Source: a virus
Taxonomy: Duplodnaviria; Caudoviricetes
Strand: one strand, 5' to 3'
Length of the DNA stretch: 58,295 bases
IMG/VR virus record: IMGVR_UViG_3300049489_000494
Span: 1-58,295 of that record
Below, in pieces: positions 1 to 58,295 of the stretch (within the stretch, counting starts at the first letter, position 1; the number at the start of each line of letters is the position of its first letter). The position numbers and the translations under genes are program-made. The notes below the pieces were generated by a model. The model saw only the letters and a program-made list of their open reading frames with translations. It was not told the origin of the DNA and did no database searches.

Positions 1-127
1 GATATGACCGAATTACTGACACAGAATGGGAAGATGCGGAAATCATCTGAGAATAGTGAATATGTAACATATAACTGGGGTATACCCGCATATAAGTCGA
101 GGACAGGACTAGTCACATGCCCTATGG
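1..127. repeat. 127-bp terminal direct repeat, identical to 58169-58295; circular assembly overlap
   Basis: The ends match exactly; 127 is a common maximum assembler k-mer; the repeat cuts through gene 1. Confidence 0.95.
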
Positions 128-690
128 CAGGCTCATGCGGTCGGTTGGGCGGTTGCTACGCACTACAGGGCTCATATACATGGAGGACGGTTGCCAATGC
201 CTACGAATGGAGACTAGAACAGTCACTGAGTGATTCATTCGTTCAGCTCATGAGTGATGCAATTGCAGTGAAGCAGAGGACTGCTATCAAACATAATAAG
301 CGACTAGTAATTAGAATCCATGACTCCGGTGACTTCTACTCCATGGAATATATACGGAAATGGCTGGAGATTATACACAGAAATGCAGATGTGCAATTCT
401 ATGCATACACGAAACAGGTGCCTATATTCCGTAGATTGGAATTGCCTATTAACTTCACAGTTATATACAGTGAGGGTGGATTGGCTGACGATAGAATCAA
501 TACAGCAACCGACCGTCACAGCCGAGTATTCAGCTCACTCGATGAGCTGCATGCAGCTGGATATGACGATGCAACTGAGGATGATTCTGTAGCATGGCGA
601 TCTACCACAGGTAGAATCGGGCTGGTGTATCACGGCTATAAGTCGAAGCAGTGGACGACTAATAATAATAATGAACAACAAGTAGCATGA
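4..690 (+). CDS. GP88-family protein (Cys cluster, possibly radical-SAM-like)
   Basis: CPMAGSCGRLGGCYA Cys cluster, plus RIHDSGDFYS and FYAYTK motifs typical of phage gene product 88. Confidence 0.75.
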   Translation: MTELLTQNGKMRKSSENSEYVTYNWGIPAYKSRTGLVTCPMAGSCGRLGGCYALQGSYTWRTVANAYEWRLEQSLSDSFVQLMSDAIAVKQRTAIKHNKRLVIRIHDSGDFYSMEYIRKWLEIIHRNADVQFYAYTKQVPIFRRLELPINFTVIYSEGGLADDRINTATDRHSRVFSSLDELHAAGYDDATEDDSVAWRSTTGRIGLVYHGYKSKQWTTNNNNEQQVA

Positions 691-905
691 GGTGTGATAT
701 GCGTATAATAGATCTAACACTAGGTGACTGTGATATCGATATAGAATTAGCTGATTCAGTGGTCGACGTGTATGTATCGGGCGGATATTCGAATACAATG
801 GAGCGTGACCTCCATGATATCGAACTCGATCTGATACAGGAATTATATGCAGAGCTGATTGCTCAATATGCATGGGAGTCTGGGAGATGTATCAACCACA
901 ATTGA
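687..905 (+). CDS. hypothetical acidic protein
   Basis: ATGA overlap with gene 1; an alternative ATG lies after GAGGTG. Confidence 0.6.
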   Translation: MRCDMRIIDLTLGDCDIDIELADSVVDVYVSGGYSNTMERDLHDIELDLIQELYAELIAQYAWESGRCINHN

Positions 906-985
906 ACATAGGAATGGACAGTGTATCTATAATAGACACGACAATTAACCATAATTGCGACTACAATGGTCGCACTGGAGTCAAC

Positions 986-1693
986 ATGAGTAAGCAATTA
1001 TCCACTAAGTATGCACCAATTGATCTACCTACAATTGTCACCAATACGGTCGATCTACTGAGTGAGCGTGGTATTACGACACAGGTGTTCAGTAGGCGCG
1101 CTAAGTCTGGCAACCAACAATGTGTCGAGTTGCGGTTAACTAATCGGGATGTATCAGTGTTCGGAGATACATGTAAGCCCCGTATCCTACTATATAATTC
1201 TAATAATGGCACTAGTGCATTCCGTGTGCAGATTGGTATTTACAGACTAGTATGTAGTAATGGACTCACGATCGGACAGAATATATATAGCGAGCGAGTG
1301 ACTCACATAGTTGGACAGAAGTTCGATAGTGCAATGGATGCCATTGAATGGAAGATAGCAGCAGCTATTGAGGTGCTCAATTCAGTAATTACACAATTAC
1401 GGGGATTACCTCTAGGTGAGGATATATCACTAGTACAGGAACATGTACTAACTAATACACTAGGGTTCAGTCCGACACTGACTGCTGAGATAATCAAGTC
1501 ATTACAATCACCTACACGTAGGAGTGTGGATATGGGCAACCTGTGGGGATACTACAATGTGGTCAATGAGGTACTGCGTCAGAGGTCTCGCTCCGAGTAC
1601 CGTAATGAGGTTATCAATGCGACACTCATGGATGATATCATTGCGGCATATATTAATATGATGAATCCAACTCCAACTACACTAGCTGCATGA
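986..1693 (+). CDS. DUF932/DUF945-family protein
   Basis: LLYNSNNGTSAFRVQIGIYRLVCSNGL signature; GGAG RBS before ATG 986 (the ORF track starts at 872). Confidence 0.8.
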   Translation: MSKQLSTKYAPIDLPTIVTNTVDLLSERGITTQVFSRRAKSGNQQCVELRLTNRDVSVFGDTCKPRILLYNSNNGTSAFRVQIGIYRLVCSNGLTIGQNIYSERVTHIVGQKFDSAMDAIEWKIAAAIEVLNSVITQLRGLPLGEDISLVQEHVLTNTLGFSPTLTAEIIKSLQSPTRRSVDMGNLWGYYNVVNEVLRQRSRSEYRNEVINATLMDDIIAAYINMMNPTPTTLAA

Positions 1694-1702
1694 GGTATAT
1701 AC

Positions 1703-1921
1703 ATGAGTAGTAGAATGGGCAGTGTATATGACAGTGTGTATGACAGTGTGTGGGGCAGTGTGAGGGGCAGTGTGAGGGACAGTGTGAGGGACAGTGTGAG
1801 TGACAGTGTGTGGGTCAGTGTGATTGACAGTGTGAGGGACAGTGTGAGGGGCAGTGTGTGGGACAGTGTGTGGGGCAGTGTGTGGGGCAGTGTGTGGGAC
1901 AGTGTGAATACTGAGGACTGA
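1703..1921 (+). repeat. 12-bp tandem-repeat mini-gene, copy 1 (MSSRM-(D/G/V)SV(Y/W/R/S/I)x16-NTED)
   Basis: Unit G(A/G/T)C-AGT-GTG-NNN; GAGG RBS upstream; open frame of 72 aa. Confidence 0.9.
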
Positions 1922-1959
1922 CTGCTAATTAGCAACTAATTATTGACATATAATGAGGT

Positions 1960-2187
1960 GTGAATATGAACTATTACAGCAATACAACGGGATATCTAAC
2001 ATGGGAACAGTGGACTAGGCGACTACTGAGACAGACTCAATCTAGTAAGCCAGTACTAGTCATCAATCGCATAACTAATCAGATTGAGGATGCACACATC
2101 AATAATGCGCCAATCCTAGAATCTGAGATGATTGATATAGCTGAGTTAGTTAGATTGGAGGATGGGATGGAGGATACTGATGAGTAG
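1960..2187 (+). CDS. hypothetical protein
   Basis: ORF with GAGG RBS between repeat copies 1 and 2. Confidence 0.6.
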   Translation: MNMNYYSNTTGYLTWEQWTRRLLRQTQSSKPVLVINRITNQIEDAHINNAPILESEMIDIAELVRLEDGMEDTDE

Positions 2188-2314
2188 TAGAATGGGCAGT
2201 GTGTGGGGCAGTGTGTGGGACAGTGTGAGTGGCAGTGTGTATGACATTGTGAGGGACAGTGTGAGGGGCAGTGTATATGACAGTGTGTGGGGCAGTGTGA
2301 ATACTGAGGACTGA
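2180..2314 (+). repeat. 12-bp tandem-repeat mini-gene, copy 2 (44 aa, MSSRMGSVWGSVWDSVS...GSVNTED)
   Basis: Same 5' leader (atgagtagtagaatgggcagtgt) and 3' tail (aatactgaggactga) as copy 1; 9 units; too short for the ORF track. Confidence 0.9.
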
Positions 2315-2344
2315 GGACTAATAACTCAATGGAGGTTACTATAT

Positions 2345-2731
2345 ATGGGAACTAGAGCTGATTACTACATTCGTAGACGTAATGGAACACTTGAATATCA
2401 GGGATCAACTGCGTGGGATGGATATCCTACTGACAATAATCTAATACCACTGATTCGTGCATATGATATCACTACATATGTGCATGTACTAGGAGATATG
2501 AGTAGTAATCGAGATGACTGGTCAGATGAATGGCCGTGGCCGTGGGCGAATAGTACTACTACTGATTATCAGTATGTATGGGATGTAACTACTAGTAGTG
2601 TATTCATATACAATTGGGGTGATCTAGTAACTGGTGGTGTTACTAGTATTAATATCACGGAATGGCCTGATATGAATACAGATACACAGGCAATGGTAGG
2701 TAGTACTCGCAGTGGAATACTGGTGTTCTGA
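2345..2731 (+). CDS. conserved phage hypothetical protein (MGTR...DGYP type)
   Basis: MGTRADYYI...WDGYP N-terminal pattern; GGAGG RBS. Confidence 0.7.
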   Translation: MGTRADYYIRRRNGTLEYQGSTAWDGYPTDNNLIPLIRAYDITTYVHVLGDMSSNRDDWSDEWPWPWANSTTTDYQYVWDVTTSSVFIYNWGDLVTGGVTSINITEWPDMNTDTQAMVGSTRSGILVF

Positions 2732-2801
2732 CATATGTATATAGTAGATGGCCCTGTGTGGAGTCCACTGACTACTGTGTACATCATCAATAGAATAATA
2801 T

Positions 2802-3116
2802 ATGAGGAGATACGTAAGTATGAGTAGAATAGCATTGCTCAATTGTGATAGATGTCATAAGTTATATCCGCACAATTCTGATATAGTTGAATTACATCTA
2901 GAATTTAAATTACTAGTACAATATAAGAAGTATATGGAACTATGTATAAACTGTGGTAGATATATAAGCTCAGTTATACAAGAAGCAACACATTCTCCTA
3001 CATATTACACAAGTGAAGCTACAGTAATCATAGATCATGAGGATAATAGGCATAATCTAAGTAGAACATTAGTTACTAATCAGAAACTAGGAGGTAGCGA
3101 ATATGGGAATCAATGA
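2802..3116 (+). CDS. hypothetical protein, putative Zn-binding (CxxC...CxxC)
   Basis: CDRC and CINC pairs. Confidence 0.6.
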   Translation: MRRYVSMSRIALLNCDRCHKLYPHNSDIVELHLEFKLLVQYKKYMELCINCGRYISSVIQEATHSPTYYTSEATVIIDHEDNRHNLSRTLVTNQKLGGSEYGNQ

Positions 3117-3366
3117 TCGAGTACCTATATGTGCCATATGTAGTGGCATTGCTGAGACTGTAGACAGTAGTACTACTGCCAGTACAGTAGACATATGTTC
3201 ACTAGTCCTCACTGATATCGAGACTAGGCGTGCAGTGGGGATGGAGAGGTACGGAGTACCGCTAACTCCGAACAATGGGAAGGATGCACTCATGGAATCC
3301 TACGAGGAGGCACTTGACCTCATTATCTACCTCAGGCAGTATATCTATGAACAGCGGGGTAACTAA
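3103..3366 (+). CDS. small MazG-like (all-alpha NTP pyrophosphatase-like) protein
   Basis: G-x-E-RYG-x-P-L followed by an EEALD acidic helix (YEEALDLIIYLRQ). Confidence 0.5.
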   Translation: MGINDRVPICAICSGIAETVDSSTTASTVDICSLVLTDIETRRAVGMERYGVPLTPNNGKDALMESYEEALDLIIYLRQYIYEQRGN

Positions 3367-3367
3367 T

Positions 3368-3424
3368 ATGGTCAGTGTGAGAGACAGTGTATATGACAGT
3401 GTGTATGACAGTGTGAGTGAGTAA
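3368..3424 (+). repeat. 12-bp tandem-repeat mini-gene, copy 3 (MVSVRDSVYDSVYDSVSE)
   Basis: 4 units in frame from ATG 3368 to TAA 3424, directly upstream of the DUF6745 gene. Confidence 0.8.
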
Positions 3425-3466
3425 TTAACAATTGCGTGCATTCATATGCTCGCTAGGAGAATCAAT

Positions 3467-4438
3467 ATGAGCAGTAGTAGTAATACTAAGAAGAATAAGA
3501 AGCAAATAATAGATAAGTTGACACCGGAACAGGAAGCGATGATGCCTATCTATGTAGAGCGATGCACTGCAATCGGCAGAACTACTCAGACATGGGATCA
3601 ATTCACTGCACCTGATAATCAGGCTGCAATTCGCTCACTCATCACAGAGATCTATACCAATGGCGGAGTAACAATGCCTACCGATATCAGGCTAGTCCGT
3701 AACCCACAGGAGGGTATTGATCTAGTCTCATCACTCACAGGTAATACTAAGTATAGTACACTCAATCAGTCATGTTATGGGTCGCATGACATCTCATGGC
3801 TCTCATTCTATATGTTCTGCCACTACGAACTTAACCTACGGGAGGAGACTGCTCGCCTCAAGCCGTTCTGGGAATTAGCCACGAAGTGTGGATGGTGGTG
3901 GCCTCTCTCTGGGGCAGTAGTCATATCACCTATGCCTAGTGCACTGAGACTAGATAAGCAGGGTAGGTTACATGCCGAGGGTGAAGCCGCAGTTGACTAC
4001 TCCAGTCAGCCGTTCGTCTATGCATTACATGGAGTTAGATTTCCAGTGGAGATGGCAATTAAGTGGGTGGTACCTCCAGTCAGTGAACTACCAATAGATC
4101 AGGTACTCAGTATCACTAACACAGAGCAGCGTAGGGAGATAATTAAGAGGATCGGGATACAGAATATGTGGAAGCAACTCAATCCTAGAATGCTAGATAC
4201 AGCGACAATAGCAGGTAATAGCTACCAATTACATGAGATATCATTGACAGGTAATGCATCTAATGATAGAATGAATAGAATATATCTACAGATGCTGAAT
4301 CCCTCAGTCATCGGAGAGATACACATCGAGGGAGTACATCCCGATTGTAGGACTGTGGAACAAGCACTCAACTGGCGCAACTTCGGTACTGTGGATGTAT
4401 CTACTGGTAGATTCGTACCACCACAGGTATTGACATGA
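3467..4438 (+). CDS. DUF6745-family protein
   Basis: YGSHDISWLSFY, CGWWWP...ISPMP..LRLDKQGRLHAEGEAAVDY, LHGV, NTEQRRE, and C-terminal NPS...EGVHP...QALNW motifs; AGGAG RBS before ATG 3467. Confidence 0.8.
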   Translation: MSSSSNTKKNKKQIIDKLTPEQEAMMPIYVERCTAIGRTTQTWDQFTAPDNQAAIRSLITEIYTNGGVTMPTDIRLVRNPQEGIDLVSSLTGNTKYSTLNQSCYGSHDISWLSFYMFCHYELNLREETARLKPFWELATKCGWWWPLSGAVVISPMPSALRLDKQGRLHAEGEAAVDYSSQPFVYALHGVRFPVEMAIKWVVPPVSELPIDQVLSITNTEQRREIIKRIGIQNMWKQLNPRMLDTATIAGNSYQLHEISLTGNASNDRMNRIYLQMLNPSVIGEIHIEGVHPDCRTVEQALNWRNFGTVDVSTGRFVPPQVLT

Positions 4439-4742
4439 GTAGTAGTAGAATGGGCAGTGTATATGACAGTGTGTATGACAGTGTGTGGGACAGTGTGTAT
4501 GACAGTGTGAGTGACAGTGTGTGGGACAGTGTGAGTGACAGTGTGTGGGACAGTGTGTATGACATTGTGAGGGACATTGTGAGGGACAGTGTGAGGGGCA
4601 GTGTGAGGGGCAGTGTGTGGGACAGTGTGAGGGACAGTGTGAGGGACAGTGTGAGTGGCAGTGTGAGGGGCATTGTGTATGTCAGTGTGTATGTCAGTGT
4701 GTGTGGGGCAGTGTGAGGGACAGTGTGAGTACTGATGGATAA
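4435..4742 (+). repeat. 12-bp tandem-repeat mini-gene, copy 4 (longest, about 23 units; ORF 4435-4716)
   Basis: ATGA-coupled to the DUF6745 stop; same MSSSRMGSV leader; an extra GT near 4700 shifts the last units out of frame. Confidence 0.9.
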
Positions 4743-4911
4743 TCTATATAGTACACTAATATACCAGATACACAATATAACACTGGTAGATGTCAATCAC
4801 AGGACACCACATGATATATGGTTGATATGGAGAGGATATCATGTAGGAATGATAATGTGGGACAGTAACTCAATAATAGGTATCAACATAGATAGGAGTA
4901 TATATGAGTGA
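4735..4911 (+). CDS. small hypothetical protein (58 aa, MDNLYSTLIYQ...WLIWRGY...)
   Basis: Open frame read manually; fills the gap between repeat copy 4 and ORF 4904, overlapping both. Confidence 0.5.
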   Translation: MDNLYSTLIYQIHNITLVDVNHRTPHDIWLIWRGYHVGMIMWDSNSIIGINIDRSIYE

Positions 4912-5347
4912 TGTATTAATGAACGGAATTGAAAATGAAGTGACAGTACCGAGTGCAACGAGGTACTGGCAACAGGGTGATGTACTACTAATGGCAGTAG
5001 CAGCACTGCCAGAGGGATGTACTGCAATTAATCCAGAGTCTAATGGTGATGTAATACTACAACATGGTGAGACTACTGGACATATGCATAGGTTCCGTGG
5101 CAGTGAGTTAGCTGCAGCCAATACTCAGGTGCAACTCTACGCCTCCACACTACCAATTACAGGCGGGGAATCAGTGGCTAATATCACTGAGCTAGGGGAT
5201 ACACGTAGATATATTGTGATCGGAGATACTGTACTCCTCAGACATGAGGAGCACAATCCAGTACAATTACCAGCAGGTACCTACGAGATCGACATCGTGC
5301 GTGAGTTCGACTATGAGTCTCATGAGATGCGTCGAGTCGTTGACTGA
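4904..5347 (+). CDS. conserved DUF6745 partner protein (QGDV / GExTGHxH / HEEH motifs)
   Basis: QQGDVLL, HGETTGHMH and LRHEEHNPVQLPAGTYEI..VREFD motifs; His-rich putative metal site. Confidence 0.75.
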   Translation: MSDVLMNGIENEVTVPSATRYWQQGDVLLMAVAALPEGCTAINPESNGDVILQHGETTGHMHRFRGSELAAANTQVQLYASTLPITGGESVANITELGDTRRYIVIGDTVLLRHEEHNPVQLPAGTYEIDIVREFDYESHEMRRVVD

Positions 5348-5433
5348 TCTGAGTCACTGATGATACGAGTGGGTATTCGACATGGGATTCCATGGATGGG
5401 ATCTACTAATTACATGAGGTGTATAATAGGAGT

Positions 5434-5520
5434 ATGAGTATGAGTATGAGTAATAGGATGATCAGTGTGAGTGGCAGTGTGAGTGACAGTGTGTGGGACA
5501 GTGTGAGTGGTAGTGTATGA
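5434..5520 (+). repeat. 12-bp tandem-repeat mini-gene, copy 5 (MSMSMSNRMISVSGSVSDSVWDSVSGSV)
   Basis: 5 units, diverged leader, AGGAG RBS, ATGA-coupled to ORF 5517. Confidence 0.8.
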
Positions 5521-5699
5521 GATATCTACTAGCACAACTTACTAGTAGTTGTAATTGGGATAAGGTAGAAATACGGAATAGATTCACTCCACCCTGTTGG
5601 CTCACTATATGGAGACTCATAGATATAGATGAATCAGTGAGTAATTCAGTATATGATTATGTACATGATTCTAATCAATATATATATATAGAGGAATAG
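5517..5699 (+). CDS. small hypothetical protein with degenerate ESVSNSVYDYV repeat
   Basis: Coupled ORF; C-terminal part resembles the tetrapeptide repeat. Confidence 0.55.
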   Translation: MRYLLAQLTSSCNWDKVEIRNRFTPPCWLTIWRLIDIDESVSNSVYDYVHDSNQYIYIEE

Positions 5700-5701
5700 A
5701 T

Positions 5702-5896
5702 ATGCATAGTACTATAATATGTAGAACTGATCATACGTGGTTCAATATACTCACTGATTCAGCTGATAATATATCACACATAATAGGTGTGTCTATATAT
5801 AAGAGAATAGCACGAGATATTAGAGATGAGCTATTCATATCTATATGTGATAGTATACTCGACCTAATATATAGGAGTACGTATGAGCAGAACTAA
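5702..5896 (+). CDS. small hypothetical protein
   Basis: GAGG RBS; tightly packed operon. Confidence 0.55.
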   Translation: MHSTIICRTDHTWFNILTDSADNISHIIGVSIYKRIARDIRDELFISICDSILDLIYRSTYEQN

Positions 5897-6101
5897 TCTG
5901 AGATTGATCAGAGGCGGGCGGAATGATGACACCTCAACTAATGCAGTCAAGAATTGGAGTGACTACCAGGTGCAGTTAGTGGCTGATAGGAGAACAGGTG
6001 TACTCACTACTACTACTCCACGTGATAGGAGACAGCAGATACGTGAGCTGACATATGAGCTAATGCAACTCAGACTCAGGGAGATTAGTGATGGGGAGTA
6101 G
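5883..6101 (+). CDS. hypothetical protein
   Basis: AGGAG RBS; overlaps neighbours. Confidence 0.6.
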   Translation: MSRTNLRLIRGGRNDDTSTNAVKNWSDYQVQLVADRRTGVLTTTTPRDRRQQIRELTYELMQLRLREISDGE

Positions 6102-6282
6102 TGAGTTATTAATAATTCTAACAGAATTGAGAGTAGCACCACAGAGATATGCACTAGCTGGTATATCTCGTAGATATCCAATAGCAGAATTCCTAGATCG
6201 TGTGGAGATTAGGATAGGATATATACCTAGGTGGGATATATGGAATCACCTACAGAATAGTCTAGGTATGTATGTTAGGTAG
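6088..6282 (+). CDS. hypothetical protein
   Basis: Overlapping operon packing. Confidence 0.5.
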   Translation: MMGSSELLIILTELRVAPQRYALAGISRRYPIAEFLDRVEIRIGYIPRWDIWNHLQNSLGMYVR

Positions 6283-6781
6283 TATCAGTGTACAAGTACT
6301 ACTATGTGGGATTGCACTCATGAATCTACATGGAGCTAGGATGCATGATGATCAGTGGGATTCGTTGATAGCACTAGCATCTCATTCCGATAATACCGAT
6401 GTAGCAATAATCGGGTGGATGGAATCTCGCTACCATTATAATATCAGGAGTAGTGCGGGGGCGATAGGGGTGATGCAGGTAATGCCGAGAACTGCACGTG
6501 GTATTGCAATTGAGTGTGGTGTATCTGATATACATTACAGCAGTCCTCTGCCAACTGTCGCAAGACAGTTGACTAATCCAGATATAAATGTTAGAATAGG
6601 TATATGCTATTGGGAGATGATGCTGCAACTGACTGGTGATAGAATAAGTAAGGCGCTAATAGCATACAATGCAGGATTAACTAGACGTAATAATAATGTG
6701 GCACTACTGCCACGTGAGACAATTAACTACGTTACACAATTCCATGTGTACAGAGAGGAGCTAGGACAATGTCGAGACTGA
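6272..6781 (+). CDS. SLT-family lytic transglycosylase with hydrophobic N-terminus
   Basis: Catalytic ES motif (WMESRY), SSAGAIGVMQVMPRTA, NPDINVRIG, AYNAG, LPRETINYV. Confidence 0.9.
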   Translation: MLGSISVQVLLCGIALMNLHGARMHDDQWDSLIALASHSDNTDVAIIGWMESRYHYNIRSSAGAIGVMQVMPRTARGIAIECGVSDIHYSSPLPTVARQLTNPDINVRIGICYWEMMLQLTGDRISKALIAYNAGLTRRNNNVALLPRETINYVTQFHVYREELGQCRD

Positions 6782-7527
6782 GGATTACTACTTATATTAT
6801 CATCACATGGCTACTATTCAATGTGATACATGCTATTACAGCTAGAGCATCCAGCTACAATGCAGTACCTGAGCGTACATTATATATCACAGGTTCCATA
6901 GGAGGACTCTCAATTCTCAAGCAAGCACAGCAACTCCTGAACATGAGTGACTCATCACATGATCCTATCTATCTAGTTATCAACTCACCTGGTGGTGAGG
7001 TAATTACAGGCACACAATTCGTCAGTGCTATGCGTGTGGCGAAGGCACGTGGAGTAGTCCTCAAGTGCCTAGTACCAATGGCTGCAGCATCAATGGCATT
7101 CATTATCTATAACGAGTGCAGCGAGAGATATGCTCTCTCACAGTCGCTATTCCTATGGCATTCCATACGCAGTATGTTATTAGGTGTCTACACTCCAGCT
7201 GAATTAGGAATCATACAGGCAGATATGCTTAGATTCCAATCCAATTTCGACTCACTCATGCAGAGTGAATTAGATATCTCAGCTGAGGAATTCTATTATC
7301 ACTACCACAATAACTCATTACTACCAGCACTATATCTACACTCCATATCACCCTATTACATGACACTAGTAGATGATATAACTGGAGTACTCAATGTGTA
7401 TGATGTAGTGGGTACTGGTGGGGATAAGAGGGAGCAGGGTGAGGTAGGTGAATCTGGTATCAATAATAATCTAATCTGGTTCGGAGAGTGGAACACTAGG
7501 GAGAATACTAATGTCAGAGGACACTAA
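6769..7527 (+). CDS. ClpP/crotonase-fold serine protease with N-terminal signal or TM segment
   Basis: LVINSPGGEV, AASMAF (catalytic Ser), FLWH (His). Confidence 0.8.
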   Translation: MSRLRITTYIIITWLLFNVIHAITARASSYNAVPERTLYITGSIGGLSILKQAQQLLNMSDSSHDPIYLVINSPGGEVITGTQFVSAMRVAKARGVVLKCLVPMAAASMAFIIYNECSERYALSQSLFLWHSIRSMLLGVYTPAELGIIQADMLRFQSNFDSLMQSELDISAEEFYYHYHNNSLLPALYLHSISPYYMTLVDDITGVLNVYDVVGTGGDKREQGEVGESGINNNLIWFGEWNTRENTNVRGH

Positions 7528-7849
7528 TACACAACACACAGAGGCTGAGCTAGCATTACTGGATTATAGACTACGTAGAATGTGGGAGGAGTATAATCTA
7601 GCCATTGCATCAGGTGGAGGCACTCCAACTCCAACTAGGGGGGCAACTGCTCCCGCTACACCAACTGAGTATGACTCAGGGGAGAATTCACTAGACATGT
7701 GGGTGAATGCTTGGGGTACTGGTGATGTTAATATAGATGCAGAGTATGTCAATGAGCAATGTGACTCACATGACTGGAGAGAATGGCCGCTAGATATAAC
7801 TAGACAATACTGCAGAGTATGTGGTATAGATGAGGGAGTGGAGGACTGA
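7511..7849 (+). CDS. hypothetical protein with C-terminal C-x-x-H...CxxC motif
   Basis: CDSHDW...YCRVCG. Confidence 0.6.
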   Translation: MSEDTNTQHTEAELALLDYRLRRMWEEYNLAIASGGGTPTPTRGATAPATPTEYDSGENSLDMWVNAWGTGDVNIDAEYVNEQCDSHDWREWPLDITRQYCRVCGIDEGVED

Positions 7850-8283
7850 TGAGCACTAATAACAATGTGAAGCAGATGAGTAAGAATAAGCAGCGTATTA
7901 AGGCGAAGCAGGAACAGAAGCGTATCGGGATGAGCACTTATATAAATGAGGGTCAGCTCAATCTCCGAGTGAAGTTAAGTATGCAGGAGTATGAGCGTCT
8001 GAAGTTGGCTGCTACAATATCAGGAGTTCATATGCGTGAGTGTCTCAAGCGTGGTATCTCTCTATATCATGACTTCATTATGCGAGCATATGAGAAACAC
8101 CAGACTGAGGTTAAGGCATTGAAGGAGAAGCAGAATGAGGTACAGATAGAGAACACTACTGATAATAATTCTAATGTGGAGGTAGATACTAATGAGCAGA
8201 CGGGTGGGAAATCCGAGAGCCTCAACACTGAGGGAGTTATGGCGAGTGAGCAATCATCGCTCTCTGATAGTACAGCAAGTTGA
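7849..8283 (+). CDS. hypothetical protein, possible ribbon-helix-helix DNA-binding domain
   Basis: LNLRVKLSMQEYERLKLAATISG strand-helix-helix pattern. Confidence 0.45.
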   Translation: MSTNNNVKQMSKNKQRIKAKQEQKRIGMSTYINEGQLNLRVKLSMQEYERLKLAATISGVHMRECLKRGISLYHDFIMRAYEKHQTEVKALKEKQNEVQIENTTDNNSNVEVDTNEQTGGKSESLNTEGVMASEQSSLSDSTAS

Positions 8284-8416
8284 AGGTAGACGTAGGGTAT
8301 GGATATTAGGTATGGGACCTGATGGTCAGCATATGATAGGATGGCCTGATGGCACTAGTGATATAACACAATATGATGCAGATGAGCATGGATGGGAATT
8401 GATCAGTGACAATTAG
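8192..8416 (+). CDS. hypothetical protein
   Basis: GGAGG RBS at about 8178; overlaps the tail of the upstream ORF. Confidence 0.5.
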   Translation: MSRRVGNPRASTLRELWRVSNHRSLIVQQVEGRRRVWILGMGPDGQHMIGWPDGTSDITQYDADEHGWELISDN

Positions 8417-9404
8417 TAGTGTGAATAATAGAATAGATATACGTAGATTAATGGAATCTGGATTAGCTAAACAGAATGCTGAATCTAGAGCACAGGAGTC
8501 ATTGAAGTTAGGTACATTGAGAGCTGGTAGTACTGGTGTAGTTCTACCAGATGGTCAGATATCAGGTATCTGTCATCGACTCTCACTAGCTAGATATCTA
8601 GGTAATTATACAGATGCAGATTCCTCACGAGCACTCATGTTCGAGGCAGGTAGAACTAATGAGGACATATGGGCTCAGCGTCTGAGGGATGCAGGACTAG
8701 TGATTAAACAGGAGGATGAGATTCCTATTAGATGGGAGTTAGATGGTGTAGTTATAACTGGTCGCCCAGATATTGTTATCATGGATGCTAGCGATAATAA
8801 TCGCCCCCAATTAGGATTGGAACTCAAGTTAGTCAGCTCACTATGGACAGGTAGAGATGTCCTCATCAATAGGAAACCTAAGTTCGATCATCTATGTCAG
8901 GCAGCTCATTATGGAATGCAATTAGGATGTGATTACGAGCTGTGGTACACATCACGTAGTGACTATGCAGTGAGTGGATGGGCTCAGAGATCCTTCCCTA
9001 CATCTGATAATTGTCCTGATGATATTAGAGATGGAATTCAATTCAATGAATCTGGTGGGAAGGAGAATGGGAAGTGTAAGAAGTTGCTACCATTCATGGT
9101 TGGGTATCGTCTAGTGTGGGTAGGTGATGATCTAGATGTCATTGATATACAACGGGGAACTAGAGTACAGACTCCTATAACTAGAACAGCTATTGCTAAT
9201 TACTATCGATATGTGTTATCATTAATTGAGGAGAAACAGTTGGGTAATAGACCAATCAATCTAGAATTCGATGGCTCACTCAGTGACTTCAAGAAGTGTG
9301 ACTATTGTGATCTAGCTCATATATGTAATACAGCTGAGACCAACTACCAGAAATGGGTTGATCTAGTAATGGCGAGATCTAGTATTATAGGTAGTACTAA
9401 GTAA
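8406..9404 (+). CDS. PD-(D/E)XK exonuclease, Cas4-like
   Basis: GRPDIV...LELK...QAAHY motifs; N-terminal Cys plus C-terminal CDYC-x5-C (Fe-S type). Confidence 0.8.
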   Translation: MTISSVNNRIDIRRLMESGLAKQNAESRAQESLKLGTLRAGSTGVVLPDGQISGICHRLSLARYLGNYTDADSSRALMFEAGRTNEDIWAQRLRDAGLVIKQEDEIPIRWELDGVVITGRPDIVIMDASDNNRPQLGLELKLVSSLWTGRDVLINRKPKFDHLCQAAHYGMQLGCDYELWYTSRSDYAVSGWAQRSFPTSDNCPDDIRDGIQFNESGGKENGKCKKLLPFMVGYRLVWVGDDLDVIDIQRGTRVQTPITRTAIANYYRYVLSLIEEKQLGNRPINLEFDGSLSDFKKCDYCDLAHICNTAETNYQKWVDLVMARSSIIGSTK

Positions 9405-9462
9405 TTAATAGATATAGGTACGTACAATAACATAGTCCCATAGGGACAGAAGGAGCATTAGT

Positions 9463-9783
9463 ATGTCATTCAAACCGAACAATCAGTCAGGTCAGAAGTC
9501 AGGGTATCAGCGACCAGCAGTTGCAGGTAACACAGCAGTTGCAGCTAGTAATACTCAACAGTCTAATTCTAAGTCAGGTAGTAGTGTACAGCCAGCAGCT
9601 GTCCTCAAATACAGTGAGGCGACTCCAGAGGGCGCAGAGCAATCTAAGATGGTGCGTATTACTGGACTATTCAATTCTAAGTCTGGTAATGGATATACCG
9701 CTACTCTGAAGGAGGCTGTGACAATTCCAGCAGGTGCTCGTCTATTTCTATTCATCAATGACTCCGAGAACACAGCTAAGTAG
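9463..9783 (+). CDS. hypothetical protein, possible ssDNA-binding protein
   Basis: Lies between exonuclease and polymerase; ITGLFNSKSGNGYTA beta-hairpin; strong AAGGAG RBS. Confidence 0.4.
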   Translation: MSFKPNNQSGQKSGYQRPAVAGNTAVAASNTQQSNSKSGSSVQPAAVLKYSEATPEGAEQSKMVRITGLFNSKSGNGYTATLKEAVTIPAGARLFLFINDSENTAK

Positions 9784-9938
9784 TCGTCATGTAAATGTGA
9801 GGGATTAGATGTCAGATGCAGTCAGCAGTAAGTCGAAGCGATTGGGTGGATACGCAGGTTATTGGAAGCAGTTAGACATGCTCCACCTAGAATCTTCTAG
9901 GTGGAGTGATACTCAACTACTATCAGGAGTTACGGATA

Positions 9939-12158
9939 ATGAGCAGCCAAGTGATAACACACGAGGGGAATTCAGAGTACTCACTAGTAGTATCGGGGAT
10001 ATCACAACCACGGACAGAACTAATCGAGATAATAACTCAGCCAAGAAGGGGTGATATTGACCGAGTTATTACTCAGGCAGTTGCAGATGCAGCCATTGTA
10101 GCTCTAGATCTAGAGACTAATGGAACTGATGCAGTCGCTGGTGGTGTGATTGTGGGCCTTGCTCTCGCATGGGAGCAGGGCTCTTTCTATTTCAGTATTA
10201 GTAGTATGTCTACTGAGGATACACAATACCTCTACAATAGACTGAGGGAATTACCACTGATAGCACACAATGTATTCTTCGATGCATCATTCCTATATGA
10301 ACAAGTGGGATGGCTTAATTGGCAGTACTGTACATATGGTCTATATATGCATTGTGCTAATGAGGGATTCCCAGGTCAGGGATGGGGCCTCAAGAGAGCA
10401 CAAGTGGAGATGTTGGGATGGGCTGAATCTAATACAGAGATGTTGTATAAGTGGCTAGTGAACAATGGATATACAATGAGTAGTGATGAGACTAGACCTG
10501 ATCTCTCACAGATGTGGAGAGCACCCGCTGAGATACTAGGTCACTACTGTGCTCTAGATGCAGATTCTACATGGCAGTTATGGCATCACGTACTACGTCC
10601 AGTAGTTGAGAGATTCGAGGTACTCAATGAATATCATCAGCGTGATTATCTAGCTGAGGTATTAGTTCTGATAGAACAGAGGAAGCATGGTATCTATATT
10701 GATATTGATTCATTAACTACATATGCAGATGAGTTAAGGATACAGATCAATAATAATAATAATGAATTCCAGGAACTAGAGGTAGTACGTGTAATGACTA
10801 ATGATCGTATAACACGTGCGCTAGCTGAGCATGATCAGAAGCAGCCAGAGATGTATCGTGTAGTTAGATTGGGTGTAGAACCTCCTCGATTCAATAAGAA
10901 GGGGGGCGATAATAAGAATTGGATTAAGTGGTGCGAGAAGCGAGATAGACCTAGAGAGATATCGAAGTCGTACATCAATTGGGTAGATCGTAGGGAATCT
11001 ATACTGAATAATACACGTGGAGATTACACTGTGAATATCAACAGTGATCTACAATTAAGACATATATTCTATACTATATTAGGATTCCCAGTTAATCAAT
11101 ATACAGAATCCGGTCTACCATCTGTAGATGATCAGGCTCTCAGAGGACTAGGTGAGGTAGGTGCGCTCATAGCTAGGAATCGTGAGGTAGTTAAGGAGTT
11201 GAGTTACGTGGATTCCTACATAGAATTAGCTAGGGATAGTATATTGAGACCATCATTCCGAGTACCAGGAACTCTAACAGGCAGACTCAGTGGTAGAGAC
11301 CCTAATATACAACAGATACCTAAGTCGGCTAGAGTAATGGACACATTCCGAGCTAGAGATGGAATGGTATATGTAGATTGTGATCATACATCTATAGAGA
11401 ATGTAGTGCTTGCGGAATTATCTAGAGATACTACACTACTTAACTTGTATGGTCCTCATGCTAATCCAAATCATGATGCATATCTATATGTAGGAGCACA
11501 TCTACCTGTGATTGGTGATGCTATTAGGAGAGCTGGATATGATCCAGAGAATCCTACTCCAGATGGTAGAGATAGAGCGAAGCGTGATGCACGCAAGGAA
11601 AGAGGGATTGCTAAGGTGGTAGTATTAGCATCTAGCTACGGAGCTGGTCCTGGGAAGATTCATAGTACATTGACATCCTCTGGTGTAGATGTTACAATTA
11701 ATCAGGTTAGAACAATACATCGTGAATACTGGCAATTATTCTCAGGCATACGTAAATTCGAGGAGGTACTAATGGAGGAGTGGCGTGTTAATTCGGCAGC
11801 TAGTGGCAGCTCTAATGGATGGGTACTCAATGGTATTGGCAGACCAATATGTGTAGCTGAGTATCTAATGAAGGATATAGTGAATCGTGTAGTGCAGAGT
11901 ACAGCACATGATATACATATGATGTATATACGTATATTAGATTCGATATTCTCTAGTAGAGGATTGGATGTTAAGTGGATAATTGCCGACTTCCATGATC
12001 AGTCTATTGTAGAGTGTAGTCCTAATATTGCGAATGAGGTAGGTATGATAATGGGAGTAGAGGCATATGAGATACTCAATGCAGAACTAGGAGCATATAT
12101 ACCAATCCGAGGTGAGGCTCAGGTGGTAACTAATCTAACACAAGCGAAACTGGGATGA
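9939..12158 (+). CDS. polA: family A DNA polymerase with 3'-5' exonuclease domain
   Basis: Exo motifs DLET, HNVFFD, YCALD; TGRLSGRDPNIQQIP; motif A DHTSIE; motif B RGIAKVVVLASSYG; motif C FHDQ. Confidence 0.93.
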   Translation: MSSQVITHEGNSEYSLVVSGISQPRTELIEIITQPRRGDIDRVITQAVADAAIVALDLETNGTDAVAGGVIVGLALAWEQGSFYFSISSMSTEDTQYLYNRLRELPLIAHNVFFDASFLYEQVGWLNWQYCTYGLYMHCANEGFPGQGWGLKRAQVEMLGWAESNTEMLYKWLVNNGYTMSSDETRPDLSQMWRAPAEILGHYCALDADSTWQLWHHVLRPVVERFEVLNEYHQRDYLAEVLVLIEQRKHGIYIDIDSLTTYADELRIQINNNNNEFQELEVVRVMTNDRITRALAEHDQKQPEMYRVVRLGVEPPRFNKKGGDNKNWIKWCEKRDRPREISKSYINWVDRRESILNNTRGDYTVNINSDLQLRHIFYTILGFPVNQYTESGLPSVDDQALRGLGEVGALIARNREVVKELSYVDSYIELARDSILRPSFRVPGTLTGRLSGRDPNIQQIPKSARVMDTFRARDGMVYVDCDHTSIENVVLAELSRDTTLLNLYGPHANPNHDAYLYVGAHLPVIGDAIRRAGYDPENPTPDGRDRAKRDARKERGIAKVVVLASSYGAGPGKIHSTLTSSGVDVTINQVRTIHREYWQLFSGIRKFEEVLMEEWRVNSAASGSSNGWVLNGIGRPICVAEYLMKDIVNRVVQSTAHDIHMMYIRILDSIFSSRGLDVKWIIADFHDQSIVECSPNIANEVGMIMGVEAYEILNAELGAYIPIRGEAQVVTNLTQAKLG

Positions 12159-12161
12159 ACT

Positions 12162-12335
12162 ATGTATGGGAGATATATGATGCATACTATATATGATCGA
12201 TTATACTACACAATGTGGGATGGATATAGTGGTGCCACACCAATACCAGCAGCTGTATTCGATAGCAGACTGCAGGAGATTTATATACTCCGATTGATAC
12301 TTAATCTAATTGCAGAGGAGGTACATAATGCATAG
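12162..12335 (+). CDS. small hypothetical protein (57 aa)
   Basis: Open frame read manually in the gap between polymerase and resolvase. Confidence 0.4.
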   Translation: MYGRYMMHTIYDRLYYTMWDGYSGATPIPAAVFDSRLQEIYILRLILNLIAEEVHNA

Positions 12336-12451
12336 TGTGTATTCTAACTTAGATATTACTATTGATATGACTAATATTAGATATAAATTACGTAACACAA
12401 TTAGAATGGGACATATAGATTCAATAATTATTATAAAGGATAACATAATGA

Positions 12452-13081
12452 ATGAGGTATGTAGCAATGAGTGAACCACAATACTGGAATGCAGTTAGAC
12501 GATTCAGGAATGTATTACTGGAGGGTAGAGTGGTGGCAATAGATCCTAGTTGTGGTAGTAATAGTTCCATGCCTGGATATGCAATCTACAATGCAGGTAT
12601 ATTAATAGGTAGTGGAGTAATACAAATACCCCTAGCTAGGGAACTACATACCAAGTTACAATGGTTAGCTAATTATCTCAGAACTGATCCTAAATTCCAG
12701 GGTATTGAGCTACTACTCATAGAGGCAATACCTGTAACTAGACATGGTAGAGGAGCTAATCAACTCTCACACTCATCCCTCATCAAGGCAGTGGGTGCTA
12801 TCATTAGTAGTATCAATTGCCCATACATAATGTACGTACCTATACAGACATGGAAGGCTTATGCCAATACAGTGGAATCATACAGTAAGGGTGATGAAGC
12901 AGATGCTCGGATGATTGGAGCTAGTATTATACAATTAGCTACAACCATACCAGGAGATGGGGGTGTTAATTATTACAGTAGTATGGAGATGTCATCGAGT
13001 GACGATGATAGTAGGGCTACTGGTAATCGCAGTAATAGAAGGAAATCTAAGAATACTAAACGATCTAAGCGGAGGAGATAA
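12452..13081 (+). CDS. ruvC: RuvC-like Holliday junction resolvase with basic C-terminal tail
   Basis: VVAIDP...GYAI, LLIE and DEADA acidic catalytic motifs. Confidence 0.8.
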   Translation: MRYVAMSEPQYWNAVRRFRNVLLEGRVVAIDPSCGSNSSMPGYAIYNAGILIGSGVIQIPLARELHTKLQWLANYLRTDPKFQGIELLLIEAIPVTRHGRGANQLSHSSLIKAVGAIISSINCPYIMYVPIQTWKAYANTVESYSKGDEADARMIGASIIQLATTIPGDGGVNYYSSMEMSSSDDDSRATGNRSNRRKSKNTKRSKRRR

Positions 13082-13085
13082 TATT

Positions 13086-13274
13086 ATGTATGAGGATCTA
13101 CTAGATACATGTGAGAGAATACTAGGACACTTCGATAGTGAGGATGGAGAATATCCATCACTACAGACATATGTAGATGGTGAGCCTGTGTGGGGTGTAG
13201 TAGATGGGGAAGTAGCACGTGATCTACTAGAGATGTATGAGTTAGTGAAGCAGCTCAGAGAGAGTGAGGATTAG
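13086..13274 (+). CDS. small acidic hypothetical protein (MYEDLLD...)
   Basis: GGAGGAG RBS; 3' part of ORF-track frame 12957-13274. Confidence 0.55.
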   Translation: MYEDLLDTCERILGHFDSEDGEYPSLQTYVDGEPVWGVVDGEVARDLLEMYELVKQLRESED

Positions 13275-13416
13275 TATATGCTACTAACAGTAGAGACTAT
13301 ACTAGTATCCATAGCTGTAATTATATTCGTAGTCATATTCATTGCAGAGATATTCCAGTGATGAATATCATATTAGAATTAATTGAGTAATACTGTATAC
13401 AGAATCACCACCGGAG

Positions 13417-14931
13417 ATGTATATGTCAGGGACATTAATTAATGACAGCTCATCTATATTAGCGTCATTCCCATATCCACAGGCTAGGGAAGTACAATCT
13501 GAGTTGCTACAGGCAATTGAGAGAGATTGGAATTCAACAGATGTATTCGTAGTAGTGGCTCCAACAGCATCGGGTAAAACGGCAATATCTAGAACAATAG
13601 GTAAGTGGGCAGGTGACTACTCCATCATAACTCCTACCAATCTCCTAGTGAATCAGTACCTAGATGAGTTCCCAGATGAGGCTACCATACATAAGCAATC
13701 GTCATATCGATGTACTACATTCAGAGATCCACAGCAATCATGTGATGTCACTAAGAAGAAGACTGGAACTAGATGTCATGGTTGCCCGTATACTAGGGAT
13801 ATGATGAAGACTAAGTGGCGTGGAGGTGGTATATATAATTATCACACCTATCTAGCACATCGTATATATAGAGAGACCCTAATAATAGATGAGGCACATA
13901 ACATCCTCCCGCTGATACAGGATCGTGAGGGATTACTCCTATGGCAGCATGAATATAAGTGGGACGCACATACAATCAGAACATATGGAGATATACGTAA
14001 TTGGTTGAATTCACTACCTGAGTATACAATCAATGCAGATACTAAGTTACGGAAGTTGAGGGAAGATGTTAATTCAGATGCACCTAGATATGTAATCGAG
14101 AGAACTGAGATGTTGTGGAGTCAGGTTAAGTGGGCTAAGGGGGAGAGGCCAGAGGATAGACCAGTACTCAGAGTTAGACCTATAGATGTTAGAGATGCTA
14201 AGCCCGTAGTATGGCCATCTAGAGTGAAGAAATTGATACTCATGTCAGCTACTATATCTCCTGTGGATATTGAGGCTCTAGGATTATCTCGTCGTCGTGT
14301 TAGATACTACGAGTGTAGATCCCCAATCGCCCCCGCCAATAGACCGATCGTGTTCAATCCAATTACATCAGTTAATCGTAGTAGTATGACCACTGCCATA
14401 CCTAGATTAATGGATGATATAATCAACGGTATAATGCCCAACTACATAGGTGAGTCTGGAGTAATACATTGTACATACCAGATGTCTGCTCTCATTAATG
14501 ATGAGCTGAATAATAATCATCGATACGAATCTGTTAGAGGGTTATTCATGTTCCACGATCGAACTAATGCGAAGAGGATATATGATGCATGGCGTATGCC
14601 CCACAACCGAGGACGTGTACTAGTAGCGTGTGGTATGTATGAGGGATTGGATATAGTACAAGATCTAGGTAGGTGGCAGGTCATTGCTAAGGTGCCGTGG
14701 CCATCACTAGCAGATCCAGTAGTTAAACATCGTGCAGATAGGAATCAGGATTGGTATGCATGGGAGACACTGAAGCGACTCATACAGGCGTGTGGTCGTA
14801 TCTGCAGAACACCTACTGATTGGGGTGTTACATATATACTTGACTCATCATTCTATAGAGTGTACAATAACAATAGGAACCTAATACCACAGTGGTGGAT
14901 TGAAGCATTGGAGGTAATGCATGGCGAGTAG
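13417..14931 (+). CDS. DinG/XPD(Rad3)-like SF2 helicase
   Basis: Q-motif REVQ, APTASGKT, DEAH, SAT, EGLD...IAKVPWP, QACGRICR...DSSF; four Cys ending in CHGCPY. Confidence 0.88.
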   Translation: MYMSGTLINDSSSILASFPYPQAREVQSELLQAIERDWNSTDVFVVVAPTASGKTAISRTIGKWAGDYSIITPTNLLVNQYLDEFPDEATIHKQSSYRCTTFRDPQQSCDVTKKKTGTRCHGCPYTRDMMKTKWRGGGIYNYHTYLAHRIYRETLIIDEAHNILPLIQDREGLLLWQHEYKWDAHTIRTYGDIRNWLNSLPEYTINADTKLRKLREDVNSDAPRYVIERTEMLWSQVKWAKGERPEDRPVLRVRPIDVRDAKPVVWPSRVKKLILMSATISPVDIEALGLSRRRVRYYECRSPIAPANRPIVFNPITSVNRSSMTTAIPRLMDDIINGIMPNYIGESGVIHCTYQMSALINDELNNNHRYESVRGLFMFHDRTNAKRIYDAWRMPHNRGRVLVACGMYEGLDIVQDLGRWQVIAKVPWPSLADPVVKHRADRNQDWYAWETLKRLIQACGRICRTPTDWGVTYILDSSFYRVYNNNRNLIPQWWIEALEVMHGE

Positions 14932-15853
14932 TAGAAGTAGTACTAGAAGTAGAGGGAAATTATCGAAGTCAGGTAGAGGGAAGTCATCGAAGAAGGGTAA
15001 GAGTAGTAGTAAGAAGAGTAGCAAGTCAGAGTACTATGAATTAGTGAAGTCATATGATATTAATGATGAGGTGCGTAGAGCTCTAATCATACCAGACTGT
15101 CATATTCCATATCATGATAATACAGCATACTCATTAATGTTGAGGGTAGCTGAGATGGCAGCAGTCAGTGAGATAGTAATACTAGGTGACTACGCAGACT
15201 TCTATTCAGTCAGTAGTCATGCTAAGGATCCTAACTTCAGTAATGCGCTCAGTGATGAACTAGATCATGTCAATGCATATCTAGATGAATTAGATGAGAG
15301 ATTCCCGGCAGCATCGAAAGTGTATATAGAAGGTAATCATGAGCATCGTCTACAGAGATTCATCAACAGCCGTGCTCCTGAGCTCAATGGATTAACTCGT
15401 GTCGAGTCACTCCTGAGATTAGACACTAGAGAGAATTGGGAGTTCAGGCCATATGAACCTAGTCAGCTATACTCAGTACTAGGATCTAAGCTATTCGCTA
15501 GACATGAACCATATGCAGGATCAACTCATGCAGCACACTGCTCTGTAGTTAAGGCAGGGTGTTCTATAATATTCGGACATGTACATAGAATACAGGAATC
15601 ACAGATTGTATATGCTAGTGGAGAGAATCATAGAGGTATATCATGTGGTTGGTTGGGAGATGTAGAGTCCTCAGTATTCGATTACGTACCCAGTCTACAT
15701 CAGTGGGCTCATGGATTCTCTATAGTGGATGTATTACCAGATGGTACATTCTTCAATAATATGATACATATCATAGATGGGAAGTGTTCATACGGTGGTG
15801 TAATCATAGATATGGATGATGATGTCACTGACTATATACTACTGGACTCGTGA
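14921..15853 (+). CDS. calcineurin-like metallophosphoesterase with Ser/Lys-rich N-terminal tail
   Basis: DCH, GDYAD, GNHE, GHVH motifs. Confidence 0.9.
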   Translation: MASSRSSTRSRGKLSKSGRGKSSKKGKSSSKKSSKSEYYELVKSYDINDEVRRALIIPDCHIPYHDNTAYSLMLRVAEMAAVSEIVILGDYADFYSVSSHAKDPNFSNALSDELDHVNAYLDELDERFPAASKVYIEGNHEHRLQRFINSRAPELNGLTRVESLLRLDTRENWEFRPYEPSQLYSVLGSKLFARHEPYAGSTHAAHCSVVKAGCSIIFGHVHRIQESQIVYASGENHRGISCGWLGDVESSVFDYVPSLHQWAHGFSIVDVLPDGTFFNNMIHIIDGKCSYGGVIIDMDDDVTDYILLDS

Positions 15854-15903
15854 TTCATAGTGAACATTAACTAATAATACCATGTGGTATATTGGAGATT
15901 AGT

Positions 15904-16236
15904 ATGGGATTATTCAGTGTTACATTACTATGTAGTATACCAGAGTGTAGTGCTCGGTGGGATGATCTCATCGAGCGAGATACTCGTGATGACACTCACA
16001 TCTGTGTGGAGTGTGGTGAGATGAGTGCCCGTAGAACTTGGTCTATTCCTAATATAGTAGGTAGGGAATCATATATAGATGGAGGTAGACGTAATGATTC
16101 CACCTACCAACGAGTGAAGGATGCTGCTAAGTTGGAATCCCAGATGTATAATCTACCACCAGATAAGAGGGGTGATCATGCTAATGAGATTAAGAAGTTA
16201 ATAGGTACTACTAGTAATAAGAAGGGAGATAAGTAA
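15904..16236 (+). CDS. FmdB-like zinc-ribbon protein
   Basis: C-x4-C...CVECG pattern; GGAG RBS before ATG 15904. Confidence 0.55.
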   Translation: MGLFSVTLLCSIPECSARWDDLIERDTRDDTHICVECGEMSARRTWSIPNIVGRESYIDGGRRNDSTYQRVKDAAKLESQMYNLPPDKRGDHANEIKKLIGTTSNKKGDK

Positions 16237-16595
16237 TGGGAGCTGATGGACATATTAGACTAATGGATCTAGATAAGTTAGTGAGAGATACTAATATGAG
16301 TGATGATAATCTATCTAAGTTCATAGAGATAATTAGAGATTCTATGTGTTATTTACAGAAGTTAGAGACTAGGAGAATAATAACTAATTACTGGGGTGAT
16401 AACATCTACAGCAATAGCCTTCTATATAACCTAGCCTATTATGGATATAATAAGGGTAACTGGGAGGATACATTCTACTATGATATAAGAATGAGTGAGA
16501 TAGAGAAGTGTGGGATAGATAGTCGAGTGATATTAGATTGGACTGATTATCTATGGAATAGTTGCTATATAACTGAATGGGAGGTATGGACATGA
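16236..16595 (+). CDS. hypothetical protein
   Basis: TAATG-coupled ORF. Confidence 0.65.
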   Translation: MGADGHIRLMDLDKLVRDTNMSDDNLSKFIEIIRDSMCYLQKLETRRIITNYWGDNIYSNSLLYNLAYYGYNKGNWEDTFYYDIRMSEIEKCGIDSRVILDWTDYLWNSCYITEWEVWT

Positions 16596-17029
16596 TATAT
16601 GCTGTAATAATACTATTCATATGTGTAGTGATTCTATTCATTAATATATATAGATTGTGTGTTAATATGTATTGTGCTAATGAGAATATCAAGGAATTGA
16701 GAGATAGAGTAGATTGGTTATCTAACATGGAGGAGATACAGAAATTGGTAGATGAGATGAATGAATTATCCACCTACCCTAAGTACTATGCTATACCTAA
16801 TTCATCCTCCATACATGAGCGTTATGGTGAGAGTATGTCATTAGATAAGGCACGTAGTCATCGCGATACACTCAAGGCAATTAAATATGATGAAATGAAA
16901 AATCATAAGTGTCCTGATATATCTACTATAGGATTACCAGTTAATCCTGGTGCTACTACTAAGATAGGTAGGTGTACGGTGAAGAATAATAGTGATAAGA
17001 CAGTATATATAGGGGAGGCTAATAAATGA
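16577..17029 (+). CDS. membrane-anchored hypothetical protein
   Basis: N-terminal TM helix followed by a coiled coil. Confidence 0.6.
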   Translation: MGGMDMIYAVIILFICVVILFINIYRLCVNMYCANENIKELRDRVDWLSNMEEIQKLVDEMNELSTYPKYYAIPNSSSIHERYGESMSLDKARSHRDTLKAIKYDEMKNHKCPDISTIGLPVNPGATTKIGRCTVKNNSDKTVYIGEANK

Positions 17030-17352
17030 TACAACTAAGTACAATTGGATGGGCACTGATAGGAATCACATGGATTATAGGCTTCGTAGCTATATTAGGG
17101 TGCATGTATCTATATAAGCAGGTGAGACTACACTCATTCATAGGTGCTACCATAATGTGTCATCTACATAAGAGGAATAGATCATATACTCAATTAGTGA
17201 CGCTATTAGAGAATCTATACGGAGTCCCTGTTGATGAGGTAATGCGCAGTCTAGGTGAGACACCTGCTAACCCTAGCAGTGATCTCAATGTAAAAGAGAT
17301 GCGATATCCAGATGATCATAATTCTAACGGAGGATCTAATAATGCAACTTAG
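17026..17352 (+). CDS. membrane-anchored hypothetical protein
   Basis: N-terminal TM helix; GGAGG RBS. Confidence 0.65.
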   Translation: MIQLSTIGWALIGITWIIGFVAILGCMYLYKQVRLHSFIGATIMCHLHKRNRSYTQLVTLLENLYGVPVDEVMRSLGETPANPSSDLNVKEMRYPDDHNSNGGSNNAT

Positions 17353-17650
17353 ACTACGTAATTATTATAGAATGAGGAATAGACCCGATGTATCTTGGGT
17401 ATATATAGATAGTGTCAATCCTGAGATTGTAGACTGGCAGTGTGGTGGTATATATCTACAAGGAGTAGGAGATGCATATGAATTACATAGAGGAACATGG
17501 TGCATGGATGGTCGTTACCAATTAAGTAGAGGTAGTGAATCACCTATGGATCTAACAGTAGAGCTAGGAGATAGAGTGCCTACATGGGGTGATCATATCA
17601 CATTAATTGAGGATATTGTGGATAGGGAGGATGTACCATGGTATATCTAA
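17342..17650 (+). CDS. hypothetical protein
   Basis: GGAGG RBS before ATG 17342 (MQLRLRNYY). Confidence 0.6.
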   Translation: MQLRLRNYYRMRNRPDVSWVYIDSVNPEIVDWQCGGIYLQGVGDAYELHRGTWCMDGRYQLSRGSESPMDLTVELGDRVPTWGDHITLIEDIVDREDVPWYI

Positions 17651-18186
17651 TAACATCAATGATAGTAATACTAGGAGCATGCAACATACCACATAGTGGA
17701 ATAATAGATGGAGGTAGTGAGGATGGATCTAACGGAGAGATTGGTACTGGGAGCAATACTCCTAGTGATCAATGTACTGCTAACCATAATAGTAATACGC
17801 CTGTTATTGCTACTCATACGATAATCAATGTAGTGATCGATGGTCAATTGAGGACTTGCACTCCTACTACTAGTATGTTATCATTGTTAGGAGACAATGG
17901 ACGTGGTGATCCACATGATGATCATAGTGATGATGGAGAGGAGGATGGAGAGAGCGATGGAGATTCTAATAATGATAGTGAGGGGGGCGATTCTACTACT
18001 GACAATAGTAACAATGTCTATAATAATAATTCCAATAATGGGAGCAATAGCAGTTCATCTAATGCATCGTCTAGCTCTGGATCGGGAGCGAGCTCTACGT
18101 CAGAATCAGGATCCACAGCAGAGCAGCAACAATCAACAGTCATAACTAATAATAACTCAATGGAGGTAATATACACATGCGATTGA
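17638..18186 (+). CDS. putative lipoprotein with Asp/Asn/Ser low-complexity region
   Basis: Hydrophobic leader ending in an LGAC lipobox. Confidence 0.6.
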   Translation: MVYLITSMIVILGACNIPHSGIIDGGSEDGSNGEIGTGSNTPSDQCTANHNSNTPVIATHTIINVVIDGQLRTCTPTTSMLSLLGDNGRGDPHDDHSDDGEEDGESDGDSNNDSEGGDSTTDNSNNVYNNNSNNGSNSSSSNASSSSGSGASSTSESGSTAEQQQSTVITNNNSMEVIYTCD

Positions 18187-18452
18187 TTATTACAATAGTA
18201 ACAACTACAATACTGATGACGACCACTAGTTGCCTACATAATCACTACATAACAGCAGGTGGTGGCTATATGCCTACTGAGATTGAGACTACTAAGTTAG
18301 AGGATGAGGTAACTGTGGATGTACACTCACAGGTAATACCAGTATACTATCTGGGATTCACCACAATCAATAATCGTAGAGGTCTACTACTAGAGACTAA
18401 GGTGATGAGTAATGGTGGCGGTACTGTAGGATTAGGAATTAGACTGGATTGA
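18177..18452 (+). CDS. putative exported beta-strand protein or lipoprotein
   Basis: Leader ending TTSC; amphipathic strands; terminal VGLGIRLD. Confidence 0.5.
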   Translation: MRLIITIVTTTILMTTTSCLHNHYITAGGGYMPTEIETTKLEDEVTVDVHSQVIPVYYLGFTTINNRRGLLLETKVMSNGGGTVGLGIRLD

Positions 18453-18457
18453 GGTGA

Positions 18458-18694
18458 GTGAGTATGCCTATGTACGTATGGCATTGTGACCAGTGCAGTA
18501 AATTAACTGAGATATTCAATTCAATACATGAATCTGATAGTAAACCAGAGAGGTGTAGTAATGATGATTGCCCTAGTAATTCTAGTACTATTAGTAGTAC
18601 TACTAGTGAGTCTACCGGAGTAGTTAGTGCTATCCAGATTAAGTGGACTAAGCAGCTACAACCACAGATTAACAGATGGAGGTATTGTGACTGA
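18458..18694 (+). CDS. FmdB-like zinc-ribbon protein
   Basis: MPMYVWHCDQC...RCSNDDC. Confidence 0.6.
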   Translation: MSMPMYVWHCDQCSKLTEIFNSIHESDSKPERCSNDDCPSNSSTISSTTSESTGVVSAIQIKWTKQLQPQINRWRYCD

Positions 18695-18894
18695 GATAAC
18701 TGAGATTACCCTCAAGAGGATATATCCAGAGGATGAGGATGTTAGCATGGAGATTGCATATCCACATATATTCCGTGGATGGAGGAAGTTCGTGGGAGGT
18801 AATAGTGTAATTGTAGAGGATGTATCCTGTAGGATACAGGAGGCACTCAATACACTAGGATTAGCAGCAGATTACCAGATAATCAGGACAATTC

Positions 18895-19524
18895 ATGAGA
18901 TTGAATGATTATATATTGATACTGGCAGTATTAACTACATATAATTGCTCCTCCAATAGAGAGCCTGATGTAGATATTAGGTATGGTGGCAGTGATAGTG
19001 ATGTAGTTATAGATGAGGAACTCAGACCCTATGTAGGTGCCTATCTATCTCTCATGGATGATGCTAATATCACCCCCGATTGTCCACTGACAGTACCTAG
19101 TATAGGATTCGGTGATGTAACACGTGGTGAGGAGAATAGTACTACAGTTGGATTATGTACAATACACTCATTAGTAGGATTCGAGATATGGGGTGAGGTA
19201 TTAGTTCGTAGGGAGTATTGGGATATGATGTCAGATGTAGTTAGGAGATGGTTGATCTACCACGAGTTAACACACTGCTACTACCAGATGGATCATGTTG
19301 ACAATCCAGATGCTATAATGTATTATACTATACATGGTACTGATGATGCTATGGAGAGTAGATGGAATAGGGAACTAATTAGATTAGTAGGTGATATTCG
19401 TGATGTATGTAATGGAATTAATAGTAGTAGCGACAGTCTCAACATGTCCAATACCAGTAGTAGAGAACCGCAGTGGCCTGGATTGGAATGGAGTAGATAT
19501 ACAGAATATAGTGAGAGTGACTAA
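18895..19524 (+). CDS. putative lipoprotein zinc metallopeptidase (zincin)
   Basis: HELTHCYYQMDH (HExxH-x6-H) plus AIMY Met-turn; signal peptide ending in Cys. Confidence 0.75.
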   Translation: MRLNDYILILAVLTTYNCSSNREPDVDIRYGGSDSDVVIDEELRPYVGAYLSLMDDANITPDCPLTVPSIGFGDVTRGEENSTTVGLCTIHSLVGFEIWGEVLVRREYWDMMSDVVRRWLIYHELTHCYYQMDHVDNPDAIMYYTIHGTDDAMESRWNRELIRLVGDIRDVCNGINSSSDSLNMSNTSSREPQWPGLEWSRYTEYSESD

Positions 19525-19620
19525 TAGATGTCGTATTCTATATAATACTAATTCATGTCTAGTTCGTGTAATCAAGTTAGGTGAGAGTAATTACTATGTA
19601 GAGTGTAGGGGAGGTTGATA

Positions 19621-20046
19621 ATGCATGTATGGGGTGAAGAGGGAGTAGACTGGCGTGGAATCAATGATGCTGCTCAGTATATTAGGGATTATCTAGTTCG
19701 CTGGGGTAGAATTAGCGTGAGAGATTGGAAGGAGAAATATGGTACAGTACGTATTTACTGCTCATTCGGTTGGGAATCTCTACATTCAATAACTCATCCA
19801 GGCTATGTGTATAGTCAATATCCTAAGTGGTTGTGGTCATTCTGTTGTTCTCCTATTAATAGTTGGATATTCACTCAGATCAATCGTGTAGTAGTACCAT
19901 ACCATGTATGGCTCTACCGTAGGGCATATAGAAATGCAATAGAGAAGTGGCCTCATCTAGAGCATGAGATATGCAGTGCAGCTGATTATGGTGAGTTACT
20001 ATATGGAATATACACACCATATTACAATGATGAACAGAATGGTTAA
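19621..20046 (+). CDS. conserved phage hypothetical protein (KEKYGTxR motif)
   Basis: WKEKYGTVRIY motif; GGAGG RBS. Confidence 0.65.
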   Translation: MHVWGEEGVDWRGINDAAQYIRDYLVRWGRISVRDWKEKYGTVRIYCSFGWESLHSITHPGYVYSQYPKWLWSFCCSPINSWIFTQINRVVVPYHVWLYRRAYRNAIEKWPHLEHEICSAADYGELLYGIYTPYYNDEQNG

Positions 20047-20102
20047 TTATATATCAGTAGGTATATATACGAATAAGCAGGATAATATGGAGGTATTAGA
20101 AT

Positions 20103-20354
20103 ATGGCAACAGCGATAATTAAGTATGATATGGAAGATCCACACGATAAGCTAGAATTCAAGAGAGCAACCAGTGCTACTGATGTATATCTAGTTATATG
20201 GGAGATACAACAGGAGCTCAGACGCTTATATAAGTATGAGCCAATCAATGCAGATGGATCACCTCAATATGACACAGATACAATAGAGTATATACGTGAC
20301 TTCCTATATAAGACATTAGAATCTCATGATGTAGATATGAACAATCTGGAGTAG
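20103..20354 (+). CDS. hypothetical protein
   Basis: GGAGG RBS; clean ORF. Confidence 0.7.
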   Translation: MATAIIKYDMEDPHDKLEFKRATSATDVYLVIWEIQQELRRLYKYEPINADGSPQYDTDTIEYIRDFLYKTLESHDVDMNNLE

Positions 20355-20600
20355 CTAGATAGTACAATATGGAGAATCACTAATGAGATTAGTAGTATGG
20401 CAGTTGATAGTTGAGAGTGTATTATATATAGTAGCAGGTGTAGCCTATATACTACTCATGGGATGGGTAGTAGATCTAGTATATTATATAATGGACAGAT
20501 ATAATGGAACATGATATAATACTGATAGATACAATGTATCACTCTGCTATTGTAGATAGTAGACGATTAATTCCAATTATGATTAGGGTGAGGTACTACG

Positions 20601-20981
20601 ATGGAATCATTATACAGGAAGTGGATCAGAGGATCTCGATCATCAATGCTGAATGTGAGAGCAGGAGTACAACCGAGCTACTCACATGATTATATATCAG
20701 CAGCAGTGCCTCTACTAGAGGCATTCAATCCTAGCAAGGAGGAGGTAGTTAATAGTGCAACTGCTAATCAACTACTGAAATTGATCCCTGCATGTGATCT
20801 TAATATACAGAGAGGATTCAGAATGCAGATGGAAGTAAATCCAACTCTGCATGAATATGCATTGGTATCATACAATACCCTCCTAGAACCTGGAGATAAG
20901 CCAGTAGTAATGGCTAAGTTCCATCGTAGTATGGAATTCGATCAATTAGATTGGTTAGTCAGATTCTATCTAGTGGAGTGA
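20601..20981 (+). CDS. hypothetical protein
   Basis: GAGG RBS; clean ORF. Confidence 0.65.
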   Translation: MESLYRKWIRGSRSSMLNVRAGVQPSYSHDYISAAVPLLEAFNPSKEEVVNSATANQLLKLIPACDLNIQRGFRMQMEVNPTLHEYALVSYNTLLEPGDKPVVMAKFHRSMEFDQLDWLVRFYLVE

Positions 20982-20991
20982 GGATATTACA

Positions 20992-21201
20992 ATGGAAGTA
21001 GTAGGAGTAGTATGTCCTAGATGTGAGACATTCATATACTCCAGACATAGACATGATATGCGCTACTGCCCCTGTGATTATTGTTATGTAGACGGAGGTC
21101 AGGGAGTAGATGGATATCTGAGATTCGGTTGGGGTAGTGATGTAGACATGAGTGTAGCAGAGAAGTATGGAATGCCAATGAGAATTAATAGGGAGGTATA
21201 G
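20992..21201 (+). CDS. small Zn-binding phage protein (CxxC...HRHD...CxC...VDGG)
   Basis: CPRC, SRHRHDMRYCPC, VDGG..YLR motifs. Confidence 0.7.
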   Translation: MEVVGVVCPRCETFIYSRHRHDMRYCPCDYCYVDGGQGVDGYLRFGWGSDVDMSVAEKYGMPMRINREV

Positions 21202-21488
21202 TGAATACAATAGATATAACTAGTAAGGCTAATGAACTCCTAGTGAAATGGAGTAACGGTAGAGATAAGGCAATTGCAGATTATCACTATTACTGTGGAT
21301 TGATAGATGGCATCAATCAATATATAAGCGGTCTCACTGCAATAAGTAGTGCAGTGAACCATGAGATTGCTAGTATGAGTAGTGACAAGGATGTATATGG
21401 TCAAGAAGAATCAAGGAAAGAAGGGCAAGGGGATGGGTACAGTTACGAGACTAGGTTCGAGAGAACGGAAGACAGCGAAGCGTTATAA
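21201..21488 (+). CDS. hypothetical protein
   Basis: GGAGG RBS; GTG start. Confidence 0.55.
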   Translation: MNTIDITSKANELLVKWSNGRDKAIADYHYYCGLIDGINQYISGLTAISSAVNHEIASMSSDKDVYGQEESRKEGQGDGYSYETRFERTEDSEAL

Positions 21489-21669
21489 TACTACAGAGAT
21501 TCGTCTCCATGATCTAGAAGTGCAGATGGGTAAGTTGGTAGTTCTACTAGATGAGATGTATGATGTACAGGAACATCATGTTCGCCTCATTGAATATATG
21601 ATTGAACAATTAGCTCGTGAACGTGGTATACTACCTAATTCATCAATTAATATCAACCCATTGGAATAG
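21397..21669 (+). CDS. hypothetical coiled-coil protein, last gene of the + block
   Basis: AAGGA RBS; converges with the - strand block. Confidence 0.5.
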   Translation: MVKKNQGKKGKGMGTVTRLGSRERKTAKRYNTTEIRLHDLEVQMGKLVVLLDEMYDVQEHHVRLIEYMIEQLARERGILPNSSININPLE

Positions 21670-21955
21670 GTAGAATAGCACCATCCTCGTCAGATCCATC
21701 ATCCTCATTAGATTCATTACTTGACTTATCTATATATGCCAATCTCTTATTATTCCTATTCCTATTCCTACGTTTCTTATTAATACTAGCAGACTGATCA
21801 CCAGTCAATTCCTCGAATAATCCCAATAGATCATCATCAGTATTACCAGCACTATCAGTGCCTACTGGTTCAGTAGGAGTCATTAATGGTTGATTCTCCT
21901 CACGTAGTTGTGAGAGGATACCTCTCTTCATTGCTCTCTGTTTACTTATTTCCAT
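21653..21955 (-). CDS. hypothetical protein, last gene of the - block
   Basis: GGAG RBS; coupled to the upstream gene. Confidence 0.6.
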   Translation of the reverse strand: MEISKQRAMKRGILSQLREENQPLMTPTEPVGTDSAGNTDDDLLGLFEELTGDQSASINKKRRNRNRNNKRLAYIDKSSNESNEDDGSDEDGAILPIPMG

Positions 21956-22148
21956 TGTTAGTACTCCATGTCTGTTTCAATTGTTCCAATAGCTCATTAT
22001 CTAGATTGGATGATGTCTTCTTGACTACCAGCTCCAATATCCATATGATTAACCATCTCATGAATTTCTCTGTCATAAGAGACATAGCTAGGTGGGATAG
22101 TGTACTACCTAGTAATCTCAGTACTGTCATTGCTATAACTGGCATATT
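21942..22148 (-). CDS. small amphipathic protein, possible holin
   Basis: MPVIAMTVLRLLG...VKKTSSNLDNELLEQL; at the end of the virion operon. Confidence 0.4.
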   Translation of the reverse strand, partial: NMPVIAMTVLRLLGSTLSHLAMSLMTEKFMRWLIIWILELVVKKTSSNLDNELLEQLKQTWSTNNGNK

Positions 22149-22164
22149 ATCTCCATATATTATA

Positions 22165-25100
22165 TTAATAATCCTCAATCACATCTAGTAATTGATCCAT
22201 TCTAGTCTCATTGATATCCATTATACGCTTCTGTGGTATTAATTGCAATAGAGATGATCCAGGGGTGATTGATTCTCCGTACTTGAGTATATCTCTACCT
22301 GCTTTACGAGGATCACCACTAACAGCAGCCTGAGTAGCATCAATTAGAGCTGACAGAGCTGGTGGCTTACCGAATTGACCATTGAGTAATCCAGAGATAG
22401 AACTAGCATTAGTCCACTGGAACATAGATCTCCCTAGTAACAGTCTCCTAGTACTGGATTCATCTGCACTAGGTAGAATGAATTGATCTAGAGCAATAGC
22501 AGTTGCTAGTGGATATAAGTACTTATGTAAGGTCTCTCTCTCAGCATCTCTCATCTTATATCGATTACCACTACGGATATTCTGTGCCTGTTCCATTATA
22601 TCACCTAGAATAGCACTAGGCCACTTACTGAACATACTGAACATAGAACCCATTGTCCTACCGAATTCACTCATTGATATTCTATTGTAGTTGAATTGTG
22701 TCTCTGAGTTGAGGAATTGTGAGTATAGCTGAGGCAAATCAGTGTAGTCGTCCTCACGCATCATTGTCTTAACCTTCGCCTGATATGATCTAGGCATCTT
22801 CCTCATAGCTGCAATTGCTGCCTGTTGCTCTCTAGTTGCAGTAGAGCCTGTACGTATAGCAGCTAATCCACGTACGAAGTCATCTGTAATTAGTTCAGAT
22901 GCACGATGTGTGACTGCCCTATTGAGATGATCTGAATAGGAATAGAGCCACATAGAAGTATCCTGCGCCTTCTTAATCATATCACCAGTCCACCCCCGCT
23001 TACTGAGCGCCTTCTCTAACTCATCATTGAGTGTATCTACTGCTGAATTCTGATAGTTAGCAGGTATATGTCCAATTCTAGATAGATTATCTATATCAGG
23101 TCTCCTACCTACCATTAACTGTGCTCTAGCAATCTGCCTCATACCATATGATGGCATTATCTCAGATCCTATTGTAGCAGCTGTTAATTGATATGGTTGA
23201 GTTATATTCCTCAGTACAGCATCTACTCTGAATCCTAGATAGTAGGGATACATATTAGAGCTGAGTGCTGGCCATATATCCCACATCCTCGCCTTCCCAC
23301 GTACTAGTGACTTCTGGAATTCACTAGCTCCCTTACTCTCCAATTCACGTAATCTCTCAGCTGATTTCAATTGGGACTTCAAACGTATATCCTGCATAGT
23401 AGCACGAGCAGTTCCCTGACGAGTACCCTGTATATCTAGTAGTAGATCACTAGCCCACTTAGATCCCTGAGTATCCCCTAGTTTCTCTAGATGCTTAATC
23501 TGATTCCTGAGAGCATCTAATCCCTCACGTAGATATACATGCTTGTATGTATTATGTGCCCATCTAGTGAACAACTTAACTGGATTATACTCACGTATGA
23601 ATTCAGGTATAGTACCTGCTCTATAATGAGAGGATGCTGCCATTGATTCTAGATTAGCCCTGACTCTAGTTGGATTACTCCTGATATTATCTATAGCAGC
23701 CTGTAGAGAATCTACATCTGCAATACCACCAGCAGTACTACTACCAGAGGTTATATCCAGTGCCTTCAACAGTTGCTTCTCAGGTGTATCTAATTCAGCT
23801 CTACGTACTCTAGTATCCTCTAGGAACTTCCCTAGATTGCCCTCATACTTATTAACTATCAGATCATCAACACTAGATCTAATTGTGGATATCAACTCAG
23901 GAGTATCTAACATAGCATGTGGTATATAGACTAGATCGCCCCCCTTATCTGCTCTACTCAATTGTGTAATTGGTAGTCCCATCTCCCTAGCATCATCTCT
24001 GAATCGAGTACCTCTATTGATGAGTGTCTCAACTACACTCCTCTCAACATCACTCTCTAATGATGGGAGGTAGTCAGATCTAACCCAACTCACTGGCTTA
24101 CTATCTATTTCCCTAGTTATCTGTAGTACTCTATCTGCTCCTACCTCACTGAGTACAGGCAGATCACGAGTACGTATATCATCATGTATATTAGCTAATC
24201 GATTAGTGAACTTATTGTAGGATCCTGATAGGGAATCTATGATAGGACGTACAGCAGTGCCATACTTATTATCTAACATAGTAGCTACCTTCGGAGCATC
24301 CATTAGGAATAGGCCAACCCTACGTACCAGACCACCAGATTCACTATTAGTAGGTATAGAGCTACGTATTAGGTCTCGACCAATCTCACCTATTCGGTAA
24401 TCACGTATTGAATTATCTACGAATTCAGCACCCTCAGTAGCTATGCGTTTCCCTATATACTGCATTCCTGTTACATCATCAGTTAATCTAGCTCCTGAAT
24501 TCCTAGCCCAATCATCAGCTATATTATTCAGTCTAGAGTATATATAACGATTAGCCATCTCCTCCACATTATCTGTATCAGTTACATTAGGTATTACATC
24601 TCTGATTCTAGGTAGTTCTCTCCTATAGGCAGCTCTGATTGCATCATCAGATGTTATCCTCTCAGTAGCTAGGAATGAGGATCTCTGTTCTGGAGTTATT
24701 CTCAATTGCTCGTAGGATTGAGGCTGTTTATTCACTAGATTATTAATTACGAACTCCTCAGTCTCAGGTCTCTCATTGACTACTACCATACCTCTACTGA
24801 TGATATCATCCTGTAGATCATCTCTGATTCCAGCTAGTGTACTACCTATAGAATTCCTGATATTATTAATACGAGGAGCTAACTTAGATATTACCCTACC
24901 TGCACCAACTAATCCAGCACCAAGTCCAGCACCTAACCCAGCTCCGACTGTAGCACCTGATACCTCCTCACCCTCTCTAGAATGAGATAATCCAGCAGCA
25001 CCACCAGCTACAGCACCTGCTGCAATCGCTCCTCTCACACCCTTAGAAGCTAATCCAGCCAATCCTGTAGGAACTAGTAGACCTCCAGCAACTTCAACTG

Positions 25101-25506
25101 CAGTCTGTTGCCATGGTTTCTTCTCTGCTATTAACGAAGTTAATTCATCTATCGCTTTCCTCTTATTAGGATCATCCTGCAGTTTCTTATATATAAACTT
25201 GCCAGCACCTAGTAATGCTGCCTCATCTGCTATTGCTAGTACATAACTAACTGGATCTCCAGGTCTCATCTGCTCTCTACGTCCACCTAGAATTGGTATC
25301 TGATCATCTAACCAACTAGGATCTACTCCAGTTCTCATTGCTATATTAGCTATATCTGAATCCTGTATCTTACTCCCATTAGAGTTAGGTAACACGAATT
25401 CATTGTTAGATATAGGAGTAGTGGACATCTCATTAGGTAACTTGAAGTTATCTGTAGATTCTGCTGAGGATGCTGGTACTGATTCTGATGGCAATCTGAA
25501 TGTCAT
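22165..25506 (-). CDS. large internal virion (DNA ejection) protein
   Basis: 1113 aa; Gly/Ala zipper near the N-terminus; last of the large genes after the tail genes, as in podoviruses. Confidence 0.65.
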   Translation of the reverse strand: MTFRLPSESVPASSAESTDNFKLPNEMSTTPISNNEFVLPNSNGSKIQDSDIANIAMRTGVDPSWLDDQIPILGGRREQMRPGDPVSYVLAIADEAALLGAGKFIYKKLQDDPNKRKAIDELTSLIAEKKPWQQTAVEVAGGLLVPTGLAGLASKGVRGAIAAGAVAGGAAGLSHSREGEEVSGATVGAGLGAGLGAGLVGAGRVISKLAPRINNIRNSIGSTLAGIRDDLQDDIISRGMVVVNERPETEEFVINNLVNKQPQSYEQLRITPEQRSSFLATERITSDDAIRAAYRRELPRIRDVIPNVTDTDNVEEMANRYIYSRLNNIADDWARNSGARLTDDVTGMQYIGKRIATEGAEFVDNSIRDYRIGEIGRDLIRSSIPTNSESGGLVRRVGLFLMDAPKVATMLDNKYGTAVRPIIDSLSGSYNKFTNRLANIHDDIRTRDLPVLSEVGADRVLQITREIDSKPVSWVRSDYLPSLESDVERSVVETLINRGTRFRDDAREMGLPITQLSRADKGGDLVYIPHAMLDTPELISTIRSSVDDLIVNKYEGNLGKFLEDTRVRRAELDTPEKQLLKALDITSGSSTAGGIADVDSLQAAIDNIRSNPTRVRANLESMAASSHYRAGTIPEFIREYNPVKLFTRWAHNTYKHVYLREGLDALRNQIKHLEKLGDTQGSKWASDLLLDIQGTRQGTARATMQDIRLKSQLKSAERLRELESKGASEFQKSLVRGKARMWDIWPALSSNMYPYYLGFRVDAVLRNITQPYQLTAATIGSEIMPSYGMRQIARAQLMVGRRPDIDNLSRIGHIPANYQNSAVDTLNDELEKALSKRGWTGDMIKKAQDTSMWLYSYSDHLNRAVTHRASELITDDFVRGLAAIRTGSTATREQQAAIAAMRKMPRSYQAKVKTMMREDDYTDLPQLYSQFLNSETQFNYNRISMSEFGRTMGSMFSMFSKWPSAILGDIMEQAQNIRSGNRYKMRDAERETLHKYLYPLATAIALDQFILPSADESSTRRLLLGRSMFQWTNASSISGLLNGQFGKPPALSALIDATQAAVSGDPRKAGRDILKYGESITPGSSLLQLIPQKRIMDINETRMDQLLDVIEDY

Positions 25507-26642
25507 TGTGGTGGTTTATATCCTTGTTTAGCTAAATATGCAGTAGCTGCCTCTGTATCATTATTCATCTGCTTCAGAGTTTCCTTCCATAATTCCATAC
25601 TCAGTGTCTTCATTGTATTATTAGTATTAGTAGTTACATCTGTAATATTAGGTAGTGATTGTTTCCAATTATTAATAGATGATATCATAGCATCATAGTC
25701 ATCACTATACCAATGCATATTCTCATCTAACCATTCCTGTGCTTGTTCTGCAGTACCGCCCGCTCTAACTATGTTATCCTTATACTTAGCTAGGTGATTA
25801 TCCCTAGTCTTACCATCAGTATCAGCAGCATTGAATAACTCAGTCTTAGCCTGTTCTATTAACTGATCTCTATCTTGTTGTTGCTTATTCAGACGCTCCT
25901 GTTGTTTACCTAGAGCTGCCTCCTGCTTATCCTTAGTTCTCTCCTCTGTTCTAGATTTCAACTCATCACTAGATTGCTTATCTCTAATTCTAGCTAGAGT
26001 CATATCGAACTTCCTCCTCCTCGCATCTGCAGCTGCTGTATCTAATCTACTCTGCTCCTTCTCCTGATCCCTCACACTCATCTCATGTGCTCTCTCAACT
26101 GCTCCTCTAGATTGTTCTGTATCTTGTAATCCAGTTCTGAGTTCATCTAGTAGCTGATCATATTGCTTCTCCCAATTACTTCTATTGAACTTGAGACCGG
26201 ACATATCTGTACCTGTCTTCAGACCAGAATATCCAGCTCCTAGTTGTATCAGAGCCTGTCCTATAGTCTCAGCAAGTTCGCCATATTGCTTCTGTTTCTT
26301 AGCTTGTTTATATATATCAGCTAATTCAGACTTCCTAGATTCCCATATTGAGTTATCTACTCCCTCAATCGGTTTGAGTCTGGCTGATAGAGCTGATTCT
26401 CTCCAGTCATACATATTAGGTTCTGTCTTATTATTACTATCAGCATCTACTGGTAGTTCTAGTTTACTCTGATCCCCTAATTCACCAGTATTAGTTGTGT
26501 TACTGGAAGTAGATTGAACTGGAGTAGATCCTACTGTTGATTGTTTACTATTATTATAGTCCTCCTCATCAGCAGCTCTACGCTTACGTAGAGACTCTGC
26601 TAGTGATTCATATTCCTTAACTCTCATACCACGATCACTCAT
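25503..26642 (-). CDS. internal virion / ejection protein, coiled coil
   Basis: Synteny; charged helical sequence. Confidence 0.55.
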   Translation of the reverse strand: MSDRGMRVKEYESLAESLRKRRAADEEDYNNSKQSTVGSTPVQSTSSNTTNTGELGDQSKLELPVDADSNNKTEPNMYDWRESALSARLKPIEGVDNSIWESRKSELADIYKQAKKQKQYGELAETIGQALIQLGAGYSGLKTGTDMSGLKFNRSNWEKQYDQLLDELRTGLQDTEQSRGAVERAHEMSVRDQEKEQSRLDTAAADARRRKFDMTLARIRDKQSSDELKSRTEERTKDKQEAALGKQQERLNKQQQDRDQLIEQAKTELFNAADTDGKTRDNHLAKYKDNIVRAGGTAEQAQEWLDENMHWYSDDYDAMISSINNWKQSLPNITDVTTNTNNTMKTLSMELWKETLKQMNNDTEAATAYLAKQGYKPPQ

Positions 26643-27478
26643 ATACTAGTTCCTCCTAGTGCAGATCCTGCACCTCCACCTAATGATGCTCCTAGACTGG
26701 CTCCTGCTGCTATTCCTGCTGGACCTGCTACTGACCCTATCATACCACCAGCGACTGCACCTATGAGGGTGCCGCCTGCAGTGAACATTGCATTTCTATT
26801 AGCAGCTGCATTCTGTTTATCTCTAGCTTGCTTCTCTGCGTATTGCTTCATCTCTAGTAGTTGACGCTTAGACTCCTGATCCAACTGTTTACCCTTACTT
26901 ATATACCCTCTCTTCAGAGCGTCACTAACTACCTGATGAGCTCTCTCCATTAATTGAGATTTCCTGGCGTGTGATTGCTCTGCAGTCTGCTGGTAATCAG
27001 CTAATTGCTGCTTCGACTTCCCTGACATCACTGCATAATCTAGTAACTGAGAATCATTGAGTAGTGCCTGACCTGCCTGATCCTGCTCGAACTGCATCCT
27101 ACTATCCAGAATCTCACGTCTAGTCTCTCTACCTAGTCTATCTAATCTCTGTTGTCCTGTGAGTGATTCATTACGCAGTGCTAATTGCCCCTGCTGCTGA
27201 CTCATACCCATCTCATGTTGTTGTTGCTGAGATCCCATCTGAGCTATCTGACCCTGCTGCTTCATTGCTCCCTCAATACCAGCACTAGCCTGTTGTGTCC
27301 TAGTAGCTGCAGCTGCTGTACCAATAGCACCAGAAGTCTGAGCTGTCTGTGGTTGTCCACGACTAGCCGCAACTGCCTGTTGTAATTGAATATCTCTAGC
27401 AGCCTGTTGCCCCTTCGATGTTGGTCTCAACTTCTGTGAGAGTTGCTCTAATGCCTGTAGTCTAGTGCTAACTGCCAT
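26639..27478 (-). CDS. ejection (pilot-like) protein with C-terminal glycine zipper
   Basis: Gln-rich helices then GGTLIGAVAGGMIG...GASLGASLGG; likely start MAVSTRL at 27478. Confidence 0.6.
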   Translation of the reverse strand: MAVSTRLQALEQLSQKLRPTSKGQQAARDIQLQQAVAASRGQPQTAQTSGAIGTAAAATRTQQASAGIEGAMKQQGQIAQMGSQQQQHEMGMSQQQGQLALRNESLTGQQRLDRLGRETRREILDSRMQFEQDQAGQALLNDSQLLDYAVMSGKSKQQLADYQQTAEQSHARKSQLMERAHQVVSDALKRGYISKGKQLDQESKRQLLEMKQYAEKQARDKQNAAANRNAMFTAGGTLIGAVAGGMIGSVAGPAGIAAGASLGASLGGGAGSALGGTSI

Positions 27479-27479
27479 A

Positions 27480-28310
27480 TTATGTTGCCCTCGATCTATT
27501 ACTGTAGATACCAGATTGTGATACATCAGCATCTCCTGGTGGTAATCTATTAGGTATATCTGGACTATTACTGAACATATCAGGATTATTACCCAAGTAA
27601 TTAGCACCTGCACTCACCATCTGACCAGCTCCCTCAGCTATCTGACGTTTACTCCTAGCTGCCATATCATCTCTGAGAATTGCCATTGCACTATCTATAT
27701 CCATTCTACTCATCTCAGTAGCGAATTCACGGTCATCTGCATCCATTAACTCCTGGAACTTATATTGTCTCCCCAGAGCTCTCTCTGCATCTTTGAATAT
27801 ACTACGCTGTAACTCCTGCTTGAATTTCAGATCATTGTCTAGTCTCTTTTTAATACCAACTGCCTCTAGTCGATCTAGATATTCTCGATTCTGTAGTCTC
27901 ATAACGAATCCAGCCTGTTCCAACTTAGCCCTACCACGAGCACTTCCCAATTCAGTACGACTTCTCTCTAGATCCTCTAGTATTGAATTCTCCTGACTAC
28001 TCAATTTACTCATCAGCTCAGCTCTACTTTGCTTCTGTTGTTGCTTATTTATATCCTGTTGTTGTCCTAGTTGTTCCTGCTCCTGCTCTATACCAGCACT
28101 CTGTATTTCCAATTGGGGGCGATATTGATCACTTACCTGTTGCTGCTGCTCCGTGATATTGGATCTAGTTGGAGTAGTTCCACCTCCTACTGCCTTCCCT
28201 CGACTAGCTCTAAGTAGACGAGCAGCTCTCTGTGCCTCATCGTTATTCACGGGCGCAGTCTGCTGTTGTAACTGCTGGAGATTCCCTCTAATTATATCTG
28301 CTAGTGCCAT
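27480..28310 (-). CDS. Gln-rich internal virion protein
   Basis: Synteny; helical Gln-rich composition. Confidence 0.55.
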   Translation of the reverse strand: MALADIIRGNLQQLQQQTAPVNNDEAQRAARLLRASRGKAVGGGTTPTRSNITEQQQQVSDQYRPQLEIQSAGIEQEQEQLGQQQDINKQQQKQSRAELMSKLSSQENSILEDLERSRTELGSARGRAKLEQAGFVMRLQNREYLDRLEAVGIKKRLDNDLKFKQELQRSIFKDAERALGRQYKFQELMDADDREFATEMSRMDIDSAMAILRDDMAARSKRQIAEGAGQMVSAGANYLGNNPDMFSNSPDIPNRLPPGDADVSQSGIYSNRSRAT

Positions 28311-28346
28311 GTCTATATCCTATATATGTGACTGCTATTATTATCT

Positions 28347-30914
28347 CTATTTCTTCTTACTACTACTCTTACTAGATTTCTTACTATTCCCACTACTTGA
28401 TTTCCCATTACCTGACTTAGTACTCGACTTATTCTTACCATCTGACTTGTTACTCTTATTTCCACTATTACTACTACCACTACTAGGTATATCAGCCATG
28501 TAATTACTATCTGTTGTTATATCTACTGCGTCAGTTATAGGTACGAATCCTGTGATATCCTCATTAGGCACATCACCGCTAGATTCTAGTTGATATTTAT
28601 TCAATTTACCCTGCTCCTTCTTACTCAACTGCTTAGTAGATACTGATGATGCGCCTGTTGGAATTGGAGGCTCCGCCTTCTCATCACTACTCAACTTATA
28701 CTTCTTATCACCACTCTTCTTATTTATCTTATCACTAGCACTATCTATATCATCTAGTTGCTTCTTCAATTCAGCTACCAAGTACTTCTTACCATCGGAC
28801 TTCGCTGTAGATATTAGATCCTCTATATTCATTCTAGCAGCACTTAACTCCTTAGAACTCAACTTAGATATACTACTAGGCTTATACTTAACCTGCTTAT
28901 ACATACTAGATAATTCACTATTAATTCTATCCTCTATTGCAGCAGATAACTGCTTCTTCTCCTTCTTGTCAATACCCAGTACATTCCCCTCACCAGCTCC
29001 TCTACTCTGTAATTCCAGTAGATCAGCTATAGTAGCCTTCTTAGTCAACTTCTCCATATCCTTCGAATCTAGATCTAGATGCTTACCCTTACTATCTAGT
29101 AGACCCTTCCCTAGTATATCACTGAGACGACTGAATGTAGAGACTGTAGGGGTGATCGTTGACTTCAATGATTCCATTGGGTTATTACCCTCATGGCCCA
29201 ACTTCGGTGGTGAATTCTCAGATAGATTGAATCCATTCTTACCTAGAATACCAGCCTTAACTACACCTAGAGTATCTGTATCTCGCTTACTTCCAATTGC
29301 ACCATCACGATCGGGATCGAGCATTGATAATGCTGGATTATCTGCGTATGGATCTCCTAGACCTGTTCTAGATTCTCTGTATGCCCTCTTCAGGGCAGCA
29401 TCTACATCAGTCTGATCTACATCTGTACCGAACACCTGATCAATTAATTCCTCAATTGAGGACGTATTATTAACTGCATTATAGGAATTCCTAGTTGATA
29501 TATATGACTGCCACTTCTCTGATGTAGGATCTAAGATGCCGGATAGTCTAATCTGGGACTCGTCCATACCAGCTAATTCACTGGCTAATTCTGGATACTG
29601 ATTGAGTACTCCAGTTAGTGTAGCTCCAGTAGCTGGATCATTTAGTAATTTCACTGCTGGAGGTGCAGATGCTAGATCAATAGGAGTTGCACTACTAGGA
29701 TCCCATCCTGGTAGAAGTGCGGCCATAGTATCATCAGGTAATCCCTGTGCTATCGCCTGATTAGCACTAGTAGTCTCCTGGTAGGCGGTATCAGTATCCT
29801 GTAACTGCTCAACTGAATCCTGTAATGCGGCTCTATGTGACTCAATCCACTTAGTTAATTCAGGTTCTGACTTAGATAACTCGGAGGCTCTAGCTGGATT
29901 GTTGAGGTAGTCGCTCACTAATCCAGTGATGCCATCATCCGACAATAGCTCATCTACTGTATATGACTGTCCACCGAATTGAACCTCATCTGCTGAGTCA
30001 ATTGCATCTCCCAGTTGATTCCACTGCTCCTCATTAGCCCTGACTCCTATCGCCCCCATATCACGTAACTGCTGTCTAGCTTCAGCTCTCTCAGCTGGTC
30101 CTAGATTTGGATCAGTAGCTCTACTAGTCCACTGTTCCATATCCTGTGTATTCTTATCTACCTGAGATTGTATATTACTCTGTAATTGAGATAGATTCAT
30201 ATTACCCAATTCAGTCTCTGATATACCCAGAGCAGCCGCTAATTCAGTATTACTAGTGAATGGCTGTCCCTCACCAACTAGATTGAGTTCTGCGATGCCT
30301 ATCTGATCAGGTGTTGCTGCAGCTAATTGAGTTGATGCAGTAGATTCAGCTGATTGTTGCTGCATGTATTCCTGTGGCGACAATCCACCAGACTTAGCTC
30401 GGAATGCTTCAACTGCAGCTGGAGTTGGATTGCTATTGTAGTCAGCTAGTGCTGTGGATATATCTGGAGTACTAGTAATTACAGGAGCCTGTGCTAGACT
30501 TCGATTCATAGCTCCCTGTATCGCACTCTGCACCCTATCACCTAATCCACCTAACTTAGCTAGATTCTCAGATACAGGTAACTGACCTCGAGTAGCAACA
30601 GCAGTATCTCCTGCCTGTCTAGTTCTCAGTCTATCAGATAGTGTCTCAGTCTGTGGGGCTGCTTGTTGATTGATATCTAGAGCTGCCCTCTTCTGTCTGG
30701 CATCACCAATCATCTTAGCTGAATCAGGTGATGCACCTAGAACAGCGGCTTGCATTGGGGATGTTGGCAACTGCTGATTCTGATCTCCAGCGATTGACTG
30801 AATATCCTCACCAGTCATCTCTTGTAGCTGTCCATCTGGACCACGTACTAGACGCTTCTTACGTCCCTGATTAGCAGCTAGTCGCTCAGCTATTGTCTGT
30901 TGTACATCTGCCAT
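28347..30914 (-). CDS. large internal virion protein with Lys/Ser-rich C-terminus
   Basis: About 855 aa; first gene after the tail genes; likely start MADVQQ. Confidence 0.55.
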   Translation of the reverse strand: MADVQQTIAERLAANQGRKKRLVRGPDGQLQEMTGEDIQSIAGDQNQQLPTSPMQAAVLGASPDSAKMIGDARQKRAALDINQQAAPQTETLSDRLRTRQAGDTAVATRGQLPVSENLAKLGGLGDRVQSAIQGAMNRSLAQAPVITSTPDISTALADYNSNPTPAAVEAFRAKSGGLSPQEYMQQQSAESTASTQLAAATPDQIGIAELNLVGEGQPFTSNTELAAALGISETELGNMNLSQLQSNIQSQVDKNTQDMEQWTSRATDPNLGPAERAEARQQLRDMGAIGVRANEEQWNQLGDAIDSADEVQFGGQSYTVDELLSDDGITGLVSDYLNNPARASELSKSEPELTKWIESHRAALQDSVEQLQDTDTAYQETTSANQAIAQGLPDDTMAALLPGWDPSSATPIDLASAPPAVKLLNDPATGATLTGVLNQYPELASELAGMDESQIRLSGILDPTSEKWQSYISTRNSYNAVNNTSSIEELIDQVFGTDVDQTDVDAALKRAYRESRTGLGDPYADNPALSMLDPDRDGAIGSKRDTDTLGVVKAGILGKNGFNLSENSPPKLGHEGNNPMESLKSTITPTVSTFSRLSDILGKGLLDSKGKHLDLDSKDMEKLTKKATIADLLELQSRGAGEGNVLGIDKKEKKQLSAAIEDRINSELSSMYKQVKYKPSSISKLSSKELSAARMNIEDLISTAKSDGKKYLVAELKKQLDDIDSASDKINKKSGDKKYKLSSDEKAEPPIPTGASSVSTKQLSKKEQGKLNKYQLESSGDVPNEDITGFVPITDAVDITTDSNYMADIPSSGSSNSGNKSNKSDGKNKSSTKSGNGKSSSGNSKKSSKSSSKKK

Positions 30915-31071
30915 ATCTATATCCCTATGCATTATCTATGTAATTGTATAATATGTAATACACTACTATGTATAACACTGTGAGTACTACTATGTCGTCG
31001 GCCCCTATCATCACCCCTCCTATTGTATAGCGGTGTGCATGGCCTCCTTAACTCTCTATGTATCTCACTGA

Positions 31072-31116
31072 GTACCACGCTGTGTTATACTATGTATATA
31101 GTATACATCGTGGTAC
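31072..31116 (-). terminator. long imperfect hairpin after the 1720-aa tail gene
   Basis: gtaccacg...tatacta/tagtata...cgtggtac inverted repeat in a 200-bp intergenic gap; no U-tract. Confidence 0.45.
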
Positions 31117-31140
31117 ACTACTTGTCTACCTAATTCTAGA

Positions 31141-34100
31141 TTAGCTAGTGGTATCAGCTGCTTCTCTAGTTCCTCTACTATTCAGACCTGCTACCCTCAG
31201 ATCGAATCCTGCTATCTCTACAGGCTCATCTATTGCGCCATTGTAGTATCTAATCTGATGGTAGATACCTCTATTCTTCTTGAGAGATGTCCTGACACTT
31301 TTGATCTTATCATCGAATGTATCACTCAGATTATCAGTGGCACCTACATTGGTAATCTCGAATGAGGTAGTATTGCTGAATTCCTCACTCATATCTACAG
31401 CACTACTGATCTCAGTACCTGTTGAATTAGTGAGTACTCGGAAGTGGGTGATGATGTGTGATATCCATTTCCTGATACCAGAATCACCGCAGTCAGTAGC
31501 TCTAGTGAGAACAGTCATCTCTATTGGTGAGGAATCATCTCTGTAGTCATCTACTCCACCAGTTCTCCTTATTGAGAATACATGACCATTAGTGGATGAG
31601 AGATACGCATCACTACCTAGATTACACCAGCCTGTAGCTGGATGATTAGTGTACCTAGTCCATCCACCAATCTGACTAGTCCCCTCAGATTCACGTGTAT
31701 AATCATATACATATGCCTCCGAATTATCCGTATCACCACTTAGAGGAATACTCAGCTTATACTGACGACCTGTAGAGTAGTTATGACCCTGCATTATATC
31801 TAGTAGATTACGATTAATACGAGGGAGCCAATTACGCTCCATGAGTCTACCTACATACTGTATTGTGAGATCCCTATTGAGACGGTAGATACCAGATTCA
31901 TTAGCGAACATGATACCCTGTCTAGTAGCTGCTATGGAGTATGGAGCAGTACATCCCAGACCATTCGTTTCTAGCCGTTGTACCGCATTGTTTCCTAGGC
32001 GTTTCTCATTGATATCTATGAGATATATACTATTCGATTTAAATACAACGATGATGCCGGACTTCTGAGATCCACCGAATGAGGAATCACCGAAGAATGG
32101 TATGAGACCTGTAATCTCCTGACCATCACTAGCATTGATATCAATAGCAGAATCTGATTCAGTGGCTGAGGGTGTGAATGGTGCATCGAATATCTCTGGG
32201 TAGTTATCGTAGGATACTACTACTCTAGATGGGAATCTCCTACTAATAGCGCTGACCTGATCACTAGGTGATCTACGTATTCCACCAGCATATACATCAC
32301 AGTATGTACCGTAGTTGGGTAATATTAACTCAGGAGTTATATCGCTTACATACGGTTGACGTAGTATGAGCTGACCTACATTGAATTCATTACCAGCAGA
32401 TGCAGTGATCCACGGAGTAAATGTTGATTGTCCGGATATAGAACGATCCACTGCACGCATTGAGGCATTGATAGCACCAGCTAATCTACGCATCGCTAGG
32501 AATGCATATGGCTCTATACTAGATCTATTACCATTAATCTGTCTCCAGTTACGATCCTGACCTGTGAATATAGGTACTCTCTTCCTATTAGATGCATATG
32601 AATAGTTAATACTAGTGCCTAATACGAACGAAGTATCAGTTGCATTATTGAGAATAGTGAATGTATTACCTAATACTGAATTAATCTGCCACCAACCACA
32701 ATATGGTAATTCTCTAGTTGGTGAATTACTACTATCTCTAATATATATCCAATCACCTATTGTGAACCCATGACCTGCCTTAGTTATAGTTAATGATACA
32801 CCATCTGTTTGTGATGTGGCTGTAACTGTATTAGTATTAGAAGTGAATTCATATTCCATGTATGAGTTAACATCTAGAGTTGTGCTAGTCGATCCATTAT
32901 CCCTACGTAATGCCCACACAGATAGAGAACTAGATATCCAATCTGATTGCACTAATGAATTAGAACGAGGATGTACCTGTATATTAATCTCAGGATAGTC
33001 GATTATATTACCTAGAACTAGGGAATTACCAGTTGATGTTAGATACTTAGATATAGGAGGCTGTTCCCATGTAGTACCTAATTCTGCTCCTAGTAATGCA
33101 GAATTGACCTCATCTAGATCATGTATATCTGAATCAGCTGTTACATCTATATAATCAATATAACAATCCCCAGAGGAATTGAATGATACAGGTAGTGTAG
33201 TTATTAGATAATATGGAGCAGTTCCATCTGCAATAGTACGATATATCTGAACTTCAATTCGATCCCAATCATATATATCTAATATAGGAGGAGGTATTAG
33301 ATGATGAGTTATAGAGGAATCATCTGTGTATACCTCAACAATGTGATCATCTGCTCCTGTAACTGCAGATGCTATTATATTCTGGTTACTGTCAATTAGA
33401 TTCAGACGATAGTAATATCTATATAAATAGGCACGACTAACTAGAGATGGTGATGTGTATGTGGTAACACCTGACAATATCATAGTATTATTATTAATAG
33501 CAGTAATAGTAAATGATTCTGTCTCCACACTAGTACCCATTCGGATACGATCACCTACTGAGAATTGTTGAATATCAGTAGCACTGGAGAATGTTAGGAT
33601 GTTACCGGATATAGCAGTAGTAGTTGCATTAATCTCTAGGATTGGAATTGCAGTAGATGGAGTTGAGTCATCTGTGCTGATTGAGAATCCAGATTGCCAT
33701 CTATAGAGACCTGCTCTATATATACTACTACCATCGAACTTCATTACCTCATCATTGCCATTAGTCATGTATAGATTATCATTGACCATAGCACTACGTA
33801 TATATGATTGATTAGTATATGTAGATGAATCGAAGTGACGCTCATATACAGACGGAGTACCTGTGTAGGAATCATCAGGTGCCTCAACTGGTATCCATCT
33901 ACTAGGTACAGTCAGTGAGTAGGAATTCCCGATGGAGTCCTCCCATGTTAGATCCTCATCTATAGATACAGTATTACCTAGTAGTATACCAGATGTCGAT
34001 ATACCTAGTGTAGTCTCGAATTCGAATGTAGTGAGTCCTGTTATAGCACTGATTACCACCTGACCCGTATATACACCTGCCTGATGGAGTTGTATATAGT

Positions 34101-36303
34101 CGCCTACATCTAGGTAGTGAGTATCTCCAGTTAGGAGGGTTACTACTGCATCAGTTACTCCACCTACAATTGTCACATTCCTATTGATATCAGGATTGAT
34201 CGACCTAACACTGAGTAGGCGCTCAATCGGAGTATAACTCAGTGTATCTCCAACTACTAGATTCTCCACTGTATTAGTTGAGGATGTAGAATCACGGAGT
34301 TGTATAACTCTGGAGCTCCTACGTCCAACTAATCTGAGACCTGCAGGTAGTTCTATAGTGTCCACCACACCATTGATTACAGTTGTAGTGAGTGATGTGG
34401 ATACTGCCTCTATCTCCATTGACTCAGTGAATAGCTCGGATTGTATTAGATCGCCAGGTTGGAATGGCGATGTAGTATTAGGGGTTATAATGTCGGTGAA
34501 TATACCGCACAATCCACCTGCGTCTACCTCATTGTAGTCTGCACTGATTATTGAACTAATCTCCACAGATATAGTGATAGTGGAGGCCGATGTGACAGAT
34601 ACACTACGTATAGGGAATTCTCCATTGAGACGTGCATATCCCATCTGCTGGAGAGTTAGATAATCCTCCAATCCTCCAGTAGTACTTATGATTGTAGATA
34701 GATTACCAGTAGTTACAGCTATGGCGGTATCACTGGAATCATATAGAGCCAGTCCTGGAGTTGATATCAGGATATCTACATAGGTAGTTCCTGAGTTATA
34801 GGTAGCTGATAGGACTGTAGCGTAGTTAGATGAGCCATTAGTGTATGTAATGTAGCCACGACTACGACCTGGAGTATCCCCAGTATCATGGAATGCAGGT
34901 GATATCACAGTATCAGTTAACACACGTGTACGTAGATTAGGGTATAGACTCGGCATTAGATAACTCGTAGATGCCTCGTCATATAAACGCTCGGTGTAGA
35001 TATTACCACCTAGTCCTGCAACCAGGCGAGATTCACCAGATCTCCTGTATGAATCTATATGATTGACCCATCCCTGACGCTCATCTGCCACTGAATACAT
35101 CTCCGGTTCGTGACAGAGACCCCATATCGTCGTCTGGACCGATGTGTCACTACCTACACTAGATAGTGACGCATTAGATGTAACTGAGATTCGGTTAGTA
35201 ATTATCTGCCCGTACTCGTAGTATACCTCGAAGTTAGCTGAGGAGCCTGTATCATTAGTGAATTCGACCGTTATATCATTGGAGGTAGAGTTGTACACAA
35301 CTGAATCAGGTATGACCAGCTGCAGAGGAGCCCCGATTGATGGCTCTAGATATATTCCAGTGAATATGAATTCTGAGGTAGGATTAGGTATGGTAATAGA
35401 TAGAGTCGAACCATCAGGTATCGCCCCCACTTCCACCTGAGTAGATGGAGCTGCTCTTAGGATTGAGAATACTGTGATTGGAGATGCGGATCCATTAGTT
35501 AGAGTTACAGTTACATCACCATTAGTTGCAATTACTAGAGAGTCTGGTATATGGCGTATATATGAGGTACCAGTATCCTGGTATAACTCAGGTATAATAT
35601 TGTAGTTGTTGAGTGAGTGCGTAGCTGCTGTGATTGTATATGAGGTGGTGGATGATGCGGGTATTACCTGTGGAGCTCCTATGTATACACTACCTATTAC
35701 AGGAGTACAGTCTAGATAGTAGACGAATATAGGAGTATCAGTTGCAACTGTATATCCGATTGACACGTCATACGTAGTAGTATCAATGGATAGTGAATCT
35801 GGTATGTACAACGAATTGTCTAGGGAGGATATATCTGTACTCTCAACTAGACCTACCAGCAACTCAGGAACTCCTAGAGAATGATCATCTGAATCTAGTA
35901 CTAATGTACCACTAGGAGCAGTGAGCTCATGTCGGAAGTCTGTAGAGAAGTCTGGGTAGTAGTTAACTGTATCGGAGGTACTGAGATCACCATCTGTGGA
36001 GGATGATGTCCTACCGAATATCACTACCGGGGTACTACGTGTGTCTGAGAGATTAATGTGAGTATCAACTGTATATGTTATATTGTATGTGGACAGTGTA
36101 TTGTCCCAGGTAACTCCAGTAGCTCTAATAGGTAGGCATCCTGCAACATTCTGATACCCAACCCTCTTACTGATGTGTCCCTCTGAGTTGAGCTCGACAT
36201 TGATTAGATCCTCTGAGTAGGTGGGGGCGATTCTATTCTCTGCGCTACGGGCATCTATGCCACCTGAGAGATCGTGTTCTGGTATTGTAGTGTAGTTCGT
36301 CAT
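31141..36303 (-). CDS. tail nozzle / DNA-stabilisation protein (P22 gp10 / T7 gp12-like) with large insertions
   Basis: N-terminal DLSGGI...NVEL...GHISKRVG; C-terminal propeller-like segments (EITGLIPF, IVVFKSNSIY, GCTAPYSI, GWTRY); follows the adaptor gene. Confidence 0.65.
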   Translation of the reverse strand: MTNYTTIPEHDLSGGIDARSAENRIAPTYSEDLINVELNSEGHISKRVGYQNVAGCLPIRATGVTWDNTLSTYNITYTVDTHINLSDTRSTPVVIFGRTSSSTDGDLSTSDTVNYYPDFSTDFRHELTAPSGTLVLDSDDHSLGVPELLVGLVESTDISSLDNSLYIPDSLSIDTTTYDVSIGYTVATDTPIFVYYLDCTPVIGSVYIGAPQVIPASSTTSYTITAATHSLNNYNIIPELYQDTGTSYIRHIPDSLVIATNGDVTVTLTNGSASPITVFSILRAAPSTQVEVGAIPDGSTLSITIPNPTSEFIFTGIYLEPSIGAPLQLVIPDSVVYNSTSNDITVEFTNDTGSSANFEVYYEYGQIITNRISVTSNASLSSVGSDTSVQTTIWGLCHEPEMYSVADERQGWVNHIDSYRRSGESRLVAGLGGNIYTERLYDEASTSYLMPSLYPNLRTRVLTDTVISPAFHDTGDTPGRSRGYITYTNGSSNYATVLSATYNSGTTYVDILISTPGLALYDSSDTAIAVTTGNLSTIISTTGGLEDYLTLQQMGYARLNGEFPIRSVSVTSASTITISVEISSIISADYNEVDAGGLCGIFTDIITPNTTSPFQPGDLIQSELFTESMEIEAVSTSLTTTVINGVVDTIELPAGLRLVGRRSSRVIQLRDSTSSTNTVENLVVGDTLSYTPIERLLSVRSINPDINRNVTIVGGVTDAVVTLLTGDTHYLDVGDYIQLHQAGVYTGQVVISAITGLTTFEFETTLGISTSGILLGNTVSIDEDLTWEDSIGNSYSLTVPSRWIPVEAPDDSYTGTPSVYERHFDSSTYTNQSYIRSAMVNDNLYMTNGNDEVMKFDGSSIYRAGLYRWQSGFSISTDDSTPSTAIPILEINATTTAISGNILTFSSATDIQQFSVGDRIRMGTSVETESFTITAINNNTMILSGVTTYTSPSLVSRAYLYRYYYRLNLIDSNQNIIASAVTGADDHIVEVYTDDSSITHHLIPPPILDIYDWDRIEVQIYRTIADGTAPYYLITTLPVSFNSSGDCYIDYIDVTADSDIHDLDEVNSALLGAELGTTWEQPPISKYLTSTGNSLVLGNIIDYPEINIQVHPRSNSLVQSDWISSSLSVWALRRDNGSTSTTLDVNSYMEYEFTSNTNTVTATSQTDGVSLTITKAGHGFTIGDWIYIRDSSNSPTRELPYCGWWQINSVLGNTFTILNNATDTSFVLGTSINYSYASNRKRVPIFTGQDRNWRQINGNRSSIEPYAFLAMRRLAGAINASMRAVDRSISGQSTFTPWITASAGNEFNVGQLILRQPYVSDITPELILPNYGTYCDVYAGGIRRSPSDQVSAISRRFPSRVVVSYDNYPEIFDAPFTPSATESDSAIDINASDGQEITGLIPFFGDSSFGGSQKSGIIVVFKSNSIYLIDINEKRLGNNAVQRLETNGLGCTAPYSIAATRQGIMFANESGIYRLNRDLTIQYVGRLMERNWLPRINRNLLDIMQGHNYSTGRQYKLSIPLSGDTDNSEAYVYDYTRESEGTSQIGGWTRYTNHPATGWCNLGSDAYLSSTNGHVFSIRRTGGVDDYRDDSSPIEMTVLTRATDCGDSGIRKWISHIITHFRVLTNSTGTEISSAVDMSEEFSNTTSFEITNVGATDNLSDTFDDKIKSVRTSLKKNRGIYHQIRYYNGAIDEPVEIAGFDLRVAGLNSRGTREAADTTS

Positions 36304-36355
36304 TTACATTCCTCACTAGTTGCTTGTAGCAATTAATGACATTCTAACTAATCAA

Positions 36356-37318
36356 CTAGGTATTCAACCTGGCTGTTCTGTATCTGATCCAATTGGAGTT
36401 GCGCTTACTAACTCGGAGATGTTGTTCTCTACCTGACCAAGTACTCTCCACCTGCTTCTCGAACTTAGTGAGGATTCTATCCTCCAACTCCTGAGATCCA
36501 TTACCTAACTTCCTAGTTAGCTCAGCAACTGAATACTGAATCATGAAGTTGGTCATTGGCTTAGCGAATTGTGGTACACATGTTCCCTGTATGAGGCATA
36601 TGTAGTCATCTGGTTCGATTCCTGTATTCACGATGGAGCCAGCTACATCACGATTGAGTACTGTAGACCTGATTGGTGTTGTCTTGAGAGTGACCCTATT
36701 ATCAGATATGAGTTGTACCTGATGTGTCCCTTTAATCTGACCAGTCTGACCATCTATGATATTGACGTATGATCCCAATGAATCAGACTCAGTGGTGAGT
36801 GATTCTCCTACTGTTTCTAGCAGTACATAATTAGATCCGGTATTGACTACCTCTATACGTCCCTGACTCATTACTAGAGTCTCAGGTGTACGTAGATACC
36901 ACATACGAGCATCATAGGCTCCACTAGGAGTAGATAGAATACGTATAGAACGATTGATTATACAGTAATATTGTGGAACATCACCCCTATTAGGTGACTC
37001 TAGAGCTGATATGTCTCTATATGACACACGAGTTAGTGGATATTGAGATCCATTAGCCGATATCTCGATCCTCTCCACTCTCTCCTCGAAGCAATCCTCT
37101 GGCATATCATATTCTGATTGACCTGCAATGAGATCTAGAGTTGTATATGCGAGGAGTGGTTCCTCGTAGTGACGAGCTAGGATTGAGGATGCATAATCCT
37201 GTGCTCTATTGAGAGCGGGTAGTATATCCTCAGTATCGCTGATAGTGTCTACATTCTCCTCATCTAGGAGTGATCTAACCTGAGCAACTATATCATCTAC
37301 TGTATAATCACGTAGCAT
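36356..37318 (-). CDS. head-tail adaptor (tail tubular A-like)
   Basis: IVAQVRSLLDE...LNRAQ...GQSEYDMPED...PQYY pattern; synteny. Confidence 0.65.
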   Translation of the reverse strand: MLRDYTVDDIVAQVRSLLDEENVDTISDTEDILPALNRAQDYASSILARHYEEPLLAYTTLDLIAGQSEYDMPEDCFEERVERIEISANGSQYPLTRVSYRDISALESPNRGDVPQYYCIINRSIRILSTPSGAYDARMWYLRTPETLVMSQGRIEVVNTGSNYVLLETVGESLTTESDSLGSYVNIIDGQTGQIKGTHQVQLISDNRVTLKTTPIRSTVLNRDVAGSIVNTGIEPDDYICLIQGTCVPQFAKPMTNFMIQYSVAELTRKLGNGSQELEDRILTKFEKQVESTWSGREQHLRVSKRNSNWIRYRTARLNT

Positions 37319-37379
37319 AATATCTCCATATTATACACTATACTGTATAATCTAGTGTATTTATATACCTGATGAGGTA

Positions 37380-37688
37380 CTAGATAGATTCTGATTCTGG
37401 AGCATCTCCAGAGGGCATCTCTGATTCCAATTCAGCAGATAGACCACGCTTCTTGAACTCTGCCATCAACTCTTCATCAGATGCATCGGAGAGCATAGGA
37501 GATTCACTAGCTGGCATCTCCATCTCTGGATCAGACTCAGACTCCGACTCATCTCCACTATCATTAGATAACTCTAATTCGAGCGAATCTAATTCAGATT
37601 CTGGACCCATCTCTTCTGGTTTCTTCAGCTTCTTCAGCATTTCTTTATTCTTACTAGCACTACTACCTGACTTAGAATTACCCATCAT
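37380..37688 (-). CDS. acidic low-complexity hypothetical protein
   Basis: AGGAG RBS; Glu/Ser-rich; LSDASDEELMAEFKKRG helix. Confidence 0.6.
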   Translation of the reverse strand: MMGNSKSGSSASKNKEMLKKLKKPEEMGPESELDSLELELSNDSGDESESESDPEMEMPASESPMLSDASDEELMAEFKKRGLSAELESEMPSGDAPESESI

Positions 37689-37790
37689 ATATTACTCCTG
37701 TCTATGTTACTATTTACCTGTATTACTGATATTGTCTATATACATTATTATTGATTACTAATTATTGCTTGTATGCAATGTTATTCTCAG

Positions 37791-38009
37791 TTACGGGGAT
37801 ATGTAGGTCCATAATTGTACTAGTAGGAATCCTATCACTGTTACCACCACTGTAGTTACTATACGCACATGTCCCTTCAGCCAGTTAATCGCCTCCTCAT
37901 TACGGCTGATACGATCTAGATGATTATCCAGCTTCCCCTCTAGGGAATCGAATCGTGTATCTATATGATTACGGAGGTTATCCATCTGATTCATATTATT
38001 ACTGTCCAT
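37791..38009 (-). CDS. coiled-coil plus TM protein (holin/XhlA-like)
   Basis: N-terminal coiled coil, C-terminal TM helix; follows the fibre chaperone. Confidence 0.5.
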   Translation of the reverse strand: MDSNNMNQMDNLRNHIDTRFDSLEGKLDNHLDRISRNEEAINWLKGHVRIVTTVVVTVIGFLLVQLWTYISP

Positions 38010-38039
38010 GACTACTCACTCCAATCACATCCTGTATAA

Positions 38040-38420
38040 TCATGGCTCTGTAGGCCATGTGGGTGAATCTGGATCACTAGTATTATCTGGTAGATCTCTC
38101 AGTGCCTGACGGTATGTAGCCCAATCTTCCTTCTCCTGTGTGGATAGAGGTGAATCTGGTAGTTGAGTCCAATCACATGCACTCAACTTATTATTCCTCT
38201 GAGATCTGAGTATATCCCATCTAGGTCCTGTCTTGGAGTTGGAGGATATTAGACTGAGAACTCCTTCTATATTCTGAACTATACAATTACCAGGAGCTAC
38301 TCCATTAGGAACTTCTAACCACTGACATTCTGAATTAGAATCATATTCTGATTTTCCAGCTTCATTTGTTAGTGCATATAGAGATTGGGTCTGTATATGA
38401 ACTAACCACCAATTAGACAT
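38040..38420 (-). CDS. tail fibre assembly chaperone
   Basis: LRSQRNNKLSACDWTQLPDSPL...WATYRQALRDLP...WPTEP signature. Confidence 0.85.
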   Translation of the reverse strand: MSNWWLVHIQTQSLYALTNEAGKSEYDSNSECQWLEVPNGVAPGNCIVQNIEGVLSLISSNSKTGPRWDILRSQRNNKLSACDWTQLPDSPLSTQEKEDWATYRQALRDLPDNTSDPDSPTWPTEP

Positions 38421-38445
38421 TATTAGTTCTCCTATCTAGTGTATA

Positions 38446-40317
38446 TTAAATACTAACCTTCGTTATTCTAAACAAAGTACTTTGATTCACAGTTGCCTGT
38501 GGTGTTGTATCTGTATGAGCTCTAATTATATCACCAGATATCGCTTCAAAAGTAACCGATATCGCCCCCTCATCTGTAGATACTGATCTAACAAGTCCTA
38601 GCCTATGTGAATTTGTAATAGAGAGAATAGTTGTAGTAAGTTGATTAGAATTCTTCGAGATACCGAAAGTAGAACCAGCTGCAGTATTTCTATCAACATA
38701 GGTTACTGAGTATATTCCATCCTCATTAATTGTGAATGATCCACCATTAGTTGCGCTATCAGCATAGGTAATAGCTGTCCCTACACTTCTAACAGTTGTT
38801 GTAAATCTTCGTATATTTGTATTAGTAGATCCATGGCCATTACCAGCCGTAACCCAAACTTCACTTATAGTCTTATATTTCTCGAACCATTCAATTACAC
38901 GCCATCCCTCTGCAGAATTATAATATACAAGAGTAATGGTAGCACCGTTTACCTTCATAGTTAGATCTGTTGCAGATCCCATAATATTCAGACCATTACG
39001 AGCTACTATGATATTATTAGTAGCATGTGTATCCTCTGGATCTACTATTCGTATTGTATCTCCAATTACAGCAGATGCAGGTAGTGTGATAGTGAATGCT
39101 CCACCAGATGAATCTGCGAATAGATTATCACCAGCTACTGCAGTATAATTAGCTGTCTTAGTTACCCACGTGAATACTGGGGCAGATTGAGATACGAAGG
39201 AGAGATTACCACTACCATCAGTTCTCATCAATTGACCACTAGTTCCATCGGCTACTGGTAATGTGAATTCTACTGAGGTAGCTCCAGCTGGTCCCTTCAG
39301 TCCTGTGAATCCAGTATCACCTGAATTGTTGAACTTGAGAGGATTACCAGATCTAACCTGAGGTCCTCCACTTGAGGTAGATAGTAGTGCGTCTTGATAT
39401 GTCTTACTAGTCAATGTCTGACTAGCATCTGTAGTTACTATTGTAGATGAGTTAGGCAGTGAGTTACCAGAGATAACAACACCTGATGCATCCCTACGTA
39501 TCACCTTATCTGCATCACCTAGTACTGTCTTCAATGTCGATAATGCAAGATCTTGCACTGTGTTATTATCACCATCTATAGTCTTACCTGTGAGTGTCTG
39601 ACTGGCATCCGTTGTAACTATTGTAGATGAGTTAGGTAGGGAGTTACCTGATATTACAATCCCAGAAGCATCCCTACGTATCACCTTGTCAGCATCTGCA
39701 AGTTGAGTCTTCAACGAAGTGAGAGCTAGGTCCTGTACTATATTGTCATCCCCATCAATAGTCTTATTGCTGAGAGTCTGAGTTCCATCGGTTGTGACTA
39801 GATTACCAGCACCTACAGTACCTGCAGTTCCTAACTTCTGGAATTCACCATTATCAACACTGCCATTTGCTATCTTAGTAGCGTCTATTGCAGCTCCAGA
39901 TTTGATATCGGCATCTTCTATATTAGTTACTGTATTCTGGTCAGCATCGATCGTCTTATTAGTCAATGTCTGACTATCAGTTGTACCAACAACATCGCCC
40001 CCAGGCACTGCCTTGGAGGATGATATCACAACACCAGATCCATTCCTATTCAGGAACTTATTGGCATCAGTTACATTGGTTTTCAGACTCGATAACGCAA
40101 TATCCTGCAATGTATTATCGTCGCCATCTATCGTTTTCCCTGTGAGTGTCTGACTGGAGGAGGCAGATGTCAACACCTGATCTGAATCACCTGGAGGTAG
40201 TTGGAAGTCACGTGCAGCTGTATATGTAGTAGACTGACTAGGACGGAGAGTTATCTCCTGATTATTCTTGCGGAATATTGTAGCTACTAGTTCTCTGATA
40301 CTACCGAATATCTTCAT
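38446..40317 (-). CDS. tail fibre protein
   Basis: Repeated QTLTxKTI units; ADSSGGAFTITLPASAVIGD domain; directly upstream of the chaperone. Confidence 0.8.
   Translation of the reverse strand: MKIFGSIRELVATIFRKNNQEITLRPSQSTTYTAARDFQLPPGDSDQVLTSASSSQTLTGKTIDGDDNTLQDIALSSLKTNVTDANKFLNRNGSGVVISSSKAVPGGDVVGTTDSQTLTNKTIDADQNTVTNIEDADIKSGAAIDATKIANGSVDNGEFQKLGTAGTVGAGNLVTTDGTQTLSNKTIDGDDNIVQDLALTSLKTQLADADKVIRRDASGIVISGNSLPNSSTIVTTDASQTLTGKTIDGDNNTVQDLALSTLKTVLGDADKVIRRDASGVVISGNSLPNSSTIVTTDASQTLTSKTYQDALLSTSSGGPQVRSGNPLKFNNSGDTGFTGLKGPAGATSVEFTLPVADGTSGQLMRTDGSGNLSFVSQSAPVFTWVTKTANYTAVAGDNLFADSSGGAFTITLPASAVIGDTIRIVDPEDTHATNNIIVARNGLNIMGSATDLTMKVNGATITLVYYNSAEGWRVIEWFEKYKTISEVWVTAGNGHGSTNTNIRRFTTTVRSVGTAITYADSATNGGSFTINEDGIYSVTYVDRNTAAGSTFGISKNSNQLTTTILSITNSHRLGLVRSVSTDEGAISVTFEAISGDIIRAHTDTTPQATVNQSTLFRITKVSI
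39415..39780 (-). repeat. tandem duplication of about 180 bp (60 aa) inside the tail fibre gene
   Basis: DADKVIRRDASG.VISGNSLPNSSTIVTTDASQTLT occurs twice, with synonymous divergence. Confidence 0.85.
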
Positions 40318-40437
40318 CTATTAATTACCCCCAGAGTGTTGATGCACTCGATATACTTATACTGTCTATACTACAGTATACATTATTCATACTCAGTCGT
40401 CTAGCATTAATTCCACTAGGTATAGCTGAGTTCTACA

Positions 40438-40467
40438 CAGTCTGGCCTAGTTAATTAGACCAGACTG
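40438..40467 (-). terminator. stem-loop downstream of ORF 40518-41654
   Basis: cagtctgg...ccagactg inverted repeat; no U-tract. Confidence 0.5.
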
Positions 40468-40517
40468 CATATTATCTACATATTACTCAATATTCCTATA
40501 TTGACGAGGAATCCTAG

Positions 40518-41654
40518 TTATTCCTTGTTGGCACATTCCCTAATCATTACAGTATAATCAGCACTAGGTGCCTCAGTAGCAGTTAGAGTGACTTGGTTGA
40601 CAGAATCACGTTGTACGCTATCTAGATATATAGTATTGTAATTAGAGTCATATACCTCAACCATGATGTAACGAGTATTCCAGTTATGTACAACTGAGAA
40701 TGAAGTACCAGATGACCATGTACTAATCTTAGATCTGAGAGCAGTACTAGCATAGTCTAACTTATCAGTATTAACTGAGTCATTAGCCAACTTCGCAGTA
40801 GTAACATTGCTATCTAATATCTTAATTGTAGTAACAGAGTCTGAGGCTAACTCACTAGCTCCAACTGAACCATCTACGATCTTACTTGCATCTACTGAGT
40901 TAGAGGCTAACTTAGCCAACGTTACGTTAGCATCTAAGATCTTCACAGTAGTTACTGAATTACTAGCTAACTTCGCCTCAGTAACAGCTAGAGCAACTAA
41001 CTCAGCAGTATTGACGGAATCATCAGCCATCTTAGCATTAGTAACTGAGTCAGAGGCTAATTCATTAGCAGTAATACCACTAGTACTAACCTTGAGGCCA
41101 GATCCAGATGAGGTTAGAGTGGATCCATCTAACTTAGCTGATATAGATTCAGAGCCTGGTGTAGATACGAACTGTAGACCATTACCGATATCGGCATCTG
41201 CCCAGTTAGTTCCATTGTACATTACAATATCACCAGCAGCAGCTCCACCTAGAGATACATCCTGTAAATCATCGAAGTATGGAATTGAGGAGGAATCAGT
41301 TACCCATGCACTACCATTATATGAATAGAATGCATTAGAATCACGATCCCACGACTTAGCACCCTCACCATAGACAGATGCATCGAATGCAATACGGAAT
41401 TCACTAGATGCAGAGACATACTCAACGATGTCACCATTACCTAGAGTAGCTGCAGTTCCACCAATCAACTTATTGATAGTACCGAAGTTGGCATGGAGTG
41501 AACCTGAGTTACTAATGATATAACGTGTACCATTAGTTGGAGATGCTCCTGGATCCAGAGTATTATCCTGTTGGATATCACTCACGTCCTCCTGGAATGA
41601 GAAGTTACGTGCGGTCAGACGGCCTAGAATGTCCACATTTGCATTGAATAACAT
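40518..41654 (-). CDS. fibre-like virion protein with 10-aa SVTxxK(L/I) repeats
   Basis: DSVTNAKMA/NSVTTVKIL decapeptide repeats; C-terminal HNWNT...VEVYD domain. Confidence 0.7.
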   Translation of the reverse strand: MLFNANVDILGRLTARNFSFQEDVSDIQQDNTLDPGASPTNGTRYIISNSGSLHANFGTINKLIGGTAATLGNGDIVEYVSASSEFRIAFDASVYGEGAKSWDRDSNAFYSYNGSAWVTDSSSIPYFDDLQDVSLGGAAAGDIVMYNGTNWADADIGNGLQFVSTPGSESISAKLDGSTLTSSGSGLKVSTSGITANELASDSVTNAKMADDSVNTAELVALAVTEAKLASNSVTTVKILDANVTLAKLASNSVDASKIVDGSVGASELASDSVTTIKILDSNVTTAKLANDSVNTDKLDYASTALRSKISTWSSGTSFSVVHNWNTRYIMVEVYDSNYNTIYLDSVQRDSVNQVTLTATEAPSADYTVMIRECANKE

Positions 41655-41656
41655 AG

Positions 41657-42331
41657 TTATACCTCCTTCAGGTATACCCTATATCCTGCAGATGGAGGTG
41701 GTTCCACTGAGGTTAGGGTTAATTGATTATTATTATTGTAGATCACTGTATTAATAGTGACGAATGCTTGTTGTTGATTATCATAGACAGATACATCTAT
41801 ATCTGTAGTATTGAATCCATGTGTTATTGATTTAGATATACCCTCAGCTATAGACCATGTAACTGCTAGGGTTTGCCCCCCAGTAGATGCTAGGTTATTA
41901 ACCCAATACCACTGTCCTGCTCCATCTGTAGCTAGTATCTGACCACTAGTACCATCTCCATTAGGGAGTATGAACTGTGTGGATGTACTCACTACTGCAG
42001 GAGCTCTGAGTCCTACATAGTGTGAGTTATCGCTATCCCTGAATCTGAGCTCACCAGCTCCCATTATCGATGTGCGGGATGCATACACACTGAGATCCCC
42101 TATAGTATGATCATTCCGACCTATACGTATATCGCCCCCGACACCAGATCCGCCAATGTCAGACGAGTTAGGCTCGATCTCTATATCTATTCTCGATCTA
42201 ATCCTAGTACTACCAATTGTAGTAGTAGTGAATTGTGCTCCGAGTGCATCGAGACGCTCTAGATTCTGTCTAGCCTCTGATGTCAGCTCATCTGATATGA
42301 TTAGTTTTAGATTGGGTGTCCTAGTTGTCAT
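41657..42331 (-). CDS. virion fibre/accessory protein
   Basis: MTTRTPNLKL N-terminus; LPNGDGTSGQILATDGAG motif shared with the tail fibre; HGFNT...VSVYD domain shared with ORF 40518. Confidence 0.65.
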   Translation of the reverse strand: MTTRTPNLKLIISDELTSEARQNLERLDALGAQFTTTTIGSTRIRSRIDIEIEPNSSDIGGSGVGGDIRIGRNDHTIGDLSVYASRTSIMGAGELRFRDSDNSHYVGLRAPAVVSTSTQFILPNGDGTSGQILATDGAGQWYWVNNLASTGGQTLAVTWSIAEGISKSITHGFNTTDIDVSVYDNQQQAFVTINTVIYNNNNQLTLTSVEPPPSAGYRVYLKEV

Positions 42332-42401
42332 TGTTTAGCTTATTAATGAGATTCGGAGTACGTGTAGCCATATATTAATTAGTCCGCTAGTTGTTAACTG
42401 A

Positions 42402-42431
42402 GTTGGGTAGAGCCTCACAGCCCTACCCAAC
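42402..42431 (-). terminator. strong stem-loop right after the major capsid gene
   Basis: gttgggtag...ctacccaac 9-bp perfect arms, extended by G-U pairing on the - strand; no U-tract. Confidence 0.65.
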
Positions 42432-42440
42432 GATTAATTA

Positions 42441-43823
42441 CTAGATAGTGAAGTTATGTAATACGCCAATTGCAGCAGGGTGCTTACAGATGAGTACACA
42501 TAATCCTTGTAGATATGATACTACAGAGTTAACATGTCCACCAGTAGGACCTGGCTTGAGGTGGAAGTCTGACATATCATTAGCCTTGACAGTCTCGAAA
42601 TCAGATCCCCAATATTCCAATACCTTCTTACCATTACTACCAGCTTCTGGGAGGATATATAGACGCTTCTTAGGACAATACTCAGATGTATAAGTCTCAA
42701 CAACGTCATTACCATGGACATATGCGAAGTACTTAATACCTCTCTTATTATCATCCACAGTTTGGAATCGTCGATCGTCCTCACGTGATTCGATGAGTGA
42801 TGCATGAGCCTCTGGAGCCATTGCCATCATCTTCCATTTATACATATCCTGACCTACAGCAACCTTGAGATTGTCTAGACACTTCTGGATATACTTAACA
42901 TCGATTGGTTGATTACCGGCATCCTGACGACTACCAGCACTTGCACCACTCATAGTGATACCATGTACTAATCTACCATCATTAGCAGCTAGAGATTCTA
43001 ATCCTGCGAATACCTCAGTTAGAGTTCCATAGTCGAATCCTGTTGCAGTTAAATCTGGGAATGTAGGCTGACCATATCGGTAGAATACATCTCCAGCATC
43101 TGGCTGAGTAGTAATTGAGGTTAACACGATAGGAGCTAAGTTAGAATCCAATCCCTGTAGAGTTACCTTATTATTCTCTCTATCCTTACTGATAACTGAC
43201 CAGTATGTAGGAGTAGATGGAGCTGTTACGATAGCTGATGCAGTTGCATCATTATCCTTGAGCACTAGGATATCGCCATATTCAAAGAATCCAACGAATC
43301 CACGAGCTGAATCAGATGCGTCCTCTAATTGGAATACAACATTAGATCCACTGAGAACTGCTGGAGTAGCAGATGCATCAACCTGACCCATTACGCCAGA
43401 TCCATCACCGTATAGATCAGCAGAGAGTCTGCGCTTACTAGCAGATGTCTTACTCATGATCTCTAGAGCTAGAGGTTCTGCATACTTCTCAGGGGACTTA
43501 CGTGCTCTATCCCAGAGGTTATACTCTAGTTCAATAGTAGCATTAATCTCCTTGAATTTCGCAGTATGCTCACTAACTGAGATCTGCTGTGCATTAGGGA
43601 ATGATCTACCAGATGTTCCCGGATTCCTGTATTGAATTGCGCCAGGACCGAATGAATTCTGGAATGAGAATCTAATCTCACGAGCTGCTGTATTACCGAT
43701 TCTATTACGATAGATATACTCCCAATCACGGAAGTCCTGACTGATCTGATTACGAACTCCATCACTGAATACGATCTGGAGCAACTTACCTAGATTCAAC
43801 GAATCTATATTACTGAATGACAT
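42441..43823 (-). CDS. major capsid protein
   Basis: 460 aa after portal and scaffold; LYGDGSG motif; followed by a strong hairpin. Confidence 0.8.
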   Translation of the reverse strand: MSFSNIDSLNLGKLLQIVFSDGVRNQISQDFRDWEYIYRNRIGNTAAREIRFSFQNSFGPGAIQYRNPGTSGRSFPNAQQISVSEHTAKFKEINATIELEYNLWDRARKSPEKYAEPLALEIMSKTSASKRRLSADLYGDGSGVMGQVDASATPAVLSGSNVVFQLEDASDSARGFVGFFEYGDILVLKDNDATASAIVTAPSTPTYWSVISKDRENNKVTLQGLDSNLAPIVLTSITTQPDAGDVFYRYGQPTFPDLTATGFDYGTLTEVFAGLESLAANDGRLVHGITMSGASAGSRQDAGNQPIDVKYIQKCLDNLKVAVGQDMYKWKMMAMAPEAHASLIESREDDRRFQTVDDNKRGIKYFAYVHGNDVVETYTSEYCPKKRLYILPEAGSNGKKVLEYWGSDFETVKANDMSDFHLKPGPTGGHVNSVVSYLQGLCVLICKHPAAIGVLHNFTI

Positions 43824-43905
43824 ATTATTATTCCTATTCTGCTCATTCTAATGAGCTAATTAATTAATTCGAAGTTATGAGGGGGTGATCTAACCATTAG
43901 ATCTA

Positions 43906-45075
43906 CTACCCGAATAACTTACCATAGCGACCCCAATTCTTGAGGAGCGAACCGATATCACCCTTCTTAATCAGACCACGAGCCTCCGATGCTGAACCTG
44001 ATCCTTGGATACCATTCACTACTCTATGTTGGGCATTCTCTGTAGCTTCCTTCTTCTTAGTAGCTACTACCTGATCAACCTTCTTGTCACTCTCCTTCTT
44101 GACAATACGTTGAATTGATACAGCTACATCTCGGAATTCTCGATTGATTAGATCAGGAGTTAACTCGATCTCATCAGGATATTCCTCTAATCGCTTCATA
44201 GCTCTATTCCATAGTAGATCATTGAGGAGTTGCTCATTCTGTGTATCACCTAACTTCCCTACGAATGAATTCTTAGTGAATGCAGGGTGAATCATTGATG
44301 TTAGAGCCTGTTCTTCTGTTTGCTGCTTAGTTCTAGTCATTTGTTGCTTGAATTCATCATTCTCAGCAGCCATCTTATCTAGACGAGCCTGTAATTCTGC
44401 CTGTTGCTTCTGGGAGTCTAGGAGTCGTAGTTGCTCAGGTGTAGCCTTCGCTCTGAATTCTCTCTCCTTAACCTGACTATCCATGAATTCATTGAATGCA
44501 GTCTCACGACCCTCCAATAGATTCACTATACCAGCCACACCCTGTGACTTATATGCAGATTCCATAGCATTCCAGTTATTACTGATCTCAGTATACTTCG
44601 GCTCTATTTCCTTGAGTTTAGACTGAGCCTGATCTCTCTCGACCTGCCATTTCCTAGCACCATGAGCCATCTGTACATATTTCTTGAGGCGATCCTTATC
44701 TGCGAAGTTGATATCAACTGATCTACGTCCCTTGTCATCTGTAATAGTGACACTCTCGATGTCGGTCGATTTCTCCTCTGGTGTCTTAGCTTCTGACTTG
44801 TTGCTAGATAACTCAGTGGATTCTGGGGATTTCGCTACCTTATTCGGGCTATTACCTGAATTACTAGTAGCCACTTCTGTCTGATCGGATTCCTGTTTAG
44901 ACCCATTCAATAGGGAGTCTAGAGTAGATTCAGTAGACATTGCATCTACATTCTCGCTCTCAACTATAAATTCTGGATCAATCTGTGCTCCAGTCTCGCC
45001 ATATACAGCTACTCCTGGATCCTTACCCTGCGATACCGCTCCAACCGCCTTCGCAATTACATCTGTCAATGCCAT
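43906..45075 (-). CDS. capsid scaffolding protein
   Basis: Acidic disordered N-terminus, long charged helices; between portal and capsid. Confidence 0.7.
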   Translation of the reverse strand: MALTDVIAKAVGAVSQGKDPGVAVYGETGAQIDPEFIVESENVDAMSTESTLDSLLNGSKQESDQTEVATSNSGNSPNKVAKSPESTELSSNKSEAKTPEEKSTDIESVTITDDKGRRSVDINFADKDRLKKYVQMAHGARKWQVERDQAQSKLKEIEPKYTEISNNWNAMESAYKSQGVAGIVNLLEGRETAFNEFMDSQVKEREFRAKATPEQLRLLDSQKQQAELQARLDKMAAENDEFKQQMTRTKQQTEEQALTSMIHPAFTKNSFVGKLGDTQNEQLLNDLLWNRAMKRLEEYPDEIELTPDLINREFRDVAVSIQRIVKKESDKKVDQVVATKKKEATENAQHRVVNGIQGSGSASEARGLIKKGDIGSLLKNWGRYGKLFG

Positions 45076-45196
45076 ATAACTAACTCCTGATATTCGTCCA
45101 TATCCTATGGATATCGATGGAATATCTCAATATTGTCCGTAGGAGTCCCTCACTATGATGGATATCCTATTGTGTATATATTGTGTATATCTCTAT

Positions 45197-45225
45197 ATTA
45201 TATCACATTTATAGTCTAGTGTCAA
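45197..45225 (-). promoter_or_regulatory. consensus sigma70 promoter for the scaffold-capsid operon
   Basis: - strand reads TTGACA-17 bp-TATAAT with extended -10 TG. Confidence 0.85.
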
Positions 45226-45256
45226 TAGTATAATCATTGTATTATCTATACACATA

Positions 45257-47278
45257 TTATCCATTAGGTATCGGAGGTAATTCCGCAATAGCTGCCTGTT
45301 CCCCAGTATTACCAGCTACTGGGGGCATCGGACCTGCCATACCATCTGGCCCTGGAACTCCTGGACCTCCTGGCATCATCCCAGGCTGACCCTGACCCAT
45401 ACCACTTCGCTCCTGTGCAGCTATAGCAGCTCTATCATTAATATGCTGTATTATTAGAGGCTTGAGTGAGTCTTCCAAGTACTTATATTCCACAGTCATT
45501 ACATACTGTAGAGCATATGCCATCATATTCTCATGATCCTGTAACTGCTCTGGTGGTATATATGAACCAGTACTAATCATCTCCTCGAATATCTCCCTCT
45601 GACGATCCTCAGCTAATTGCATCATATCGTAGAGGCCCTCCAGCTCGTTCAACTTCATCATTTTCAATGAGACACGAGTTGGAACACCTGCCTTCTCGAA
45701 TAGAGGTTGGAGTGATAGGATCTCCTCACGTCTAGTCATTGGATCTAGAGATAGAGAGGCACCATACTCAACTACAATATCGAAGCCACCATCTATATCA
45801 GCTCCACGTATATCTACTGATTCTAGAGCCTTCTCCCTACCTAATACCTGTATCGTATGAGTAGTAGTCCAGTGCTTCTGTATGAGTGATAGGTAGCTCT
45901 TATATACAGCCTCAACGAATAGTACATACTTATTGAAGAGTCTACGTCTGATCATATTACCCTGATTAGTGGCATACTGCATGGAGAATCCAGATTGCTC
46001 ACGTGACTGCTGACCGAACATCGCCTCATTGACTCCAGACATATCATCTATACCTAGACGAATCTGATCTCTGAGTTGATTAACTGCGGGAGGTAGCGGC
46101 ATTGGTTCCATGAAGTGTGGAGGTTGTACTCCTGTGATTCGAATTACATCCCACGGTGAATTGGTGATGGAGTCGTCACTGATCTCAGCACCCTCTGGTA
46201 GGATAATCCTAGGTATTCCATGTGCCTGAACTGCATCTAGTATACTGGAGTCGAGACGACTGAGGATATCCTGTGGTCCTGTTATGTAGTCTACGAATGA
46301 GGCTCCCCACACACGATGCGCTATGTCTATATCTGTGAATATATGGTATGGTAATCTAGCCCTCTCAGGCATTTTCGAGATACCCTGCAATGTCTTCGCC
46401 TTCCCTGTACTGAATCTGAATGGGTTAGCCCCCACCTGACCTAATACAGTACCATCTGATAGGCAATAACAGAATCTACCTAGATACCCATTAGTAGGGA
46501 GACCTGTCTCCCAATACTCGTATATCTCAACCACATCATACTTAGAATCATCTAGAGTAGAATCATTAGCAGTACTACTTGGTGTACTACTACCACTACC
46601 ACCCTGAATGCGTGTCCTATCTATCAGCTCTCGATACTCAGGCCACTGGAATAGAGCCTCCTCGTATGGAATATAGCGTCTCTCGAATACATATCTAACC
46701 TCATCCCATGAGGATGGATCTGGATCTATGAACATGTTCCATGGCGATGGATTGACGAATGAGAGCTCTCCTTCCAGGGTTAACTCACCAGACTCATCGA
46801 TGTCAATAATATCACCCCTATTAGAGTCCCATATAGTCTTCATGAATCCTGAGCCATATAATAGAGTATCTAGTGATACCTGATCTATTCTCTCCTGCAT
46901 TTTATACTGTCTAATACCATAACGAACTAGACGATCTGCAGCATCCGCCTTCCTCCTATCATCCTGATCATTACTAGTAGGTCTAGCTATAACAGATGGA
47001 GGATTAGCTGATAACTGAGCATGTATGAATCTGAGATTCTTGAATGCATATATTAGGGATAGTGATGCACCTGAATTATTAGGTGCTGAGTCATCACCAA
47101 TTCCTGGATAGAATGTAGATAGAGGATTACGATGATTAGCTCCCTCAGTACCGTAGACAGTCCTCTCTGCTTCCTCCCACTTCCTCTGCATATCCTGCTT
47201 AGATTGAGTAGCATTCCTGAGTCTCCTCTGGAGATTCTGCTTCGCTAGATCAGCTGTCCATGGTTGTATCTTAGCCAT
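45257..47278 (-). CDS. portal protein
   Basis: 673 aa after the terminase; LLYGSGFMKTIWD, SPWNMFIDP, VEIYEYW, DMSGVNEAMFGQ; Gly/Pro/Met-rich tail. Confidence 0.88.
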   Translation of the reverse strand: MAKIQPWTADLAKQNLQRRLRNATQSKQDMQRKWEEAERTVYGTEGANHRNPLSTFYPGIGDDSAPNNSGASLSLIYAFKNLRFIHAQLSANPPSVIARPTSNDQDDRRKADAADRLVRYGIRQYKMQERIDQVSLDTLLYGSGFMKTIWDSNRGDIIDIDESGELTLEGELSFVNPSPWNMFIDPDPSSWDEVRYVFERRYIPYEEALFQWPEYRELIDRTRIQGGSGSSTPSSTANDSTLDDSKYDVVEIYEYWETGLPTNGYLGRFCYCLSDGTVLGQVGANPFRFSTGKAKTLQGISKMPERARLPYHIFTDIDIAHRVWGASFVDYITGPQDILSRLDSSILDAVQAHGIPRIILPEGAEISDDSITNSPWDVIRITGVQPPHFMEPMPLPPAVNQLRDQIRLGIDDMSGVNEAMFGQQSREQSGFSMQYATNQGNMIRRRLFNKYVLFVEAVYKSYLSLIQKHWTTTHTIQVLGREKALESVDIRGADIDGGFDIVVEYGASLSLDPMTRREEILSLQPLFEKAGVPTRVSLKMMKLNELEGLYDMMQLAEDRQREIFEEMISTGSYIPPEQLQDHENMMAYALQYVMTVEYKYLEDSLKPLIIQHINDRAAIAAQERSGMGQGQPGMMPGGPGVPGPDGMAGPMPPVAGNTGEQAAIAELPPIPNG

Positions 47279-47280
47279 TG

Positions 47281-47706
47281 TTATTCACTCCGCTTCTTAC
47301 TATTATCACTATTACTACTACTAGTACTACTAGATAGAGCTTTACTTGCTTGTAATTGTGCCCTGAGCTCGGACATACGAGCTGGATTGAGATTGACACC
47401 ACGATGATCTAATTGCCCATATCTCATTAATATAGGATCCATCATACATAGAAGTTCAATCTCTCTATTACTCAACTTCTTCTTACTCATCAGACGATTA
47501 TATAGACCACGTACTAGATCCCACTCATATTCAGAATCATATCCAGATTCAATCATCTCTAGAGATTCTCGTATAATCTCCTCCGGTGTCTGTCTACTAC
47601 TACTACTCTGCTTAGGTGTAGCTACTACAGGTTCTGGAGTAGGTGTCTCTATCATTATCTGTATAACTTGCCTACGTGATTTCCTATTACTACCAGGTGT
47701 ATGCAT
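47281..47706 (-). CDS. hypothetical protein
   Basis: GGAGG RBS; between terminase and portal. Confidence 0.65.
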   Translation of the reverse strand: MHTPGSNRKSRRQVIQIMIETPTPEPVVATPKQSSSSRQTPEEIIRESLEMIESGYDSEYEWDLVRGLYNRLMSKKKLSNREIELLCMMDPILMRYGQLDHRGVNLNPARMSELRAQLQASKALSSSTSSSNSDNSKKRSE

Positions 47707-47711
47707 AGTAG

Positions 47712-47867
47712 TTACTGCCTCCAGTTATTAGTGAATTTAATATTGAGTAGATTGCGACGAATCTCTGCCATCTCATTCCTGAGTCTCATATTACGCCACA
47801 TTATTAGTACGTTAATAGGTAACATTATATGTAGTGAGAATATTAGTGCAATAATTAACGATTCCAT
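47712..47867 (-). CDS. small membrane protein (51 aa, MESLIIALIFSLHIML...)
   Basis: Open frame read manually; AGGAG upstream; fills the gap. Confidence 0.45.
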   Translation of the reverse strand: MESLIIALIFSLHIMLPINVLIMWRNMRLRNEMAEIRRNLLNIKFTNNWRQ

Positions 47868-50311
47868 CTAGATCTAACTCCTCTACCTATTCTACTATTC
47901 CCATTTCTAATACTCTGATTGCGCTGCTTCCTACGCTCATTCTCTAGGTATAACCACTCATGCCATGCTACAGGCTTGAGATTAGGATCTGCCTTCGGTA
48001 TTAGATCAGCGAAGTATTGAGCCGTATCTAGGAGATGGTAGCTCGATGCATTAACAATACGTGATTCTCCATTAGGAGCCCATCTACAACTACGGAATTC
48101 TCCGATTAGATTAGTACACTTCGGTGATATCAATAATCTAACTCCTAATGAACTACGTAAGCCCATTATTAGTTCAGCCTTTCTACTATTCTTATCATAG
48201 GGAGACATATATGGAGGGGTGATTCCAGCTGCAGCAGCTCTACCTAGATACCATGCCTCATGTGGATCACATATTCTCCTGATTATATTAACATGTCGAG
48301 TGCGCTCACGCATCTCCTCTACAATTCGAACAGGATCTAGTATATCCTCTATATACTCAGCAACTATACAATACCATATAGATGTAGCAGGATCCTCTGC
48401 CCAGAGTGTATATCCGAACTTAGACTTCAGTGCAGGATCTACTGATTCTACATGTCTCCATTGTGGGGAGTAGTTAATAGGCTCACGTACATGGATAGCA
48501 GGATCGAGCTCATATACAGAATCCTCACCAACAGACCATGCTCCATAGAGGATAGTATTGCGATACTCCTCTGTATATCCATTCAACTTATCTAGTTCCT
48601 CTTGTATACGAGCTGCATACAGTGGGTTATCCAATTTACTGAGTGAATACTTCCGGCCAGTAGGTTCACTAGCACTATCTACAATCTTCCTAATCTCATC
48701 ATTCCTGAACTTAGGAGTGAAGGTGGCTAGGAAGTAGCCATTACGTGCAGCAACTCGCTGTTGGAGCTCCTCTAATACATATATACTAGAAGGCATCTCA
48801 TCTAACCACACATAGTGAGCAACATAACCCTGCATGTGCTTCCTATGTTTCTCCGAACTATCATTATGTGATAGGAATACAATTGTATCTCCAGTATCAA
48901 TATTCTCTACTGACTGCAGAGATCCACCAACACGCCTCTCCTTCCATTTACTAGTATCTAGGAATTGTGCCAGCTTCTTCCCCCAGAGTTCTATGTCCAT
49001 CATCTTCCGGTCCTGACCTGCTACTATTATTAGTAGTGGTTCAGTTCCCCACTCAGCTGGACGTACCCATGTTGGATGTGTATTAGTTAGAATCCATGTG
49101 ATCTCACGAGCAGCTAGACCCGACTTACCTGAGTTATGAGTTACTAATCCATTTGCTAGACAGTATAGATTAGTTGAGGACTCAACATGTATATCATATG
49201 TATTCACTAACTCAGTAGATCCATTGTGCTTAGCTCCAATCCAATCAGGATTAGTTCTAGTAGCTACTAGATCTGAATATTCTGGCTTCCATTTCTTACT
49301 AGGAGTTACTAGATATGGATCTAACTCATGTAATATACGCTTAGAATATGCATTATTAGCACATCTAATTGAATATGTAGGGCCATTTACGAACTTATCC
49401 CTATCATTAGTATATATAGTTAATTGTGTCTGCCATAGAGCTAGAAATGCATATTGTAGTACTTCCAATACTGTCCTAGCTTGCATCTCAGTCGATATAC
49501 ATAATGTATTCCAACTATCCATGTAGATAGATCCATCAGTATCTATAATACCAGCTACGAATGCTAGTAATGTATCTCTATCCCATCCTCTAACTACATT
49601 GATATCTACCCATTTCTCATGAGCATATCTATCTCGGCACCATTCATTGTAGTACTTAACCTCAGCTCTGCCTATATGCCATGTATAATTCTCACCACCA
49701 CACTTAACTGCAGTAGTTCCACATATATTAGACAACTTATTAGGTATATTAGAATCAGCTGATGATATATAGATCTGCTTACCACCAGCCATACTACATC
49801 CATCACCTAGTAGTGCAGCTATTGCATAGGCCATATCAGGTTCATGTATACTACCAAGTGGAGTATTAAGTTCAACTCGACGAATCTGACTATCTCTATG
49901 GAATTTATCCACAGTTCTCTCACCATCCCTAGTTAGAAATGTATGGTTAGTTGTACACTTAGCTTGAATCATTCCTCTATTAGTTAGAGTTACTACTTCA
50001 CGGGGTCCATTATTGAATACCTGCAATACTCTGATAGGAGAACCATGTTCATTATATACTAGATCATCTATCCTGAGCTCCTCAATTGGTATTGGACCAT
50101 GAGGAGTTGCTACTAGGGTGCCCTCAGCTAGACATTGATTTCCTGCTACTACCCACCTGAATTTGATGAGTCCTATATCGTCTAGTATTGTCTGCTGAGC
50201 TGCTGTAGGTCTGGACGTAACATCAGACGGATCGAAGCATTCTGCTAATTGCAGTTGCCGCATTCTATTAACTGCGGATGCTACTAATTGTTGTTGTCTG
50301 ATGTCGGCCAT
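47855..50311 (-). CDS. terL: terminase large subunit, intein-interrupted
   Basis: Walker A AGNQ/SGKS re-forms after intein removal; Walker B VWLDE; FTP coupling motif; nuclease VDP...HLLDTAQY; likely start MADIRQ at 50311. Confidence 0.92.
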   Translation of the reverse strand: MADIRQQQLVASAVNRMRQLQLAECFDPSDVTSRPTAAQQTILDDIGLIKFRWVVAGNQCLAEGTLVATPHGPIPIEELRIDDLVYNEHGSPIRVLQVFNNGPREVVTLTNRGMIQAKCTTNHTFLTRDGERTVDKFHRDSQIRRVELNTPLGSIHEPDMAYAIAALLGDGCSMAGGKQIYISSADSNIPNKLSNICGTTAVKCGGENYTWHIGRAEVKYYNEWCRDRYAHEKWVDINVVRGWDRDTLLAFVAGIIDTDGSIYMDSWNTLCISTEMQARTVLEVLQYAFLALWQTQLTIYTNDRDKFVNGPTYSIRCANNAYSKRILHELDPYLVTPSKKWKPEYSDLVATRTNPDWIGAKHNGSTELVNTYDIHVESSTNLYCLANGLVTHNSGKSGLAAREITWILTNTHPTWVRPAEWGTEPLLIIVAGQDRKMMDIELWGKKLAQFLDTSKWKERRVGGSLQSVENIDTGDTIVFLSHNDSSEKHRKHMQGYVAHYVWLDEMPSSIYVLEELQQRVAARNGYFLATFTPKFRNDEIRKIVDSASEPTGRKYSLSKLDNPLYAARIQEELDKLNGYTEEYRNTILYGAWSVGEDSVYELDPAIHVREPINYSPQWRHVESVDPALKSKFGYTLWAEDPATSIWYCIVAEYIEDILDPVRIVEEMRERTRHVNIIRRICDPHEAWYLGRAAAAGITPPYMSPYDKNSRKAELIMGLRSSLGVRLLISPKCTNLIGEFRSCRWAPNGESRIVNASSYHLLDTAQYFADLIPKADPNLKPVAWHEWLYLENERRKQRNQSIRNGNSRIGRGVRSRWNR
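49133..50134 (-). mobile_element. 334-aa intein with LAGLIDADG homing endonuclease
   Basis: Starts CLAEGT, block B CTTNHTF, ends YDIHV...LVTHN followed by Ser; AALLGDG and AGIIDTDG motifs. Confidence 0.93.
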
Positions 50312-50366
50312 TGATATTCCTGTGAGCATTACAGTATTAATATACCGTGTGTTGTCTACTGACAAC

Positions 50367-50756
50367 TCACTGCTCCTGTATTACTCTAACCTCATTCACA
50401 GTTAGTGCGGATCCAGCTCCGGTGGTCACTACTACTCGCATACTAGATCTTAGTGGTAGATATGTCCAATCTGCTGAATCATTAGCTAGTAGTCGAATTG
50501 AGTAGATACCATCTGCGGTAATCGCTACCGACTTAGCATCTACCGCCTGAGTAGTGAATCCATCGCTAGATGACTGGAGGATAGCAGTGATACCACTACC
50601 TACAGTAACTCCACTGACTACTATATCAACTACCATGTATAGAGCTCCTCCAGCAGTCACCCTACGACTCTTACTAATAGGTTCCTTCACTAGAGATGCT
50701 CCATATGATGTAGCAGCTCCATATTCAATTCCATCCATTATCCATGCATTACTCAT
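50367..50756 (-). CDS. beta-rich hypothetical virion accessory protein
   Basis: GGGAG RBS; beta-sandwich-like alternation. Confidence 0.6.
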   Translation of the reverse strand: MSNAWIMDGIEYGAATSYGASLVKEPISKSRRVTAGGALYMVVDIVVSGVTVGSGITAILQSSSDGFTTQAVDAKSVAITADGIYSIRLLANDSADWTYLPLRSSMRVVVTTGAGSALTVNEVRVIQEQ

Positions 50757-50789
50757 TCTGATTACTCCCGTATTTATATCATTACTATG

Positions 50790-51305
50790 TTATACTATAC
50801 TATTACTATATAATTCCAACCACTCATCTAGAGCTCTAGGTCCATCTACTTCTAATCTAAGAGGTACAGGTAATCCTAGTATATCGATGAGTATATATCC
50901 TATTAGTTCACTGCACACTAATGTACGGGTACCGTCTGATGTAGGATTGGCACCTAATCTGAGTAATCTAGTTAGACCCATACCTAATATCTGTAGTGAT
51001 CCGTACTCCCGACCTGCTGTTAGGATACAGTATCTCATTAGTTCCTGATGCTGCTTCTCCGTCATATGTAGAGTATGTCGCTTAACTACTACATGATTAT
51101 GATCAAACTGTATCGCCCCCACGAATCTAACACCAGTTCCAACTGCTTCGTAGTTCAATTCTACATCCAATGTAGGTGAACGCCACTGTATTCCTACATG
51201 TGAATATGGAGTGCCCTCAACTGCCCTAATAGCGTAGGATAGAGGAGCGAAGCCTCTAGGTCTTGTGAATACTATATCTAGTTGTATTGAGGAACTACTA
51301 CTCAT
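50790..51305 (-). CDS. permuted papain-like NlpC/P60 (YiiX/YebB-like) hydrolase
   Basis: His before Cys: YSHVGI...YEA...GREYG...LVCSELI. Confidence 0.8.
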   Translation of the reverse strand: MSSSSSIQLDIVFTRPRGFAPLSYAIRAVEGTPYSHVGIQWRSPTLDVELNYEAVGTGVRFVGAIQFDHNHVVVKRHTLHMTEKQHQELMRYCILTAGREYGSLQILGMGLTRLLRLGANPTSDGTRTLVCSELIGYILIDILGLPVPLRLEVDGPRALDEWLELYSNSIV

Positions 51306-51306
51306 A

Positions 51307-51957
51307 TCATGTCTTCTTATGTAGGAAGAAGTTACACTTCACAGATACAGTACTATTACCTGTATTAGTATAGACAATACGTATATATAGATTAGCTAAT
51401 ATACGTGCTGGATAATCCACCCTAACAGTTCCCTGATCCTGCTTAGATGAGGAGATCTGCCAATTAGTTGCGAATTCATTGAGTACTAGTCCAGCTCCAT
51501 ATCCTAGTACATTATCTACATCAACAACCTGGAACTTAATAGAATCTGTGAAGTTGTGATTCATGAGTATTAGTTGAGCCTCATTAATCCATCTCTCCTC
51601 AGTTAGTCGATAATCAATATTGGATACTGAGTTGGCAACTGCCTCCCCAATCACCCCTACTCCACGGAATAGATATCCATCTGTATTATTGAATGCTCTA
51701 GTTCTGATTATAGGATAACCATCGCTATCTAGATTAGGTATATCCTTGAGGTAGTTAATTGCTCTACTAATATCAGTTATATCACTACTACCATCATTAA
51801 CTACAGCAATTCCTGTAGCTATATGAGTTAATAATAGAGAGTCATTGGCCCATCTACTCAACTCCTGAGATTGAATCTCATACTGATCACTAGCCGCAAT
51901 CTCCATACCTGCATAGGTATGTGGTACTGAATCTACATTTCTAATTATATATAACAT
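51307..51957 (-). CDS. hypothetical virion-associated protein
   Basis: Clean ORF; likely start MLYIIRN. Confidence 0.6.
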   Translation of the reverse strand: MLYIIRNVDSVPHTYAGMEIAASDQYEIQSQELSRWANDSLLLTHIATGIAVVNDGSSDITDISRAINYLKDIPNLDSDGYPIIRTRAFNNTDGYLFRGVGVIGEAVANSVSNIDYRLTEERWINEAQLILMNHNFTDSIKFQVVDVDNVLGYGAGLVLNEFATNWQISSSKQDQGTVRVDYPARILANLYIRIVYTNTGNSTVSVKCNFFLHKKT

Positions 51958-51958
51958 A

Positions 51959-52423
51959 TCAATCCGGCTCCACCGATAACCAACATATAGGTCTAGCACA
52001 ACTACCAGATGTCACCTTAACCTGAATTTCGTCATTCGCACTCATTGCTGCTGATAATCCAGTTGTAATCCCAGCTCTTGATGATGTGAGTGAGGCTGTA
52101 GTTACAGTTGTAGGTCCAGACCTCTTCTGTATTGTAACAGTGAATGTAGCATTACTCTCACATACTAGAGAGATCTCTCTTAGTATACAATTTCTCACTA
52201 CCACATAACCAGCCTTATCTGAATCCACATTGGAATTGAATTCTAGGAAGCGACCAGAGGAGGCATTACCATCGAAGCCTGCACAGATTACATATCGACC
52301 CTTAGATGAGGCATTATTATTCACCTCCTCGATAGCGGCCTGTACATCTATAGCAGTGAATCCATTAGTTGAATTATTGAATGGAGTAGATGATGCAACC
52401 TGTGACTTAATAGGACCAGACAT
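51959..52423 (-). CDS. virion accessory protein
   Basis: TAIDVQAAIEEV motif, common in fibre and decoration proteins. Confidence 0.6.
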   Translation of the reverse strand: MSGPIKSQVASSTPFNNSTNGFTAIDVQAAIEEVNNNASSKGRYVICAGFDGNASSGRFLEFNSNVDSDKAGYVVVRNCILREISLVCESNATFTVTIQKRSGPTTVTTASLTSSRAGITTGLSAAMSANDEIQVKVTSGSCARPICWLSVEPD

Positions 52424-52424
52424 A

Positions 52425-52799
52425 TTAGCTCAATTCCCCTATTGCTATCTTCTTACCAGCACCACTAGCAATTAACCAGACAGCTACTCCTATAGGTAGC
52501 ATGAGGAATTCTCCCTTGAATAGTTCCATGCCAGTAGTTGTAGTTACTCCACTGGAGTAACCATAGTAGATATCATTATCTCTAGGTCTCATTACTACAT
52601 ATTTCCTATTAGCTAGAGCAGATGCTCCGACCTTCAACTCAACAGCAGTAGTTCCTATTGTTAATTCAGCATGGAGACCACTAGTTCTAGCTATATCATC
52701 TATACGTAATTGATCTAGGGTATTACCTATCGTTACTCCGGTAGTGGAGCCCCTCAGGTATACGTCATCGTTATCATCCTGTCCGAATGGAGGGCACAC
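52425..52799 (-). CDS. small beta-sandwich protein, paralog family A
   Basis: NRKYVV...IYYG...VTTTTGMEL. Confidence 0.6.
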   Translation of the reverse strand: MCPPFGQDDNDDVYLRGSTTGVTIGNTLDQLRIDDIARTSGLHAELTIGTTAVELKVGASALANRKYVVMRPRDNDIYYGYSSGVTTTTGMELFKGEFLMLPIGVAVWLIASGAGKKIAIGELS

Positions 52800-52850
52800 T
52801 AGTGAATTCCTCCTCCATTAGTTAATTGTATTATTAACACACTATACATA

Positions 52851-53087
52851 TCACCCCTGATTATTCTCAGATTCAGTATTAGGTTCTGTCTCTGCAACTC
52901 TAACTACCTCAAATACATTAGCTCTAATTCTAGGTATTAGTTGAGATTGAGCCCATCCTAGTAGACGTACATACTCAATCATATCTAACTGCTTAATTGT
53001 GAATTCAGCATGTGAATTAATCATATTGAGTAACTTGATTAACTTCGATACATCGTCCTCTGAGAACTTATTATTAGGTAGACTCAT
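52851..53087 (-). CDS. hypothetical protein
   Basis: AGGAG RBS; has its own promoter. Confidence 0.65.
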   Translation of the reverse strand: MSLPNNKFSEDDVSKLIKLLNMINSHAEFTIKQLDMIEYVRLLGWAQSQLIPRIRANVFEVVRVAETEPNTESENNQG

Positions 53088-53148
53088 ACTACTCCTATTA
53101 CCACTCCTGAATTAGAATATGGCGGGAGCACGTATGCCCCCACCACCT

Positions 53149-53177
53149 ATTATACATTATTGTATATGCAATGTCCA
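53149..53177 (-). promoter_or_regulatory. sigma70-like promoter
   Basis: - strand reads TGGACA-17 bp-TATAAT in an intergenic gap. Confidence 0.65.
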
Positions 53178-53207
53178 CTACTATCTAGTATTACATTAAC
53201 TATATAA

Positions 53208-54335
53208 CTAGCTAAGTTCCAATGCCCTAACTTCGTTAGTACCAGTAGAACTAATTGCATATATATTAATAGCAGAACCAGCTCTCATTTCCATATATGA
53301 ACGAGGAGACAGTGGGAATCCATCTGCATCTGTAACACCTGAACCACCTAGATATACCTTATGTTCGCCATTATTATATAGGAATAAGTACTTACGGTTA
53401 GTTAGATCAGATGCAATGATATCAGTAGCAGTTGTAGTGATATCCTCTACTGTATTAACTATAGCTGTATTAGCTAGAGCTACGTCACCTGATGTAGTAC
53501 TTAGAGCAACTCTTAATTCATTACTAGAATTCATTGAGAATGGGACGTAATCACCATCAGCAGCGAATGGTCCACCAGCATCAGATCTAACAGCTAGAGA
53601 CATCATACCCATATGACCGCTAGAGTGAACTGAATCCTCAGCATGAGATAGGCTCTCGATCTCACTACGGATAGCAGTAGTATCTATACGGATCTGATCT
53701 GCATCTGCTTCGATATTATCTAGGGATGTATTAGCTGATTGTAACTCAGTGATGATACTAGATGTATCTATGTCGATTGCAGCAACTGATGCTTCGATTG
53801 CATCGAGTGACGCATTAGCTAGTACTAATTGATCGTAGCTATCCTTATCGTGAACCCAGAGCTCTCCATTGGAGTTCACATTGAATGATGCATAGTCACC
53901 ATCAGCCGATGTACCAGATGATCTAGTATCACGACGAACTGCTAGACTGAATGCTCCTAGATCTCCACTGACATGGGCAGAATCCTCTGCATATACATAG
54001 TCGAAGTCTACATCTAGATCTGCTAGAACATGTAGAGCTCCGCCAGTAGATCTGAGTCTATCCCAGTTATCACCAACTGAGTCATATCCATAATTGAAGG
54101 ATCTAGAATCCAATCCCCGGAATGTATTGGCAATATTATCCGATGCTCCAGTACCACTAGTTATAGCATTACCAGAACCATCGAAGAGAGCAGATGCTAC
54201 ATTGAGCCAGTCCTCACTATTGATCGACTTCGTATCGATCAGTGTTCCTGTGTTGGTGAGTAGATGCGACCCCACCTTATCGCTGTCTGCAATTGTAGCT
54301 GCAGACGTTGCATTGAAGTGCAGTTGATCTTTCAT
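53208..54335 (-). CDS. virion accessory protein with duplicated AEDSxHxSG...ADGDY domain and C-terminal family A domain
   Basis: YAEDSAHVSGDLG...ADGDYASF and HAEDSVHSSGHMG...ADGDYVPF; NRKYLF...VYLG...GFPL. Confidence 0.7.
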   Translation of the reverse strand: MKDQLHFNATSAATIADSDKVGSHLLTNTGTLIDTKSINSEDWLNVASALFDGSGNAITSGTGASDNIANTFRGLDSRSFNYGYDSVGDNWDRLRSTGGALHVLADLDVDFDYVYAEDSAHVSGDLGAFSLAVRRDTRSSGTSADGDYASFNVNSNGELWVHDKDSYDQLVLANASLDAIEASVAAIDIDTSSIITELQSANTSLDNIEADADQIRIDTTAIRSEIESLSHAEDSVHSSGHMGMMSLAVRSDAGGPFAADGDYVPFSMNSSNELRVALSTTSGDVALANTAIVNTVEDITTTATDIIASDLTNRKYLFLYNNGEHKVYLGGSGVTDADGFPLSPRSYMEMRAGSAINIYAISSTGTNEVRALELS

Positions 54336-54412
54336 GATTACTCCTGTATATGTGTGTGATCACCGAGCAATATGCTCAGTTAGTTATTGATTGATATACC
54401 TAGCATTAATTA

Positions 54413-54763
54413 CTACGACCAACTAATAATCTCCATTAATTGACCAGATCCAGCAGATTGCACATATATTGTATATACTACTGTAGGATCTAGATTATTC
54501 TCTCTACTCATAGATCTAGGTGCCATCTCGTAGTAGTTAGCTACTGTATTTCCTGCTATATATGCTACCTGTAGTATTCTACTACCGACATTATGTAGTC
54601 TGAATCTGACAGTACCTAGAGGTAGAGTATAGGAATACTCAGTAGCTGCTGCTGGTATTGATAATCGCTGTATAATATTAGGTGATGACGCAATTAGACC
54701 ATCAACTGTAGTTGTAGTACTACCTGTATCTAGGGAGCCACCTGTAGGTGTGAACTTCGACAT
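54413..54763 (-). CDS. small beta-sandwich protein, probable family A relative
   Basis: RFRLHNVG...LQVAY...IYVQS pattern. Confidence 0.55.
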   Translation of the reverse strand: MSKFTPTGGSLDTGSTTTTVDGLIASSPNIIQRLSIPAAATEYSYTLPLGTVRFRLHNVGSRILQVAYIAGNTVANYYEMAPRSMSRENNLDPTVVYTIYVQSAGSGQLMEIISWS

Positions 54764-54835
54764 ACTAAGTAATACTCCAGTTCATATCTATAGGAATAGA
54801 TATATTAATGCGAACTCGATTAATTACACAGCACA

Positions 54836-55483
54836 TTAACTAGTCGCCTCTATCAATCGCACATCTATAGATGTACTACCAACTGCATAGATCTCCTGAC
54901 CTGCCTCTATATCTATACCGATACACTCACCACCGCCCATCGGATAACCGATTGTAGTGGTAGCCTCTGCTAGCTTGAATCCGATGTATAGTATGGAATT
55001 AGGTGTATTATTCTTGATGACGATACCTGCCCTATCTACCAGTGCAGCTGGAATCAGTAGTGCGGGTGTAGTTGTAACTGGTGCTGGAGATGCTCTAAGT
55101 TCAGTTGCACCCAGGATACGGGCACTAGTTGTACCTGATCCCATTCCACGACCCACTACTTGTAGATTACATGATCCTGTATATTCTATAACTAATATAG
55201 AATTAGACATGGTATCTGCCGACTTCTTGAGTAGGAGATCGGTAGTAGGTGCAGTTATCTGTGGGAATCTGATGATCTCAACATCCTCACCAGGAGATGT
55301 ATACGTCAGTACATATACATCTAATGTTCCACTAGTTAGCGTACGTACGTATAATGAGACTAGTAATGAATCTGAATCTAGAACAAAGGAGACACGACGA
55401 GATCCAGAGCCTACTAATTCTCCATTGAATAGAGAATGAGACTCTGATCTACCTATACGGTAGCTATGGTTAGATGATGACAT
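54836..55483 (-). CDS. two-domain beta protein with C-terminal family A domain
   Basis: DRAGIVIKNN...LYIG...GYPM...IYAVG...VRLIE. Confidence 0.6.
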   Translation of the reverse strand: MSSSNHSYRIGRSESHSLFNGELVGSGSRRVSFVLDSDSLLVSLYVRTLTSGTLDVYVLTYTSPGEDVEIIRFPQITAPTTDLLLKKSADTMSNSILVIEYTGSCNLQVVGRGMGSGTTSARILGATELRASPAPVTTTPALLIPAALVDRAGIVIKNNTPNSILYIGFKLAEATTTIGYPMGGGECIGIDIEAGQEIYAVGSTSIDVRLIEATS

Positions 55484-56039
55484 CTAATAATCCCTCAGAT
55501 AGGGCCTGATCTGCAGTCATTATATAATCACTGGTGCATCGCCTGCGCCAGTATTGAGCATTCTTACTACTATCCATCACACTACTACGTAGAGCATAGA
55601 TGTCATACATCTGCTTCCGTATAATGCGGGAATGATCAGCCCATCGTTCGAATGATATCGCCCCCGTCTCACTCGAATTAGTACCATCATGTATCATTAT
55701 TGTTGAGTGGCGTGTGGCCTCCCGTACATCTCCTGCCTGGAGAATAATGGAGGCCATCGACATTGCCTGTCCAACTACTCTGATACTTACCTCATGTGGT
55801 AGTGCACTGATGACATCGTATATCGCTATACCATGTTCCCAATCACCACCCTCAGAGTTGAGGTATATTACAATGGGCTGATCGCCCGACTTCCTTAGTA
55901 TATCTATGTTAGTGAGTGTCCTAGAGGTTAACTCCAGATCAATCTCACCGAATATGTTGATACTACGTGCTTCAACTGAGAGTCCCCATTCATGATATCG
56001 ATCAATCGAATCACCCCTTGTTGCCCTCCCCATCGCCAT
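55470..56039 (-). CDS. clpP: ClpP-family protease
   Basis: IYLNSEGG...GIAIYD, QAMSMASIILQAG (Ser), IMIH (His), DYIMTADQALSEGLLD (Asp). Confidence 0.9.
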   Translation of the reverse strand: MAMGRATRGDSIDRYHEWGLSVEARSINIFGEIDLELTSRTLTNIDILRKSGDQPIVIYLNSEGGDWEHGIAIYDVISALPHEVSIRVVGQAMSMASIILQAGDVREATRHSTIMIHDGTNSSETGAISFERWADHSRIIRKQMYDIYALRSSVMDSSKNAQYWRRRCTSDYIMTADQALSEGLLDVII

Positions 56040-56547
56040 CCGTATTATCTCCGTCTGCTAACTGTCGTTGATTCTGATTACCAGTATTGATTGTAACACC
56101 CTGTCTATCTAACCACTGCTGGAGCTCGTGTGGACCCATTCTATTGATCCTCTCATCTAGCAACTTCTCCTTAGCATACTTCCGTGGCATCTTATCAGTT
56201 GCCTCTAGGAGTAGCTTCGCTGCATTCACCCTAGCACTTGCATTAGCATCTGGATCTACCAGTAATTGTTCTAGGGTATCTAGAGCTATATGTGCTAGAT
56301 ACTCGGTCCTCTGTCTGAATTCATCCCTATTAGTGAACCATTCCCTGAATCCAGGTTGTGACCACCACTTCGACACCCGACCGTCATTAGTTATCTGCAT
56401 CACTGCAGCTAGTGTGATTGAATTACTGTCAGTAGTGGGATTATCACCCCATACTGCCCAGTATGCTGCCTTAACCTGTCTCTGTGTCGGAGTAGGTACA
56501 TATACCATATCCTCCACCAATGCTGCTATATTACTCAGATTACTCAT
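56011..56547 (-). CDS. putative terminase small subunit / HTH protein
   Basis: SKWWSQPGFREWF and ASARVNAAKLLLE helices; near the start of the packaging operon. Confidence 0.55.
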   Translation of the reverse strand: MSNLSNIAALVEDMVYVPTPTQRQVKAAYWAVWGDNPTTDSNSITLAAVMQITNDGRVSKWWSQPGFREWFTNRDEFRQRTEYLAHIALDTLEQLLVDPDANASARVNAAKLLLEATDKMPRKYAKEKLLDERINRMGPHELQQWLDRQGVTINTGNQNQRQLADGDNTDGDGEGNKG

Positions 56548-56565
56548 CTATATATACTCATATCA

Positions 56566-56946
56566 CTAGTGCTTCAGCTTGGGTATATCGAATCCATTGA
56601 GTCGGAGCATGGTCTCAATCTCAGCCTCAACCTCCTGCTCTAATTCGAATTCGATTGGATCATTGGCATCCCCAACTACAGCTACATGGAGGAATCGGTC
56701 CTCCGGTATATTGACCGCTAGAGTGGCTAATCCCCTCCTGGATACGTCCAGATCTCGGATATAGCCCTGAGCCTCCAACCATGTTAGATACTCTCTGAGT
56801 CGTCCTAATGGGACTCTGAGATGTCTAGAGAATGGTCCTAGCTGTATATCTACAGTATCTCCCATCCACTCCATGAACTGGAAGCGGCCCCACATTATTA
56901 GAATGAGACACTTGAATGGATTTAGTCTATGTTTTCGAGTGCCCAT
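56566..56946 (-). CDS. putative winged-helix DNA-binding protein
   Basis: FSRHLRVPLGRLREYLTWLEAQGYI pattern; first gene after the leftward promoter. Confidence 0.5.
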   Translation of the reverse strand: MGTRKHRLNPFKCLILIMWGRFQFMEWMGDTVDIQLGPFSRHLRVPLGRLREYLTWLEAQGYIRDLDVSRRGLATLAVNIPEDRFLHVAVVGDANDPIEFELEQEVEAEIETMLRLNGFDIPKLKH

Positions 56947-56975
56947 GTTATCCTAATACTAGTTGCCATGTAATT

Positions 56976-57004
56976 ATTGTATCATAGTTAGACAGTGAAG
57001 TCAA
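56976..57004 (-). promoter_or_regulatory. leftward sigma70 promoter (virion block)
   Basis: - strand reads TTGACT-17 bp-TACAAT with extended -10 TG. Confidence 0.7.
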
Positions 57005-57107
57005 GTGTTAATTATTATTAATAGTAGTAGTGTAGTAGTGATATTACTGGTCGAACTAACTACTAGATAGATAACAATCGATAATTACTAGTCTATCTAG
57101 ATAGTAG

Positions 57108-57135
57108 TTGACAATTCTGTGGTATGTGGTATAAT
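57108..57135 (+). promoter_or_regulatory. rightward consensus sigma70 promoter
   Basis: TTGACA-16 bp-TATAAT with extended -10 TG. Confidence 0.8.
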
Positions 57136-58028
57136 TAGAACATAGAGAGACTCATAGGAGTAATCATTGATGACATAGAAATCATAGATAATCACCTCTA
57201 TGCCCCTATGCCCTACTGGCGGGGTTAATTATATGATACATAGATTCATAGTATAGTTATACACTACATAGTAGTATCACTAGTGATACATTGAATCTAA
57301 GTATCTATGTAGTACTACATAGCAGTACCTATTGAATAGGGGCTCACTAGGTACACTACCTCATCTCTCGACATCCTACCTATCTCTACTCCTATTCCTA
57401 CTTATATATGCATTCTACCTATTAATTGAGTACTGGTTGTCAATAATGTACCTATTCGTGGGGGCGATATTACTCGGTCTCTATAGGGGCTCTATCTATC
57501 GAATATCATTATATATAGGAGCTAGTTACCAGTCCGACTCATAGCACCTCCCCGAGAATGTGAGGGGGTAACTTGCGATCTAGTCGAACATCAACCCACT
57601 TCCCGATTGGTCGATTGGCCAGTCAATTCATATATTCGATCCTACCACCCATTCATGATGCAATACCGCACGTGCGGTGACTAGTGTGTTGTGTTAGTAG
57701 TGGGGAGAAGTACGTCACCCCCCAATATCCTACGGTATACACGATGCAGTGACGCCTCTCCCTATTCATTATATACTATCCAACAATTGCCCAATTATAT
57801 GACGCATGTCTATATAGAGGGATATTCTATTAATATTCCAGTGATATCATATACATACGCACAATTAACTCATATAATTGACTAATCCATCGTCAATTCA
57901 CCCCTCAATGATTCCGCATAGTTAGCTAATCACCCCTAGAATTCATCAATGATATCACGGCTGGCATTAGTCCTGCAATATCTAGTTACGTCAGGCGATG
58001 AGTTAACCAGATAGAATGAGGTGAACTA

Positions 58029-58175
58029 ATGAGAATCGATTACTACATAGACAGCACAGGGTTCTATTGGGCTTGTATTCATAACGGTGATAGTACATAT
58101 AAGCATATCTATCTAGGTATGACTAATCGTGAGCAAACGCGAATTGATATGATACATAGATTGGGGGTGATATGA
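58029..58175 (+). CDS. small hypothetical protein (48 aa, MRIDYYIDSTG...)
   Basis: GAGGTG RBS; ATGA-coupled to gene 1 across the circular junction. Confidence 0.6.
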   Translation: MRIDYYIDSTGFYWACIHNGDSTYKHIYLGMTNREQTRIDMIHRLGVI

Positions 58176-58295
58176 CCGAATTACTGACACAGAATGGGAA
58201 GATGCGGAAATCATCTGAGAATAGTGAATATGTAACATATAACTGGGGTATACCCGCATATAAGTCGAGGACAGGACTAGTCACATGCCCTATGG
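58169..58295. repeat. second copy of the 127-bp terminal overlap
   Basis: Identical to bases 1-127. Confidence 0.95.

Follow-up and report, generated by a model that had tools for sequence, protein, structure and literature searches.

The analysed sequence (hereafter the window, 58,295 nucleotides) is the entire genome of an uncultured freshwater-sediment phage, 58.3 kb long with a GC content of 41%. Bases 1-127 recur at 58169-58295, an overlap left by the assembly that reduces the unique sequence to 58,168 nucleotides. Coding sequence accounts for 91% of the genome, and more than 35 small ORFs are without any family match. The main features are listed in Table 1.

Table 1. Features of the phage genome and their content of AAA/TTT (O/E, observed/expected).
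Feature	Position	Strand	AAA/TTT
Entire phage genome, with AAA/TTT and AAG/CTT purged	1..58295		
Early and replication genes (GP88, DUF932, DUF6745, SLT, ClpP-like, Cas4-like nuclease, PolA, SF2 helicase, phosphoesterase)	4..22188	+	O/E 0.02-0.12 per kb
DUF6745 gene and its 147-aa partner (partner, 4904-5347)	3446..5347	+	
Family A DNA polymerase, unusual motifs	9906..12158	+	
Structural and packaging genes (portal, TerL with intein, capsid, adaptor, fibres, 1720-aa protein)	22165..56946	-	O/E 0-0.28 per kb
Second gene with significant AAA/TTT excess	27480..28310	-	10 sites, O/E 0.23, p = 2.5e-3
Fibre gene, weakest depletion	38446..40317	-	20 sites, O/E 0.20, Poisson p = 1.3e-4 vs genome-wide depleted rate
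Largest intergenic region	56947..58122		depletion equal to genes; 1 site vs 57 expected in bin 57-58 kb

Genome-wide, AAA/TTT has an O/E of 0.077, with about 2,700 of some 2,950 expected sites missing and about 228 left, and AAAA/TTTT has an O/E of 0.02 (17 seen against 868 expected on both strands). The remaining 6 AAAA and 11 TTTT start positions all fall within 15 runs of at least four; the original prediction had listed 13 of these runs, missing those at 40080 and 42305, and the scarcity that it reported is real and stronger than noted. For A/T runs of one to five bases, O/E is 1.38, 1.005, 0.133, 0.030, and 0.016, respectively, with a sharp break between two and three; C and G runs extend up to six, and CCC/GGG stands at 0.82. 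The depletion of AAA/TTT is found in all 1-kb bins (O/E 0-0.28), the value of 0.28 coming from bin 38-39 kb; the fibre gene at 38446..40317 was probably imported more recently as a module. Among longer words, AAAA, AAAT, and TAAA are all strongly depleted, as are TTTG (0.06), TTTA (0.09), and TTTC (0.16); AATT stands at 0.92, AATTA at 1.11, and the trinucleotide TAT at 1.37. CTAG is indeed very common, as first noticed (517 sites, O/E 2.42), but relative to its own trinucleotides it reaches only 1.09; together with the TA excess (1.24) it is a by-product of composition and not a separate signal. CGCG is reduced to 3 sites against 105 expected. An assembly artefact, which had been thought unlikely, is excluded because pieces of this genome recur with 0 differences in contigs of three other runs, which belong to two further studies and not to the source study. 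Our literature search found no published account of a comparable trinucleotide purge.

The avoidance operates at the DNA level, regardless of strand, frame, and coding status. The null model was a synonymous shuffle within genes (200 rounds) that preserved codon usage as well as amino acids, and the depletion survives it: in the two off-frame phases, 31 and 38 AAA were seen against 168 and 446 after shuffling, and 6 and 18 TTT against 101 and 247. Intergenic DNA (4533 bases) contains 7 AAA and 6 TTT where 142 and 157 were expected (O/E 0.04-0.05), which bears out the earlier observation of an effect on both strands and outside genes; the loss in off-frame and intergenic positions is 5-20-fold. 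Codon junctions carry the same imprint. T is the last base of 2.2% of the codons that precede a TT-starting codon, against a baseline of 36.8%, and A is the last base of 2.4 and 4.6% of those that precede AA-starting and AG-starting codons, respectively (baseline 30.5%). After a CT-ending codon, the next base is T in 1.4% of cases against a baseline of 17%, and AAG/CTT at codon junctions is reduced 5-12-fold. Since AAA/TTT and AAG/CTT are both avoided, the avoided set in the window is AAR/YTT. The ratio for runs of four is nearer the square of the ratio for runs of three than that ratio itself, and each triplet counts. Avoidance at the DNA level, independent of strand and frame, was thus correctly proposed, but its unit is the trinucleotide AAA/TTT plus AAG/CTT and not the A-tract as a structure, as AATT at 0.92 indicates.

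This pressure is strong enough for protein change. As originally described, Phe is mostly encoded by TTC (95%) and Lys by AAG (84%), and CTT makes up 2% of Leu codons (29/1477); by contrast, GAT, AAT, and CAT account for 83, 85, and 77% of their respective choices. Lys and Phe represent 3.5 and 2.1% of all codons. Across 3305 protein columns in which two normal relatives agree, Lys is retained in 46%, with 36 changes to Arg, whereas Arg is retained in 75%; the corresponding values for Phe and Tyr are 55 and 75%. Lys and Phe have therefore been replaced in conserved proteins.

Comparison with relatives, suggested by the original prediction, shows that AAA depletion is a trait of one clade of uncultured podophages of about 60 kb. 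In a portal tree (a quick tree, with SH-aLRT 94 for the clade), AAA O/E is 0.07-0.63 in 8/8 clade rows and at least 0.71 in 30/30 rows outside, and it is 0.70-1.65 in 62 non-clade loci (789,762 bases). The clade is deep, with portal identities of 53-62% and a GC content of 41-54% among its members. Its signature is layered and lineage-specific: AAA/TTT is avoided clade-wide and, in the window, AAG/CTT too; the member G001 avoids AAA/TTT and not AAG/CTT, and AAG O/E is 1.1-1.3 in G001 and two other clade relatives (L001 and L024). Clade members show a 1.3-1.7-fold enrichment of TCT/AGA, which lies a single step from TTT/AAA, and in two loci (L003 and L004) undepleted imported blocks lie next to depleted core genes. 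In the sister clade (19 loci) and in one additional locus, L037, GATC O/E is 0.00-0.05 and AAA is normal, and the AAA-poor clade has a GATC O/E of 0.48-1.84; further members of the phage family purge CGCG, GCGC, CCGG, or GGCC. The labels of the MAG bins of relatives conflict. No defence gene, spacer, or PAM was observed; when 20 of the 58 kb were compared with 400 genomes of one class, all matches were at chance level and no CRISPR array was found.

We see about an even chance that these patterns reflect selection against each single copy of a 3-nt target that a DNA-directed defence of the host would read. Selection on DNA would delete each occurrence of the three-base word on either strand, a strategy that would be that of restriction-site avoidance, heavily used in this phage family. 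The most likely agent would be a defence common among the hosts of the clade, with very low sequence specificity and a low probability that any one site is hit lethally, so that every removed site would multiply survival. Features of defence-type motif avoidance were found: the scarcity persists after correction by a null model, is independent of strand, frame, and coding status, and is absent from close relatives. From this pattern we infer both a host defence as the agent and its candidate identities, namely a DarT2-like ADP-ribosyltransferase of ssDNA that is strictly TTT-specific, or the PAM of a CRISPR system (type I-E-like AAR, or T-rich as in type V); of the two, we have a slight preference for an enzyme that acts directly. 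Against a defence, the roughly 228 persisting AAA/TTT sites mean that escape from any agent is only partial, and the range of GC content in the clade implies that one agent would need to be maintained in fairly dissimilar hosts, a spread that would suit a phage-encoded cause as well. A bolder version, which we put forward tentatively and with less confidence, is that the whole clade rewrote its genome and proteome because a host immune effector kills via a 3-nt target; a DNA ADP-ribosyltransferase strict for TTT, a so far undescribed nuclease that cuts frequently, or a CRISPR system with a nearly abolished PAM could be this effector.

A phage-encoded, vertically inherited cause appears rather unlikely. 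It could be an unrecognised DNA hypermodification that is not installable or tolerated on three adjacent T or A, or a self-sparing phage nuclease that destroys host DNA at AAA/TTT. The apparent single origin of the trait and its stability over so deep a clade are consistent with such a cause, and the many small ORFs without a family match leave room for its gene. Moreover, a gene-sharing comparison based on one partial AAA-poor genome (G001) identified DUF6745, its 147-aa partner (which has cupin-like His motifs), 47281-47706, and the block 50790-52423 as common to the window and G001 and absent from two normal relatives. However, DUF6745 and its partner belong to large phage families, each with hundreds to thousands of members, and the depletion is rare by comparison; the block looks structural; and the GATC-free sister clade indicates that clade-wide purges arise without the need for such a gene. 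The scan covered 55 ORFs, of which 54 were compared with Pfam-A and 40 with PHROGs, in addition or instead; it gave no match to thymidylate-synthase-like proteins, ThyA-like hydroxymethylases, kinases (including hmdU kinases), PurZ, DpdA/TGT, methyltransferases, or glycosyltransferases, which leaves the modified base that was first suggested without gene support in this set.

It is improbable that a context-specific mutation bias, in which a replication or repair enzyme mutates three-A:T runs and AAG far faster than they arise, produced the depletion. Composition shifts of such a kind can alter amino-acid usage too, and both the partial conversion of imported blocks and the enrichment of TCT/AGA agree with it, but no known polymerase or repair bias leads to a 13-50-fold loss of a single trinucleotide with a sharp break at length 3. 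In addition, the AAG layer varies among clade members with the same replication genes, and the unusual motifs of the DNA polymerase are shared with non-depleted relatives, including G003, so this enzyme is not the cause.

Avoidance of the rigid, narrow-grooved A-tract structure, whether for escape from AT-hook/H-NS-like silencers or minor-groove sensors or for easier packaging, is very improbable. The depletion of AAAA, AAAT, and TAAA and the enrichment of flexible TA steps agree with it, but the classic narrow-groove AATT is close to expectation and AATTA exceeds it, AAG/CTT is avoided without being an A-tract, and the break at three bases is below structural A-tract length. H-NS-type silencers favour TpA-rich AT DNA, which is in excess here, and the silencers or sensors of the original prediction are contradicted. 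Slippage of DNA or RNA polymerase, with avoidance of frameshift-prone runs, has homopolymers as its classic substrate and a largely coding genome in its favour, but has hardly any chance of being correct given the untouched C and G runs and the equally depleted intergenic DNA that contradict it, polymerase motifs shared with a non-depleted relative, the fact that runs of three hardly slip, and the avoidance of AAG/CTT, which is no homopolymer.

The motifs that a phage avoids preserve, like fossils, a record of the defences it has met, and so far this record has been read for restriction sites of 4-8 bp and, faintly, for PAMs. A 13-fold loss of a 3-mer and a 50-fold loss of a 4-mer, at a cost in Lys and Phe, therefore point to a strong, persistent per-site pressure from an agent of very low specificity, which nobody has yet tied to genome composition. 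In the case of a defence, AAA/TTT (and AAG/CTT) would read out its specificity directly and would serve as an inexpensive k-mer marker in the search for its hosts and for other phages exposed to this pressure; an unknown DNA modification or a self-sparing nuclease as the agent would instead represent new phage biology. Should the reading of a 3-nt target be true, no earlier natural phage genome would have been 'target-less' at the level of trinucleotides, and the specificity of a so far unstudied defence of uncultured sediment bacteria could be read from the depleted word. The GATC-free and AAA-free sister clades form a paired natural comparison.

Phages with hypermodified thymidine or replaced bases, of the SPO1, phiW-14, ViI, and M6 types, also have a genome-wide property at the DNA level that is inherited within the phage lineage. 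They differ from the present phage, in whose scanned ORFs no biosynthesis gene was detected, and they are not known to avoid runs of T or A. Avoidance of restriction sites, which are short palindromes, similarly purges a short word in a lineage-specific, strand-symmetric, and frame-independent manner, and is exemplified in the same phage family by the total loss of GATC in the sister clade and the loss of CGCG in the window. Here, however, the word is a non-palindromic 3-mer, about 2,700 sites are gone instead of tens to hundreds, and replacement of Lys and Phe was forced; we know of no restriction enzyme with such a 3-mer site.

PAM depletion in phages of CRISPR-bearing hosts is described in two reports (PMC4246573, PMC12174588). 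It likewise concerns a target of 2-4 nt on either strand, and the avoided words overlap with AAG, a type I-E PAM, and with the T-rich PAMs of type V. The type I-E PAM is given as AAG or AAY in one report (PMC4246573), another (PMC13119405) lists AAA as one of the PAMs of L. crispatus, a species with I-E, I-B, and II-A systems, and the Cas12a PAM is TTTV, with variants between orthologs (PMC7261169). In contrast to the 13-50-fold loss seen here, the published log-ratio shifts are about 0.05-0.16. In addition, the clade-wide word is AAA and not AAG: this type I-E acquisition PAM is depleted on both strands in the window but stands at 1.1-1.3 in the three clade relatives. Under strict TTTV, with one PAM per T run and T disfavoured at -1, runs of at least four should be depleted no more than runs of three, but 15 were seen against 81 predicted if each run is counted once. 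The Cas12a escape initially proposed thus fits poorly in its strict TTTV form; a TTTN PAM is possible because orthologs accepting TTTT exist, and an AAR PAM is possible too.

DarT2 is, to our knowledge, the only anti-phage effector with a 3-4-nt T-rich motif. DarTG is described as phage-protective in one report (PMC11543638), and two others give DarT2 motifs of TTT/TCT in EPEC and TTTW in M. tuberculosis, with a requirement for T at positions 1 and 3 (motifs TTT, TCT, TNTC, TTTW; PMC7003065, PMC12170906). DarT2 acts on either strand as ssDNA (PMC7003065, PMC11543638, PMC12170906), and selection would be per site because each hit blocks replication. Our literature search found no report of motif avoidance as an escape from DarT. 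The present signature differs in that TCT and TAT are enriched (1.3-1.7 and 1.37), CTT is depleted despite failing the rule of T at position 1, and the fourth base shows no W preference. With TTT depleted but TCT and TAT raised, only a strict-TTT enzyme would fit, and it would fit the clade-wide layer only.

The depletion of AAA and TTT in the window is extreme. On both strands together, AAA/TTT occurs 228 times against about 2,950 expected (observed/expected ratio, O/E, 0.077), and AAAA/TTTT 17 times against 868 (0.02), the latter comprising 6 AAAA starts and 11 TTTT starts that form 15 runs. The original prediction of an extreme avoidance of A/T runs was borne out and had in fact underestimated the effect; the approximately 13 AAAA/TTTT sites that it reported are real runs, within an actual total of 15. 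For A/T runs of one, two, three, four and five bases, the O/E is 1.38, 1.005, 0.133, 0.030 and 0.016, respectively: pairs are tolerated, triplets are not. C/G runs reach up to six bases (CCC/GGG O/E 0.82), and AAA/TTT stays at an O/E of 0–0.28 in all 1-kb bins.

An assembly artefact does not account for this unusual composition: pieces of the phage recur with zero differences in contigs of two other studies (an RNA library and two freshwater DNA runs). Homopolymer-compressed assembly is rejected for the same reason, and because AA and CC runs exist. Among the contigs of the other runs, no variants usable to polarise changes were found; parts of the window without cover in these runs (X2–X4) carry no meaning. 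In the RNA run X2, a sediment metatranscriptome compared over positions 36001–56000, 16 contigs are identical to the phage, with matches among those listed at 39.1–44.5 kb and 54–55.9 kb. These contigs may reflect in situ transcription of the phage or DNA carry-over into the RNA library.

The purge acts on DNA, not on codons. Phe is encoded at 95% by TTC, Lys at 84% by AAG, and CTT makes up 2% of Leu codons, a choice that opposes the genome's own third-base preference (GAT, AAT and CAT represent 77–85% of their codon sets) and that had already been noticed for Lys and Phe. When synonymous codons were shuffled inside each gene and words were counted in the two off-frame phases, AAA was seen 31 and 38 times against 168 and 446 expected, and TTT 6 and 18 times against 101 and 247; the depletion thus persists under a null that keeps amino acids. 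Intergenic DNA (4,533 b) holds 7 AAA against 142 and 6 TTT against 157, in agreement with the earlier claim that both strands and intergenic DNA are affected. The effect is plainest at codon junctions: T is the last base of 2.2% of the codons that precede a TT-starting codon, versus a 36.8% baseline, and A is the last base of 2.4% of those that precede an AA-starting codon, versus 30.5%. By the same measures, the non-depleted relatives G002 and G003 stand at 0.69–0.80 of baseline, and the window at 0.06–0.08.

The purge is paid for by the proteome. Lys accounts for 3.5% and Phe for 2.1% of codons, and the Lys content of the portal protein (2.8%) is the lowest of 120 homologs (median 5.1%). In alignments of 11 conserved proteins, 3,305 columns have the same residue in two normal relatives; at these, the window retains 46% of Lys (36 replaced by Arg) versus 75% of Arg, and 55% of Phe (20 replaced by Tyr) versus 75% of Tyr.

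More is avoided than the A/T homopolymers originally proposed: besides AAA/TTT, AAG/CTT is lost too, 5–12-fold where codon choice is free. The overall O/E of AAG/CTT is just 0.40 because Lys has to use AAG. Codons placed before an AG-starting one have A as their last base in 4.6% of cases versus 30.5%, the base following a CT-ending codon is T in 1.4% versus 17%, and intergenic DNA contains 20 AAG versus 86 and 16 CTT versus 81. From these free and intergenic positions, the avoided word in the window is AAR/YTT. Sorted by 5′ neighbour, TT stands at 1.06 after A, 0.62 after G, 0.40 after C and 0.08 after T; the 3′ neighbour has a small effect. The predicted abundance of CTAG is real (O/E 2.42) but is a by-product, as the ratio falls to 1.09 against its constituent trinucleotides: the CTAG and TA excess follows from the replacement of AA/TT steps by AG, AT, CT and TA steps. 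CGCG is purged as well, with 3 sites versus 105 expected; the ratio is still 0.16 when its constituent trinucleotides are taken into account, and CG as a whole stands at 0.48.

The window, from a freshwater-sediment metagenome, is the full record of one virus, with a GC content of 41.2%. Bases 1–127 recur exactly at 58169–58295; this assembly overlap leaves a unique length of 58,168 b and shows that the assembly is circularly closed. G002 and G003 are classed by IMG/VR as having direct terminal repeats. The genome has two main gene blocks (see table), and no tRNA genes were found in it. The large terminase is probably interrupted by an intein, as relatives align across only about 420–430 of its 836 aa. 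A 9-mer, GGGGGCGAT, recurs without mismatch at 16 places, of which 6 are on the + strand and 10 show its complement; of the 15 copies within gene regions, 10 lie on the sense strand.

Features of the phage genome, with positions in the window
Feature	Position	Strand	Remarks
Early/replication gene block	4 to ~22.2 kb	+	GP88, DUF932, DUF6745, SLT lysozyme, ClpP-like, Cas4-like nuclease, family A polymerase, SF2 helicase, metallophosphoesterase
147-aa protein, DUF6745 neighbour	4904-5347	+	conserved GE-TGH-H and HEEH motifs
ClpP-family gene 1	6769-7527	+	amid early genes
Late gene block	22.2-57 kb	-	P22/SU10-like portal, large terminase with Hint (intein) domain, SU10-like adaptor, fibres, 1720-aa protein
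Large terminase	47855-50365	-	836 aa; Hint (intein) domain match at residues 78-116
ClpP-family gene 2, prohead-protease type	55470-56039	-	late strand, upstream of terminase
9-mer GGGGGCGAT, 16 copies	6457, 8800, 10902, 14326, 17983, 23935, 28115, 30049, 35420, 36223, 38561, 39994, 42131, 51112, 55657, 57460		

In the cultured-phage collection, neither a nucleotide match nor a portal-protein match was found, and PolA reached at most 27% identity among the 30 records listed. Metagenomes contain numerous portal homologs, and the contigs that carry them reach 55–64 kb. A quick tree built from 38 portal rows places the window with the metagenome loci L001, L002, L024, L003, L004, L032 and L035 in a clade of eight (SH-aLRT 94). 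The AAA O/E of these eight rows is 0.07, 0.08, 0.18, 0.20, 0.30, 0.53, 0.62 and 0.63, versus at least 0.71 in all 30 rows outside the clade; over 62 non-clade loci (789,762 b), it ranges from 0.70 to 1.65, with a median of 1.02. In the AAA-poor relative G001 (30 kb), the depletion is even (0.08–0.40 per kb) and is also seen at codon junctions, but AAG/CTT is not avoided. The purge is stable within the lineage, with a lineage-specific AAG/CTT layer.

L003 and L004 have identical portals, and in both, undepleted blocks (L003 1–6000 and L004 1–2000; AAA O/E 0.46–1.09) adjoin depleted core genes (0.05–0.33). This arrangement indicates mosaic import from normal phages, followed by slow conversion. 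In the window, the least converted genes are a fibre gene at 38446–40317 (O/E 0.20, p = 1.3e-4) and that at 27480–28310. Per-gene AAG excess was discarded as a sign of import, being confounded by Lys-rich proteins.

A sister clade (19 loci plus L037) shows a different purge, with a GATC O/E of 0.00–0.05 and normal AAA. These 20 GATC-poor loci (L005–L015, L018, L019, L022, L023, L029, L034 and L036–L038) include two complete genomes of about 60 kb, and G002 and G003 belong to this set. In the AAA-poor clade, GATC is normal (O/E 0.48–1.84). Scattered family members have CGCG, GCGC, CCGG or GGCC purged. Together, these purges point to motif-reading pressures that the phage family answers by deleting the motif, and the family is able to maintain a purge throughout a deep clade. 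The AAA/TTT and GATC purges are alike in form, and this is the main ground for reading both here as one kind of process. No open-access report was found of a phage genome in which AAA/TTT, any trinucleotide or A/T runs are avoided; the nearest known counterparts are the avoidance of restriction sites and a weak depletion of PAMs.

Relatives L083–L086 were binned in metagenome-assembled genomes (MAGs) labelled Nanoarchaeia, Saprospiraceae, Oligoflexales and Ca. Thiomargarita nelsonii. These labels conflict, so they are probably binning noise; as none of the binned relatives is AAA-poor either (the Thiomargarita contig is AAA-rich, at 1.65), they were not taken as host evidence. When positions 38001–58000 (20 of 58 kb) were searched against 400 genomes from the class to which G009 belongs, 7 short chance-level matches emerged, with no CRISPR repeats at the 3 of these that were inspected. 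Of 77 genes, 50 are preceded by a GGAG-type Shine-Dalgarno 4-mer core, and such strong sites would argue against a Bacteroidota host, given the biology of that phylum.

The penalty falls on each triplet, on either strand, and is strong enough to override amino-acid preference. This per-triplet pattern fits selection by an agent reading three bases. Each site would carry a low probability of being hit lethally by such an agent; survival would then drop exponentially as the number of sites rises, and each removed site would be rewarded even with hundreds left.

Alternatively, the cause could be encoded by the phage itself, as a DNA modification of a new kind or a self-sparing nuclease, which we consider unlikely although a serious rival. 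The span of GC across the clade, 41–54%, also fits it. In the gene comparison, which involved one partial AAA-poor genome (G001, also the only source of early-region DNA from other AAA-poor phages), DUF6745 and its 147-aa partner are common to the window and G001 and missing in two normal relatives; a low-complexity 141-aa protein and a structural-looking block show the same distribution. Both DUF6745 and the 147-aa protein are members of large phage families. The latter may be cupin-like, judged from its His motifs, and is structurally similar to a portion of certain longer DUF6745 proteins, which makes it a likely partner of the adjacent DUF6745; its AlphaFold model (pLDDT 47.6) was too poor for a fold search. 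Related-locus searches with the single DUF6745, 147-aa and PolA proteins found no loci, and alignment-based PolA and helicase queries retrieved only non-clade or distant ones. Against a modification, and against the modified-base incompatibility suggested originally, a scan of 55 ORFs gave no hydroxymethylase, hmdU-type kinase, PurZ, DpdA, methyltransferase or glycosyltransferase match, with many small ORFs remaining without assignment.

Mutation bias is less likely than a phage-encoded cause, to the point of being quite improbable. The unusual polymerase motifs were rejected as a cause: each of the three normal relatives in the alignment keeps the motif B pattern, and the non-depleted G003 shares the variants of motifs A and C. 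Two further original suggestions fail: A-tract silencers or sensors of the minor groove, because AATT (0.92) and AATTA (1.11) are tolerated, AAG is avoided without forming an A-tract, and the break comes at three bases; and a slippage-prone polymerase (or frameshift avoidance), because C/G runs are unaffected and intergenic depletion equals coding. UV thymine-dimer avoidance is dismissed by isolated TT at expectation, and RNA-level attack (by A-rich RNase toxins or toxins aimed at tRNA-Lys) by equal loss off-frame, antisense and in intergenic DNA.

For the favoured reading, selection by a three-base reader, DarT2, Cas12a and Type I-E CRISPR systems, all documented to read words of a suitable kind, are candidates, and none fits fully. 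The motif modified by DarT2 is TTT/TCT in EPEC and TTTW in M. tuberculosis (PMC7003065, PMC12170906), and the enzyme is said to need T at positions 1 and 3; in the clade, however, TCT is enriched 1.3–1.7-fold, and the CTT loss falls outside this rule. Type I-E systems use AAG or AAY as PAM (PMC4246573), and the PAMs listed for L. crispatus, which has I-E, I-B and II-A systems, include AAA (PMC13119405), whereas the word avoided throughout the clade is AAA rather than AAG. The Cas12a PAM is TTTV, varying among orthologs (PMC7261169). A TTTV-type reader, as first proposed, is still a candidate, but strict TTTV escape predicts 81 runs of at least four bases and the window has 15. Finally, published PAM depletions are very small (PMC4246573), in contrast to the 0.077 observed here for AAA/TTT.

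Follow-up and report, generated by a model that had tools for sequence, protein, structure and literature searches.

Phages such as LLS, P1 and MD8 accumulate Chi, the host word that RecBCD reads in one orientation. In the examples given in PMC12315714 it is short, exact, G-rich and asymmetric and lies in genes about once per 2-4 kb, and its accumulation is specific to the phage-host pair, tied to recombination-dependent growth and oriented (20:3 in LLS, an E. coli phage, and 32:0 in MD8, a Pseudomonas phage). The localized nicks of tf, the phiKMV-like phages and T5 occur at words on one strand only, with TACTRTGMC as the exact nine-base consensus in tf, where it is found 14 times in 46 kb and is not known to have a function (PMC3517423). 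The uptake sequences of competent bacteria (USS and DUS of Pasteurellaceae and Neisseriaceae), read by cell-surface uptake machinery, have an exact core of 9-10 bases and are described in PMC1939737 as mostly located in ORFs, unbiased and evenly spaced. Cluster A mycobacteriophages have stoperators, in which an asymmetric 13-bp word, repeated up to about 30 times over the genome, points with transcription and is bound by a temperate-phage immunity repressor, with distinct words in related phages co-varying with the reader (PMC6550527). Another dispersed word is the cyanobacterial HIP1 (GCGATCGC), a palindrome.

The window analysed here, 58,295 nucleotides in full, is the complete, circularly assembled 58 kb genome of an uncultured phage from freshwater sediment, in which two gene arms meet head-on near 22 kb. 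Its 9-mer GGGGGCGAT resembles Chi in being short, exact, G-rich, asymmetric, far above chance and placed in genes, and may share its specificity to a phage-host pair and its tie to recombination-dependent growth, but it is orientation-free. Similar to tf, there is an exact 9-base word, a convergent pair of gene arms and variation of the word in relatives, but we found no homology to tf, phiKMV-like phages or T5. Judged by behaviour, USS/DUS would be the best match, although their density is about three times higher, the carrier here is a lytic-looking phage and no host with the word was found among the genomes searched. The relatives of this phage also differ in their words, as with stoperators, but the use of GGGGGCGAT is orientation-free and no repressor or integrase was matched among the ORFs scanned. 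The extended HIP1 context GGGGGCGATCGC of cyanobacterial loci overlaps GGGGGCGAT, yet GGGGGCGAT is asymmetric, is directly followed by C in only 1 of its 16 copies and occurs in a genome with 0 copies of GCGATCGC and with GGAG-type ribosome-binding sites before most genes.

Over-representation and synonymous positions

We found 16 exact copies of GGGGGCGAT (6 on the plus and 10 on the minus strand, Table 1), each at a position listed in the original prediction. Of the one-mismatch copies, those reported before at 19069, 43881 and 58163 are GGGGGTGAT, and one more (GGAGGCGAT) lies at 37888; such neighbours are somewhat depleted (4 versus 7.9, P=0.025). All 16 copies are inside ORFs, one more than had been counted because the copy at 28115 also falls within ORF 27480-28310 (minus strand), and none is in the approximately 8% of the genome that is intergenic. 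Every one of the 16 occurrences of GGGGGCG in the genome is directly followed by AT, and the flanks of the word carry little or no information. We also found a second private dispersed word, GGGGTGAT, in 20 copies.

Table 1. Copies of GGGGGCGAT and GGGGTGAT in the phage genome
Word	Positions	Strand	Reading	Gene or location	Residues and remarks
GGGGGCGAT	6457..6465	+	sense	SLT transglycosylase gene 6272-6781	A-G-A-I (GCG GGG GCG ATA)
GGGGGCGAT	8800..8808	-	antisense	Cas4-like nuclease gene 8406-9404	N-R-P-Q
GGGGGCGAT	10902..10910	+	sense	family A DNA polymerase gene 9906-12158	G-G-D
GGGGGCGAT	14326..14334	-	antisense	DinG/Rad3-like helicase gene 13417-14931	I-A-P; SPIAP also in relative G002
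GGGGGCGAT	17983..17991	+	sense	ORF 17638-18186	G-G-D
GGGGGCGAT	23935..23943	-	sense	1113-aa gene 22165-25506	G-G-D; 8-residue stretch absent in sole aligned relative
GGGGGCGAT	28115..28123	+	antisense	ORF 27480-28310 (-)	Y-R-P-Q
GGGGGCGAT	30049..30057	-	sense	861-aa gene 28347-30932	M-G-A-I
GGGGGCGAT	35420..35428	-	sense	1720-aa gene 31141-36303	V-G-A-I; unchanged in contig of run X3
GGGGGCGAT	36223..36231	+	antisense	1720-aa gene 31141-36303	I-A-P
GGGGGCGAT	38561..38569	-	sense	tail-fibre-like gene 38446-40317	E-G-A-I
GGGGGCGAT	39994..40002	-	sense	tail-fibre-like gene 38446-40317	G-G-D
GGGGGCGAT	42131..42139	-	sense	gene 41657-42331	G-G-D
GGGGGCGAT	51112..51120	-	sense	gene 50790-51305	V-G-A-I
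GGGGGCGAT	55657..55665	-	sense	Clp-like head protease gene 55470-56039	T-G-A-I
GGGGGCGAT	57460..57468	+	sense	ORF 57332-57544	V-G-A-I
GGGGTGAT	2616..2623	+	sense		W-G-D
GGGGTGAT	6467..6474	+	sense		G-V-M; one base past 6457 copy of GGGGGCGAT
GGGGTGAT	10048..10055	+	sense		R-G-D
GGGGTGAT	16169..16176	+	sense		R-G-D
GGGGTGAT	16393..16400	+	sense		W-G-D
GGGGTGAT	17586..17593	+	sense		W-G-D
GGGGTGAT	19069..19076	-	antisense		I-T-P; within GGGGGTGAT
GGGGTGAT	22262..22269	+	antisense		I-T-P
GGGGTGAT	29149..29156	+	antisense		I-T-P
GGGGTGAT	31010..31017	-		intergenic by gene list used	
GGGGTGAT	36980..36987	-	sense		R-G-D
GGGGTGAT	43882..43889	+		intergenic	within GGGGGTGAT from 43881
GGGGTGAT	46811..46818	-	sense	portal gene	R-G-D
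GGGGTGAT	48216..48223	+	antisense	large terminase gene	I-T-P
GGGGTGAT	51650..51657	-	sense		G-V-I
GGGGTGAT	52850..52857	-		intergenic	immediately 5' of an ATG
GGGGTGAT	56010..56017	-	sense		R-G-D
GGGGTGAT	56443..56450	-	sense		W-G-D
GGGGTGAT	57929..57936	-		intergenic	
GGGGTGAT	58164..58171	+		intergenic, immediately 5' of an ATG	within GGGGGTGAT from 58163

The GC content is 41% (about 40% had been estimated), and dinucleotide-preserving shuffles gave 0.07 expected copies, in line with the earlier expectation of well under one, and reached 16 in 0 of 100 cases. Three kinds of codon-aware null (300 shuffles each) yielded means of 1.05-1.22 and at most 4 copies; as the site at 28115 was left unshuffled and is counted in these means, the expectation in genes is about 0.1-0.2 against 15 observed. 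The count thus holds under a codon- and Markov-aware null. When all 9-mers with at least 6 occurrences are ranked against their codon-aware expectation, GGGGGCGAT is the top outlier (16 versus 1.13, z 13.7; z 7.2 for the next unrelated 9-mer).

The protein sequence permits the word at 29 positions, 16 of which are filled, whereas 150 letter-permuted control words took a median of 0 and a maximum of 23% of their opportunities, so that peptide constraint is indeed dismissed as the cause. For instance, GGD is written GGG GGC GAT in 5 of 7 cases, and GGGGGCGAT is used in 7 of the 8 GAI tripeptides with a preceding codon ending in G and in both IAP tripeptides. The codons are rare, as had been claimed (shares within their own amino acid: GGG 10%, GGC 10%, GCG 7%, GCC 7%, CCC 6%, CGC 4%). 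In line with the claimed lack of strict strand or transcription polarity, sense opportunities are used in 12 of 23 and antisense ones in 4 of 6 cases (Fisher P=0.66). At 12 of the 13 alignable sites the word falls on residues that can be aligned, conserved ones among them, and is not an insertion. The number of opportunities (28 in this comparison) is like that of two relatives (38 and 23), indicating no visible amino-acid change driven by selection.

We conclude that GGGGGCGAT is positively selected at the level of DNA, as a word free in orientation which the phage writes via rare synonymous codons at most permitted places, about one copy per few kb. Of the original prediction, the core, a selected cis-acting DNA signal, is upheld by the codon-aware nulls and the 16 of 29 opportunities; none of the four mechanisms it offered is demonstrated.

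An effect at the level of RNA or translation (pausing at clustered rare codons, Shine-Dalgarno-like sites within genes, or recognition by an RNase or RNA-binding protein) is disfavoured and seems extremely improbable. It would agree with the 12 sense copies among the 16, with the rarity of every codon in GGGGGCGAT and with the 3' tail of 16S rRNA, which can pair with GGGGTGAT. However, the sense excess matches the excess of sense opportunities, the same 9-mer is read in two sense and two antisense frames, a pattern expected under neither a peptide nor a codon-pause model, and the relatives G001 and G002 have 0 copies of GGGGTGAT, though ribosome-binding sites are presumably used there too.

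The mean spacing is 3,643 bp (earlier about 3.6 kb), with a CV of 0.61 versus 0.92 for random positions (P=0.029), and the used positions are more even than random 16-of-29 subsets (P=0.015). With P values of 0.015-0.03, the evidence for evenness is modest. The distance from an unused opportunity to a used one is 43-2,422 bp for all 13, and in the three largest gaps every opportunity is within 1.8 kb of a used copy.

Relatives and other genomes

The nearest relatives found are distant (portal identity at most 60%, helicase identity at most 48%). In 60 kb each, GGGGGCGAT is present twice in G001 (2 of 38 opportunities) and 0 times in G002 (0 of 23), and by these comparisons both words appear private to this phage. 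G002 has its own dispersed two-strand word, ACTG[GA]CCG, 24 times, and in relative L036 TGGGGGAA takes 9 of 23 opportunities, with 11 copies in 12.7 kb where shuffles averaged 2.6 and never exceeded 6, while the codon-aware ranking of G001 yielded no comparable dispersed word. A contig from another study's run (X3) spans 35306-35566 without differences, which covers at least 1 of the 8 sites in the 20 kb compared, among the matches listed.

We counted GGGGGCGAT in 401 genomes from a single bacterial class, about a 1% sample of that class, and no density near that in the phage was seen: the highest count was about 210 copies in 4.6 Mb, and the density was at most about 1 per 15 kb. Similarly, a pair-pattern scan of species genomes gave, among the at least 120 matches listed, scattered occurrences or cyanobacterial HIP1 contexts (GGGGGCGATCGC). 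These searches speak against a tag shared with the host, like an uptake sequence, or a drive by biased short-patch repair, through which the phage would gain the word passively or by the same drive. Although the word behaves like uptake sequences (PMC1939737: exact 9-mer, mostly intragenic, unbiased and, as cited there from Karlin et al., evenly spaced) and its one-mismatch neighbours are somewhat depleted, we regard this as unlikely: the phage looks lytic and has no GCGATCGC, and the unused opportunities cluster beside used ones, as they would not under pure drive.

Possible readers of the word

As the word fills more than half of the permitted places, on either strand and fairly evenly, some factor must read it, and as it is asymmetric, exact and orientation-free the reader is most likely an enzyme that scans or travels on DNA and not a dimeric repressor. 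Its use in both orientations speaks against nick sites confined to one strand, and likewise against a Chi that is read from fixed ends. A protein-family scan took in 60 of the 78 ORFs. We found PolA, a DinG-like helicase, a Cas4-like exonuclease, a weak Holliday-resolvase match and a metallophosphoesterase (Mre11-like); the ORFs scanned gave no match to a primase (DnaG/TOPRIM, AEP, prim-pol), methyltransferase, nickase, DNA-binding family, repressor or integrase and no reader protein for GGGGGCGAT. The phage looks lytic by its lack of an integrase match, and its portal has no counterpart among cultured phages.

Docking sites for a sequence-specific protein of phage or host are a doubtful possibility; such a protein would not cut the chromosome but serve in its organisation, packaging or replication or mark it as a whole, like a genome-wide tag. 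They would explain the orientation-free use, the fairly even spacing and the private word, with other words in relatives, and small ORFs with DNA-binding-looking segments, judged by eye only, are present (7849-8283, 56566-56946 and 15892-16236, the last with CxxC...CxxC). Against them stand the lack of a DNA-binding family match in the scan and the confinement of the copies to ORFs. Dimeric binders, too, do not usually recognise a lone asymmetric 9-mer that lacks a partner half-site.

Starts of lagging-strand priming, with a primase recognising ATCGCCCCC on the template on either strand, seem very unlikely. The use of both strands and the fairly even spacing suit them, and the two related G-rich words resemble the small families formed by T7 primase sites. 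However, no primase was matched in the scan, the copies of one strand are spaced at 5.8-9.7 kb, a long interval for Okazaki fragments, and known primases mostly read 3-5 bases.

Nick sites as in tf, phiKMV and T5, at which one strand would be cut before packaging by a nickase that the phage makes late, are quite unlikely. Phage tf has a similar copy number (14 in 46 kb, against 16 in 58 kb here), convergent arms as well and relatives with slightly different words (PMC3517423), but the sites described there occupy a single strand, antisense opportunities are used here as much as sense ones, and both a nickase match in the scan and a portal match in cultured phages are lacking.

Our preferred reading, tentatively held, is that the word controls a resecting helicase-nuclease in the manner of Chi. 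Phages in which Chi has built up to about one copy per 1.9 kb are a precedent (PMC12315714, for the phages covered there), and the predicted gene set (polymerase, helicase, exonuclease, resolvase-like protein and Mre11-like phosphoesterase, with no primase match in the scan) fits. On the other side, the orientation is even (6:10 by strand) where the Chi-rich phages in that source are strongly biased, and the Chi richness of lambdoids goes there without phage recombination genes, whereas exonuclease- and resolvase-like genes are present here. The density in the 401 genomes, the modest evenness, a number of opportunities no different in kind from that of relatives, and the lack of a comparable word in G001 and of a reader protein among the ORFs scanned also weigh against a Chi-like role.

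With a Chi-like word, the reader could be a host enzyme of the RecBCD/AddAB type or the DinG-like helicase of the phage together with its Cas4/RecB-like nuclease. From a broken or free phage DNA end the reader would soon meet GGGGGCGAT, degradation would come to a halt, and the 3' tail then formed may lead into recombination-dependent replication, with GGGGTGAT as a second, independently selected word for the same or a related reader.

Writing of the first word into genes

All 16 predicted copies of the first word (GGGGGCG followed by AT) were confirmed, and their number is indeed far above chance, with 0.07 copies expected from dinucleotide shuffles and 0.05 from an order-2 Markov model. Even in three kinds of codon-aware shuffles only 1.05-1.22 copies were found, one unshuffled site included. 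The word is also exact: all 16 GGGGGCG heptamers continue with AT, and there are four one-mismatch neighbours (GGGGGTGAT three times and GGAGGCGAT once) where shuffles lead one to expect 7.9 (P=0.025). The flanking positions carry almost no information, and a longer hidden motif was therefore rejected.

Fifteen of the copies had been assigned to genes, which was correct; the sixteenth was found to lie in an open reading frame as well (27480-28310), so that all 16 are intragenic. They are read as sense G-G-D (5 copies), sense x-G-A-I (7 copies, always GGG GCG ATA), antisense I-A-P (2 copies) and antisense x-R-P-Q (2 copies). The proteome offers 29 opportunities, i.e. places where the protein sequence permits the word, and 16 of these (55%) are used. 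Among 150 letter permutations of the word, which served as controls, the median share of opportunities used was 0 and the maximum 23%, the latter reached by a member of a separate 12-bp repeat family. The codons within the first word are rare, as had been proposed, each making up 4-10% of the codons for its amino acid. Peptide constraint and codon bias were rejected as the origin of the word, in agreement with the original prediction, on the basis of codon usage, the use of opportunities, the permuted-word controls and the codon-aware shuffles.

Thirteen sites could be aligned with distant relatives, and at 12 of these the word takes the place of ordinary aligned residues, which are sometimes conserved (e.g. 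GAIG of the SLT domain and SPIAP of the helicase, the latter identical in the relative phage G002). Insertion of a 9-bp element was rejected on these grounds. The copy at 23935 falls in eight residues that are absent from the single aligned relative (25% identity), and three word sites are without an alignable homologue. The number of opportunities (28 when ORF 27480-28310 is left aside) is similar to that in relatives (38 and 23), indicating that the word arose largely through synonymous changes.

The second private word of the phage, GGGGTGAT, has 20 copies in the window. Genes hold 15 copies where about 2 would be expected. These copies take up 15 of 40 opportunities, in both orientations (sense 11 of 26, antisense 4 of 14). 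G-G-D is always written GGG GGC GAT and never GGG GGT GAT, whereas R/W-G-D is written xGG GGT GAT and never xGG GGC GAT. As these codon patterns are mutually exclusive, we are dealing with two distinct words and not with one degenerate motif; together they occupy 14 of the 18 [G/R/W]-G-D positions. The idea that GGGGTGAT fills the gaps left by the first word was not supported (P=0.32).

Genome organization and placement of the copies

The window is the whole virus record of 58,295 bases, whose positions 1-127 and 58169-58295 form an exact direct repeat of 127 bp. The simplest explanation of this repeat is that a circular or permuted genome was assembled with overlapping ends, which gives a circular map of 58,168 bp, and the label 'direct terminal repeats' does not define physical ends. 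Genes are arranged in two arms: the plus-strand arm starts near 57.3 kb, crosses the origin and reaches about 22 kb, and the minus-strand arm spans 22 to 57 kb. Most genes are preceded by GGAG-type ribosome-binding sites. Families were searched for in 60 of the 78 ORFs (the 10 largest with PHROGs alone, 20 with Pfam and PHROGs, 30 with Pfam alone), the other 18 being small. No methyltransferase, primase, HNH/GIY nuclease, integrase or repressor family was matched by the sequence profiles in these 60 ORFs. The adaptor hints at a podovirus of the SU10 build, as far as can be judged from family membership.

Recognisable genes of the window phage and their positions
Feature	Position	Remark
Family A polymerase		
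Portal		
Large terminase		
DinG/Rad3-type helicase	13417-14931	
Cas4-like nuclease	8406-9404	
Holliday resolvase		weak match
Metallophosphoesterase		
SLT		
GP88		
DUF932		
DUF6745		
Clp-protease-like gene 1	6769-7527	early/replication arm
Clp-protease-like gene 2	55470-56039	structural arm, head-maturation type
Adaptor protein	36356-37318	SU10 adaptor family, Pfam E 3.5e-17
Tail chaperone		

The dinucleotide signature is odd across the window (odds of 0.48 for CpG, 0.55 for AA/TT and 1.24 for TA), CGCG occurs 3 times where 18 are expected, and the chief isoleucine codon is ATA (51%). The first word itself contains a CpG, against this CpG-poor background. A separate repeat family, GGGACAGTGTGAG / CACACTGTCCC and variants, is found at 1703-5520 and elsewhere; its core words have 16-29 copies, it tops a plain k-mer ranking and it constitutes a 12-bp repeat mini-gene region.

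The absence of strict polarity was borne out, with 6 copies of the first word on the plus strand and 10 on the minus strand. Relative to transcription, 12 copies are sense and 4 antisense, which mirrors the 23 sense and 6 antisense opportunities (Fisher P=0.66) and indicates orientation-free use. An effect of the word at the RNA level is barely credible to us. The first eight sites alternate between strands, but a runs test gave no support for alternation (P=0.14).

Spacing is more even than for random points (coefficient of variation 0.61 versus 0.92, P=0.029), the smallest gap between copies is 803 bp (P=0.02), and only 1.5% of random subsets of 16 of the 29 opportunities are as even as the observed one. 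Each of the 13 unused opportunities has a used copy at a distance of 43 to 2,422 bp, and the three largest gaps contain either no opportunity or only ones close to a copy. With P values that are modest, the placement looks like selection for chromosome coverage within what the proteins permit.

Relatives, other samples and the search for a host

The nearest portal relatives, in IMG/VR and metagenome contigs, have 35-60% identity, and no tblastn match to the portal was found among 50,697 cultured phage records. The nearest helicases among 5.8 billion protein clusters reach at most 48% identity. The helicase search gave 841 matches at E 1e-20 or better, many of them on contigs of 57-61 kb, indicating that the family is large and that the window phage stands in it as a deep singleton. 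A search with the polymerase yielded no close relative, megablast and tblastn against cultured phages yielded nothing, and the exact 18-base stretch 6457-6474 was found in IMG/VR only in one unrelated contig of 62% GC.

The first word is rare in these relatives: G001 has 2 copies, G002, G003, G004 and G005 have none, and other loci have 0-1. Likewise, GGGGTGAT has 0 copies in both G001 and G002. Some relatives have a word of their own. For instance, ACTG[GA]CCG is dispersed in G002 (loci L042-L044) in 24 copies (14 on the plus and 10 on the minus strand), in all frames, sense and antisense; its form ACTGGCCG occurs 17 times versus 3.0 in the codon-aware expectation, with 14% of opportunities used. 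In the distant fragment L036, TGGGGGAA has 11 copies in 12.7 kb (4 on the plus and 7 on the minus strand, within 2077-9990), and 9 of 23 opportunities are used; the shuffles average 2.6 and do not exceed 6. The candidate in G003, CGGAGAAT, is weak (7 copies in 30 kb). In G001, codon-aware ranking showed no comparable dispersed word, and GGCAATGCT was rejected since it occurs in one frame only. Candidates in the fragments L033 and L053 were protein repeats or one-strand clusters; CTGCTGAC, for example, has 13 copies in a 1.4-kb stretch (L033:129-1539), all on one strand, and belongs to a protein segment that is repeated, so that it does not count as a dispersed word. Private words thus recur in the phage family and are not universal among the few genomes examined.

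Sequence of this phage also turns up in the runs of three studies, including a sediment metatranscriptome, and the contigs listed show no differences from it. Four runs covering 23501-43500 showed no differences at word sites, at the level of contigs, in which rare variants, read ends and nicks are invisible. In the metatranscriptome (run X2), contigs agree fully with the parts of the structural arm that they match; carry-over of DNA into this library is possible.

The phage itself points to no host: no tRNA genes were found in it, and an Atlas look-up of the fibre returned viral clusters only. In a small sample, 401 genomes of one bacterial class and 5 others, the density of the first word does not exceed about 1 copy per 15-22 kb; for the class, the absence of a dense carrier also holds when G049, G151, G306, G318 and G258 are set aside. 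That it is a tag shared with the host, or maintained by a repair drive, is unlikely. Among the matches listed, an inverted-pair scan of species genomes returned scattered taxa and cyanobacterial HIP1 contexts and no host. Cyanobacteria were frequent because HIP1-rich species (loci L097, L110, L168 and others) often have the palindrome in the longer form GGGGGCGATCGC. One Desulfovibrionaceae MAG (L114, L134, L141, L159) carries the pair within a repeated element. In the Magnetococcales genome G009 (locus L161), GGGGGCGAT occurs 172 times versus 2 for a reversed control. Many of these copies form inverted pairs separated by a single base, suggestive of a palindromic repeat element. A full-text literature search (main texts) gave, among the matches listed, only primers and unrelated sequences and no paper naming the first word as a motif.

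Known word systems and a possible reader

Chi-rich phages resemble the window phage in word density and in selection, and their selected words are strongly oriented (PMC12315714, in excerpt), whereas the first word is orientation-free on the circular map. A Chi word would also be strongly over-represented in the host chromosome; the small sample of genomes searched contained no dense carrier of the first word. The nick words of tf, phiKMV and T5 have an exact consensus of 7-9 bases, about 5-20 copies and few near-variants, and the 16 exact copies and 4 one-mismatch neighbours fit this description. However, such words occur with all copies on one strand, while the first word is on both; tf-type words, similar in length and number, are likewise described as one-stranded in the part of PMC3517423 consulted. 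We therefore regard localized nick sites as distinctly unlikely. Sites for priming are highly unlikely: primase recognition sites need a phage primase gene, and none was matched by sequence profiles in the 60 ORFs. Chi-like, nick and priming sites had all been proposed originally as cis-acting candidates; only the first is retained as the preferred reading, without Chi's polarity.

Stoperators point with transcription and are, like the first word, private, in their case co-varying with their reader (PMC6550527, in part). The first word uses antisense opportunities as often as sense ones, and the cognate immunity repressor of a temperate phage that stoperators need has no counterpart among the families matched in the 60 ORFs, nor has an integrase. 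A docking site for a DNA-binding protein is rather unlikely. The highly iterated palindrome HIP1 (GCGATCGC) has 0 copies in the window.

We know of no uptake sequences in phages. Uptake sequences (USS/DUS) lack orientation bias, are mostly intragenic and are spaced more evenly than chance, all of which holds for the first word. They occur at about 1 copy per kb throughout a bacterial genome; in the small sample of genomes searched, the first word was not found at that density. They are the best behavioural match, but belong to competent bacteria (PMC1939737, as far as excerpted). The first word thus departs in a defining respect from every phage-borne system with which it was compared, and is best filed as a new variant of 'dispersed recognition word'.

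A word that is asymmetric, exact, orientation-free, of the coverage type and private points to a DNA-scanning reader. Our preferred reading, possible and held tentatively, is a Chi-like signal for a helicase-nuclease, since both orientations would be useful at two-ended breaks or permuted ends, the replication genes suggest that replication may be recombination-dependent, and no primase was found in the 60 ORFs. The probability left over after this and the rival readings above goes to something else. A broader proposal, which we consider doubtful, concerns a large family of phages of about 58-61 kb from freshwater and sediment: each member might carry a private asymmetric 'self' word of 8-9 bases, written into its genes wherever synonymous codons allow, orientation-free and covering the chromosome. 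Its reader would be a fast-evolving phage factor (e.g. the DinG-like helicase with the Cas4-like nuclease) that spares or recombines the phage's own tagged DNA while untagged DNA of host or rivals is degraded.

If true, this 'self' word would be a viral counterpart of self-marking by Chi or uptake sequences. Genome-wide words of this kind (Chi, uptake sequences, nick sites, stoperators) offer a rare view of how DNA is recognised as 'own', and the window phage is an unusually clean case, with 55% of opportunities filled, no orientation preference, coverage-like placement and different private words in at least two relatives. In this it breaks the rule of polarity that holds for all phage-borne word systems known to us. 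A phage-encoded reader would represent a compact, reprogrammable 9-bp recognition module; should the reader belong to the host, the word would identify that host along with its Chi-like or uptake signal. The first word also provides a simple computable signature for linking uncultured phages to hosts or to one another.
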